A stretch of 64,000 bases of DNA. It comes from Laetmonice hystrix. Its lineage: Eukaryota. Under the pieces are notes generated by a model that ran no database searches, was not told the DNA's origin, and saw only the letters and a program-made list of their open reading frames with translations. The DNA lies in contig OZ249445.1 in the NCBI GenBank assembly GCA_965235115.1, forward strand, positions 1,860,001-1,924,000, read 5' to 3'. Positions 1 to 64,000 of the stretch are shown here, in pieces (positions within the stretch are counted from its first letter, which is position 1; every line of letters starts with the position of its first letter). The position numbers and the translations under genes are program-made.

Positions 1-977
1 TTCTAGCATGGCCACAGGTGCCAAGGTAACGGTGTGAGATATGTCCCTCGCAAACCGTACTGTCAGCGCCGTATACCACACTACGGCAGTTCTGACTTCC
101 TGCATGGAGATCGGCCCAACCAAGGCAGTGCTGGTCGGGGCGGTGACATCCCATCGAAACTATACAGGCAGCAATGGAGAGCGATCTGGGTGCCAAAACT
201 GTGTGTTGAACATGGCTTTAAAAACAGTCGGCCCGTTTTAACAGGTGAACAGCATGCTACTGGTGCCAACACATGCAGTTTCTATCAAAACGGTGGCCTA
301 TAATAAGGATTACTCTCAAACTCTTTCAAGGTATGGGTCCTCGTTCCAGGCCATTACTGTATTACAGATAACCATTAATTGCACATTGATTTGTTGTGTG
401 TTCTCAATGCACTAGTCGCAGAACAATATGAATCCCCATTGTCTGCTATTTAGCGTTGGAAGTATTGCACTACTGGCTCAATTATTGTTGCCTTCACAGA
501 ACCATCTGCTAGTGGAGCTGAGCGGGATGTGATTGCACCAAACAACAGTCTGCCTCCACCCTGCTGCCTCCAGGAGGGGGGCGCTTCAAACATTGTTTGA
601 GCCAGCGATCAATACATGTGAACGATATCCTATCACTGGTGACCGCTAGAAAGAATGACCATTATTTTTATGGCGCTAAGTCCTCGGGAGCGGTCGTAAA
701 CGGCCCGTCTCGTGTTACTCGGTGACGTCTTGCTCACCTAGCCAGGTGTGCTGTTTGAAGTATGCTGAATCACTCGGTCGATTTACCTTTGACGATCTCC
801 TGCTGACATAGCTGCAGGAGACACTCCTGGTTTTACCACCTGTGTTTGGACTGGATGTCTGTGGTAAAGGTTTCAGCGTGAACGTCAGCTAAGAATCGCA
901 GTAACTTTATCGTGTAAATATAGACGCCCTGAGGCGCTATCCTCTGTCTGTACGACCTACATGGGTACATTCCGACT

Positions 978-1057
978 GTGCCATGTGCCATATCGAGACG
1001 GTGGTGCCATGTGCCATATCGAGATGGTGGTGCCATGTGCCATATCGAGATGGTGGT
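978..1057. repeat. 26-bp tandem repeat x3
   Basis: Unit gtgccatgtgccatatcgagatggtg seen directly. Confidence 0.9.
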
Positions 1058-1337
1058 CTTAAAGGATCACCTGACGCGTTGCTTGTATATATCGGACAGG
1101 TCGAGTAACCCGGCCGAAACATTCATTTATCTAAGTGCATACTGCAACAGGAACCTCAATATTGGTCCTCTGTTTCATGATGCTGAAACATGTTTCATGC
1201 TGAAACATGATGCTGCCGATAAGTAGAATCTGGGAGACAAATGGCAATACTTAGTCAGCAAGGACATCCAGTTTATGCAGATTCTTCAGGACCTGATCAA
1301 ATCATGCATAGCTCTGTATCTACTTGCCAGAAACAAA

Positions 1338-1900
1338 CCCCATGTATGTGGCCCGAGGGTCCATGTGAATCTGTTCCACAGACACCCATGTATGTGGCCC
1401 GAGGGTCCATGTGAATCTGTTCCACAGACACCCCATGTATGTGGCCCATGGGTCCATGTGAATCTGTTCCACAGATACCCCATGTATGTGGCCCGAGGGT
1501 CCATGTGAATCTGTTCCACTGACCCCCATGAATGTGGCCCGAGGGTCCATGTGAATCTGTTCCACAGACACCCCATGTGTGTGGCCCGAGGGTCCATGTG
1601 AATCTGTTCCACAGACACCCCATGTATGTGGCCCGAGGGTCCATGTGAATCTGTTCCACAGACCCCCCATGTATGTGACCCGGGGGTCCATGTGAATCTG
1701 TTCCACAGACACCCCATGTATGTGGCCCGAGGGTCCATGTGAATCTGTTCCACAGACCTCCCATGTATGTGGCCTGAGGGTCCATGTGAATCTGTTCCAC
1801 AGACCTCCCATGTATGTGGCCCGAGGGTCCATGTGAATCTGTTCCACAGACACCCCATGTGTGTGGCCCGAGGGTCCATGTGAATCTGTTCCACAGACCC
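1338..1900. repeat. 47-bp minisatellite x~12
   Basis: Unit ccccatgtatgtggcccgagggtccatgtgaatctgttccacagaca; accounts for the ORFs at 1275-2071. Confidence 0.97.
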
Positions 1901-2579
1901 CGACAATCCTGTCGGACTTTAAGGACGCCTGCACGTTCAGGTCCGACCCTTGTTGTTGGACACGTGTCGTTCTACATGTCGTTCGTTGACGTGCGAGCCT
2001 CACGTAGAGTGCATGTCCCACAAGGTTATCCATTTATCAGCAGACTGTATGAACCACGTGGATATATTTAGATACGATTGAGATGACTCAAGGATTCGGC
2101 AGCGAGTGTTATCAGATCCATAAAGCACTCCTATTTGTCGGTGAGCCGGACGGTCGGAGCAGTGGCCACTCCTTCATCATGTTATGTCCTGTGGTCGTAG
2201 ACTTTTTCTGGTGATTGCTTGTCGCCGGGTACAGCTGGACACAGGGTTCCGGCCCCGGCCAACGTGGACATTGCCAACCGTGGTCAGTTTATTAGGGTTC
2301 GCAGCAGGGGAGGGAGGCCGGGGGTCCCTGGTTACAGCATTCCTCTACACTCGATACCAATTCCCTTTGTGCTTGATACTGAAGACATCAAGATTATTCT
2401 AAACCGTCGTCAAATTACATTGATGTATACGATCCACAACCCCTCCAACCATGAATAACGTATTTAGGAATCCCACTACATTCCAGCATGTTTTACAGGT
2501 GTTTATTGGCTTAACGTGTCCATTGACGGAAAAGTCAATCAATTGGCAGTAATCAGTCTAGCGGAACTAATAAGTGACA

Positions 2580-3803
2580 ACGTGGAATGTGTAGAGATCG
2601 AAGTGGAGCGGCAATGGACAGCGTCTGTTCAGTGTCTGTTCAGTGTCTGTTCAGTGTCTGTTCAGCAGTGCGTCGTGAAAGGAACTGGATACGCTGAAAC
2701 TCGGCAGTCCTCAATAGATGAGGATTCCAGGTTCACCATGCGCACTCAAAGTTCACCACCGTGGCTAACTGCCTGACTGGATCTTGCCTTGTTCTACACG
2801 GCGTGTTGGCATTGCCTACCACGGTTGGAGCGGGCGCCAGAGCCGCGGACGTCGTAGACAGCAGGAGCGGGTCGTCAGTGGAGTTAGCAGCAGCCACTAC
2901 TCGGACACCATCCCGTACGAGGACTGAGCTCTACCCGGACCGCTGTCGCATTGTTTCATCAGTGGCTCAGTGAACCAATAGGACACCGGGTTGACCATGA
3001 AGGACCTAACAGTGTATTCCAACCGCACAGTCCTTGATACTGACGTGGATTACGACCGTTTGATTTAGTGACCGGGAGCACCGCGAGCTGAGCAAGCCCT
3101 GTCTGCCACATCCCCGCGGGAACTCTTGTATCGTGGGAGAAATCTCGCTCCTTGTCACCAACAGCCTCAGTAACTACCTCAGCATCATTACCCGCCTCCG
3201 TATATAGTTAAACTACTCTACAGGAGGCGGGCTCTGCCTCATGTTCCGCGCAGTCAGTTCTGTCGGCCCCTGAGCCTCCTGGCCCCGGGGCCGGATCACT
3301 CGGCGCCGCCGCCAGTTGATGGTTCATGAAGTGACGCCGGTCAGACACGCTGCCAGCTCCACGGCCCTGTTTCTATCTCAGCACTTTACCCTCACTTTAT
3401 ATTGGAATCTCACTACCTCTCAGCCTATCAACCGAGATGAACTAGTTTCAAGTTTGCCTCTACATTGAAACAGAAGCTATGGTAGTTGACTACCGATAAC
3501 GTAGAGATACACATCATCACAGGACGGTTGGATGTTATAGGCCTCTGTATGCAGTCCCATCGCCGACGACGGCAGTGTGCGAGCGGACCACGTTAGGGGT
3601 AGGTAACTGAATTGGGCCGCACAATACGACAGCGTTAAAACGTAGTCTCTGTCAGTTAGCTGTCAGCCAGACGAACACACAGAGGAATACCTCACACTCC
3701 ACGGCCAGCCGTGCATGCACTTCCAGGATAAACAGACCAATAACTGGATTATTCCAATACCTACTTGACGGATTAACGGAGATTTCATTGGCACTGGATT
3801 ACC
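2580..3803 (+). promoter_or_regulatory. CpG-rich putative promoter / long 5' UTR of the Gfrl-like gene
   Basis: Non-repetitive, GC- and CpG-rich stretch directly upstream of the Kozak ATG. It contains Inr-like TCAGT motifs (tandem tgtctgttcag x4 near 2622-2665; TCAGTT near 3255 and 3654) and a CCAAT near 2975. The TSS cannot be located from sequence. Confidence 0.4.
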
Positions 3804-3840
3804 ATGGTATCCCAAGCAAGGACACTTCTACAGACCTTGG
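3804..3840 (+). CDS. Gfrl: Gfrl-like putative first coding exon (MVSQARTLLQTL, N-terminal part of signal peptide)
   Basis: ACCATGG Kozak context at 3801-3807, followed by a strong phase-1 donor G|GTGAGT at 3841. Joining to exon 2 gives the continuous hydrophobic stretch LLQTLVVLLSVAG. It lies downstream of a CpG-rich, UTR/promoter-like region. The 39-kb distance to exon 2 is the main uncertainty. Confidence 0.65.
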
Positions 3841-3905
3841 GTGAGTAGCTTTTAAAGAAAATGTTGCCGCTGCCAAGTACTTAAGTCATGAGGCCGGCTT
3901 TTCTT

Positions 3906-4081
3906 CTCCCTGTGGCCGGGCCAGCCGGACTAGGTGGTTTACTCCCTGTGGCCGGGCCAGCCGGACTAGGTGGTTTACTCCCTGTGGCCGGGCCGGGCCA
4001 GCCGGACTAGGTTGTTTACTCCCTGTGGCCGGGCCAGCCGGACTAGGTGGTTTACTCCCTGTGGCCGGGCCAGCCGGACTA
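3906..4081. repeat. 36-bp GC-rich minisatellite x~5
   Basis: Unit ctccctgtggccgggccagccggactaggtggttta; starts ~65 bp after the exon 1 donor. Confidence 0.95.
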
Positions 4082-4767
4082 AATGTGTTATGGACAGGTA
4101 CCCTTACCAGCATACCTGATACACATACCTGCTGCTCGCTGTCTCTCAGGGTGCGATTATTGCCAGGTTTGCACGCACACACGTTCAAATTAGCCTCATT
4201 TATGTAGTATGATGGAATACTTCGATGCTACAGTGCACGCAGCGTCAATGGGAAAAGGGAATGATTCTTTTTAATATTGTACACGGGACCGCGCGGGAGG
4301 GTGGGGGAGGGGTGTGATCCGATCATTGTGGAGACGTTTGTTGCCACAGGATTTGCAATATACGGGGAGGATCTGCGGAAGACAAGGAGGCCAAAGCCAT
4401 TAAGTCTCAGCGGACCTGACTGAAAGCCGCAGACTTGATACAGTCTTGTATTTGCATATAGTCCTGTCCATGTAGTCTGTGCGCGAGGGTGGCGAGGAGC
4501 GCAGAGCATGGATTATTGAGCAGGGTTGTCCCCGGCCGACAGAAACTATATTTATTAATGGGAAAGTATTGGTTTGACGGAATCGTCAGCCAGAGTTAGA
4601 GGAATGCCCATACAGAGTGTTGGGAAGGAGCGAGTCATCCCCACAAGGCCCAGCGGGTGGTGCTTGAAGGCAACGACTTTTCCCTTGATCTTGGCAATGT
4701 ATCAACTTGTTGTTCCGCTGGCATGTCTGCCTTGACTGAGCAATCCCCCTCCCCTTTCTTCGCTTCC

Positions 4768-4810
4768 CTCCTCCTCCTCCCCTCCTCCTCCCTCCTCCTC
4801 CTCCTCCTCT
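4768..4810. repeat. (CCT)n microsatellite
   Basis: Direct inspection. Confidence 0.9.
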
Positions 4811-5428
4811 TCCACTTCTCCCTATCCACTCCTCCGCCTCATCCTCGGGCACTACCTCATCTATAAAGCGTTGACGCTGGGACCCCGTTCCAGGACCGAG
4901 GTTACCGTAAGGTTCCCCCCTCCCGAGGTGACACTGAATTCAAAAGGCAGGATCCCATCGAGTTCAAGATTTGTCACACACACTGAATGGGTCAACGTTT
5001 TAAAAATTAATTTTGTTTTCCCATGAAAGATCAAAGCTCCAGACGTACAACAGACGAATTCCAACGAGCTCGTCCCATTCACTCCCCATTGTATCAAAAT
5101 GCCATGGCCTAGAACGCCTGGCTGATTCCTCCTGGTTCATCTCACTCAAACTCTCCAACTGTCACCCTAAAACCCCCAAGAGGAAAGGAATGGGTTTCTG
5201 TTATTGAAGATGAAGAATATGTTAAGTTTCTGCGATTGTCCTCCGCTGACCTGCGGCAGTTTCCATGAGGCTGCTCAGGGGGCGTTATGGGCGGGCCTTG
5301 TAGGATCAATCGGTGGAGAACATGACAGTAAGTTCCGCAGGATGAACCCCCCTACATCCCTGCATGAACACCCGCCCGCCCGCCCGCCGGCTGCATACAT
5401 GATCTCCTAATCTTGATCCTCCACAAGT

Positions 5429-5714
5429 ATCCTTCCTGTGTACTACACAAGTCCTGAATCCTTCCTGTGTACTACACAAGTCCTGAATCCTTCCTGTGTA
5501 CTACACAAGTCATGAATCCTTCATCTGTACTACACAAGTCATGAATCCTTCCTGTGTGCTACACAAGTCATGAATCCTTCCTGTGTACTACACAAGTCAT
5601 GAATCCTTCCTGTGTACTACACAAGTCATGAATCCTTCCTGTGCACTACACAAGTCATGAATCCTTCCTGTGTACTACACAAGTCATGAATCCTTCCTGT
5701 GTACTACACAAGTC
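5429..5714. repeat. 29-bp minisatellite x~10
   Basis: Unit atccttcctgtgtactacacaagtcatga. Confidence 0.96.
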
Positions 5715-6353
5715 AATACCAAATCCCCGGGAACCTACAGACGAGCTGGTTGAAGGTTGAAGTTTATGCCGACGGTTCTGGCAGTGGTAGATAGAAGCAG
5801 AAATAGGCGGGCTAACCGAGTCCTTGACCCATGGACGGCCGGACAGGGCAGTATATACACATACATGCCAGGGGCAGTTACAAGACACGGATATCTCTAC
5901 CGCTGCAGCCGATAGTTTAGGGTGCCATGGGAGTTTCTCTAACCCTTTTTAACTCGAGACAGAGTAATCACATTTTTAGATGTTCTAAGATGTGCCCATG
6001 CTCCGGGTCTTTAGATTACGTCCTTGATCGAAACAGATCAATGCCTGGCGAAGGTCAATCACCATTTCAACTAATATTTGATAAAACAATCACTATAATT
6101 AGTAACAGCCCGGAACTGCCGACTGACCTCTCACGAGATCACGTCTGACCTCTTTAAGATAATCTCTATCAGGATTAGATCCGCCAAATGAATCTCTTCC
6201 TTTCCCACAGCAGGGAAACAAATCGTTTGTTCAGACCGACCGTGGCCTTTCCTTGACCTTTGCGACCTAAATGATTGAGGTTCGAAAAGATGCGTGACAT
6301 CGACTTGGTTTACTGTGTGGTCAGAACCAATGGATTGATTTACTAATGGACCC

Positions 6354-7770
6354 GATAACAAGGCACTCGTTACTGATGGCACTCCTTACACAGGGCTGGT
6401 TAGTTCTAACTGATAGCAAGGCACTCGTTACTGATGGCACTCCTTACACAGGGCTGGTTAGTTCTAACTGATAGCAAGGCACTCGTTACTGATGGCACTC
6501 CTTACACAGGGCTGGTTAGTTCTAACTGATAGCAAGGCACTCGTTACTGATGGCACTCCTTATACACAGGGCTGGTTAGTTCTAACTGATAGCAAGGCAC
6601 TCGTTACTGATGGCACTCCTTACACAGGGCTGGTTAGTTCTAACTGATAGCAAGGCACTCGTTACTGATGGCACTCCTTACACAGGGCTGGTTAGTTCTA
6701 ACTGATAGCAAGGCACTCGTTACTGATGGCACTCCTTATACACAGGGCTGGTTAGTTCTAACTGATAGCAAGGCACTCGTTACTGATGGCACTCCTTATA
6801 CACAGGGCTGGTTAGTTCTAACTGATAGCAAGGCACTCGTTACTGATGGCACTCCTTACACAGGGCTGGTTAGTTCTAACTGATAGCAAGGCACTCGTTA
6901 CTGATGGCACTCCTTATACACAGGGCTGGTTAGTTCTAACTGATAGCAAGGCACTCGTTACTGATGGCACTCCTTACACAGCTGGTTAGTTCTAACTGAT
7001 AGCAAGGCACTCGTTACTGATGGCACTCCTTATACACAGGGCTGGTTAGTTCTAACTGATAGCAAGGCACTCGTTACTGATGGCACTCCTTACACAGCTG
7101 GTTAGTTCTAACTGATAGCAAGGCACTCGTTACTGATGGCACTCCTTATACACAGGGCTGGTTAGTTCTAACTGATAGCAAGGCACTCGTTACTGATGGC
7201 ACTCCTTACACAGCTGGTTAGTTCTAACTGATAGCAAGGCACTCGTTACTGATGGCACTCCTTATACACAGGGCTGGTTAGTTCTAACTGATAGCAAGGC
7301 ACTCGTTACTGATGGCACTCCTTACACAGGGCTGGTTAGTTCTAACTGATAGCAAGGCACTCGTTACTGATGGCACTCCTTATACACAGGGCTGGTTAGT
7401 TCTAACTGATAGCAAGGCACTCGTTACTGATGGCACTCCTTATACACAGGGCTGGTTAGTTCTAACTGATAGCAAGGCACTCGTTACTGATGGCACTCCT
7501 TATACACAGGGCTGGTTAGTTCTAACTGATAGCAAGGCACTCGTTACTGATGGCACTCCTTATACACAGGGCTAGTTAGTTCTAACTGATAGCAAGGCAC
7601 TCGTTACTGATGGCACTCCTTATACACAGGGCTGGTTAGTTCTAACTGATAGCAAGGCACTCGTTACTGATGGCACTCCTTATACACAGGGCTAGTTAGT
7701 TCTAACTGATAGCAAGGCACTCGTTACTGATGGCACTCCTCACACAGGGCTGGTTAGTTCTAACTGATAG
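6354..7770. repeat. 56/58/60-bp minisatellite x~24
   Basis: Unit tagcaaggcactcgttactgatggcactcctta(ta)caca(gg)gctggttagttctaactga, with length variants. Confidence 0.97.
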
Positions 7771-8116
7771 CTGAGGGGAAATAAGACACATGTATAAACT
7801 GCCCCTTTAATAGGTTATTTCACCCTAGTAATATTCCCCAGGAATCGATGGGAAGGGGTTAGGGCGAGTGGTAGGGTTAGGACAGGGATAGATTTTTAGG
7901 TTCGAATACAATATTTCGTTGGGACATTTCCATGGAGGATCTGCCCTTTAAGAAAAAGGTTCAAAGACGGCGTTTGATGCAGACCGGGTGTTGTTGACGT
8001 AACCTCGACAGACTCTGGCACCAGGGGGTGCATGAAAGACAGTCTGAGGGTAGTGAAGACTGTCGGGGCGAACAGGTGATAACAACGGGGCATGGACTTG
8101 AAGAAGGGTTGGACGG

Positions 8117-8180
8117 TTGGTGGTGGTGGTGGTGGTGGTGGCGGTGGTGTTGGTGGTGAAGGAGGTGGTGGTGGTGGTGT
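8117..8180. repeat. (GGT)n microsatellite
   Basis: Direct inspection; source of the poly-Pro, poly-His and poly-Gly ORFs. Confidence 0.9.
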
Positions 8181-8245
8181 AACCAGGAGCAGGTGCGCGA
8201 CCAGGATGGTCGGCACCACTCTACATGTACAGGAAAGAATATCAT

Positions 8246-9955
8246 GGAGAGTGAGCCGGCTGGTCTGGGTGGTCATGGCCCAGCCTCACGGCAACACCGA
8301 GAGTGACCCGGCTGGTCTGGGTGGTCATGGCCCAGCCTCACGGCAACACCGAGAGTGACCCGGCTGGTCTGGGTGGTCATGGCCCAGCCTCACGGCAGCA
8401 CGGAGAGTGAGCCGGCTGGTCTGGGTGGTCATGGCCCAGCCTCACGGCAACACCGAGAGTGAGCCGGCTGGTCTGGGTGGTCATGGCCCAGCCTCACGGC
8501 AGCACCGAGAGTGAGCCGGCTGGTCTGGGTGGTCATGGCCCAGCCTCATGGCAGCACCGAGAGTGAGCCGGCTGGTCTGGGTGGTCATGGCCCAGCCTCA
8601 CGGCAACACCGAGAGTGACCCGGCTGGTCTGGGTGGTCATGGCCCAGCCTCACGGCAGCACGGAGAGTGAGCCGGCTGGTCTGGGTGGTCATGGCCCAGC
8701 CTCACGGCAGCACCGAGAGTGAGCCGGCTGGTCTGGGTGGTCATGGCCCAGCCTCACGGCAGCACGGAGAGTGAGCCGGCTGGTCTGGGTGGTCATGGCC
8801 CAGCCTCACGGCAGCACCGAGAGTTAGCCGGCTGGTCTGGGTGGTCATGGCCCAGCCTCACGGCAGCACCGAGAGTGAGCCGGCTGGTCTGGGTGGTCAT
8901 GGCCCAGCCTCACGGCAGCACGGAGAGTGAGCCGGCTGGTCTGGGTGGTCATGGCCCAGCCTCACGGCAGCACCGAGAGTGAGCCGGCTGGTCTGGGTGG
9001 TCATGGCCCAGCCTCACGGCAGCACGGAGAGTGAGCCGGCTGGTCTGGGTGGTCATGGCCCAGCCTCACGGCAGCACCAAGAGTGAGCCGGCTGGTCTGG
9101 GTGGTCATGGCCCAGCCTCACGGCAGCACGGAGAGTGAGCCGGCTGGTCTGGGTGGTCATGGCCCAGCCTCACGGCAGCACCGAGAGTAAGCCGGCTGGT
9201 CTGGGTGGTCATGGCCCAGCCTCACGGCAGCACCGAGAGTGAGCCGGCTGGTCTGGGTGGTCATGGCCCAGCCTCACGGCAGCACGGAGAGTGAGCCGGC
9301 TGGTCTGGGTGGTCATGGCCCAGCCTCACGGCAGCACCGAGAGTGAGCCGGCTGGTCTGGGTGGTCATGGCCCAGCCTCACGGCAGCACCGAGAGTGAGC
9401 CGGCTGGTCTGGGTGGTCATGGCCCAGCCTCACGGCAGCACGGAGAGTGAGCCGGCTGGTCTGGGTGGTCATGGCCCAGCCTCACGGCAGCACGGAGAGT
9501 GAGCCGGCTGGTCTGGGTGGTCATGGCCCAGCCTCACGGCAGCACCGAGAGTGAGCCGGCTGGTCTGGGTGGTCATGGCCCAGCCTCACGGCAGCACCGA
9601 GAGTGAGCCGGCTGGTCTGGGTGGTCATGGCCCAGCCTCACGGCAGCACGGAGAGTGAGCCGGCTGGTCTGGGTGGTCATGGCCCAGCCTCACGGCAGCA
9701 CGGAGAGTGGGCCGGCTGGTCTGGGTGGTCATGACCCAGTCTCACGGCAGCACCGAGAGTGAGCCGGCTGGTCTGGGTGGTCATGGCCCAGCCTCACGGC
9801 AGCACCGAGAGTGAGCCGGCTGGTCTGGGCGGTCATGGCCCAGCCTCACGGCAGCACGGAGAGTGAGCCGGCTGGTCTGGGCGGTCATGGCCCAGCCTCA
9901 CGGCAGCACCGAGAGTGAGCCGGCTGGTCTGGGTGGTCATGGCCCAGCCTCACGG
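8246..9955. repeat. 52-bp GC-rich minisatellite x~33
   Basis: Unit gagagtgagccggctggtctgggtggtcatggcccagcctcacggcagcacc. Confidence 0.97.
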
Positions 9956-10631
9956 CCATACTGCGTTTATTCCGGTGATAATACACTTTGTTATATTGCA
10001 CATATCTTTCCTGAAGGGTATCAAAGGTCAAATTAATCAGGTCATGGAAATGGATGACTTGGCTTAGAATTTACTGTTACTGCAGCTGCTTGAACAAGCC
10101 AGTAATGGGTGGGTTCCGGCTTCGTTCATTCAAACATCTGAATGTGTGTAGATAATCTACCCAGCAATGACAGCAGCATTGCAACATCTGAACATTTTGA
10201 GTCTTGAGATAAACCGCCTAGCTGATCTGTATTATCGGTGATGTAAAATCTAGTTTTAAACAATGGTAATGTGACAGTTGAATCCGTTTTAAATGGTTGT
10301 GGTGAGAGACTGGGAACGCTGTGTGTCGTAACCTGAGGGTAGGGGAACCGGACGGATGGAACGCCGCGTCTAGCTTCGGGACGTCATCCTCGAAACGATT
10401 TAAAGAAGATTTAGAAATTATTTCACAAAAAACTAATCCGGCGTTGAAGGAGTGCCGCCAATTAGGTTTGCAGCTGCTGCAAGGCGGAGACAGTAGAAAC
10501 ACTCGCCTGTGGTGGACCCTGTATGCCGGCCCCTCAGTGATTACTGAAACATTCTTGGGGTTGGCGGAGCGGAGGACTGTGGTGGTCAGAGGTACCTGGT
10601 CAGAATTCCGTATGAGTCGGCAACAGTTGTA

Positions 10632-11022
10632 TCTGGTTCCCTCTTCATTTTGAACACGTCTCATGCCGACTAAAGTTTCTGGTTCTCTGTTCATTTTGAA
10701 CACGTCTCATGCCGACTAAAGTTTCTGGTTCTCTGTTCATTTTGAACACGTCTCATGACGACTAAAGTTTCTGGTTCTCTGTTCATTTTGAACACGTTTC
10801 ATGCCGACTAAAGTTTCTGGTTCTCTGTTCATTTTGAACACGTCTCATGCCGACTAAAGTTTCTGATTCTCTGTTCATTTTGAACACGTCTCATGCCAAC
10901 TAAAGTTTCTGGTTCTCTGTTCATTTTGAACACGTCTCATGCCAACTAAAGTTTCTGGTTCTCTGTTCATTTTGAACACGTCTCATGCCGACTAAAGTTT
11001 CTGATTCTCTGTTCATTTTGAA
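10632..11022. repeat. 46-bp minisatellite x~8
   Basis: Unit ttcattttgaacacgtctcatgccgactaaagtttctggttctctg. Confidence 0.96.
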
Positions 11023-11071
11023 AACGACCACAAAACGACCACAATGGTTATACTGATAACATTATCTGTAT

Positions 11072-11316
11072 ATCTCTCTCTGCCTCTCTCTGGCTCTCTC
11101 TGTCTCTGTCTCTGTCTCTCTGTCTCTCTGTCTCTCTCTCTCTCTCTCAAGGCGTAAAACCCCAAATCTGGCCTTAAATGGAAATAGCTAGTAACTAACA
11201 TTTTTGAAAAAAATTAGTTTGATGTTTCTTTGAAATTATTATCAATAATAACATAATAATAATAATATTAATAATAATAATATTATTATTATAATTATAT
11301 TATTATTAATATTATT
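11072..11316. repeat. (TC/TCTG)n tract, dispersed-repeat copy, and AT-only (AAT)n/(TTA)n quasi-palindrome
   Basis: TC-rich tract at 11072-11148. The segment 11149-11235 (aaggcgtaaaaccccaaatctgg...gatgtttctt) matches 19666-19750. An AT-only inverted run spans 11244-11316. Confidence 0.85.
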
Positions 11317-14300
11317 CGGTACTTTATCTAGACATACAGGTCGTATGATGCGTCAAATCATGTACACGAGCAGGATATCGAGCAGGGGGAAAGTTAACAT
11401 AAGACTTACCGTATGCAGGGCACGAGTGTTCATTAATGCTGTGTCAGCCTCGCTAATTAGTATTTTGGTGAGCTCCTTTTTCTAATCGTATATTTGGGTA
11501 ACGGTGGAGGGTAGGCTTAATTAGTGTAACCATCGGAAGCCAATACAAAGTCCCGAAGTGCTCGTTTAGTCCATAGAGTTTTGCCTGTTAGTTGGATCAG
11601 AGTGGAGCATCTATTTTTTCTGACAGATTATTAGAAAATCATACGAGATACTATAGAGGGGCATATTAGAGAAATATTAAGTAACAAAGATACACTTTAT
11701 ATTGATTGCACAAAGGAAGCCCCCATCAAGACAAACTGTTGCCCTTGTAATAACTACCCACGATTTCCCCATATCTTAGGATAGCTTGCGGATATGATGT
11801 TAAACAAAAAACTAAAACAAAAACAAGAAGAAGACGAAGAAGAATTGGAATAGGCTTATCAAACTGCTAAATGTGCCACATCTAATAATAATACTCCGAA
11901 ATATTTGAATATACCTTGATAACAGTACTGTTTAGACCCAGTCATGAAGATTCTTGCTCGAGGAATAAACGAATTATAACTAATACTAACACCATTAATT
12001 AATTAAGAATGCCCTTTCATGTTCTTTTGCACTAAAATAGAATCAATTGACGATGGTTCATATTTTAGCTTGTGGAAAATGATTTTCTTTGTACACTCTT
12101 TCGTTTTCAAATCCGAATTTGCACTGCAACAGCTACAGCAATATGCCGACTGGATCATGTGGACATCCTTGGTCTGTGCTTCCAACCCGGACAGTCTCCA
12201 CTCGGCGGTATTATTGTGCGTTAACTAACAGAATATCACTGCACTATGTGAGAGATGGACTCGCTGCTTTGTCTACAATGTTATTAATCAACAGAACAAA
12301 ATGACTAACATAAATATTTAACGTGCAGCGAATGGCGTAGATGAGCTGTGGCAAAGTCACAAAAGTGTTAGTAAAGCTATCGTTTCGTACATAAATCTAC
12401 ACTCATCTAAAGTCATCTAGCACACGTCTGGAATTACAATTACCTTATCCGGGATGTTAACATGACTGTTGTGCTATCTGGGCCACGTCCAATAAGGACT
12501 TGCTGGAGCTGTCTTTCATAATCAATCCCCATTTTATCATAAACATAATAGCTTCACGCAAGATGGTTGATTCCTTTCTCTTCTCTCTTTTCTTACAAAC
12601 CCATCCGGTTTTGCCTCTGAGCATCCATCACACTCAGTAATTTTTGCGACTAACTCTTCATCATAAAATCCCTTTACGTATTCGAATTAAATAATCTAAA
12701 CAAGGTTGCTAAGATTTTTGTTGGGGTATCCATTTCTTCAGATTTCCTCGGTAGATATAATGACAGGATTTCTGAACTTGCGTGCCCATTTGTAGTATTT
12801 CCCCAACTGTAATGGAGTTGCGACTTGGGCGATAATACAATCAGGTCAGTGTCCTAGTCATGGATAAAGGGCGCCCTGGCCTCGAAAACATTTAACCAAC
12901 ATGCAAAGTGAAATTCACGAAACGAAACGTAAACTTCGCGCTCCATGCGTGTGCGCAATACCATCCGGACACCTAAAACATCTCAGAAAACGCCACATTA
13001 TTGTAACCACAAGGTCCGATAGTTATAGGAGTAAAGGACCATTACATAGAATAATGTACATAGCTTGGATTCAGTCTTGTGCTAGTAATCCGTGTCAGAT
13101 GAAAACTTGCATGATGAGAAAATCAGTGTATGGTGTTATGTATGCAAATTATGAAGCCGCGTTTCGAGTATAAGCGTGACTGGTGCCCCCTCCAATTGAC
13201 TTTACCATTTCGCACGCGATATCCTCTTTGTACTTGAACGACAGAGAAAATCGCTTTTCTACTGTCTTTCTGACAAGCCAGAATACGAAGGCCAATCGAG
13301 GACACCACTAACGGTAAATGTTTTTCTTCCTATCCCCCTTTTTCCGCCTCCTCTGACAGTAATGTCAAACTTGCTACAGAGAGGAATCCAGTGTAGTGCA
13401 CCTTTAAGACAGCTTCATGCACTGTTGCTGCGATTTCAAATGAGAAGAAGTTTATGAATATGAGGAGGGGGCAAGTTCTCCGCGCTACCATCCTTTGTTG
13501 CATACGATGACTGCTATCTTGCTCCGAGATTTCACCAACTACATTGCTGTCATGGGGTGTTTTATGTTGAAATAATGTTTTAACCAGTTCTTCCAGCTCA
13601 ATGAATGCCGTATGTGCCGTGAAAGCATGAAGTCAGAATCCGAGCCAGAGAGACGAGACCGCTAGTCGCTCCTCTAGTGACGTTCTTTATGTGATTGTGT
13701 ATCCAATTGTATCCCTCAAACGATTCTGCTGATCACTTATGCACGGAACAACGCGGAACACTATAAGATAACATTAAAACGATCTAGATCTTGCAGAACA
13801 CGTGTTTGGGGCTATACGAGGTCCTGTCCCTGACATAGCAAGTTATAGCGACAGCCAAACATATCACCTCGCCTCACCAAGTTAGCTCGGAATCAAAATT
13901 TACATGACACTGGGGCCTTGATTTTCACTGTCACTGTTGCATAATTCACCAGTGGCAATCGCAAGTATATTGACGGATAGGCCCCTGGAAGGTCGTCTAG
14001 AAGCAAGCCGCGCATCTGCCATTCGGAAGCGAATTACAAATGGCCAATGGTTACATTGGCATTGTGCAACGTGAAACTCGCCAGTTGCGTTTTGTCAAGC
14101 GGCCCTCGAACGGCGGGCCGGCGTCTCCGTCGCTATGCAACGAAAAATATCCGATCCATCAAACGATATTCTCAGGATTAACATTCTCATAATGTGTGGT
14201 CATGGCCGGCTTATGCAAGTAAACGACAGCACCTGTATCAGGCTGTTGGAAGCACATGTAGTAGGTCTACTGGCATGCGAGCGAACATTCACAGTCAGCG

Positions 14301-14399
14301 TTGATGGCATCGATCTTTGAAACTAGAGTATCACCCAGATCCGGTTTCATGTTGCCTGTAAATTTTACAGATACAAGCGGTTTCCGCTGGGAGGACTTT

Positions 14400-15260
14400 C
14401 CAATGATTATTAAGTCAACTAATTAAGTATATCTCCAACATGGGCAGAAAATATCAGGCGGCACGCAGCCTTCTTGTAAGGCGATTTAACAAATACGATG
14501 GTAGTATCGTTGGGCGTGGATACATTAATGATCCAATCGACAACTGCCGTTAACTTATGTATTAGTGAATTATTGAGGAAAATGAATATTCCAAGACACC
14601 AACAAACAATGAACACTTTAAGAGGGCGTACTGGATGTATAGGTATAGATGATGCGCCACCTTATGTCTGTTGGGAAAACTTATGCCTCACGCACCATAG
14701 TTAAGGCTTTAAAGTGGATGGTGAAATATTGTATTTGCTGGGTCCCAGCGATCGTCAAGGTACATTTATATACCCCACAATATATAATGTGGGGAGGGAG
14801 CAGCATGGCCAGCACAGGTGTGCTCTTAGAGTATCCATGATAACCCGCTTCATTACGTTTGGCCGGCTATCAATTCTTAATAGGCAATGAATCGAATCCA
14901 AGTCCGTTACTAATACAGCATGAAAAAGTGCCGAGTGGCTGGGTGTAATACCTCTTAATGAAGGCACCCTGTCTGGCGGCCGTCATCGCCGGCGCTATCG
15001 CTGTCGCTCAGGCGTGGCTCTTTTGCAGCTCGAGGTCGCGCTATAATTTGAAATGGCATGGACTCTGATGGGATCTCTCTATACATGCTCCCCTTCCCGT
15101 CCGTCCCGCCAAGCAAACGATGCGAGTGTATGCACTCAACAGAAAGGTAATTCAGGCGGAAGCCTGCAGTGGCGACATGGGATACTGGCTGCTCATCAAA
15201 CGCCTTGCTAAAACACAAGGCGCTCATTTTATATCGCTGCTTTCCCTTGGCTATATGGAT
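14400..15260 (-). mobile_element. Decayed CR1/L2-type LINE reverse transcriptase remnant
   Basis: The minus frame shows RT motifs in the correct order: CFSKAFD..VSH, RLNYLS, DGKGS.YREIPS, AGDD (YADD-like), then TDLDSIH...PNV.K. It is heavily frameshifted. Confidence 0.6.
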
Positions 15261-15616
15261 GAATTACGCTCTGTAACCTATCGTGACGGCTTTAGAAGTT
15301 CCGATCTCAACTTTTTACAACTTAAGAAGCTCGAATATACATTAGATTTGCAAAGTGATACCCCACACGAACATTTCCAATTCAGATCAGGTAATCGTAG
15401 AACACTAAATTAGCATTAAATCAAAAGATAAGACATTAATGGAGATAACAGTGAAACGGCATGGAAATCGATAGCCGAAATCCGGCATTGAAACTTAATT
15501 GACTCATGTTGTCTTAACAGGACTGATGTTGACTTTCACAAGACAGTTTGTATTGTCATAGTAGGCACGGGGAAACTTTAAATATCTTCTGAAGTGGAAC
15601 TGAATGTCATAGTGTG

Positions 15617-16220
15617 GTCGTATGTTCCTCATCAGTTGGTCGAACCTCGGCGGTAATGTTGTCGTATGTTCCTCATTACTTGGTCGAACCTCGGCGGTAA
15701 TGTTGTCCTCATCAGTTGGTCGAACCTCTGCGGTAATGTTGTCGTATGTTCCTCATCAGTTGGTCGAACCTCGGCGGTAATGTTGTATGTTCCTCATCAG
15801 TTGGTCGAACCTCTGCGGTAATGTTGTCGTATGTTCCTCATCAGTTGGTCGAACCTCTGCGGTAATGTTGTCGTATGTTCCTCATCAGTTGGTCGAACCT
15901 CGGCGGTAATGTTGTCGTATGTTCCTCATCAGTTGGTCGAACCTCGGCGGTAATGTTGTCGTATGTTCCTCATCAGTTGGTCGAACCTCGGCGGTAATGT
16001 TGTCGTATGTTCCTCATCAGTTGGTCGAACCTCTGCGGTGATGTTGTCGTATGTTCCTCATCAGTTGGTCGAACCTCTGCGGTAATGTTGTATGTTCCTC
16101 ATCAGTTGGTCGAACCTCTGCGGTAATGTTGTCGTATGTTCCTCATCAGTTGGTCGAACCTCTGCGGTAATGTTGTCGTATGTTCCTCATCAGTTGGTCG
16201 AACCTCGGCGGTAATGTTGT
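15617..16220. repeat. 44-bp minisatellite x~14
   Basis: Unit gtcgtatgttcctcatcagttggtcgaacctc(g/t)gcggtaatgtt. Confidence 0.96.
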
Positions 16221-16669
16221 AAAGACGTATTAATCTTTAACCGATTTCCTCCAGTTCACTGACGACCTGGCGTCCGTGTAATGCAATCAGCGTTCCTCCT
16301 CATTATGGTCCATGTCATCGGATATATCCATGGCACTACAGCCAGATGATCAAGCTAAGATGGACCTCAAGGAGACCCGCAATCAATAGATGCAATGAAA
16401 ACATCCTGAATGTCTGATTTCTTTCAACAGGTGCCGCTCGATATCAACCATATAGATAAGAATAAGGTTTTTTTTAAATACAATAAAAAATCAAATCGAG
16501 TGCCTGTTTTAATTGTCTCCTTTCCAACGCTTGGGACGCTGCTAATAACGATTAATTTAGTCCATTGCATCGGTGTTCTATCAATTGTAACTAGCTGACT
16601 ACAGATTCAGCAGCTTTAATCTGTAGCCAGTATGTGTGTGCAACAGCCGGAAACATTGTGGGTACAATT

Positions 16670-16943
16670 GGTTGTCATCACAACCAAACACCCGTCTTTG
16701 TGAACAACCCAATATGGTTGTCATCGCAACCAAACACCCGTGTTTGTGAACAACCCAATGTGGTTGTCATCACAACCAAACACCCGTCTTTGTGAAAAAC
16801 CCAATATGGTTGTCATCGCAACCAAACACCCGTGTTTGTGAACAACCCAATATGGTTGTCATCACAACCAAACACCCGTGTTTGTGAACAACCCAATGTG
16901 GTTTTCATCGCAACCAAACACCCGTCTTTGTGAAAAACCCAAT
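16670..16943. repeat. 46-bp minisatellite x6
   Basis: Unit ggttgtcatc(a/g)caaccaaacacccgt(c/g)tttgtgaacaacccaatat. Confidence 0.95.
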
Positions 16944-17457
16944 GAGAAAGTCTTATTGCAGCTCAAGGAACCTTTTTCTCATCGACAGTCGTTTCCCGGG
17001 GTTACCATAACCCGCAATTAGTTGCGGGCCATGGAATTGTCGAGTAAATATACCACTGGCTTTCCATAGACGACGACCTGCAGCCAGACCCTGGATGGTT
17101 GATTTCTAAAATTGCATCTGATGTCCAATCAACACTCGGTGGCCTTACAAGAGGTCGCCTTGAATTCTAAGGTCTCACGACTGAGGACTGCCCTATCTGT
17201 TGTTCGCATCTATTTTCTCCGAGACTGACTGTTGAGAGGCAAGGCACACGGCTGATGTTGCGCGGTACTTTGAGGCTAATTGCGGGAAGCTGTCAGCTCC
17301 TGCAGACACGCCGCCAGCGAGCATTTCCTACATGCCGTTTGGTCTTCATGACGTCACAGCCATCAGTCAGGCGGTCAAATCACGCTGAAAGTACGGCAGG
17401 TTTCTATGGTAACATTCCCACGAAATTTGGGGGTCAGAACTTTTCCAACCCCTGAAT

Positions 17458-17745
17458 CTAACTCAAACTTGGGGTGGTGCAGTGGTTAGAGCGCGGGATC
17501 TTTGATCGCCGGACTTTATATACTAACTCAAACTTGGGGTGGTGCAGTGGTTAGAGCACGGGATCTTTGATCGCCGGACTTTATATACTAACTCAAACTT
17601 GGGGACACGTTAAAGATCCCTTGGCATCTATCGAGAAGAGTAGGGATTCGCCCCGGTGCGCGGGGTTAATCTTCCTATCATCTCATTATTATCACCCAAT
17701 GGATTTCACCGACTGAGTTCTCTCAATCACCCACTCAATCACGGG
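17458..17745 (+). mobile_element. tRNA-derived SINE with tandemly duplicated, B-box-deleted head
   Basis: A-box-like ggtgcagtggttagagcg lies in a 65-bp unit repeated ~2.3x. The body acacgttaaagatccc...gaagagtaggg...ccccggtg resembles conserved invertebrate SINE core domains, and the tail is cactcaatcac. It shares gttagagcgcg.gatctttga and gccggacttt with the copy at 28365. Confidence 0.7.
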
Positions 17746-18254
17746 TTTCAATTCCAGTAGAGGACTATACAACTTTACTCTTTCCGGACATTCTCAAAGT
17801 AACTGGGTTACGCCTGATGTCCGTGCATTTAAAAAGAAAATCACTCACTCACTCATCCACCCGCTAATTCTACCCCCTCTTCCGGTCCCAAGTCCGTCCC
17901 ACCACAAAAAACTTGCCACTCCCAGAGGAGTTATTTGTTTGCAGCAACATCGGAATAATTCATTCTGGAGTAATTTTACACCCAATCTCCGTAGAATAAA
18001 AGTGGCCTGCCGACTCGTGTACATGTACGAGCAGAATGAAGGTCCCGCCTCCTGCAATGATTACAGCGGTTTGCGTGACCGACCAGAAGGGGCTTCCATT
18101 CACGTATGTCTGTATAGTGGCTGAAAACAGACTTGGGTCTTCAGGGAATTCTTGGCTAGATCTCCGCTACATCAGCTGTTAGACTCGTGCAGAACAACAT
18201 GTTTGGACGCGAGAAACTCCGCCATACGTACATTGGATCAGTGTACATTCAGAG

Positions 18255-18505
18255 CAGGGCCGGATCCAAGGGGGGCGTGGGGGGCGTACGCTCCCCTATT
18301 TTTGGCAGAGTAATGATTTTTTGGAATGCAATTTTACCAGTACTTTGCCCCCTGAAAAAAGGAACAGTTCTTTTCTCAGATGCCGGAAAAATGCATCTGA
18401 CAAACATGAATTTTCAATTTTTTCGGAGGGAGGTCTGGCGCTCCCAATCTTCTCCAGGGGCTACGCCCCCCCCCCCCCTTTCTAAGAATCCTGGATCCGG
18501 CCCTG
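18255..18505. mobile_element. MITE with 14-bp terminal inverted repeats CAGGGCCGGATCCA
   Basis: cagggccggatcca at 18255 and tggatccggccctg ending at 18505, with poly-G/poly-C subterminal tracts; no clear TSD. Confidence 0.8.
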
Positions 18506-18509
18506 TAGA

Positions 18510-18860
18510 GGGTCAGTCAGCGTCTCCCCTTGTAAATAAAATCAACTTTGGACAATCATGCGGGCATACAAAGTCGAAAGGTATACAGGAGATAGGAACG
18601 GAGGGCGATGAGCATCTGGTTTTCTATACGGAAGCTGGATTCTCGAGGCCCGGCGTGCTCACTGTGGCCCGATACGGCCATACCCAGACAAATGTAGGCA
18701 TACCGTTTAATCACGTTCTTATATTCACAGAGAAATCATGTAATGCAGGTGTATGTAAGAGCAATACCATGATTAATTCTAACCGAAAAATAGGAACAGT
18801 CCAGATCAATTGTCTTGCCATCATTTGCATGCCACAGATAGTATTTAATAGCTGTATATT
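18510..18860 (-). mobile_element. Possible decayed LINE RT fragment, interrupted by the 18255-18505 MITE
   Basis: The minus frame DGKTIDLDCSYFSVRINHGIAL...GPRESS...YLLYT...SKVDFIY loosely parallels the RT motifs DFSKAFD.V.H, VPQGS and LYADD; weak. Confidence 0.3.
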
Positions 18861-19201
18861 GTGAATGCACGTTCAGCAAGATTTATGCAAGAAAGATGGG
18901 CCGCTCAGCTTCCGAATACAATCGACAGGGGGCGCTCACTGCAGACTCCACCCCCCCCCCCCTTCCCACGGTTATCTTCCTCCCAGAATCTCCCCCAGCC
19001 TAGATAAATAGTGCACCAAAAATTGTTGGCATGTCTCTAAATACCGTTTTCAAAAGGAAAGTCTGAACAGCAGGGAACAATAGGACTCCATTCTGACAGG
19101 GTAACTGACAGACGACGCCAGCAGTCGGACTGCGGTATTTGTTGGCCCAAAACACAGACGGACCGATCATTTTACTGTAGTTCCTGATCTTTTTTAACAC
19201 A

Positions 19202-19419
19202 GGTGTGTTTTTTAGTATCATTCACCGGGTGTCTTTTAGCATCATTCAGTGTGTGTGTTTTTAGCACCATTCACGGTGTGTTTCTTAGTATCATTCACGG
19301 TGTGTTTTTAGCATCATTCACGGTGTGTTTTTAGCACCATTCACGGTGTGTTCTTAGCATCATTCACGGTGTGTTTCTTAGTATCATTCACGGCGTGTTT
19401 TTTAGTATCATTCACGGTG
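19202..19419. repeat. 25-bp minisatellite x~9
   Basis: Unit tgtgtttttagcatcattcacggtg. Confidence 0.94.
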
Positions 19420-19533
19420 ACCGTCACTGGGCCGACCAGCATGCATCAGTATGTTTATCACTGCCGAAATATCGACCTATAGCTACAAAAATACAAGAAA
19501 AATGATTGTAGCTGCCTAAGTATAGTGTGGGGT

Positions 19534-19665
19534 GGGGTCTCGTGTGGCCGACTGGTCTAAGGTGTTTGCTTATGACACCTAGGACCATCGCCTCACACCA
19601 CTGCGGTCCGGGTTCGATCTCCGGCCAGGGTTGCATGTGTTTTCAGTCAGTTCCTTCCCGAAGGC
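19534..19665 (+). mobile_element. tRNA-derived SINE head (second family)
   Basis: A box tggccgactgg and B box ggttcgatctcc, with non-tRNA spacing and a 3' non-tRNA body. Confidence 0.7.
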
Positions 19666-19750
19666 AAGGCGTAAAACCCCAAATCTGGCGTTAAATGGAA
19701 ATAGCTAGGAACTAACATTTTTGAAAAAAAAGTTTGATGTTTCTTTAAAC
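19666..19750. mobile_element. Dispersed repeat, second copy of 11149-11235
   Basis: ~85-bp near-identical match between the two loci, seen directly. Confidence 0.8.
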
Positions 19751-19817
19751 TTACTATCTTATTGCGTATCTCCTACAGAAGAATTGTATAGATATTAGGC
19801 AGTGGTATATCCCACAA

Positions 19818-19937
19818 GTACGAAAGCCGAGAAGGTTCATTCGAAATTCGAAATTTGAAATTCGAACACGTAAGGGCGGTTGTGGCTGTTTAAATTTCGA
19901 ATTTCAAATTTCGAATGAGCCTTCTGAGCTTTCGTAC
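19818..19937. repeat. ~45-bp-arm inverted repeat (hairpin) rich in TTCGAA
   Basis: gtacgaaagccgagaaggttcattcgaa... pairs with ...ttcgaatgagccttctgagctttcgtac. Confidence 0.8.
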
Positions 19938-21043
19938 ACAAACGGTAGGATCCGATCCAGAACTCGGACGATCCGGTGTGACTAAGGCTTAAAGAGCGCG
20001 GTTTGGGGTGGGTATGACGGATTGGATTCCCATTACGACTGTCTGGCTGACTATAGTACACAACTCGCACCTTTCCAGTCTCACAGGGCCCTTGTTTTAC
20101 CATGTGCCATTCCATATTTTCATCTGCAGCAAAAACTCGATTAATTCTGTACGATGTAGATATCAAGTTACAAGAATCGGGCTTTAACACTGAGAGACAG
20201 TGCATCACCAATACTGTAGCTACCTTCATAGCTTATTTTCCTTTGTGAATTTCCTTTGTCATCAAATGTTACTCCAATATTCAAAAAGAATTTCAATCAA
20301 AAGAGCCACCCGGCTGGCTTTTGATTTGAATTCTCTCTTGGAACTCTTGATTTGAAGTGTCATTAGGCAGACGCGATCCAACGTCAAGGCAGCATGAAAG
20401 GTCCTCAGAAGGGCCATTTCTATTAATTGCCCTTTCTCGCTTGAAAGGCCAAATAACATCCATAAATTACACCAATAATCGAATAATCATATCCCCAAGG
20501 AGTAATGAGTTATAGTCGCCACAGTATTGATTATTCTTGTGCGTGTCTCTCCGTAAGAGAACGACAAAACACGTGTATATCAGATTTATCACCGGGTAAT
20601 ATGTTAGTCTGGGTGCCTATGGGATGGTATATGTGTAATTGATGATAGACTAATTAGAAAAATCACCAACGTATTATTGTTGATAATATTTGCGAATTCC
20701 ATTTATGATCTAAATGGCCACAAAGTTTCCTCTGCGGATCTCCCCTAAAGAATTACTAAACGAATGATGGTTACCATTCTTAGTGTCCATTCTTCTTTCA
20801 AACTTCAAAATGCAGCAGTGGTGATCCATCATTAGACTGACGCTAATATGATCAGAAAGAGAAAACAATGTGCCCCCACCTATACATCAAGTGATTCCAG
20901 TATGTTAAAACGCACACAGGCGCTAAGACATGACTACATGGAGCCAAGCAGACAGTCACAGCCACAGCAGGTGAAATTGTAATATCGAAATCTACATATA
21001 TAATCGTATATATGTACCAGACGGTCCCATCGAGTTATATGAC

Positions 21044-23305
21044 AACCTACTCGGCCACCAATGGATGATACAATACGCTCTGTGTGATCCCAGCTAGAGC
21101 GAACTTACTCGGCCACCAATAGATGATACAATACGCTCTGTGTGATCCCAGCTAGAGCGAACTTACTCGGCCACCAATGGATGATACAATACGCTCTGTG
21201 TGATCCCAGCTAGAGCGAACGTACTCGGCCACCAATGGATGATACAATACGCTCTGTGTGATCCCAGCTAGAGCGAACCTACTCGACCACCAATGAATGA
21301 TACAATACGCTCTGTGTGATCAGCTAGAGCGAACTTACTCGGCCACCAATAGATGATACAATACGCTCTGTGTGATCCCAGCTAGAGCGAGGTTACTCGG
21401 CCACCAATAGATGATACAATACGCTCTGTGTGATCCCAGCTAGAGCGAGGTTACTCGACCACCAATGGATGATACAATACGTTCTGTGTGATCCCAGCTA
21501 GAGCGAACTTACTCGACCACCAATGGATGATACAATACGCTCTGTGTGATCCCAGCTAGAGCGAACTTACTCGGCCACCAATGGATGATACAATACGCTC
21601 TGTGTGATCCCAGCTAGAGCGAACTTACTCGGCCACCAATGAATGATACAATACGCTCTGTGTGACCCTAGCTAGAGCGAACTTACTCGGCCACCAATGA
21701 ATGATACAATACGCTCTGTGTGATCCCAGCTAGAGCGAACTTACTCGGCCACCCATGGATGATACAATACGCTCTGTGTGATCCTAGCTAGAGCGAACTT
21801 ACTCGGCCACCAATGAATGATACAATACGCTCTGTGTGATCCTAGCTAGAGCGAACTTACTCGACCACCAATGAATGATACAATACGCTCTGTGTGATCC
21901 CAGCTAGAGCGAACTTACTCGGCCACCAATGGATGATACAATACGTTCTGTGTGATCCTAGCTAGAGCGAACTTACTCGGCCACCAATGAATGATACAAT
22001 ACGCTCTGTGTGATCCTAGCTAGAGCGAACTTACTCGGCCACCCATGGATGATACAATACGCTCTGTGTGATCCTAGCTAGAGCGAACTTACTCGGCCAC
22101 CCATGGATGATACAATACGTTCTGTGTGATCCTAGCTAGAGCGAACTTACTCGACCACCAATGGATGATACAATACGCTCTGTGTGATCCCAGCTAGAGC
22201 GAACTTACTCGGCCACCAATGGATGATACAATACGCTCTGTGTGATCCCAGCTAGAGCGAACTTACTCGACCACCAATGAATGATACAATACGCTCTGTG
22301 TGATCAGCTAGAGCGAACTTACTCGACCACCAATGGATGATACAATACGCTCTGTGTGATCCCAGCTAGAGCGAACTTACTCGGCCACCAATGGATGATA
22401 CAATACGCTCTGTGTGATCCCAGCTAGAGCGAACTTACTCGACCACCAATGAATGATACAATACGCTCTGTGTGATCCCAGCTAGAGCGAACTTACTCGG
22501 CCACCAATGGATGATACAATACGCTCTGTGTGATCAGCTAGAGCGAACTTACTCGGCCACCCATGGATGATACAATACGCTCTGTGTGATCCCAGCTAGA
22601 GCGAGGTTACTCGGCCACCAATGAATGATACAATACGCTCTGTGTGATCCCAGCTAGAGCGAGGTTACTCGGCCACCAATAGATGATACAATACGCTCTG
22701 TGTGATCCCAGCTAGAGCGAGGTTACTCGGCCACCAATAGATGATACAATACGCTCTGTGTGATCCTAGCTAGAGCGAACTTACTCGGCCACCAATGAAT
22801 GATACAATACGCTCTGTGTGATCCTAGCTAGAGCGAACTTACTCGGCCACCAATGAATGATACAATACGATCTGTGTGATCCTAGCTAGAGCGAACTTAC
22901 TCGGCCACCAATGGATGATACAATACGCTCTGTGTGATCCCAGCTAGAGCGAACTTACTCGGCCACCCATGGATGATACAATACGCTCTGTGTGATCCTA
23001 GCTAGAGCGAACTTACTCGACCACCAATGGATGATACAATACGCTCTGTGTGATCCCAGCTAGAGCGAACTTACTCGGCCACCAATGGATGATACAATAC
23101 GCTCTGTGTGATCCTAGCTAGAGCGAACTTACTCGGCCACCAATGGATGATACAATACGCTCTGTGTGATCCGAGCTAGAGCGAACTTACTCGACCACCA
23201 ATGAATGATACAATACGCTCTGTGTGATCCCAGCTAGAGCGAACTTACTCGACCACCAATGGATGATACAATACGCTCTGTGTGATCTTAGCTAGAGCGA
23301 GGTTA
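21044..23305. repeat. 58-bp minisatellite x~39 (longest array)
   Basis: Unit tactcggccaccaatggatgatacaatacgctctgtgtgatcccagctagagcgaact. Confidence 0.98.
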
Positions 23306-23537
23306 ACATTTAAATGACATTCCGTGAACCGCGGCAAAATTTTCATCTATATAATTTCATTATACAGAACGAATCTTGTCACCTTGAAATTGAGAAATGA
23401 GATGTTACGTGTACTGACGACCTTGGAGTGATGATTACGAAAACATCCAGAATCAGATGAATTTTACTATTGGCCCGAATTATGGGCTGTATATGACTAA
23501 ATATGATAGCGTCCCGCCCTCCCCCTAGCTGTTACCA

Positions 23538-23752
23538 NNNNNNNNNNNNNNNNNNNNNNNNNNNNNNNNNNNNNNNNNNNNNNNNNNNNNNNNNNNNNNN
23601 NNNNNNNNNNNNNNNNNNNNNNNNNNNNNNNNNNNNNNNNNNNNNNNNNNNNNNNNNNNNNNNNNNNNNNNNNNNNNNNNNNNNNNNNNNNNNNNNNNNN
23701 NNNNNNNNNNNNNNNNNNNNNNNNNNNNNNNNNNNNNNNNNNNNNNNNNNNN
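23538..23752. other. Assembly gap (215 N)
   Basis: Run of n. Confidence 1.
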
Positions 23753-24062
23753 TCTCTCCACTGTGGTTTGTGCATTGTAAGAGAAAGTTTGATGCCGGTA
23801 CTATATTTAATAAAGATGACGACGATGATAGGCGGACTCCCGACCAATGGGATCTACTGTTACAGGAAGCGTTGTGTATCCGCCTCCACTCTGCTGAATG
23901 TATCCTATCAGAACAACAGCCGATATTTCTAGAAATCTAAATCGCCGTCAGTATTGGCGACCTGCAGGAAATGTGAAGTCTGTAATCTTAATGTTGAGAG
24001 CCGTTGATAAGGAAATATCCCTTTAATCAAACACTGTTTCCGATCGGAAGGCCTGTGTCTGG

Positions 24063-24296
24063 CTGTATACTGGGACTGTGAACGACCAGACAGGCATCCA
24101 GTCTGGGGACATACCCCTCATCAAGTACATGTACTTAGTATCCCTGTATACTGGGACTGTGAACGACCAGACAGGCATCCAGTCTGGGGACATACCCCTC
24201 ATCAAGTACTTGGTATCCCTGTATACTGGGACTCTGAACGACCAGACAGGCACCCAGCCAGGGGACATACCCCTCATCAAGTACTTGGTATCCCTG
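24063..24296. repeat. 76-82-bp tandem repeat x3
   Basis: Unit ctgtatactgggactgtgaacgaccagacaggcatccagtctggggacatacccctcatcaagtacttggtatcc. Confidence 0.93.
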
Positions 24297-24795
24297 AGAC
24301 GAACGGAATGGTTACAGAGTGGATCACCGTACCAGTATCGGAATCATCAAGTATGTTGTATCAAGTAATTATGTACTGGAAGACATCACCCATCCCTATA
24401 TGACGGCAAAGATCAAATCTGGATTTATCGCATCAACACCTGATTCTAGTTTTAAAAATCATATAGGAAACAAGAAAAAATACAGGAAGAATTCAACCGC
24501 GAAGAACTGCCCTCTGATCTCATAAAACACCACCTGTCAGGGTTGCAATGCCTGCTTGGCACGACACAGAAGATAGAAGATAAAAACCCATAAATACCGT
24601 CTTTGTTATAGAGTCATGTATAATGGAGGTTGCTTCCTACACAATAGAGCCCGTGTGACATATTAGTTGGTGCCGTTGGGCCACAGGCGATATGAGTACG
24701 TTAACATATTGACACGTTCTGTTCGTAAAAACTAAGACAAAGGCGTCCACAGGTGCCAGAATACCTCCTGCCGTCGACTGTGTAACAATGGGGGC

Positions 24796-25807
24796 TGAGA
24801 TATACGGTCAGGAGTTACTGGTGAGATAAACGGTCAGGAGTTACTGGTGAGATAAACGGTCAGGAGTTACTGGTGAGATAAACGGTCAGGAGTTACTGGT
24901 GAGATAAACGGTCAGGAGTTACTGGTGAGATAAACGGTCAGGAGTTACTGGTGAGATAAACGGTCAGGAGTTACTGGTGAGATATACGGTCAGGAGTTAC
25001 TGGTGAGATAAACGGTCAAGAGTTACTGGTGAGATAAACGGTCAGGAGTTACTGGTGAGATATACGGTCAGGAGTTACTGGTGAGATAAACGGTCAGGAG
25101 TTACTGGTGAGATATACGGTCGGGAGTTACTGGTGAGATCAACGGCCGGGAGTTACTGGTGATATAAACGGTCAGGAGTTACTGGTGAGATATACGGTCA
25201 GGAGTTACTGGTGAGATCAACGGTCGGGAGTTACTGGTGAGATAAACGGTCGGGAGTTACTGGTGAGATAAACGGTCAGGAGTTACTGGTGAGGTAAACG
25301 GTCAGGAGTTACTGGTGAGATAAACGGGCAGGAGTTACTGGTGACATCAACGGTCAGGAGTTACTGGTGAGATAAACGGTCAGGAGTTACTGGTGAGATA
25401 AACGGTCAGGAGTTACTGGTGAGATAAACGGTCAGGAGTTACTGGTGAGATAAACGGCCAGGAGTTACTGGTGAGATCAACGGTCAGGAGTTACTGGTGA
25501 GATCAACGGTCAGGAGTTACTGGTGAGGTAAACGGTCAGGAGTTACTGGTGAGATAAACGGTCAGGAGTTACTGGTGACATCAACGGTCAGGAGTTACTG
25601 GTGAGATCAACGGTCAGGAGTTACTGGTGAGATCAACGGTCAGGAGTTACTGGTGAGATAAACGGTCAGGAGTTACTGGTGAGATAAACGGTCAGGAGTT
25701 ACTGGTGAGATAAACGGTCAGGAGTTACTGGTGAGATAAACGGTCAGAAGTTACTGGTGAGATATACGGTCAGGAGTTACTGGTGAGATAAACAGTTAGG
25801 AGTTACT
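24796..25807. repeat. 26-bp minisatellite x~39
   Basis: Unit gagataaacggtcaggagttactggt. Confidence 0.97.
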
Positions 25808-26147
25808 GTGCCAGAGTCCTGGATATACGGCTGGATAGCACGGACCTGGCATGGAACTATCAGAACTAAAGCCGTATCTGGTCGGAGGATCAGGACTAAT
25901 TCCTTATGATGATTTTTCTCCAGAGCACAGGTGTTGGTGAAAATCTATCCGGGATAGAGGAGCTTAATGCCAGCGGGGAAGATCAGATCCATTGTGAATG
26001 GCCCCTGCTTTTGTGTCCGATCTACAATGGGGGTAGAACAGTAGAACGAAGATACTCTCTCCGGAACCCTTCAGGCGAAATCACGTGTCTTATTTCCTTC
26101 CCATTTATTACTTTCTGTTACATGCATATGGAGTCAGAGATTTGATA

Positions 26148-26230
26148 AAAAAACTGTTGTATTCACAGATTGGTAAAAACTGTTGTATTCACAGATTGGT
26201 AAAAACGGTTGTAGCCTATTCACAGATTGG
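26148..26230. repeat. 26-bp tandem repeat x3
   Basis: Unit aaaactgttgtattcacagattggta. Confidence 0.85.
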
Positions 26231-28364
26231 TACATGGCTCTCTCCCATCTCTGTATCCATTTGTACTTACAGGTATATCCGCCATACACGTCTATGAACT
26301 CGGTAACATTGCCCAAAGTCTTCATCAATAAGTAAGACCAACTTTGTAAGAAATACCGCTGTGCACCACGAATGGTATATCGTGTTAACAGTTGGTCTTA
26401 TTAACCTAGACTCAGCAGGGTACAGTAACATGTCATTCACTGCATGTACTATACATGCCAGATCAATGCTCTAAAACCTGTCAAGTCATTACAAAACGCG
26501 GTACCCTCCAAGTTGGTCCGTTTGGCTGTGTGGACCTGAAACTTTATTATTACTTTATTATAAACTTATTATAAACTTTATTATAAGTTTAAAAATGTTA
26601 CACAAAGAAATTATATTGTGTAAAAAGTGCAAATAATCAAAATAATTACTCATATCAATTTGTAAAATATGTACATAATGTATATTCATATTTAAGTTAT
26701 ATGCACACCATTTGCCAGTCTTGGGCAAACTATGCAGCAGATTTACTTGTATATGGCCAATGGCACAGTACGCGGGGGAGGAAGAACAGCCAATATTGTG
26801 TTGATCCCCGTCAACACTGTATAATGTTGTATTGGAATAAAAAGAATTCATCTATGATTTGCCTGCGACTAGCTTGGAACATCTAATAACAAAAGATCGT
26901 CCTAAGATGTCGCAATTTATTATTTATTGAGAGTAAATAATGACGCTGATGTAGCTGACGAAATGTAAAGGATACCAACAATATGCCACGGCATTTTCTG
27001 TAACCGCCACATTATTACAGGAGATGTACAATCAGAGGTTCTGTATATGAGACGTGTAAGCAATATCTCGAGGATCGACCTTCAAACACACAGATTTTAT
27101 GAAGAACAATCCTCGAGTCCGTCCCCAGAAAGATGATAATGTATCTTACATATGATCTTGTTGATATAGCGAGCCTACTGGCAAGCCATCTGTCCAAACT
27201 TATTTAGACAGAACAAGAGAACATTACACAGGTAGCCAAAGTGTTGACAGTTGTAAGATAGAGAAGACCACCGGAGAATCAAAAACAAACGAATATCATG
27301 TCTTGTCGCACTGGCCACCAGGTCTGAGTGAAAGGCTGGGAGGATAGATGAGAAGTGAGCGATTGGCCGCTGTCCGGACTGTCAGGCTCGTTTATAGAAT
27401 ATCAGAAGATAGCATTCAATCACCTGGACACCGCTTTGACAAGGTTCCAGCTCCTATTTCACCACGGAAGTAGTTTATGAAAGGAGATTCAATGTCTTAA
27501 ACCTTTGATGTCAGGGACAACTGCCACTTGAGAAATACAATGTTGTCGTCTTTCCGACACCGCCAGGACGGGGGACCTGGTGCATACATCGAGCCTTTTA
27601 GCGTTGCTGGTGTTGACCACGTCGTTGAATGTAGAAAGCGGCCGACGTACGACATAGAAAAGTTTTGTCTCGATTCTACCAGAGAATTTGCCGTAGCCAA
27701 ACTCTTTGTGCGGCCATGCGATGCGCCAAACGCAGTGCCTGATTAAAGGCAGGCAACGGGGTTTGAACAGGGACGCAACGGCACAGAGAAGTCTCGCGCC
27801 TAACGAGATCCAGCACGTGAAGTCAGAGAGCGGCATCACAATCGTGTCCGATTGGTCCACACTCAACGTACGCTACCTCTACTTACAAACATACACTGCC
27901 TCTAGGCTCATTCATATTAGATCAATTTAACTTGGACATGTGCTACTCAGGTTTTGATTTGCGGGATTAGAACGACCACAAGTGGGGTTCCAATTAGCAC
28001 TGACGTATGAAAATAGGCAGTAGTTTCTAAATTGCTTTATACAACCGACCCTTTTCATTCAATATTAAAATAGGCGAAATAAAAAGATCAAATCATCATT
28101 AAAACTTGATAATGCTTTTTCTATGACAGGAGACAAAAGTAAGAACGATGAACAGGGAAAGTTTTGAATCGCTTAAAGTCGTTCTGGTTAAAAATCTTCC
28201 ACCTGCCTCCAGTCTGGATTACACATCACAGAGATCAGAGACACTCCACGAGATGTTCCAGAAAAAGTCCTGTTGAAAAGAGTTGCGAAACAAGGAAGCG
28301 AACTGTTGTTAATTAATTCAATTAGGCTAATGATTTTGTCGGGATCAGTTCTCTCTCTTGACGA

Positions 28365-28495
28365 GGGGTTCGGGGTGAGACTGGTTAGAGCGCGAGATCT
28401 TTGAACCAAAGGTTTGGAGTTCGAGCCACGCCCTAGCCGGACTTTCCTGCATATAGCAGTGCTGCCGACTGCTTTATCAAAGGCCGGTGTCATAG
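28365..28495 (+). mobile_element. tRNA-derived SINE head, same family as 17458
   Basis: A-box-like gagactggttagagcg, B box ggagttcgagcc, then gccggacttt. Confidence 0.7.
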
Positions 28496-30600
28496 CACAT
28501 CAGGTATTATCTGGATAATAATAACCTCCCCGTCACTATTATCTCGATAATAGTGACCCTTCCCATATAAAATCTATACTACCCTCCATACTCGACAGTC
28601 AAAGTCACCATGGCAATATTATTAACGTTGAGAAAGGCATTACTTAACCCTGCTTCCACGACTTGGACAATGAAAGTTTCAACTCGCTCATTTTTAAGGG
28701 ATCACACCAAACGTTTTGTACAGAGTCTCAGTTTCCTACAATTTTTATACTGCGCGAATATATTAAACTGAATTTAAAACTACATCAAGCTACTTTATAA
28801 TCGATGTAGTTTCAACGTTATGTGTAGATATAGAGTATAAGGAAACGTATGGTATGTCACTTACAGGGAACATACAGTTCAGTGATGTCGGAAACGGGGG
28901 GGGGAGGTCACAGGGGCCATGCCCCCCCCCCCCCCACACACACACACCAAAGGAACCGGGACAGGCTATGTTTTGCCTCCCCTCCCCGATTCATGCCTCG
29001 GAGGCCTATAGAAGGTTGAGTAAAATGTCTATCAAAATTAGGTTTTAATCTTTACATAAGAGGTGGAGTACTTGAATACTTTTAATTTCGGCGGAACTTT
29101 TGTTTTTATCCTAGCAGAACGTTTAGTATAAATATATGCGCACACCCTTTCTGTGGTCCTCGACCTCGAGCAATTACCACCACTGTAGTAATGTAGGGAA
29201 CTACGAGGCACCGGTCTCCAAGTTCGCTCGTAGTTTGGAAACAGACGCTGTTGAAAACCTGACAGTACGAAGAGTGTCGGCTCGGTTGGTATGTGTCCAC
29301 TTGGAGAGGTGAGGGTGTAACTCGGCGATAAGTGGACACAACTCTTCTAAAGGGATCTAGCAATAGAACCCGTACCCCGTCAGCGGGCTCAATCTGCGGC
29401 AAGGTTCCAGTTGACTCTCAATGGGCTATCGTGTGTTTCCAGACGCCAGATCTTCGAACGGTAGGACTTGGACCAGCCATTAAGTCCAGTTTCATTTTTT
29501 AAAGGTATTTTCAATTTTTAGTTATTCTCAACTCGCCAGTCGCCTATTATACCCGCAACCACTCTAGCCCCAGAATCTGATTCTTCCGTGATCATCTCTG
29601 GCACTATAGTCTTTTTGCGATAGCTCACAAGGCACAATGTAGTTTGACACAGGCTGCTGATTACCGAAACATCAGGACATGAAAGGTCATGGAAAAGGAA
29701 ATTTGGGTTTCCAGGCATGGAAAAGAGAAAAACGAGGTAAAGTAAAAAGTCATGGAATTTGCAATTTCTCTTGAACCACATTTTTGTTTCTGTACAGGAC
29801 TGACGGGCATTAGATGGGCAGTTCGGCTGTGTTGTAGAGCTCTACTTGTCACAGGACTGACGTGGATTCATATTAAGGCCCAGAAACACAGACTGATTTA
29901 CAGCCGATTTTGCGATACAGCCTTTTTATTTGATAGGAAAACTATGGAGAAAAATCGGCCGTATCTCAAAATCGGTCTGTGTATCTGGCCTTTTACACGT
30001 ACATATCAGTGTATGTACACGCCCCTAAATTATTGTTACAGTCATGCTGTTTCCAAGACAAATACGGCATGCCATCCATAGCATTATGCGCCGATATACT
30101 GTAGGAAAACATGTATTTCTATGTGTATGGTAGATAAAAACGATTTCATGTCATCAAAGAACATAATGTATCTTTGAAACATGACGAACCTCAATGGTCC
30201 CGGAATATTCAATGGGCTGGGGTCGCATAAAAACACATGAGACCATAGTACGCTTGGCAGCACGCATGTATCAGTAGTTTTTGGTGGCAGTATCGTGGAT
30301 TATTCATTTCGCCGTACGTTAGTATCAACTGGATATAGCATTCAGTAATCTATATTGACATTGTCTCTGCCTGGAAAACGCCAAATCTGATACTTATAAT
30401 ATTATTGTTGTTCGAAACCAGTGGTGCGTCTCCAACATCCTGTTTAGAAGAAGGCACCTTTAACCGCGCCCTCTGGCGACTATGGCTGTGATGACAACAA
30501 GAGTGAGAGGACAATGGTCCCCGGCAGTCGTCCATGTCACGTTTCATGTTTGTTTCTAGAAGGTTGCCCTGATCTGTGCGGTTGGTTACATCTGCAGCTA

Positions 30601-31101
30601 CCCGATACGCATGTTCTCCTCTTCTTCAAGAAGAGAGACTGGCGTTAGTCTCCACTCCTTCAAGAACAGAGACCTTGTCCATTCCGCTCAGTGGTGGGCG
30701 TAAGAAATGGAGACTTTCTTCTTGAAAAATGAGAGCAGGTGTATACATTTTGACAAGGAAACTAAATTCTATCCTATCCCTATCCCTGACCTTAACCCTA
30801 ACCCCTATCCCTATCCCTGACCTTAACCCTAACCCCTGCCCAAACATTTCGTGGAAAGTTATCATGGGGGAAGAACCCATTGGCTTAACTACCTAGGTGA
30901 GATATTCACCTGCTGACCTGCTCGCTGAAGCGGAACCGAGGCGGCAAGGTGATTGGACACCTAGCTAGTCTCCATTGGAAGAAGAAAGTCTCCATTTCTT
31001 ACGCCCACCACTGGGCGGAAGGGACAAGGTCTCTGTTCTTGAAGGAGTGGAGACTAACGCCAGTCTCTCTTCTTAAAGAAGAGGAGAACATGCGTATCGG
31101 G
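30601..31101. mobile_element. Foldback MITE with ~122-bp near-perfect TIRs
   Basis: 30601-30722 (cccgatacgcatgttctcctc...) is the reverse complement of ~30980-31101 (...gaggagaacatgcgtatcggg) with few mismatches. The spacer contains an aaccct-like repeat. Confidence 0.88.
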
Positions 31102-32079
31102 TCACCATTTTACCATTTTCACGCGGAAGTAGAACGCCTTTACGTATTCCTTCGCACACACTCGTTCATTTTGTTTTCTAGTGTGTGGGGGAATATCACT
31201 TATTTCTACTCAAAGCATTATGTTAAAAGATTCAACACAGCAAGCAATTAGACATAAAGTACGTCAGTAAGTATTAATCTGATGAGTCTGGTCGAATCCG
31301 CAAGACAGACTCTGTCTCTAAAGTTTAAACTTAACTTTAATATTGTCAAGTTTATACCAACTCAAAGAATACGTAACCATGACAACAATTGTGCTGACAA
31401 TGGTGAAACTGTAATACTACCAAAGGCGAAAACACCACTTGGAATGGTGTTCCTATAAACAGCTCTTTTTTGCCTTCTGTCTTTTTCATTGACTGCGCAA
31501 CGTTTTTAGAGATATTTGATTATTACGACCTTGTCTGGGGGAGACACCTCCCTATAGCACATCCACAGATCAATAGCAGATGGAGGATCAGAACACCTCA
31601 AACAATGCACCGAGAAACGTACCTTCCGGGTGTGAATACCATCCTGCTATTCATTCAAACACATCGTGCATTCATGCTATTTTAAGTAAGAATTTGAAAG
31701 TAATCATTACAAACTGAATTGTGTTATGGTCTCTTATTGGCTGACTTCATTTGGAGGACCAATCAGAAGCTCTGAGACAAGAGTTCAGTCTTAAGATTTG
31801 AGTTTACTCCGTTTGCAAACTAAACTGTGTAACTTCCGGCTCAACTCGCCGAATGGTCGTGACGACATAAAATGAGCAATAAAATATGTTAGCTGTTACC
31901 ATAATATACTCACCAGGCGGCGCCAGTTATTTCCTCAAACTGGCACTCACAGCACATGCCTCTTCACCACCAGAAATGGGGGGTTCGCGGAGCACAGCTC
32001 ACTCTCTCTATTTCTAGAATTAGGTTTTTATACGAATGATCTTTGTGTCTCAATCCAGTAGTTACAAAATAAACACAAT

Positions 32080-32300
32080 TTGGTCGCAGAAACGTTTAAC
32101 CAAAGAGAGTTTAAAACTCTTTCTGTTTGCAACTCCTCCCTCGCCCCCGGCCCCGTTAGCAACAACATTGGCGCGTTGACAGCTGACAGAAGACCGGAAT
32201 CAGGAGTAGCTAAACACTTTGTCAGCTGGCATCAGCTTTGTAAATTTGTTACAACTTTAAATTTTACCAAAATTAAAACTTTTATTAATTCCGATGATGG
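32080..32300 (+). mobile_element. Possible Penelope-like GIY-YIG endonuclease remnant
   Basis: NNIGALTADRRPESGVAKHFVSWH resembles the S.VAKHF...H motif of PLE endonucleases; motif-level similarity only. Confidence 0.3.
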
Positions 32301-33608
32301 CCACCAGTTTGGGATAACATTCTCTCATGGAGCTTTGCGTGGTATACGAATGCGATTTGACGGAAATCCGAGGGAGCGCGAGTTTGCTTACCATAGCACT
32401 TATTATCGCTCATGACGTCACGGCCATTCGGCAACTTGTGCCAAACCTCCCTCCTCGTCCACTCCCACTGTGTACCTGAAGGTTATCAAGGACAATGTCT
32501 ACCTGTCCCTCCATACAAACCGGTACGCGGTCTCAAAGTCTAGTGCCCACACTGACTGCCATCTCTCGTAAGACACGTACACATGCAACTTGAAAGTGGC
32601 CGTATCCATGGCTCCGTGTTGCCATGGTGTTTGTTTCTGGGGATGATCTTCGGTATCTACGGATCATGTATGAATAAAGGCGTGGCGTTCAGTACGCCGC
32701 ACTCAGACGACCCTAGCGTCTACACGTTACTCCACCCACATGGCTCCGTACTCCAACAACCCATCCAGGCTCACCTCCCCCCACAGTCAATTACACGACG
32801 TAGGCAACACGCCACCCTATACACAAACACCAACTTATGGAAATAACATCAGTTTTTACATTGAAAATCAACAAAAGACAACAAATTACTGGGCCCACAG
32901 TTGCAGGGTCGACGTCATTCGTACAAACCTAAAATAGGAATGTCTTTACGAGCATTGCTTTGTTAAAAATGTCAGGCAGGACCAGCAAAGTCTCGCTTAC
33001 ACGACATGAAAATAACTTTTAATAAGTTCAGCGATTTGTCATTTCAGAAGGCGTAGAGGAAAATGTTGGGAGTACATTCGCCCAGACCATTCCGATATGA
33101 CAACCATATGAAATCCATTACAACCTTACCGTCTTACCGTAAAATAGTACATACTCGCAGCAATCGGTTGTCCAAATATTTAATGTTTATTACTGTCCTG
33201 AACATGTCAGACTAATTTCGGATGAAAAAGGCGCAAAATGAAGCTAATAATGGTGATATATATGGGGCTCTGCTTCTCCCAAACGCCTACAGTTTATCAG
33301 AGTTAAATGTATCTAAAAGAAGGACAATTCGCGTCCGTCAATTTGCAGTATTCATCACAATCTATGGTCTTCGCGGACCGGATGCTCACCATCTCCTAAA
33401 AATGTGGCAATAGATCAAGATCTCTCTAGTTGCCCTGGGACCTGAATGACACGGCGGATGAAAATGTATGGATTTGTCATGGTAGGCTGGGACGAACTAA
33501 CTGGTCTCGTCCAGCTCCTCAGGAATGTATCATAATATAATACCGATTCCTGTGCCATACCAGATACTTCTATTGCATTATAGTCTCCGTGCCGCGTCGG
33601 CATGGTAT

Positions 33609-35484
33609 TATAACGGTCACATTGAAGCCTTACTAACGACCGTGTTATAATGGTCACATTGAAGTCTTACTGCGGCACTCTAATAATGGTCCCACTGAAG
33701 CCTTACTAATAACCGTGTTATAATGGTCACACTGAAGTCTTACTGCGGTACTCTAATAATGGTCCCACTAAAGCCTTACTAATAACCGTGTTATAATGGT
33801 CACACTGAAGTCTTACTGCGGTACTCTAATAATGGTCCCACTGAAGCCTTACTAATAACCGTGTTATAATGGTCACACTGAAGTCTTACTGCGGCACTCT
33901 AATTATGGTCCCACTGAAGCCTTACTAATAACCGTGTTATAATGGTCACACTGAAGTCTTACTGCGGCACTCTAATAATGGTCCCACTGAAGCCTTACTA
34001 ATAACCGTGTTATAATGATCACATTGAAGTCTTACTGCGGCACTCTAATTATGGTCACACTGAAGCCTTACTAATAACCGTGTTATAATGATCACATTGA
34101 AGTCTTACTGCGGTACTCTAATAATGGTCCCACTAAAGCCTTACTAATAACCGTGTTATAATGGTCACACTGAAGTCTTACTGCGGTACTCTAATAATGG
34201 TCCCACTGAAGCCTTACTAATAACCGTGTTATAATGGTCACACTGAAGTCTTACTGCGGCACTCTAATTATGGTCCCACTGAAGCCTTACTAATAACCGT
34301 GTTATAATGGTCACACTGAAGTCTTACTGCGGCACTCTAATAATGGTCCCACTGAAGCCTTACTAATAACCGTGTTATAATGATCACATTGAAGTCTTAC
34401 TGCGGCACTCTAATTATGGTCACACTGAAGCCTTACTAATAACCGTGTTATAATGATCACATTGAAGTCTTACTGCGGCACTCTAATAATGGTCCCACTG
34501 AAGCCTTACTAATAACCGTGTTATAATGGTCACACTGAAGTCTTACTGCGGCACTCTAATAATGGTCCCACTGAAGCCTTACTAATAACCGTGTTATAAT
34601 GGTCACACTGAAGTCTTACTGCGGCACTCTAATAATGGTCCCACTGAAGCCTTACTAATAACCGTGTTATAATGGTCACATTGAAGTCTTACTGCGGCAC
34701 TCTAATAATGGTCCCACTGAAGCCTTACTAATAACCGTGTTATAATGATCACATTGAAGTCTTACTGCGGCACTCTAATTATGGTCACACTGAAGCCTTA
34801 CTAATAACCGTGTTATAATGATCACATTGAAGTCTTACTGCGGCACTCTAATAATGGTCCCACTGAAGCCTTACTAATAACCGTGTTATAATGGTCACAC
34901 TGAAGTCTTACTGCGGCACTCTAATTATGGTCCCACTGAAGCCTTACTAATAACCGTGTTATAATGGTCACACTGAAGTCTTACTGCGGTACTCTAATAA
35001 TGGTCCCACTGAAGCCTTACTAATAACCGTGTTATAATGGTCACACTGAAGTCTTACTGTGGCACTCTAACAATGGTCACACTGAAGCCTTACTAATAAC
35101 CGTGTTATAATGGTCACACTGAAGTCTTACTGCGGTACTCTAATAATGATCCAACTGAAGCCTTACTAATAACCGTGTTATAATGGTCACACTGAAGTCT
35201 TACTGTGGCACTCTAACAATGGTCTAACTGAAGCCTTACTAATAACCGTGTTATAATGGTCACACTGAAGTCTTACTGCGGTACTCTAACAATGGTCCCA
35301 CTGAAGCCTTACTAATAACCGTGTTATAATGGTCACATTGAAGTCTTACTGCGGTGCTCTAACAATGGTCCAACTGAAGCCTTACTAATAACCGTGTTAT
35401 AATGGTCACACTGAAGTCTTTACTGCGGTACTCTAATAATGGTCCTTACTAATAACCGTGTTATAATGGTCACACCGAAGTCTT
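33609..35484. repeat. 73-bp higher-order repeat (36+37-bp subunits) x~26
   Basis: Strict alternation of ataatggtcacactgaagtcttactgcgg(c/t)actcta and ataatggtcccactgaagccttactaataaccgtgtt. Confidence 0.97.
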
Positions 35485-38400
35485 GCGAAGAAGTCTTCAA
35501 ATAATGGTCACAATTAATCCTTACGGGAACCCCCTATTGTAATGGTCACACTGAAGCCTTTACATACAATCGTCTTTTTCACAATACAAACGCACCTGTA
35601 TTGTACCCATGTCTTGTATGTCATGCTACTGTACCCCTCCCCCATTTATCAAGGCACCTATCGGCAGTCAATTGGACAGGATGTAAGTATTCTCAAGGAT
35701 ACGATCAAAGGGAATTACAAAAAGGTTAAATGTTTGTTCAACGATTGTGTAAAAGCGAACTGTCACTATTAGACCTGCGCATATGTGTAGGGCATGCAGT
35801 GATTAACAGCAACAGTCAGTCATTATGCAATTAGTCAAATGAAATTCCCTTTTAGCGGATATGGAATCACACTCTTCCTCAGTCGTCCTTTGGGAAAAAA
35901 GATCCAAATTATTATCATTTTTAAACTTTTTTCTCATTTCCCAGATAATATTGACGCGGAGATCATTACTGCCGACAGAAGTTGACCTCACTTTGAACCT
36001 CACAGACCCTTTTTGTCAAATCAGGTTTCCAGCGGAGTTCTCTAATCGGTGGGCTGACGGCTGACAAGGCCTGGTTTGTCTGATGTGTATAAGGAGGATT
36101 TGCTATGGGAGTCCATCACTCCAGACAAATCCCTGCAGGTTTAAATCGCACGGTGTCAGAATATTTGACAAATAATCTGGCGTTGTCTCTGTAATCATTG
36201 GACCACTGCACGCATCTCGACATTTTGTGGCTTCCTTCCTGAGTTTGTTTTATATTCCTGTCGCCACTTTAGTTGACTGAGATCTGTTTTGGTGCTTCCT
36301 TTACATTCAGCACTGTACTCTCTGCGATCTTTAGTAAAAAAGTAGCCAAGGTCCAGTTTGAGTGTTGTTATTCATTTGGCAACAGAAGCTACAACACGGG
36401 GATAAATTGCTCTCGATACCGACAGTGCAACACATACAGGATGATAGTGGTTTGTGACATTATACGAAAACATTACACGGAAGTCTGTGGCTTTCGCAGT
36501 AAGAGAAACCAGCCACTGCCTGGATAGCGTACGAGGGATTGACAGTGGTCTCAGCCATTTCACCTTCTGGATATGTTCAAACGGACTTTCTCAAATGAAT
36601 TGGTGCAATTCTACTACAGTGGTCGGAGTGTCAGCATTGAGCTGCTGCAGAGACGAACCATCTTTAACCCACCACATCTGCAAATGATTTCATCTCATCC
36701 ACATTATTATTTTGGGTGACAAGTTTTTACATTGCCCCCCCCCCCCCCCCGAGAGTGAGGTTTAACTGGGCAAACCATTACATTGACTTAACTCTTAATT
36801 ACAATTTTACACGGCAGACCAAATTGGATAATGTGATGCCGAGACGTAACGCTGGTTTGAGTTAAGATCCACTAATCAATACAGCCCTTCTCTACGTCTG
36901 GTACTCCAGGTTTTTAATTTTACACAGAAAACTCCTTTTGAAGACTTGCTGGGAAATTCTTGGGGATTTCCAAGGTCACCCACATTTCTTTGCGCTCTGA
37001 AAACGGACTCAACCGCGAAAAATGTTTATACATTTTTCATTCCATACGCACGAAAAATGTGTCAAAATCTCTGGTCAAAATCAATGTCCCAATTTTGTTA
37101 GTGCGACATTTTTCGTCCCGTAGTTGCAAGGAAAAATGTGCTAAGGATAGTGCAGAACCGGAAAATGTAATATTGCCGCCAAAATCTAAGGGGAACCCGG
37201 CCCCCTAGCCCCCCATGGACCCCCCCCCTGTAAACTCATGGCCTCTCATCGATCTTTCCAACAATAACAAGTGTAGGCAAGCCGTAATTACAAGACTTAA
37301 AGCATTCTGTGTTAAATGAGCCCGTGATAATTTAATGAACACCGGATGTCGACATTCATGTTCGCGTTAACATTGTCAATTCACAAAATGTGCGTGCACC
37401 GCGCGGCTCAATGCATGAAGTGATAGAACCCCCCCCCACACACACACACATGCTTTGTTTAACGCTCCTTATTATGGAGGGATATTTGGAGCCTCGATAG
37501 CGTCTCCGTACATACGGGAAAAGCCCATCCATCATGCCGTCAGTGTGTCGTGGTCCTAACTAAATGGACACTCAGAAATAGATACAATCACGTTCAGATG
37601 TGCATCGATATTCGTTCACGGAGAACAAGGCCCCCAATGAGCCCCCTTTGGACCAACATCATTTCCAGAGTAGGGGGCCATCGAATTCTCTCACATCGCC
37701 GGGCGAGATGTGGGCCGGCCGGAGTATACAGGTGGTAATGACAGGGCTCAGTCTGTATATTTGGGCGGGTTTATGAAAGGACGTCAATGACGAGGTTTGC
37801 ACACCCCTTTCGTGTTCACTAGCGCCGTTACCCGAGATTGAATCAATGTGATCTGTTTTGTGTCTGCCTCCTGGCGTCTACTGCATAAACGATGTGGCTC
37901 TGTGGACAGCACCGGGCGATATTACGGGTCCAGATGACGTATTCGCCGTCAATGTAAGCCCAGCGGGTCATCAATGACCAAAGGGGCAAGTGTTGAATTT
38001 TTAAGCCTATAAACATAAGGCGTAATCACAATGCGTGTTCCAATATTCTGTAGTATCTCGACCCACAGCGAAACTGTGACGACCCCTGTAAACACCTACC
38101 ACTGGCATGCTTTTTGTGCAATGGTAAAAATAGTCCACAGGCCCAGCTGCTATTCGTGACTGGTAAGGACGTAAGCATCATCTATCACGCATGAATAGAT
38201 GAACAAGACCGATTTGGAAGTCCTTTGAGGCAAACCACGAGACATTATATTATACTTGATGCATGATATCAGCTATAGATCTACTGGTCGGCCCTTCATC
38301 TATACGTCTGGCACACACCGGATGTAGCAGACGTTCGGTTGGAGTCATTCACATGGACACTTATTGTTCGTTTGAACGAAGCAATGCCCGAGGATTACCA

Positions 38401-38533
38401 CCGGCCCCGCTTTGATATAAGGTTGAAAGAAGTTGTGAAAGAATGCCCACTGGCCAGGTATGGGGGGGGGGGGGCTGAACCCAAAATATTACTATCGCTT
38501 TTGTAGATTTTCGTATGGAATATTATTAATTAC

Positions 38534-38723
38534 ACTGCACCTGTTGGTGCGGGAGGCGGAGGCCTGGTACTGCACCAGTTGGTGCGGGAGGCGGAGGCCT
38601 GGTACTGCACCAGTTGGTGCGGGAGGCGGAGGCCTGGTACTGCACCAGTTGGTGCGGGAGGCGGAGGCCTGGTACTGCACCAGTTGGTGCCGGAGGCGGA
38701 GGCCTGGTACTGCACCAGTTGGT
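38534..38723. repeat. 35-bp minisatellite x~5
   Basis: Unit gcaccagttggtgcgggaggcggaggcctggtact. Confidence 0.95.
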
Positions 38724-40624
38724 TGTTGGCACTGAGCAGTTTTTACCATTTAGGAAAGAAAGCATATCTCTGTGGCGTATACACCGTGAACGTGGGAACT
38801 TCGGCATCAATTTCTTTGATGTCTCCTGGCAGAAACTTTCAGAGAAGGAATCTATGAGTAAAGATGACTCCATGCAGATGGTTAGTTCCATCTAAACAGG
38901 GGGTAGGTGTGAGGGGCAGAGGCAGCGCTATGAACAAGGATAAGTTCTAAGCTCTAAGAGTTCTAAGATTGGGATCAGGTTTAGCTAGGAATAGTTCTTA
39001 CCATCAAGTCTTGTTATCCTACGTTGGCACAACTATTATACGCAATATTTATGCTAACGTATTCATTAGGCATGTAATTAAGACGGTAGTTGTATTTTGA
39101 TGTAGACCTTTACCTTCTTTTCTCCGAGAAGGTGGTCTTAGTTACCGACACGACGAAACCCCACCACCACTCATCACTCACTCGTTATTGTACAATGACA
39201 TGAACCGCAGACAGGAGCTTTGTTCAGTGCGCAGATAATCTCGAGAACAAAGTTAGAGAAATACATATCGACACATGGGACACTACAGATGGTTGTAGCA
39301 CATTCGACTTCCTCCTATGTTTGATCTCTGTATGAACGTATGCGTGCCGCCTTTGATGGCTTCCCCGCCGCCGTCTCATCAACCAGCGACACATGGTTCG
39401 TCCCAGGATGATAGTATACAGCCTCTAGCGGAAACCAAAATGATATGTCGAAATACTTCAAATTTACGAAAGGATGGCACAAAATCAAGTTTGTCATCGA
39501 GGTGCCAATAGAGATCCGCTTTAAATATTATAATTTATTATCAGAACATACGTCATTAACACTATTGATACAGACTGTGTATACCGAATATTTATTCTTA
39601 TACGGTTCCACCTGTTACCATTCAAAGACGGCGTATCAGTGGTTATCATATAGTCTACGAGAGGCAATTCAAATTTAGAAGAAACATGAGAAAATATCCG
39701 GAATCGTCGGATTCCTCATGCCTGACCAGCCAATCAGCGTTAAGCTGAAGCTTCATCAAGATCTTAAGTTTTTACGAGCTGGGTCGTGGGCATATCGATA
39801 TGTTCAGTGATAGCCTATACTGGAGGAGGAAGCCGGACTACCCGGGAAACGAGCCAGAGGGTTAGGCCATTGAGGAACCAAGGCCCCTGCCTTCCAATGG
39901 CATGGAGAGGGTTTGCGGTGTCCTGGGTAAAGATAGAACTGAAGCCCCTTCTTGAGGACAGGGACAGGGCCTCTTCCTTTCAGGGACCCCCCCACCCCCC
40001 CCCCCCCCGCCGAGAAGAAGTCTATTTTTTGCAGTAATATCCTTATTTATTTTTTTAACACCTACTTTCAAACTAGATTAGGAGAGCCATCTGTCATCGC
40101 TGATTTTGCCTCAACGAAATCTAAGGGGAAATCGATGTGAAGAGACAGCGCCCCCTGGCGATAATCTTGCATGGGACAGTCATATTTAGGATCGTCTTTG
40201 TTCTTCTTTAACGTGCCTGGCTTTGTTTCCATGACAGCCACAATCATGAGCACGAAAACTACGCAGATGTTGCCATCAAGCCTTGACAAGAAGGTGGCCT
40301 TCCAAATTAAATTCATATATTTTTATTCTATTCTATTTCTTTACACCAAATGCCAGACATCAGCGCAAACACGGAATAATTACCATATTACAATGACGTC
40401 AATCATCAGTCAGTATAGGCCTACAGCGGTATATAAATGTTAATATTATCAAACGCTCCTTCTTCTACTTAACCAAAATAACTCATATTAAATGAGAAAA
40501 GTTTCGATTATACATGTCACTCATTTTTCAGACGACAACGCAGACTTTATAATAATTTTACTTTCTTGAATTTTCATTTGCCTTGTTATAACCTGTGTTG
40601 TCTGGGAGAACGTTCCAGTGCCTT

Positions 40625-41015
40625 CTCTATGGCTCGCAATACGTACATTTCGTATTGCTCTATGGCTCGCAATACGTACATTTCGTATTGCTCTATGGCT
40701 CGCAATACGTACATTTCGTATGGCTCTATGGCTCACAATACGTACATTTCGTATTGCTCTATGGCTCACAATACGTACATTTCGTATTGCTCTATGGCTC
40801 GCAATATGTACATTTCGTATGGCTCTATGGCTCGCAATACGTACATCGTATTGCTCTATGGCTCGCAATACGTACATTTCGTATTGCTCTATGGCTCGCA
40901 ATACGTACATTTCCTATTGCTCTGTGGCTTGCAATACGTACATTTCGTATGGCTCTATGGCTCACAATACGTACATTTCGTATGGCTCTATGGCTCGCAA
41001 TACGTACATTTCGTA
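40625..41015. repeat. 33-bp minisatellite x~12 with internal hairpin
   Basis: Unit tatggctcgcaatacgtacatttcgtattgctc; stem GCAATACG/CGTATTGC. Confidence 0.96.
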
Positions 41016-41984
41016 CTTTGAATTAACGGTACACTGATATTATGTTTACATTTTTATCAGTTACTTGTAATCGATGGGGGGGGGGGCACCACGCTGAAAC
41101 GAAGTATATGTGTAAATTTATGTTAGTACAAAACACTCCAGGGTCTTATGACTAAGGGACTTTTTTCTATTGTGTGCACTTCTTGGCCAACAGCTTTAGA
41201 GCAATAATCGGTACTGGTTGGAGGGTACTGAAATTGACACAGTTGCCGCAGAAATGAAAGCCACCACAAGGGAGCGAGGCTCGATAGAGAATCAATACAG
41301 GCTGACAGAAATTGAATTCATTCTAGCAGATGACTTGATTTTGCGGCGGAGAAATAAAATCAGCGTGAATGGCTTGCTATGTCGTTTAGTGGGGGTGTCA
41401 ATGGTCCTGCTGTGGGTCTGGCCAGCAAATGACGCCGTATTCTCTACCGTAGGCGACCTTTATGAGTTCGTCTCAAAGGCGGATCACGTCACACCGCTCT
41501 CCAGTATCATCAGCCAGATTTCTTCTACTCAGGTTCATTTCCCTGGACATTGGCCGTGAGAGCTGGTAGTGGGAAAGAAATTATCGGGAATTTCGGAGTG
41601 TCATCCATCGACCGGCTTCCCAAAGTGTTGATAGATTATGTTGTTCATGGCCACAAGTACTGCCGTATTGTCAGTAGATTTCCATTATTACTTTATGTGT
41701 TGGGAAATTCGATGAGTGCCCTTCCTCGCACGAATATAAATTTAATGTGTTCTGAATTATGTAAATAAATGTATTTGCATGCATAATGTTTGGTTTGCAT
41801 CCACATAACGATGTGGATATTTGATAATCAATACCACCGTAATAAGGGAAACGGTAATTCGTGTTGTACAACACTGCTCCGGATGGTCCAGTAAATATAA
41901 ACCTCGAGTTATATCGAGCTTCGGTATATCTTGGCTTTTACTGTAGAATCAGATCCAATGCTTTCGTTTCGCGCTACCTAACTA

Positions 41985-42279
41985 CTGTATTAGGGCCATG
42001 ACGATATATGTACGAGTCGTACGTATGACATAGTAACTCGTACGTACGACATACGACTTAAGCCCCCTCGCACGGGCATGTACGAACGTTACGAACTATA
42101 CGATCTCTAGTTCTGGGGTATAGTTCCTGGATAGTTCTGGGGTAGTTCCTGGGAACCCAAACAATACGATCCTTGTACGATTTTAACACGAACGGTGTAC
42201 GACCTATTACGAATACTGTAACTCGTACGTACGCAATAGTAGGTCATTGAAAGTGTTTTCCGTCATGGCCCTAATACAG
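41985..42279. mobile_element. MITE with 19-bp TIRs
   Basis: ctgtattagggccatgacg ... cgtcatggccctaatacag; the interior is rich in cgtacg palindromes. Confidence 0.8.
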
Positions 42280-42312
42280 CTTCCCGTACAATAACCGGAT
42301 GAAGATTATTAA

Positions 42313-42841
42313 AGGGGCATGCTATGAAACAGGTTTTTTTTTTATTTCCGGCAATTATCCAACATGACCGTGTACTAGGGATTCAAGTAAATAATCCTAC
42401 CACAGCATTTTGTCCTCTGACGTGTTTTCGCTGCGTATGCAGCACAAGTAGGTTCTATACGACCAAACCTATAGATTTCTCCCGATAGCACATCTCCCGC
42501 CATTATTTGGTAGACAACCCTCCCGTCAACCCGTGTAATCGCATACTGTGTCACATCCTGTGTGTGCACTCTCTGCATGTGCTTAGTCAGTGCTTTGCTT
42601 AGTTGTAAACAATTCAGCATTGGCACTCGATCGCCCGGCATCAGAATGCCACCCAAAAAATATTTTACGAAATCGGCAGAGAAGCGGGCAAGGGAGCTTA
42701 ATAAACTTCGATTTCTCACGCAAAATGAAACTGATAAGTCTGTCTTTGTTTACCAAGCAATTTTAATGAAGGATCTCTTTATGAAAACAGCAAAAGTTCT
42801 ATGAAATACCGATTTTTAACGTTTCCTCATAATATGCCCCT
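42313..42841. mobile_element. Non-autonomous DNA transposon with TTAA target duplication (Kolobok-like)
   Basis: TTAA|aggggcat ... atgcccct|TTAA. RR-starting termini with a TTAA TSD are typical of Kolobok elements. Confidence 0.7.
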
Positions 42842-42869
42842 TTAATCCTATTTTCCATCTCTCTTACAG

Positions 42870-43034
42870 TGGTTCTGCTCTCCGTCGCCGGGGTTACAAT
42901 CGGGATCAATCACGTGACCAGCTCAGCTACAGCTTATCCACCAATCAGCTGTTCTGACGGGCGGATAGCGTGTTCCATGGATTCCCACTGCCACGTTATG
43001 CTGACTGCCATTCCAAGAATATGTAATACCTCCG
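42870..43034 (+). CDS. Gfrl: Gfrl-like exon 2: end of signal peptide and first half of GFRa domain 1 (4 Cys)
   Basis: Acceptor ttttccatctctcttacag| and donor G|gtaagg; 165 nt, phase 1-1. Encodes VLLSVAGVTIG...ISCSDGRIACSMDSHCHVMLTAIPRICNTS. Confidence 0.9.
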
Positions 43035-43349
43035 GTAAGGATTCCTTTATTCTGCGTTGGGATCCACATTTATACACCTAAACGGTTACACCGCTATTTA
43101 GATCCCATTAACACGTCTCTGGCTATACGCAAACATTATCATTGCTGGAGTGGATTTGAACTTATCTATTCCGTAAATTAACAGTCGTATCTCGTACGCA
43201 AAAGTATTGACTTACCAAATTGGCCATGTCTCATTCAACGCGCCTAGAATAGATGACAGAGGGTTGACCAGAATACAATGGGCGATATTAGATTAGTTTT
43301 GGACATCCTTCATTTGTCTGACTTCACTGCAAACTTAAAAATCGCCGAT

Positions 43350-43825
43350 TTCAAAACAGCATGTCAAAAAATCCAATATCAAAGGAAAACCCTTATTTCA
43401 GTTTATGTTCAATGTGGCCTCCATGTTCCTTTACGACTAAAGGAAGCCGTTTCTTCCAAGCAGAAATGCTTGTACGTATTTCTTCCACCCATATCTTCTC
43501 CCATGACATAATTATCCTGTCCTTTAATGCCTGTTCGGTCAATTTGTCTCTCAGTCCCCGGTAAACTTTCTCCTTCAGAGAGTTCCATATGACATAATCC
43601 ATGAACCTGATGTAGGTCACTTTGGACAGTTTTGATATCGGATTTTTTGACATGCTGTTTTGAATTTGACAATACTCGCATAATTTCAGTCAGATCTTTT
43701 AGTTCTTTTGCGGACTTGTTGATGATACCCTAAGGTTATTGTGTGAAAATTTTCAATGAAATCGGGTTATCTATCACTGAGAAAATACTTGTCAAAAAGC
43801 GGTTCACTTTTTCTGGGACACCCGA
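43350..43825 (-). mobile_element. Tc1/mariner (maT/DD37D-like) internally deleted derivative
   Basis: Minus-strand TIR TA|TCGGGTGTCCCAGAAAAAGTGAACCGC at 43825. The N-terminal stub MRVLSNSKQHVKKSDIK is fused to the transposase C-terminus MDYVIWNSLKEKVY...SAWKKRLPLVVKEHGGHIEH*. The catalytic core is absent. Confidence 0.85.
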
Positions 43826-43971
43826 TATCACCGGCGATGTACACATGTATGTGCTACCTTTATGGCAGCATTCAATCATACCAAACAAGAAGCTCCAGCC
43901 ACTGCCTAATACTCAATGTTGTAGAGAATATGCGTCCTGCTTTTGATGAGAGTATCATTAAAAGGCGCAAA

Positions 43972-45428
43972 ACTGGTGTAGGGGTGGGCTTCCAACCAAT
44001 GTCTCCACAGGGCTTTCGGCTCGGTCTGTCACCCTCAACGTGGTGTTGTGTACTGGTACGGTACTGCTGTAGGGGTGGGCTTCCAACCAATGTCTCCACA
44101 GGGCTTTCGGCTCGGTCTGTCACCCTCAACGTGGTGTTGTGTACTGGTACGGTACTGGTGTAGGGGTGGGCTTCCAACCAATGTCTCCACAGGGCTTTCG
44201 GCTCGGTCTGTCACCCTCAACGTGGTGTTGTGTACTGGTACGGTACTGCTGTAGGGGTGGGCTTCCAACCAATGTCTCCACAGGGCTTTCGGCTCGGTCT
44301 GTCACCCTCAACGTGGTGTTGTGTACTGGTACGGTACTGGTGTAGGGGTGGGCTTCCAACCAATGTCTCCACAGAGCTTTCGGCTCGGTCTGTCACCCTC
44401 AACGTGGTGTTGTGTACTGGTACGGTACTGCTGTAGGGGTGGGCTTCCAACCAATGTCTCCACAGGGCTTTCGGCTCGGTCTGTCACCCTCAACGTGGTG
44501 TTGTGTACTGATACGGTACTGCTGTAGGGGTGGGCTTCCAACCAATGTCTCCACAGGGCTTTCGGCTCGGTCTGTCACCCTCAACGTGGTGTTGTGTACT
44601 GGTACGGTACTGCTGTAGGGGTGGGCTTCCAACCAATGTCTCCACAGGGCTTTCGGCTCGGTCTGTCACCCTCAACGTGGTGTTGTGTACTGGTACGGTA
44701 CTGGTGTAGGGGTGGGCTTCCAACCAATGTCTCCACAGGGCTTTCGGCTCGGTCTGTCACCCTCAACGTGGTGTTGTGTACTGGTACGGTACTGCTGTAG
44801 GGGTGGGCTTCCAACCAATGTCTCCACAGAGCTTTCGGCTCGGTCTGTCACCCTCAACGTGGTGTTGTGTACTGGTACGGTACTGCTGTAGGGGTGGGCT
44901 TCCAACCAATGTCTCCACAGGGCTTTCGGCTCGGTCTGTCACCCTCAACGTGGTGTTGTGTACTGGTACGGTACTGCTGTAGGGGTGGGCTTCCAACCAA
45001 TGTCTCCACAGGGCTTTCGGCTCGGTCTGTCACCCTCAACGTGGTGTTGTGTACTGGTACGGTACTGCTGTAGGGGTGGGCTTCCAACCAATGTCTCCAC
45101 AGGGCTTTCGGCTCGGTCTGCCACCCTCAACGTGGTGTTGTGTACTGGTACGGTACTGCTGTAGGGGTGGGCTTCCAACCAATGTCTCCACAGGGCTTTC
45201 GGCTCGGTCTGTCACCCTCAACGTGGTGTTGTGTACTGGTACGCTCCTGCTGTAGGGGTGGGCTTCCAACCAATGTCTCCACAGGGCTTTCGGCTCGGTC
45301 TGTCACCCTCAACGTGGTGTTGTGTACTGGTACGGTACTGCTGTAGGGGTGGGCTTCCAACCAATGTCTCCACAGGGCTTTCGGCTCGGTCTGTCACCCT
45401 CAACATAGTGGGACGTACTGGTACGGTA
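43972..45428. repeat. 91-bp minisatellite x16
   Basis: Unit tgtaggggtgggcttccaaccaatgtctccacagggctttcggctcggtctgtcaccctcaacgtggtgttgtgtactggtacggtactgc; generates the serial 68- and 77-aa ORFs. Confidence 0.98.
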
Positions 45429-46070
45429 CCCACAAATTCCGCTGACACACAAAAGAAAGGGCAGAAGAAAAGAGCCCCTGGAATGTTAGCCTACTGTTTC
45501 TTCCCGATACTCCATACTCCAACCCACATCTTGAATCCAAGTATAGAAGTAAACGGCTCCCAATGGGAGGCTAATGAGCTGGCGTGATAGCATGCTATCC
45601 TCCGAAAACGGCCTGTAGTTAGCCTGGAGTTAGCCACACTGTCGTTTCACGGTGGGTAACAGGTTTAATGATGTCGACGAGCGCCCCCACACGGCGGCCA
45701 GGAGAGGTGTACCCATCCTAACTGAGCCACGTGTTTTAGTGTCGTTTTACTACCTCATATCGTATTCTCCGATATAACTGACAACTGTGGACCACGCTGG
45801 TTCCTCTTCATCAACCCGATTATGTACAAAGGTTACTTCTTTTAGGGGCGTTGTGATGGTTGGTGACACCGCACGGCAAACGTAGAAAATGACGCCCCCA
45901 TCTCAGGAACTAAGCATGGCAGAAGGAACCCTTGATCAGTCAATCTTTAACAAAGAGAATCAATTCTGTTCAATATATTTTTATATTTCTTCTAAACTTT
46001 TTCAATGTAGATTAGTCAGATGATTAGTCGTCGTTTATTGCCATTTTACGCTCTCCCAAACGCGGCGCTA

Positions 46071-47526
46071 ACGGCACGTTACCCGTCTGTGGCCGCCCGT
46101 ACGACACTGGGCTCACGGCACGTTACCCGTCTGTGGCCGCCAGTACGACACTGGGCTCACGGCACGTTACCCGTCTCTGGCCGCCAGTACGACACTGGGC
46201 TCACGGCACGTTACCCGTCTCTGGCCGCCAGTACGACACTGGGCTCACGGCACGTTACCCGTCTCTGGCCGCCAGTACGACACTGGGCTCACGGCACGTT
46301 ACCCGTCTCTGGCCGCCAGTACGACACTGGGCTCACGGCACGTTACCCGTCTCTGGCCGCCAGTACGACACTGGGCTCACGGCACGTTACCCGTCTCTGG
46401 CCGCCAGTACGACACTGGGCTCACGGCACGTTACCCGTCTCTGGTCGCCAGTACGACACTCACGGCACGTTACCCGTCTCTGGCCGCCAGTACGACACTG
46501 GGCTCACGGCACGTTACCCGTCTCTGGCCGCCAGTACGACACTCACGGCACGTTACCCGTCTCTGGTCGCCAGTACGACACTGGGCTCACGGCACGTTAC
46601 CCGTCTCTGGCCGCCAGTACGACACTGGGCTCACGGCACGTTACCCGTCTCTGGCCGCCAGTACGACACTGGGCTCACGGCACGTTACCCGTCTCTGGCC
46701 GCCAGTACGACACTCACGGCACGTTACCCGTCTCTGGTCGCCAGTACGACACTCACGGCACGTTACCCGTCTCTGGCCGCCAGTACGACACTGGGCTCAC
46801 GGCACGTTACCCGTCTCTGGCCGCCAGTACGACACTGGGCTCACGGCACGTTACCCGTCTCTGGCCGCCAGTACGACACTGGGCTCACGGCACGTTACCC
46901 GTCTCTGGTCGCCAGTACGACACTGGGCTCACGGCACGTTACCCGTCTCTGGTCGCCAGTACGACACTGGGCTCACGGCACGTTACCCGTCTCTGGTCGC
47001 CAGTACGACGCTCACGGCACGTTACCCGTCTCTGGCCGCCAGTACGACGCTCACGGCACGTTACCCGTCTCTGGCCGCCAGTACGACACTCACGGCACGT
47101 TACCCGTCTCTGGCCGCCAGTACGACACTCACGGCACGTTACCCGTCTCTGGCCGCCAGTACGACACTCACGGCACGTTACCCGTCTCTGGCCGCCAGTA
47201 CGACACTCACGGCACGTTACCCGTCTCTGGCCGCCAGTACGACACTCACGGCACGTTACCCGTCTCTGGCCGCCAGTACGACACTCACGGCACGTTACCC
47301 GTCTCTGGCCGCCAGTACGACACTCACGGCACGTTACCCGTCTCTGGCCGCCAGTACGACACTCACGGCACGTTACCCGTCTCTGGCCGCCAGTACGACA
47401 CTCACGGCACGTTACCCGTCTCTGGCCGCCAGTACGACACTCACGGCACGTTACCCGTCTCTGGCCGCCAGTACGACACTGGGCTCACGGCACGTTACCC
47501 GTCTCTGGCCGCCAGTACAACACTGG
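46071..47526. repeat. 44/39-bp two-variant minisatellite x~35
   Basis: Unit ctcacggcacgttacccgtctctggccgccagtacgaca(ctggg); the long form dominates the 5' part and the short form the 3' part. Confidence 0.97.
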
Positions 47527-48469
47527 TTGCGTGCTCCTCCATTGACAGCCTTTCTCCAGTTGTGGCCTTTCTTCCAGTCACATAGTCGGCCGGCTTGTAT
47601 TTGCGCCATGTGGGTCCATGTTTACATGTACTGCAGGACGGACGGACATCATAAAACAGACTCCCCAGGCAGCTGAGAAATCAACTCACACCGTAATAAA
47701 ACCCATTTCTGTGGATGCAACTCCTTATTCGTGAATATCTCACTACATCTACAATCAGTCACTGAATTAGTAATGGTATTGTTTTCGGCCGGTAACATAA
47801 TGATGGCTATGTTGCGATCAGATGACCTCATTGAAGGGTTGACTTCGTCATCACAATCATACAGTTCAATATCTATCACAATGTGAGACAAAATCCATGT
47901 TTTGACTGCAAAACATGGAGAGACAGTTGCCATGTTCAATACACCAGTGCAAAACATCGAGAGACAGTTGCCATGTTCAATACACCAGTGCAAAACAAAT
48001 GGCAAAGAAAACGTTGGTAAAAGGAGACAATTGGCCTTATTGAGCAGGACGCCGCTACAGACTTTTGCCTAATATGCATCACTGTAAAGGAATATAGAGT
48101 AACGAAAGAAAAGTCAACTCTTCTAAACAAATATACATGGCACTTAAATTTCTCCAGTATAATATATCATCAGATCGCCGAGGGTCTCCACGGGTATGGT
48201 CACAACAAATTGAAGGGGTTTCAGTATCTTTCAAGACTGATTTCACGATAATGTAATGACGAGACCGAGGCCAGTTCATGTATTCAACACGTTATATAGC
48301 GAACCTGGGAACGTTTTCTATGTATCCAAAGCCGTGTGATCCGCACGGCTCGGGCGTCCTCAGGTGGACACCCACCTCGAAGTAAGAGCTGAAGAGCCAT
48401 AAAGAAATCCTAGTCCCAAACTGAATTTACTATCCCTACTTTCGTGCGTAGGTTACCATGGTGAGAGCA

Positions 48470-48720
48470 GGGTGAGAGCAGGTCGACCTGATGAGTCGGT
48501 TCTCGACCTTGTTATCACGAACACCAAGCCAGACCCAGTGCGCCGGGCAGGTCTTTTTATTGGTTTGGTTCAGGCTCCTTGTTGTAGCCGTCTGCAGGTA
48601 GACACTTAACGTTGTACTCCATGCGTTAATCGAGGCAGCGTGGACATTTCGACCCCAGCCACGGCTGCTTTCAGCCAATCGGTGCAGCCTCATTGAGATG
48701 GCTGTGAAGGCCTGGAGAGA
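48470..48720 (+). mobile_element. Decayed LINE APE-endonuclease fragment
   Basis: RPDESVLDLVITNTKPDPV matches the APE motif PTR...LDL(V/I)(I/L)TN. Confidence 0.4.
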
Positions 48721-49867
48721 AACTACATGCTATAGTTGGATCCTCATCAGGTCCTGCATGTTGACTGTCAGTACGGGCCGACCTCGTACACCGGCGCACT
48801 AACGAGCCCGGATGATTACCAGTGATTTGATTGGTCCAAGCAAACCGAGTTGACGACTTCCTCTGATTTCAGCGTCCAACTACGCCATCCCAGGACTGGA
48901 TGCACGCCGGGACATCTCCATGTCCGTGGTCAAACAAATCGCCGGGTTGCAATTTGGAGATTGTCAGGAGGACGAAATTATGAGCAAATTATGGGTTTAT
49001 CAGATTGATGGACCGTCATAGTGGAGACCTCATGGCCAGATAAAATCATAACTAGCACTATCCGTATGTTGGCAAACCTTCACCTCACCAGGTTTTTCAA
49101 TCAGGTTTGCGATGTGACCTGCATAATATATTAATTGAAGGGATCTGTCGAGGCATAAAGGCCCGATAAAAGAAATATTGTCATCTTCCAGCCATACTTG
49201 TCGCCTGCCGTTTTAATTGGACGAGAGATTTTGTGATTGATGTCCGTATGACCACTGCATGTAGTTAGTGTGTCGGCTTTGTTCATAGACGCGACCAGCA
49301 ACTGATTGATACAAATGTTTGAGTGCTTCATATTGTAGCCGATATGTCCGGCTTAATCTGTCCTTTACCGCCACATAGACGGACGACATATCAAAGGCCT
49401 TGTACACACTTCCTCCTATAACATCTGATAACAAACTGTAAGAAAATGCTCCATGCTAGAGCTCCTTTTCATATGGAATTCTATAACGGCAGACGGAAAT
49501 GAAACTGCTTTGCCATAGGCCTTAGCTATAATCTGAATAATCCCTTGTGGCCCTTTGTCGGCGCATTCTACCGCGTGATAAAAGAGTTCCCTGTGCACTA
49601 CTTTTAATATGGCTACCTATCAGATTAACAATATGCCGTTTATGGCTTTGACTGAACATCTATATCTACACAGAGATGGCAATACAAACACCATGCACAT
49701 AGTTGTGGGGTAGTGTTGGTTGTAGCAAACTGCTGTTAGAAATGGATTAATTGCCTCATCTTTCAAAAGGAGGGGATCCTTTTGACATGGACATTTCACA
49801 CAAACTTAGCCTTTGTTTGTTTTCTTCTTGTGCGTTACTACTTCCGACAATAACCTCTGCTCAAGAG

Positions 49868-50138
49868 AGTTTGGTGTGGAGTTTTGATATCCTGGAGACT
49901 TGTATAGTTTGGTGTGGAGTTTTGATATCCTGGAGACTTGTATAGTTTGGTGTGGAGTTTTGATATCCTGGAGACTTGTATAGTTTGGTGTGGAGTTTTG
50001 ATATCCTGGAGACTTGTATAGTTTGGTGTGGAGTTTTGATATCCTGGAGACTTGTAGAGTTTGGTGTGGAGTTTTGATATCCTGGAGACTTGTAGAGTTT
50101 GGTGTGGAGTTTTGATATCCTGGAGACTTGTATAGTTT
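49868..50138. repeat. 38-bp minisatellite x7
   Basis: Unit agtttggtgtggagttttgatatcctggagacttgtat. Confidence 0.96.
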
Positions 50139-50315
50139 AGTCCATTGCTATGCGGAGGAAGCAGTTTTACGAGAAAGTCTTTGTGTTTCCTCCAGTGATA
50201 TATGTTAGAGAGGTTTTGATTGTTGGTGAAAGGGCATGCCCAGCCTTGAGCACCACTCTCTCCCTCTCTCGTACAAACCATTATCATACCATTTTACCCA
50301 CGTTGGGTATTGCAG

Positions 50316-50492
50316 GAGCGAAGTGTACCCCCAAAGGCCGCCTCCAGTGCCGAGCAGTGCAGAAATGGCTACAATTGACTCCGCTATTCCAGAGCTGTCA
50401 CTGTCAGGTTCCCGCCGAGGAACGAGCTGCGTGTCTACAATTACGACGGTTGGTCTACACCGAGTACTGCAGCCACACTACGCCGGCCCCGA
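50316..50492 (+). CDS. Gfrl: Gfrl-like exon 3: second half of GFRa domain 1 (6 Cys)
   Basis: Acceptor gggtattgcag| and donor A|gtaagt; 177 nt, phase 1-1. Encodes AKCTPKGRLQCRAVQKWLQLTPLFQSCHCQVPAEERAACLQLRRLVYTEYCSHTTPAP and completes the 10-Cys domain begun in exon 2. Confidence 0.9.
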
Positions 50493-52300
50493 GTAAGTAG
50501 TATACCGGGTCTGTTTAAACAAGGCGCACCAACACGCCATAATGTACATGCATCCAACTAAAACGCTTTCTTTGTGTAAAAATGGCGCATCTCTTACTAT
50601 GTCCTCAGCTTACAGATTATGGACCATGTCTTTCAATCGTCAAATGATTATCGACAGCCAATCTTTTCCGACGTACACTCTTGGCGATCTGTTGTGAATG
50701 TTCCCAGACAGTATAAGTTATAACTAGCAGCAACGATCGCATAGAAGGTTCACGCGTGTTTACTATGTATGAGTGTCCTATTTATTCATTCAATCAAATA
50801 TAATCTATCCGTAGCACATTATATCAAGTTTATATTCTAGGTTCAGACTTGAACGTCATTCCAGGATACATTAACGTGTAAAAACTGTTGCCAGTCGTTG
50901 TTTTCTCGGTGTAACCGCCAGTGTAACTCAGTGCCATATAGAACGTTGGTATAAATCGGTGCAGAAAGCCCTTGGATATGCATTTGATGGGTTACTGCGC
51001 ATCCATGAAGTCTCCGTGGACCTTTATAAGCCACTTGCGTACATCGCCTTCACCCGCTGGGGGGTAATGAAATGTTCTGTGAACACAGTCCTGGGTGGAG
51101 ACGAAACCAGTACACCCGCCCGCCCGCCAACCAGTACACCCGCCCCTGTCCTGTTTCATCCCCTCCCCTCCCCACCCTCACCCTCCGGCGAAGGGACCGT
51201 CCAGCTGTGTGGTATTACCCTGTGAATCCCCCTGTACGCTGTTAACTCGTTAAGTTGTCAGTCTAGGCCCCTTACGTGCCAGCTGTATAATACAAGCCCT
51301 GATCCGACTGAGCAGGAGGATGTTCGTTCTGAACCCTTGGGGTGTTAACGAGTCAGGTTATGTTCGCTGTCCTGTCAAGGTCAGGGCTGCCTCGTGCTAT
51401 ATTGCCCTATTAATTCCCCACGGATAATGACAATGCATATCAGAGTATATAAAACATATCATATCACAAAAGGTCCTGCAGTGTTCCACGCCATGCATTA
51501 ATTATTATACATTAGCCGTGGAACGGTCCAAACAAGGCCATAACGACGAGCGCCATTAAAAGGATGTACGATGCAATAAAGGGTGCTTAGCAACTCATTA
51601 GTTAGCAATCAATCATTCAACGGAAAAGAAAATTTCGAGTTTCTTAAGAAAAATACGACCCATCAATTCTGCTTTATATCTATGTCCTTCTGTAAATGTA
51701 AAAGTTATCCATCCTCCATCTATCGCCTTACTGCAAAGTAGGCTATCTATAGTCATATCTGAATCTCTAATTGAAATGGCAAGTGGACCCCTGAGCATCA
51801 GTCAGACTGCATGGTTTGCTTATATTATATCGCAAACACTGCTCATCATTGGTAACAACCGAATCGTAATTTCACATGGGAGGTATTAGAAAGTCAGAGA
51901 GTTTCCTGAGGTTGATCGGGTTTTCACTTTGCTTATTTCTAATCTGAAAACTAGATTGAGATTACTCGCGATAAAATGACTGCGATAAGAAATTAACATA
52001 CATATCTCACTGCGAAAGTTAATCGGTGAAATTGGTTTGGGGCTTTTCCTTTCCATGGAATTAGGGGTGGGGGACCTTTTCAATATGACAAAAGGTTACT
52101 GAGTAGAGCTATATATTCACAATTGGAAAGAACGGAATGCGGTAATCACTTCTGAGAATACAGCGTACCAGAACTGTCGTATCTGAAATGTATCTTTCAT
52201 GCAATTCCTTATCATTGTTTTACAATTGTCTTCCCTGCCGATCGATCACGTCACATTATCTCGATTTCTCCAGGTAACAATAGATCAAGACGATGGATAG

Positions 52301-53069
52301 GATAATCCATCTGACAGTGAATCCATCTGACCGATAGCAAAGTCAATCCATCTGACCGATAGCAAAGTCAATCCAGCTGACGGATAGGAAAGTCAATCCA
52401 TCTGACAGATAGGACAGTGAATCCATCTGACCAATAGCAAAGTCAATCCATCTGACAGATAGGACAGTGAATCCATCTGACCGATAGCAAAGTCAATCCA
52501 TCTGACAGATAGGACAGTGAATCCATCTGACCTATAGCAAAGTTAATCCATCTGACAGATAGGACAGTGAATCCATCTGACCGATAGCAAAGTCAATCCA
52601 TCTGACAGATAGGACAGTGAATCCATCTGACTGATAGCAAAGTCAATCCATCTGACAGATAGGACAGTGAATCCATCTGACCGATAGCAAAGTCAATCCA
52701 TCTGACAGATATAGGACAGTGAATCCAGCTGACGGATAGAAAGTCAATCCATCTGACCGATAGGACAGTGAATCCATCTGACGGATAGCAAAGTCAATCC
52801 ATCTGACAGATAGGACAGTGAATCCAGCTGACGGATAGGACAGTGAATCCATCTGACCGATAGCAAAGTCAATCCTTCTGACAGATAGGACAGTGAATCC
52901 ATCTGACCGATAGCAAAGTCAATCCATCTGACAGATAGGACAGTGAATCCAGCTGACGGATAGCAAAGTCAATCCATCTGACAGATAGGACAGTGAATCC
53001 ATCTGACGGATAGCAAAGTCAATCCATCTGACAGATAGGACAGTGAATCCAGCTGACGGATAGGAAAGT
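52301..53069. repeat. 50-bp higher-order repeat (two 25-bp subunits) x~15
   Basis: Alternating gatagcaaagtcaatccatctgaca and gataggacagtgaatccatctgacc. Confidence 0.95.
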
Positions 53070-54136
53070 GTCTCCATCTGTAGCCACTGGAGAAAGCAGT
53101 GACTCGACTGTTTCATTTATTTGCGATTTTGGTTATGCTTCCCGCTCCTGCATGGCGTTTGTGTTTTGGTTTCGGTGGGACCAAATTGGCGTACCGGAGA
53201 AGTTCTCTCCTCCTGTGCGAGGTGTATCCGTATTTCTCCGTGGACTACAAGTGTCGTCAGCGGAGGAGCAATTTTAAACAGAGTATAGCGAACTGTGAAC
53301 TACGTGACACAGGGTGTTGTTGATGGCGATAAAATACAGATGTCAAAAAACGAGGCTCGTTGCTGAGGTGGCAGCTTCACCTTTCTGCTGGCAATTCTTC
53401 GACACGGTCTCCATTCTCCTCGATGGCCCTAGCAATTTATAACAGAAAAAAAACTAACAAAAGAAAATTAAATGTTGATAATGAATAGCTCCTCCGCCTT
53501 TCGTTGTCATAATAAAGAATATGGAAATTGATAAAGTTCACAAACGCAGACTGGCGCAGCGCCTGGCATAGTCACATTGTTGTATACGGACCTGATTACA
53601 CAAAGGCCCTCAATAAATGATGGTATGTAGAACGTGTTTGTTGACCCTGGATAATATATAATACACACAATAATGCTGCACCATTGCATCCTAATAGCTC
53701 CTTGTTGATACGTGCCAGGTCTTTAAAAGCTTTGCCTTTCGTCTAAGTGATTTAAGGTCACAAGTTCAAGAGCATGGCGGCGGCATATGAAAGGGGCCGT
53801 GACAAGGTACTCCAGCCAGCGATGGGTCTGGGTCGAGGCGACAACAATGCTCATATCAATGTTGCATGAATGAAAATGCACATATGTTTATGCGCGATGG
53901 AATCCCAACTTGCCTCCACTTATCCCAGGCGGAAGGAAAATATTAGTCACGGTATACGAGTTATTTCTGTATCGTCCTGCTCGGGTGCTGTTTGCCTGGA
54001 GTGCGTACGTAAACCCTTCCTTCCTCCACTCCACCCAGCTCCGGGATTACGTGTTATTATCATTGAACCAACTCCCACAATCAACTAATGTTTCATTCGT
54101 AGCCCTCAAGAAAACAGAATACTTGCCCCTTCTATA

Positions 54137-54910
54137 ATTCGACCACAGTAAGGACGATAAGACTTGGTAATGTTAATTCTATCCGCCAGCTTTGCTTACT
54201 TTCCCTATTCGACCACAGTAAGGACGATAAGACTTGGTAATGTTAATTCTATCCGCCAGCTTTGCTTACTTTCCCTATTCGACCACAGTAAGGACCATAA
54301 GACTTGGTAATGTTAATTCTATCCGCCAGCTTTGCTTCCTTTCCCTATTCCACCACAGTAAGGACGATAAGACTTGGTAATGTTAATTCTATCCACCAGC
54401 TTTGCTTACTTTCCCTATTCGACCACAGTAAGGACGATAAGACTTGGTAATGTTAATTCTATCCACCAGCTTTGCTTACTTTCCCTATTCGACCACAGTA
54501 AGGACGATAAGACTTGGTAATGTTAATTCTATCCTCCAGCTTTGCTTACTTTCCCTATTCGACCACAGTAACGACGATAAGACTTGATAATGTTAATTCT
54601 ATCCGCCAGCTTTGCTTCCTTTCCCTATTCCACCACAGTAAGGACGATAAGACTTGGTAATGTTAATTCTATCCGCCAGCTTTGCTTACTTTCCCTATTC
54701 GACCACAGTAAGGACGATAAGACTTGGTAATGTTAATTCTACCCGCCAGCTTTGCTTACTTTCCCTATTGGACCACAGTAAGGACGATAAGACTTGGTAA
54801 TGTTACTTCTACCCGCCAGCTTTGCTTTCTTTCCCTATTCGACCACAGTAAGGACGATAAGACTTGGTAATGTTACTTCTACCCGCCAGCTTTGCTTTCT
54901 TTCCCTATTC
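54137..54910. repeat. 70-bp minisatellite x11
   Basis: Unit attcgaccacagtaaggacgataagacttggtaatgttaattctatccgccagctttgcttactttccct. Confidence 0.97.
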
Positions 54911-57084
54911 TAGAATCTGTTTGTCTTAGGTTTGAGGTCATCAGACCAAATTGGTCAAATACTCCCACTAAACATGACGACTTAGATTAAAGTATTAGTT
55001 CTATCCTAGTGTGAGATGCACTTAATAATGTTGCATGACTTTAAGACACTCCGGTAGTCAATACTTATACACCACTGTATAGAGTACAGGTGATCGTACG
55101 TGACCCTCATTCGGAGAGATCCCACCTAAACCCCCAGTACATAGGGTCGAGAATATACCTCGGATAACGTTACTAAGACAGCCGCAAGTGGCGATGGTGC
55201 TCAAACAATAAACCATTACGCCTGAATGATAATTGTAAATTATGCAGATGCTTCCAGCATGCATCCATGGCTGGCACAAGGGACGCAATCAGCCGCGGAT
55301 AGCTTGTCATTTTCTGGCCAATGTTTTATACATAAATGAGGCACTAAATCGCAGGCACTGATCTATGACAATATCAAACAATAGCAATAATTGCACCTCC
55401 CCTTGCCATATACTTCAGCAACAGACCTTGTTGTCATGATGAGCTATCACGTTTCTCCCTGTCTTGCCGCTGCTATGTCAATTGACGTATTGGGTTGATG
55501 CCACTACCGTTTGCCATTGACATGTTAATGTGCGGTTTTTCAAATGAAGCATCCAGTAGGGAGTTGATGTCCATGTGTGCCTTGATTAAATTGACAGCTC
55601 TCACGCACATTTTACTAGCTGCCATTTTTCAATACCTCTCAAGATGAAAGGTGGCCGCGCATGCCTAAACGACTCATCCGTTTGTCGTATCTCCCCACCA
55701 AACTTCTGCCGTAAAACTGATCGTCAAGTCCAAAACGAGATGGGCCGCGGTGCAGGGAGAAATCAACTCAACTCCAACAAATCATACTTCCACTTAATAT
55801 AGCCGTAGTTTTTTAGAGGGGGGGGGGGGGTTGCGAGAAGATGTAGACTTTAGATGTCGACTTTAGCACGGCAAGTCGTTTAGAGCCCACTTTATCTTAC
55901 GGGCAATGTTCAGGCGGCGGTTATTGTAAGTAAAATAACCGTGTTATTTTCTAAACGCATAAAACGCAGCATCACCAGTGTGTGGTTCGATGACAGAGAA
56001 ACCGGAGAAGAGTACCGAGACTTTCCTCCTGACATTCCAGAAGATCAATAGACAGAACGACAGGGGGAGGGACAGGAGGGAGGGACAGATCAAATAGTAC
56101 TTACACAATTAGACGTACGCAGCCACCCTCTTCGGCTTTCACAACAAGTGTAAGGGTGCACATATATACATGTATGCAGTATGCATATTTTAATGCATGC
56201 ATTTATGTTTTGTAGGCATTGATGTGCACACGTATGCAAACCTACGTACGTGTAGTACATACAACTCCGTATATATGCTTATATCCACATATATTCTATA
56301 CATATATCTGGAATTCGTCACCCTCAATCTGAGGCAATCGACGTGCGAGACATTCTGTGCTGTACATGCCGTTTCTTGTAACCTGATCATCTTTACACGC
56401 TCAGATTGTGAAGGTGCTTCCATTCAGGTAGAAGTATAAAGCGAGTGGCATCCACTGATATATATTCCGACAGAGGCACGTACCGATTTCATATAATATG
56501 TATAGTGTCTGACGTTGGCACTTACTGCAGACAGAAACAACTGCTCTGTACCACAGCCTGTTGCAGGCCCCGACCCGTCTCAACCAGGTTATCTGCCCTC
56601 CCTCCTGGAAACCCCGTCCGCTCGCACTTCGCTGCTGGAAAATCTCCTGACAGATTATTAGTATGGACTGTCAGGCTTGGAAAATCACCCTAATTGTCAT
56701 TAGTTATTCTTCTGAGGCATAGCCTTACTCTGGAGGAGGCGATGCTCCCGCACTAGGAGCAGCTTCAGAGCACAACTTTCATCAAAGTAAATCTAGTTAA
56801 AAGATCTCTTCCTGCTCTGATTAGCTTTTAATATGGCCAGTCGGCCTTGTTTTGTCTGATCAATTAGGTGATTTTCTAGATACGTCAGTCTGCCGGGACG
56901 ATATGGCTTATATTTCTAGGGGCGGTAGTCCCGGTGGATATTACTGGGTGCTGCATACAGAGAGCCTATGTTATAATGGTTATATTCTTATGTTGCACAG
57001 CGCACATGTCGAGGGATCGGCCCGTGCCAACCCTTCCCTCAAACAGCCTCTCCCCCTATGTGCGTTCACGCATGCGGCAGACAG

Positions 57085-57250
57085 TTTCCGGTCGTATCGT
57101 TAAAAACATGGATGAAGAAGAAGATAAAATCTCGTGTATAGGCATGCGCAAACGCTGTTTGCTGGACCGGACGTGCCGCGGGACGCTGACGGACTTCCGG
57201 CGACTATGTCGGGAAAACAAGAAGAAGGAAGAATGCGTCACCACCGACAG
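57085..57250 (+). CDS. Gfrl: Gfrl-like exon 4: linker and first half of GFRa domain 2
   Basis: Encodes SGRIVKNMDEEEDKISCIGMRKRCLLDRTCRGTLTDFRRLCRENKKKEECVTTD. The donor AG|gttgga is phase 2 and matches exon 5. The phase-1 acceptor cagacag| at 57084 was chosen to fit exon 3. In-frame alternative AGs at 57046 and 57080 make the 5' edge uncertain. Confidence 0.85.
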
Positions 57251-57659
57251 GTTGGATGTTTTCTAATATCTTTGGTGTCACCTTGGACGTAATATCATGA
57301 CAACATTCTGAAGTTTCTAGGGACGTTTGAAGCTATTAGACGTCCTCAAACAATTTAAAGACATCAATTCTGAGAATCTGATGGCATTAAATCATGTGTA
57401 CAGATTTGCAAGGCAGGTCGAACACAAATCATTAATAGGTTCTGGTCGAGATAAAGAAAAATTATGACTTCTATTCCATCGCCCATAGTGAGATAGATAA
57501 TGTGATTTTGATATTATTCATTTCAAGCGATTTCTACAATAGCTGCTTTCAAATAGAAATGAAACATCACTTCCAAACGGAAGACATTGGTTTTCAATAA
57601 TGGGATTCTCGAATATGATTTTCTGTGAAAATAGTTGTGTATTTTCTTTATCTTGTCAG

Positions 57660-57796
57660 GGACGGATGTTTTAAGATGATTGAAAGGCTTCGAGAATCTG
57701 GAATATTTGATTGTCACTGTAACCACGTGAAGAAATATCAAACACGCAGGAAATGTGACCGAATACAGTATCGGCTGGCCAACAACACTTGCCTTG
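57660..57796 (+). CDS. Gfrl: Gfrl-like exon 5: second half of GFRa domain 2
   Basis: Acceptor attttctttatcttgtcag| and donor G|gtaagt; phase 2-1. Encodes DGCFKMIERLRESGIFDCHCNHVKKYQTRRKCDRIQYRLANNTCL (CxC and terminal NxC as in GFRa domains). Confidence 0.92.
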
Positions 57797-58859
57797 GTAA
57801 GTTCTGACTGTTACACTGGATGTGTGAAAGAAATCACGTATTGATTGAGTGGATTAATCTCCTTGCCTGATGGATATTATGATTGATAATACACATTGTT
57901 GTCAACATGGCGTTGACATTCATTTTGTAGGAGCCGTTAGATTGCTGCTTTCCTTTCACAAGTATGACGTCTAAACATTTAAAGTCAGATCTCTGCCTGT
58001 TACTTGTTCGCATCAAATAACAAGTCTTCGTGGTTTCTGTACCTCCTAGATTAGGATTTAGCGGTTACTTCCCTGACGTTCTCTTGTCCGCAAAATATGA
58101 GATGATCTAAAGTTCAGTGCAGAAATACACGAATATAGATAATATCGTATGAAAGTATTACATTGCCCCCACAAATTACATCGGTATCCAATATTCGTGT
58201 CATTTTACTCCGGCCCGTTTTTAATTCGCATGCGAAATCTCTGCTGTACAGAACCTGTCACAGCCTCTTCAAAATGATCTAACATATGTTTGCTTTCTGA
58301 AAATTCTAATGTTGCTTATATCGGAGTTTTCACTCTGGAGTTACATGGGCCACTCTGTCTGTTGGAAGCTCACAGGAATAAAATGAAACGGTTACATCAA
58401 TTAAATGTTAATTTGATTAACCAGAAAAGCCTCAGCCTTGCACATTTTCCACTTCTGACAAGCACAATCAAGGGAAAGTGTACCGAGGACAATTGGTACC
58501 TACCAGAGCCGCTTCTATCTGCGGATGGCTAATTTCGAAATTTAATGATTCTCAAATTTGCCTATTTCCAAATTGTTCACATTCAGCATGTTTGCGGAGG
58601 CTAATGTATTTCCGCCCAACTTCATGAAAATGAACGAATTTGCTTTTACGTCATACGTTAAATTTAGCCGCTGACTGCGCTGATTCTAAACAGCCCTTCC
58701 ATTTTATGTCTAGCATGAATCATAATCAGGACTCTTTAAGGCTGAACCAGTCAACAAGGTCGGTCTACCACCAACATTTCTCTTGGCCACAGACCGGTCC
58801 GTTGCCGAAAATACCCCTACTCGGTGATTCCAAAGTCGTAATTACGTCAAGGCAGTAAT

Positions 58860-60300
58860 AACAGCACTTTGGTCCTCAACCATACCTCTCTGGTGCACCT
58901 GCTAACTGGAACGCTGCTCACTGGAAGGTTTATATGTCGACCATTCACCACTCATGTTCCATACAACATTTACCTCCGCCCGGAAACCAAGCCAAGGTAT
59001 CATCCACAATATCAGGGTGACGCAGTACCACGTTTAAATCGATCGATCCTACACGGTGGCCGTATAAAGTGACAAAGATGTCATACTCTAAGCCATCTCG
59101 AGTGTCTATTTGGGAACTTTCCCCGCGTTTCGCCATCTCTAATTCTATTGCCGTGAGGGCAATGATACCCTGGCTAATCTACCGGCACCACCGGCAGCAG
59201 ACTCAGGTCCCGTGTCACCCCGTACACAGAGGTCCCGTACCCTGTGTGGTAGGGGAAACGGTAAGGATGTTAGGTATATCAAGGGTGCATGGAACTGTCA
59301 TCTACACTAGGGAAACAATACACGTTTGTCAGACAGGGCGTCTTTCTGTACAGCTGAGCATGATTCGGACCGGTACACATACGGAGACATGCGAATTACC
59401 CTTTCAGCCAATATATTCAGGACCTTGGTAACCAAAATCCTCAACAAGGTAGATCTACATGCCAATAATTGTTGCCTGCCCAAGGTGCTGAAAGCTTTAG
59501 ATTGGATCTCTCAACAAAATGTGTTCTTGGAGAAAACAACTCCATTTCGGTATGGCTTACCATGCCCCCTGACCCCTCCAACAATCCCAGCCTGCTGTTC
59601 AGATGACAACACACTTCCAGCCACCCCTCAAATAAAGCACCATTTCTACTTGGCCCAGGAGGATGTACCTCTGCTGGCAGGTCTCAGGTCATAACGACCT
59701 TTCGTTGTTTTACGCTGGTGAATGGACCTTTTCAGATTCACAGCATCAGATAGCTTGCCATGTAGAGAACTGTTATCGTAGCTACTCCACTACTCTCCGT
59801 TTGTTGAGTCATAAACGGAAGCAAAAACATTCCCAGGGACATGGGTGTCTATAATTCTCCCAGATCGAACGCCTTTCATAATTTGGCCTGTGGTTAAATG
59901 CTGACCAGATCAAGGCCAACCTCCGTCGTATCGCTTATTGATCTTTACCTTAACTAACAAACCTCATCAACCCCATACACAACGAGTAGGTCGATAAAAG
60001 CATTATCGAACAGATAACCAGCCGACTTCATCAAATGGAAATCATCCTCAATGATTTCTCCCCGACTTTACGTCCTAACGTCGGCCATACTTAACTCCAG
60101 GAGCAGCCATGCTGATCACGTGGCCAGAACGTGTTGTCAGACCAGCACTACAGACCAGCAAACATTCTGATTGGCTGCCTCCCTCGAAGCGCCCCCAAGT
60201 GGTGTGAGTCGACTTTTCTGATCCCAAAGCTAATCAGACCCATCACAGCGATCGGTGGAGTCGGGTTGACATCTGACCTAACATCACTCGCCCACACCCC
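58860..60300 (+). mobile_element. Possible decayed LINE (APE end plus RT start)
   Basis: VDHSPLMF (SDHSP-like) near 58935; CCLPKVLKAL...FLEKTTPFRYG near 59470-59555; LIPKLIRPITAIG near 60215. All matches are degenerate. Confidence 0.35.
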
Positions 60301-61320
60301 CAGAATCACGTCCACGCTCGCCCTACCAGCGTTTGTTCACAAAATGCCAATAGTGCGCATCAAACAGGTTAATTTGAAGCTTCTGCACATGCAACCTTTG
60401 ACTCCATAGCATGTAGCCCTGGCATCGTGTAGTGGAAACGGTCATTACCTGCACAGATCCACTGGTCACCTGAGCTTGTGGACATACTGTATCATGCGAA
60501 GTGTAGAGACTTGGTGCAAGTCACATAGCAAGCCCCATCAAATAGTTATGTGTATTCTAGCGGTCGGCTGACTACACAGTTGGTCGACAGCTATAGGGCC
60601 GGAAGGTAGCCCCCCAGCGGACTGATCTATCACTGCAAACATCTAAGTAACGTTCCCTGTAATATTGGATTGCATCCTGTATTAAAGTGGCGTTTAGGCT
60701 AGCCTTCAATGAGAGTGGTTCCTATATTGTAAATGTTGCGAAGGGTTAGCTGGTGACCTAACAGAATTTATTTTCCATGCGTGGAACCGTATGTGCCACG
60801 ACTTACCCTGAGGGTTGGCCACACTCTGACATACATCTATTGGTTGTTTTCAACCCGTCATCAGAACAAAGTTATGTATAGACACAGCTTGCTCTGCACT
60901 GGACACACTAGGTATCCGTGACATTCTTTAGATATATAAAAAAAATAGTTGGTCAACGGTAATCAGGCCTGTTCCGTACAGTTCCAGAAAAATCGGTCCT
61001 CAGCTGCTGCTATGATCGGCCTGCATTTTGTCATTTCCATCGATATCGAATGTCGGCAAACTGTTACAGAATTAGGGCAATCGATGGTGCCGCCGATAAC
61101 CTTTGTAGCATCACATATTCACACGTCGGACTTGTTGGCCCAGATTTGGCTAGGTGGGATATGCACTGTGGTCGGACCAACGTACGCTCCACGCGGGGTG
61201 CTCCACTGACAGACAGCCTAGAATATCTTATAAAGCAGCCAACATTAAATCAATATCCCCGCTCCCAGACACTTCTACCAGTTACAAAGTTGAAACTTCT
61301 TCTAGTAGCTTCAAGCTTAA

Positions 61321-61761
61321 AGGCAGGGTAAACACCCACGGCAAATAAGGTTTCGTAGACCAAATGGAACACCAGCATTTACCTCAGGGCAATAAATGAC
61401 ACAATTACATTGTCTGAATGAAGTAATTAACGTGTAGCTGCCCGATGTGTGACGTAACTGGTTCTGCTTGTGTGTTCAACACCTCGGACGTTTACAAACG
61501 TTGGGACTCCAAACATCGTGTAGACAAGGTCTGTGAGCAGAGTAACACGTAATGTTACGCAATACGCTGCGGTGTGCAGCATTCGGCTCTGATGGACACA
61601 CAAGAAGGTCAAGGTCAGAACCAGCGGCGTCATACATCAGGCGGTTACACGTTAATTACTTCATTCTGACAACGTAATTGTGTCATTTATTGCCCTCAGT
61701 TAAATGCTGGTGTTTCATTTGGTCTATGAAACCTTATTTGCCGTGGGTGTTTACCCTGCTT
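61321..61761. mobile_element. Foldback MITE with ~120-bp TIRs and TTAA target duplication (Kolobok-like)
   Basis: TTAA|aggcagggtaaacacccacggcaaataagg... and ...ccttatttgccgtgggtgtttaccctgctt|TTAA; the arms pair over roughly 120 bp. Confidence 0.88.
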
Positions 61762-62021
61762 TTAAGGATTGCTTTCTGTTATATACGTAATCCGAATCAA
61801 TAGAATCTATTAACCCATAAAGTTAAGGAATAGCTTCCCCCTCTGTCTCGATCCTTGTCTGTTTCTCTATCTGTCTCCCTCTATCCCTATCGCAATATCT
61901 CTGAGTATAGGCTACTTTTAAAACGACATCTTCATTGTAGGTCGTTTCTCGCGATACCTCTAAATGGTAAGTGCTCGACCATCATACAATAACACATACA
62001 GATGTGATTTCTCCCTTTCAG

Positions 62022-62117
62022 TGGCGGTTCCATATCTGGTACACTCTAGCAAAGCAATGGCCACGTCTTACGAGGATCTTCTTGATATCGTCTCCTCAGT
62101 GTCGACCCCAGCACCAG
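62022..62117 (+). CDS. Gfrl: Gfrl-like probable exon 6: Ser/Thr/Pro-containing inter-domain linker
   Basis: Acceptor gtgatttctccctttcag| and donor CAG|gtcaga; 96 nt, phase 1-1, open. Encodes AVPYLVHSSKAMATSYEDLLDIVSSVSTPAP. Support is splice signals and phase only; there is no homology motif. Confidence 0.6.
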
Positions 62118-62146
62118 GTCAGATGAGATACTTGACATGGAATGAT

Positions 62147-62517
62147 GCTGCACACACATCCAGCGGTAGGTGCCTGCAGCAAACCGCCTTTTGCCTGTAC
62201 TACTTACACTTATACCGCGGGCTGCACACACATCCAGCGGTAGGTGCCTGCAGCAAACCGCCTTTTGCCTGTACTACTTACAACTCTACCGCGGGCTGCA
62301 CACACATCCAGCGGTAGGTGCCTGCAACAAAGCGCCTTTTACCTGTACTACTTACACTTATACCGCGGGCTGCACACACATCCAGCGGTAGGTGCCTGCA
62401 ACAAAGCGCCTTTTGCCTGTACTACTTACACTTATACCGCGGGCTGCACACACATCCAGCGGTAGGTGCCTGCAACAAAGCGCCTTTTGCCTGTACTACT
62501 TACACTTATACTGCGGG
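62147..62517. repeat. 74-bp minisatellite x5
   Basis: Unit gctgcacacacatccagcggtaggtgcctgca(g/a)caaa(c/g)cgccttttgcctgtactacttacacttataccgcgg. Confidence 0.96.
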
Positions 62518-62599
62518 CGCTGGGTCTTACGACGCGGTTTGATCATATAAAACAATTTTTGTTTAAACACTTTAAAAAATATTAGAAGCAATAGAACGA

Positions 62600-62990
62600 T
62601 TTGTTGAAGGTCGAGGAGATGCTATGTGAAGTATCGAGCGCCCTTCTCTTAAAGGTTGCAATTCTCACAGTGTTTCCCCTGCTAAAGATACCAGCACCGC
62701 GAGGCGGTCAATGTTTCCTGGCAGGCTGTCGGCCTATTCAAACACGCAGGTCTCTGCTGTATGGCCGGGGTCACGCATTGATCATTAGTAAGCTGAGCGC
62801 CTATTGGTCTTTGACCCGCGTGGCAGGCTGTGTCGAAAGTTCGATCATAGGTTAGAAGTTAGTCAGCATTTCAAGGACGGCAGTACTTTTCTTCTATTCA
62901 GGGTAATTCCGTTTGGTTTCTGTATTTACATAGGAGCACAGCTGCGGCTGATGGTGCTTCAAGGCACACTCGTCATAAATGCTATACTCT
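62600..62990 (+). mobile_element. Possible decayed L2-type RT fragment
   Basis: SSALLLKV ... GHALIISKLSAYWSL resembles the L2 pattern TALLKV ... DH.ILL.RL; weak. Confidence 0.3.
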
Positions 62991-64000
62991 GAAACACAGA
63001 AAACCGGTGGAGCTTTGATCCCATGTTTCCATTACGTAGACGACCGAGCGATGATGGCGGAACGGGTGGCAGCCGCCCCGTCTCTAACATTAAAAGCTTC
63101 AGTCATCGGAGAAAAAGAGACGAGTTAAAGTGCCGCATCAGTCACCCTTTGGCCGCCTTCAGCCCAGCCCTGGTCCGACATATAAATCCCAATGTTCTGC
63201 TACCTATCAGATCAGAGAAATTGAGAACTGGCGCCGCCGATTATTTTCAAATCTGGGGCCCTATTCAGAGTGAGTGGTGTTTTGTAATGGGGGATAGCCG
63301 GGATTGTTTGGTGTTGTCCGCGACAGTTTGGTGTTGTCCGGGACCGTTTGGTGTTGACCGTTTGGTGTTGGCCGAGACCGTTTGGTGTTGGCCACCGGAC
63401 CCGACCAGAGGAATGGCGGACTGTTCCCCGACTTTATCAGGCCCGTTCAGGCCTGTGGATCGGCACCGTCCCCCGAGACCCGACATCCCCCAAGTAACTT
63501 ACTACCAACTTCTCGGTGCTGTGTTTAACAGCCATCCGTTTGGGTGGTTGCGATCGTACCACCAGACCGACTATAGGAATCAATCCCAGGGCTTGTCGCT
63601 GGTATAACCCGGGCGGGGTTACCCTTGTAAAGTGAAGTTTGACATGAATGTACAGAGGACGTCTTCACAGGGCTAGCCCTGGTGAAGGCAGACGGCAGCG
63701 TTATCTTGACGCACATTTCTCTAACAAAGAGACGCCTGTGCCTCCTGGGTAGGAGGCAGAGTGCAGCCGCCGGGGTGATGGGGTGCTGTGGCATCTTTCA
63801 AACAGATTATCTCGTTTGAAATACTTTTTAAATCACCCCCAGCGGGATTTAAGCTGTCCCTTGGCCTCCCTAGCATAGGACTTCCCATGAGTAGGGTTAA
63901 GTCTATAGACGTCCTATTCAAAGAGATATACGTAGGGATCTAGACACATGTACTTGTCAGGATGCACATTCCTGTTGCACTGCACCCTGTCGGGTGAGAA

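Follow-up and report, generated by a model that had tools for sequence, protein, structure and literature searches.

The window analyzed here is a 64,000-nucleotide stretch of the Laetmonice hystrix genome (GCA_965235115.1, contig OZ249445.1, positions 1,860,001-1,924,000); plain coordinates are window positions. Its plus strand carries part of a Gfrl-type gene, in which exons 2 to 6 join in phase at canonical GT-AG sites and encode two complete GFRalpha-type domains, D0 and D1, with 10 cysteines each, and a linker (Table 1). Eight further in-phase exons of the same gene lie downstream of the window (G000:C11:1924697-1962159), and contribute D2, D3, a cysteine-rich TILa/DUF7921 module, a conserved C-terminal region and a hydrophobic GPI-like tail. 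The complete gene comprises about 14 coding exons and extends over no less than 59 kb, a figure that rises to 98 kb if exon 1 is correct. The spliced protein is 716 aa (or 688 aa) long, and its lone stop is the terminal one. Minisatellites crowd the introns, and the genome has one copy of the D2 exon.

Table 1. Features of the window. A slash marks the exon edge at each splice site.
Feature	Position	Strand	Length	Content	Splice sites and phase
Putative exon 1	3804-3840	+	37 bp	MVSQARTLLQTL plus 1 nt	start context ACCATGG; donor TGG/gtgagt; phase 1
Assembly gap	23538-23752		215 N	inside putative intron 1; overlaps no exon	
Exon 2	42870-43034	+	165 bp	signal-peptide h-region VLLSVAGVTIG and first half of D0 (Cys 1-4, IPRIC at 43010-43024)	acceptor ...ttttccatctctcttacag/T; donor CCG/gtaagg
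Exon 3	50316-50492	+	177 bp	second half of D0 (Cys 5-10, LFQSCHC at 50384-50404) and start of D0-D1 linker	acceptor tattgcag/G; donor CGA/gtaagt; phase 1 at both ends
Exon 4	57001-57250 or 57085-57250	+	250 bp or 166 bp	D0-D1 linker and first half of D1 (Cys 1-5)	donor CAG/gttgga
Exon 5	57660-57796	+	137 bp	second half of D1 (Cys 6-10, FDCHC)	acceptor cttgtcag/G; donor TTG/gtaagt
Exon 6	62022-62117	+	96 bp	D1-D2 linker (VAVPYLVHSSKAMATSYEDLLDIVSSVSTPAPG)	acceptor ccctttcag/T; donor CAG/gtcaga
Local segmental duplication	62086-62600	+		last 32 nt of exon 6, donor site, 74-bp minisatellite	
Tandem array	62147-62518			inside the duplicated segment	

Two methods fixed the exon edges: tblastn with annelid homologues as queries, and an exhaustive search for phase-compatible GT/AG pairs. 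The junction between exons 4 and 5 is the sole phase-compatible one. Exon 4 itself has two phase-compatible acceptors, at 57001 and 57085; the pyrimidine tract is better at 57001, and the choice between them, made from sequence features alone, is provisional. The donor of exon 6 leads to the D2 exon at L005:697, a join that restores the conserved G-S-T-C. In tblastn searches, exon 4 aligned with residues 128-181 of the Capitella protein P0007 (54% identity, E 2.5e-11), exon 5 with its residues 195-245 (E 2.5e-6), and exon 6 with its residues 246-289 as well as with residues 36-61 of P0004. Exon 3 aligns with the first domains of Owenia, Tubulanus, Lytechinus, and Ptychodera proteins, and the spliced D0-D1 region matches Capitella colinearly (94 bits). 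A sequence-only reading of this DNA had proposed six small exons splicing in phase into two complete 10-cysteine domains; its exon sizes (37-177 bp, with the 166-bp form of exon 4), its start at 3804 and its end at 62117 agree with the model, the junctions are canonical, and the two domains measure 82 and 85 residues. It had also pointed downstream for D2, D3 and a GPI signal, and both domains and a GPI-like hydrophobic tail were found in the eight exons described above.

The segment that includes the end of exon 6 occurs twice, the second copy lying at L005:2688-3058, in the intron after the D3 exon. The copies are 95% identical and are the only two genome-wide.

The GFRalpha/GAS1 domain consists of about 80-90 residues with 10 cysteines spaced C..C..C..C..C..C..CxC..C..C. 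The four domains of the spliced protein occupy residues 38-119 (D0, 82 residues), 170-254 (D1, 85), 289-371 (D2, 83), and 379-463 (D3, 85), with exactly 10 cysteines in each. When the exons were scanned singly with the Pfam GDNF profile (PF02351, gathering score 22 bits), the D2 exon (L005:699-1016) scored 45.6-45.8 bits, above the gathering score. Exon 4 scored 19-20.1 bits over profile positions 1-32, under the cut-off as expected for a half domain (D1a), and the D0 half-domain exons, scanned singly against Pfam, gave no match. The homology of the spliced D0 and D1 was assessed by phmmer and shuffles: D0 scored 25.9 bits against the first domains of the homologues, compared with a mean of 6.6 and a maximum of 18.1 for 200 shuffles keeping the cysteine positions, and its top match was the first domain of four-domain homologues. 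The best PDB matches of the D2 exon were GFRalpha1 D2-D3 (E 3.9e-15), followed by GFRAL and GFRalpha2, and GAS1 was absent from these matches; Pfam and PDB thus uphold the assignment to the GDNF/GAS1 family made beforehand. The D1-D3 regions of vertebrate GFRalpha1 and GFRalpha4 match residues 159-436 (D1-D3) colinearly, and domain 1 remains as an additional domain at the N-terminus; this supports the earlier labelling of domain 1 as D0-type and domain 2 as D1-type.

Beyond D3 the protein continues with the TILa/DUF7921 module, a conserved region of about 190 aa and the hydrophobic C-terminal tail. TILa scored 27.2 bits on exon L006:7122-7241, and DUF7921 scored 18.2 bits on exon L010:2561-2662, where the second half of the profile matched. 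DUF7921 was also found in homologues from Tubulanus, Owenia, Lamellibrachia, and Gordionus and in a 1339-aa protein (P0148), and the C-terminal extension aligns with nematode, millipede, and sea-urchin proteins. Members of the GFRalpha/GAS1 superfamily are secreted and GPI-attached, with a signal peptide at the N-terminus and a hydrophobic C-terminal tail after small omega-site residues. Strong hydropathy (Kyte-Doolittle, 11-residue window) occurs at only two places, residues 13-23 (2.6) and 702-712 (3.1). By simple hydropathy rules, both the N-terminus, which depends on putative exon 1, and the C-terminal tail fit the usual signal-peptide and GPI patterns, and the tail is predicted to be GPI-like, of the kind replaced by an anchor.

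An upstream coding exon is required, since a stop at 42830-42832 is followed by no in-frame ATG in exon 2. The putative exon at 3804-3840 has a perfect ACCATGG start context, a G/gtgagt donor and a phase suited to the 2-nt lead of exon 2, and splicing the two exons together yields a textbook-like n-h-c signal peptide (MVSQAR, TLLQTLVVLLSVAGVTIG, INHVTSSA). The signal peptide proposed in the sequence-only reading requires this exon 1, a candidate picked on sequence features alone. The 63 kb preceding exon 2 contain 1706 ATG-to-GT phase-1 candidates, six of them with a GTRAGT donor; two of these six also have a Kozak context, about the number expected by chance. Several proven donors of the gene are not GTRAGT, and weaker candidates are thus possible. 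The first intron would be long, at 39 kb, although the gene has other introns of 22 to 25 kb. The linkage of exons 1 and 2 depends on the scaffold, because the assembly gap sits between them, at distances of 19.7 kb (exon 1) and 19.1 kb (exon 2), with tandem arrays on either side (21044-23300 and 24063-25808). There is accordingly a substantial chance, somewhat short of even, that the model is correct from exon 2 onward and that the real first coding exon lies elsewhere upstream, perhaps in or near the gap, or on a mis-joined piece of scaffold.

Among the 235 homologues recovered at E<=1e-3, annelid proteins and one nemertean protein are nearest, and the closest named ones come from Ridgeia, Lamellibrachia, and Capitella, in keeping with the invertebrate origin suspected at the outset. 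The Capitella protein ELT91888.1 matches colinearly at full length (37% identity, 706 columns, E 2.7e-156). In a quick maximum-likelihood tree of D2-D3, not a careful search, rooted on the genome's own GAS1, the protein falls in a protostome clade of annelid, nemertean, millipede, and nematode proteins (SH-aLRT 88), outside a clade with sturgeon GFRalpha4 and outside another, unnamed long-branch clade; among vertebrates, only sturgeon GFRalpha4 is a named row, and the tree includes no fly sequence and no named GFRalpha1. Orthology to GAS1, or membership of one of the vertebrate GFRalpha1-4/GFRAL subfamilies, would agree with the Pfam GDNF/GAS1 domain common to all of these proteins and with the public names of some ambulacrarian relatives ('GFRalpha-1-like', 'GFRalpha-2', 'GFRalpha-4-like'), but is extremely improbable. 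GAS1 was rejected on the four domains as against two, on its absence from the PDB matches of the D2 exon, and on the presence of a separate GAS1 orthologue on contig C1 (L002:1207-2103, minus strand, intronless, 298 aa; PDB 7rhq GAS1, E 2e-15). The vertebrate subfamilies were rejected on the extra D0, on a 250-aa C-terminal extension missing from vertebrate GFRalpha proteins, and on the position in the tree. The Gfrl-type assignment proposed earlier is supported: D0-D3, the long extension with TILa/DUF7921 and the hydrophobic tail form a layout common to nematode, millipede, and sea-urchin proteins.

The exons might be real and yet belong to a decaying or silent pseudogene without a working receptor. 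A search for RNA runs found none, a downstream intron holds a partial copy of exon 6, and the stretch just 5' of the L006:7122 exon resembles the coding sequence of the Tubulanus homologue while carrying a stop in both alleles (TAA and TGA). An in-phase 62-bp exon at L006:4604-4665, however, provides the linker motif, which makes the stop-bearing stretch an intron, and this stretch has a CTRAC branch-point-like motif in both alleles. The 13 homology-confirmed exons (2-14) are all open, all introns of the 14-exon model are in phase with GT-AG ends, 40 of 40 domain cysteines are retained, and identity to the Capitella protein extends over the whole length; a pseudogene is therefore very unlikely.

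The window very probably carries the 5' half of a Gfrl-type gene from an annelid-like animal; the gene is single-copy, apparently intact and presumed to encode a membrane co-receptor. By analogy with the family, the protein would sit on the outer surface of the cell, attached to its membrane, where it would bind, mainly via D2, a cystine-knot ligand of the TGF-beta superfamily and present it to a partner, which may be the Ret tyrosine kinase, an adhesion molecule of the NCAM/FasII type, or both. Drosophila Gfrl carries a GPI anchor and interacts with FasII/NCAM, and Ret phosphorylation was not mediated by Gfrl in the same 2012 study (PMC3527400). The sequence-only reading had called the invertebrate ligand unknown, which is not wholly the case: in Drosophila the TGF-beta protein Maverick was reported to act through Ret with Gfrl (Myers et al., 2018; Hoyer et al., 2018, as cited in PMC13232516). 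Genome scans with Pfam RET_CLD1/3/4 did not find Ret; the only match above the cut-off was an ordinary cadherin, and the others were sub-threshold.

Genome searches had revealed GFR-like proteins in invertebrates before 2012, the year in which a cDNA of the family, that of Drosophila Gfrl, was reportedly characterized for the first time from an invertebrate. The Laetmonice gene is an addition to this known family, a sound gene call and no surprise, and it opens no new question, since annelid orthologues are already public and Maverick has been reported as a candidate ligand in Drosophila. It provides a complete, checkable GFRalpha-like gene model in an annelid-type genome seemingly without public annotation of the gene, covers small N-terminal exons missed by automated models of related species, and is useful to comparative work on the origin of the Ret/GFRalpha/GDNF system. 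A broader interpretation, which we consider doubtful, would make this the first complete D0-to-GPI model for a lophotrochozoan Gfrl, with vertebrates having lost both D0 and the TILa/DUF7921 module, and with the annelid receptor using a Maverick-like ligand, with or without Ret. If it were true, the Laetmonice model and the sea-urchin, nemertean, nematode, and millipede proteins would imply a four-domain TILa/DUF7921 receptor in the bilaterian ancestor, and the gene would offer a slowly evolving model for the pre-vertebrate origin of GDNF signalling.

Among known systems, GAS1 (PDB 7rhq) shares the Pfam domain and a GPI-type tail with the Laetmonice protein but has two domains and an intronless gene, as opposed to four domains and many exons. 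Vertebrate GFRalpha proteins have three domains (two in mammalian GFRalpha4) and a short stalk after D3. GFRalpha1 (PDB 4ux8, 3fub, 6q2n) and GFRAL (5vz4, 6q2j) align from D2 into the beginning of D3 (E 4e-15 to 9e-14) with every cysteine in register, colinear D1-D3 and 24-32% identity, but their three domains come without D0 and without the TILa/DUF7921 extension. Drosophila Gfrl, by its published description, has the same layout, with an N-terminal signal sequence, domains D0-D3, an extended stretch following D3 and a hydrophobic GPI signal at the C-terminus; it is larger (predicted GPI site G1008) and, unlike the Laetmonice protein, has Thr-rich mucin-like stretches (PMC3527400). Ecdysozoa were represented in the comparisons by one millipede and several nematode proteins, and the protein collections searched contained no protein from Laetmonice hystrix. 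The Capitella teleta protein CAPTEDRAFT_228689 (ELT91888.1, GDNF/GAS1 domain-containing) belongs to the same family and has the same domain order, and the siboglinid proteins KAI0236672.1 (Lamellibrachia satsuma) and KAK2188081.1 (Ridgeia piscesae) are 45% identical over the shared 417-469 columns and 53% in D2-D3; all three share the C-terminal TILa/DUF7921 module and the conserved tail region. As had been anticipated for automated annotation, the public models are cut short at the N-terminus: that of Capitella is missing half of D0, its first, and those of Ridgeia and Lamellibrachia have neither D0 nor D1 and begin at or just before D2. The Laetmonice model, by contrast, is complete from D0 to the stop.

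The exon model comes from tblastn of homologues on the window and the 40 kb that follow it, after which phase-compatible GT/AG pairs were searched for exhaustively. Its introns are GT-AG throughout, and the coding sequence of 2151 nt holds one stop, the terminal one, giving a product of 716 aa; the short form of exon 4 reduces this to 688 aa. The sequence-only reading had proposed a GFRalpha-like (Gfrl) receptor gene starting at 3804, ending at 62117 and built of exons of 37-177 bp; this fits the model when the exon 4 acceptor is placed at 57085, and the motifs it had named lie on the + strand (IPRIC, 43010-43024; LFQSCHC, 50384-50404). The third and fourth 10-Cys domains (D2, D3), which that reading proposed to look for downstream of the two in the window (D0, D1), are encoded in the adjoining locus L005, and the product has a predicted hydrophobic tail of the GPI type. 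The D2 exon occurs once in the genome. Overall, this is a real gene, and the earlier reading was correct in its essentials.

Exons of the receptor gene, GDNF/GAS1 profile matches and examples of minisatellite arrays (plain coordinates are window positions; L005, L006 and L010 are loci beyond the window on the same contig, C11, L005:697 being C11:1924697)
Feature	Position	Length	Strand	Content
Exon 1 (putative)	3804-3840	37 bp	+	start codon, signal-peptide n-region
Exon 2	42870-43034	165 bp	+	signal-peptide h-region, first half of D0
Exon 3	50316-50492	177 bp	+	second half of D0
Exon 4	57001-57250 (or 57085-57250)	250 (or 166) bp	+	linker, first half of D1
Exon 5	57660-57796	137 bp	+	second half of D1
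Exon 6	62022-62117	96 bp	+	D1-D2 linker
Exon beyond window	L005:697-1018			D2 and start of D3
Exon beyond window	L005:2148-2356			remainder of D3
Exon beyond window	L006:4604-4665			linker
Exon beyond window	L006:7122-7242			TILa-like
Exon beyond window	L010:2559-2663			DUF7921, second half
Exon beyond window	L010:3873-4003			conserved C-terminal region
Exon beyond window	L010:5636-5728			conserved C-terminal region
Last exon	L010:7914-8159			C-terminal tail, TAA at end, C11:1962157-1962159
GDNF/GAS1 match, weak	57135-57242			20.1 bits, profile positions 1-34
GDNF/GAS1 match, strong	C11:1924705-1924935, 705 bp past window 3' end			45.8 bits, whole domain, one exon
GDNF/GAS1 match	contig C1			27.5 bits
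GDNF/GAS1 match	contig C7			chance-level
Minisatellite arrays (examples)	6354-7771, 8247-9956, 21044-23300, 24796-25808, 33610-35484, 43972-45429, 46067-47526

Membership in the GDNF/GAS1 family, as claimed from sequence, is borne out by a six-frame Pfam scan of the whole genome, which matched four places, the strongest on the D2 exon and a weaker one inside the window. Searched against 1.84 billion representative proteins, the strong exon gave 235 matches at E<=1e-3, the top ones 59-70% identical. Named members of the nearest clusters include annelids (Ridgeia, Lamellibrachia, Capitella, Owenia, Helobdella), the nemertean Tubulanus, echinoderms, the hemichordate Ptychodera, amphioxus, nematodes, a nematomorph and a millipede, and also vertebrate GFRalpha1 and GFRalpha4. 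At 37% identity (E 2.7e-156), Capitella ELT91888.1 aligns colinearly with the full model over 706 columns, and the siboglinids Lamellibrachia and Ridgeia reach 45% identity over their shorter models. Every cysteine of the D2-D3 exon is in register with the solved GFRalpha1 (4ux8, E 3.9e-15), GFRAL (5vz4) and GFRalpha2 structures; GAS1 was absent from the PDB matches of this exon. The contig C1 match belongs to an intronless GAS1 orthologue (L002:1207-2103, minus strand, about 15.525-15.526 Mb of C1), and GAS1 is thus distinct from the receptor gene. In the 298-aa GAS1 protein a signal peptide accompanies two GDNF/GAS1 domains, together with a His-rich stretch and a hydrophobic tail, and the best PDB match is GAS1 (7rhq, E 2e-15). 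In a quick maximum-likelihood tree of D2-D3, rooted on this GAS1 and including sturgeon GFRalpha4, the protein belongs to a protostome clade with SH-aLRT 88. Its nearest neighbours are the siboglinids and Capitella, and the clade is separate from the sturgeon GFRalpha4 clade, a second, unnamed long-branch clade and the ambulacrarian branches. These placements, together with the extra N-terminal domain, uphold the assignment to the invertebrate Gfrl type.

In the spliced model, D0 (82 residues) and D1 (85 residues) each contain exactly 10 Cys, the number also found in D2 and D3, so the two complete domains first recognized in the window are confirmed, with homology beyond shuffled controls. The D1 exons singly match Capitella at E 2.5e-11 and 2.5e-6 (tblastn), and for the spliced D0-D1 stretch the Capitella score is 94 bits, with colinear matches of 52 bits to Tubulanus and about 40 bits to Owenia. 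Against the first domains of homologues D0 scores 25.9 bits, where 200 shuffles with fixed Cys positions gave a mean of 6.6 and a maximum of 18.1; for D1 the score is 45.1, and its shuffles reached 17.1 at most. The D0/D1 pattern is thus not due to chance. Pfam gave no match for the D0 exons scanned singly, as expected of half domains. A MAFFT alignment of exon pieces with full-length homologues misplaced those of D0 and D1 onto the paralogous D3 and was excluded from domain assignment. Since D1-D3 of vertebrate GFRalpha1 and GFRalpha4 align colinearly to residues 159-436, which are D1-D3 here, the first domain is the extra N-terminal D0 and the second is D1, as originally proposed.

The acceptor of exon 2 is excellent (ttttccatctctcttacag/T). 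Downstream of the stop at 42830-42832 the frame of this exon holds no ATG, so that a coding exon must exist upstream. The candidate exon 1 is of the correct phase, with its ATG in the context ACCATGG and G/gtgagt as donor, and its join with exon 2 reads MVSQAR / TLLQTLVVLLSVAGVTIG / INHVTSSA, a plausible signal peptide. Within the 63 kb upstream of exon 2 there are 1706 ATG-to-GT candidates of phase 1; a GTRAGT donor occurs in six, two of which also have a Kozak context, roughly the number expected by chance, and several confirmed donors of the gene are weaker than GTRAGT. Exon 1 is therefore a plausible candidate, and so is the signal peptide claimed earlier, which depends on it. The single N run of the window, an assembly gap at 23538-23752, overlaps no exon and sits amid tandem arrays in the putative 39-kb intron 1; at this place the link between exons 1 and 2 alone depends on scaffolding.

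The part after D3 gave Pfam matches to TILa at 27.2 bits and, at 18.2 bits, to the second half of DUF7921. Homologues from Tubulanus, Owenia, Lamellibrachia and Gordionus contain DUF7921 as well, and the C-terminal extension can be aligned with nematode, millipede and sea-urchin proteins. Immediately 5' of the TILa exon, L006:7078-7121 resembles Tubulanus coding sequence but contains a stop. Damage to the gene between D3 and the TILa exon, by a nonsense mutation or a frameshift, was considered and rejected, because a 62-bp exon 2.5 kb upstream, encoding DCLRNLGHKIPSYMSMPAAVR and matching the siboglinid linker CRSRMAENIPAYMDVPTVIR, is in phase with both neighbouring exons; the stretch with the stop is then intron and the gene reads intact. 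Same-sample DNA contigs over L006:6800-7500 show a heterozygous A/G at L006:7090 with a stop in both alleles (TAA, TGA), which supports the intron reading. Both alleles match the branch-point motif CTRAC, and the stretch looks like a remnant of an exon that was once longer (VVC*LTNDSSHIIQ against Tubulanus VCDRMLQSDRSPIVR).

The assembly comprises 627 Mb in 35 contigs, and the window (+ strand of C11, 1860001-1924000) has a GC content of 46% and a CpG o/e of 0.79. Run searches found no RNA run for the sequence; the matching runs were three DNA runs of one sample. The introns are crowded by 22 minisatellite arrays (window 1337-62518; units of 24-129 bp, up to 39 copies, 82-99% identity), and arrays scoring at least 200 make up 26% of the window. 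The many ORFs of 60-135 aa at 43756-45587 were rejected as genes, being translations of such arrays, as was a 521-aa ORF at 46020-47585, a translated 44-bp tandem array; seven further intronic ORFs of 130-237 aa matched no Pfam family. Window positions 62086-62600 are duplicated at L005:2688-3058 (95% identity, only two copies in the genome). The segment takes in 32 nt from the end of exon 6 together with the donor site of that exon and a 74-bp minisatellite, and the second copy, in the intron after the D3 exon, creates a decoy pseudo-exon end there (IVSSVSTPAPG/gt). A repeat origin of exon 6 was rejected, its 3' end having only one other genomic copy, 4.6 kb downstream.

Invertebrate members of the GFRalpha-like family have been described before, and public databases contain annelid orthologues, although with truncated N-termini. 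Among the public models P0007 (Capitella), P0003 and P0151, that of Capitella begins within D0 and those of Ridgeia and Lamellibrachia at or just before D2, probably because small D0/D1 exons lie far upstream, as here; this supports the suspicion that automated annotation may truncate the gene. No Laetmonice hystrix protein was found in the protein collections searched with P0007, the alignment of homologues and exons, and the D2 exon, and homologue searches with these three queries gave only P0007 or a 69%-identical ENA fragment (P0001), neither of which helped to place exon 1.

The gene model predicts a GFRalpha-like protein of secreted type, with four domains and a GPI-type tail; strong hydrophobicity is confined to both protein ends, consistent with a signal peptide and such a tail. 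By analogy with its family, the protein would act at the cell surface as a ligand-binding co-receptor. In vertebrates, ligands of the GDNF family are bound by GFRalpha, which presents them to Ret. Genome scans for Ret with the Pfam profiles RET_CLD1/3/4 as queries matched ordinary cadherins only or nothing; the sole RET_CLD1 match above cut-off (L012:736-2583, about 2.419 Mb of contig C4) was rejected as Ret, being an ordinary cadherin with a 615-aa open frame, five cadherin repeats and a FAT4-like N-terminal domain. For Drosophila, a joint action of Gfrl with Ret and the TGF-beta Maverick has been reported (Myers et al., 2018; Hoyer et al., 2018, as cited in PMC13232516). Drosophila Gfrl is GPI-anchored and heparin-binding, interacts with FasII/NCAM, and likewise has an extra N-terminal D0 (PMC3527400).
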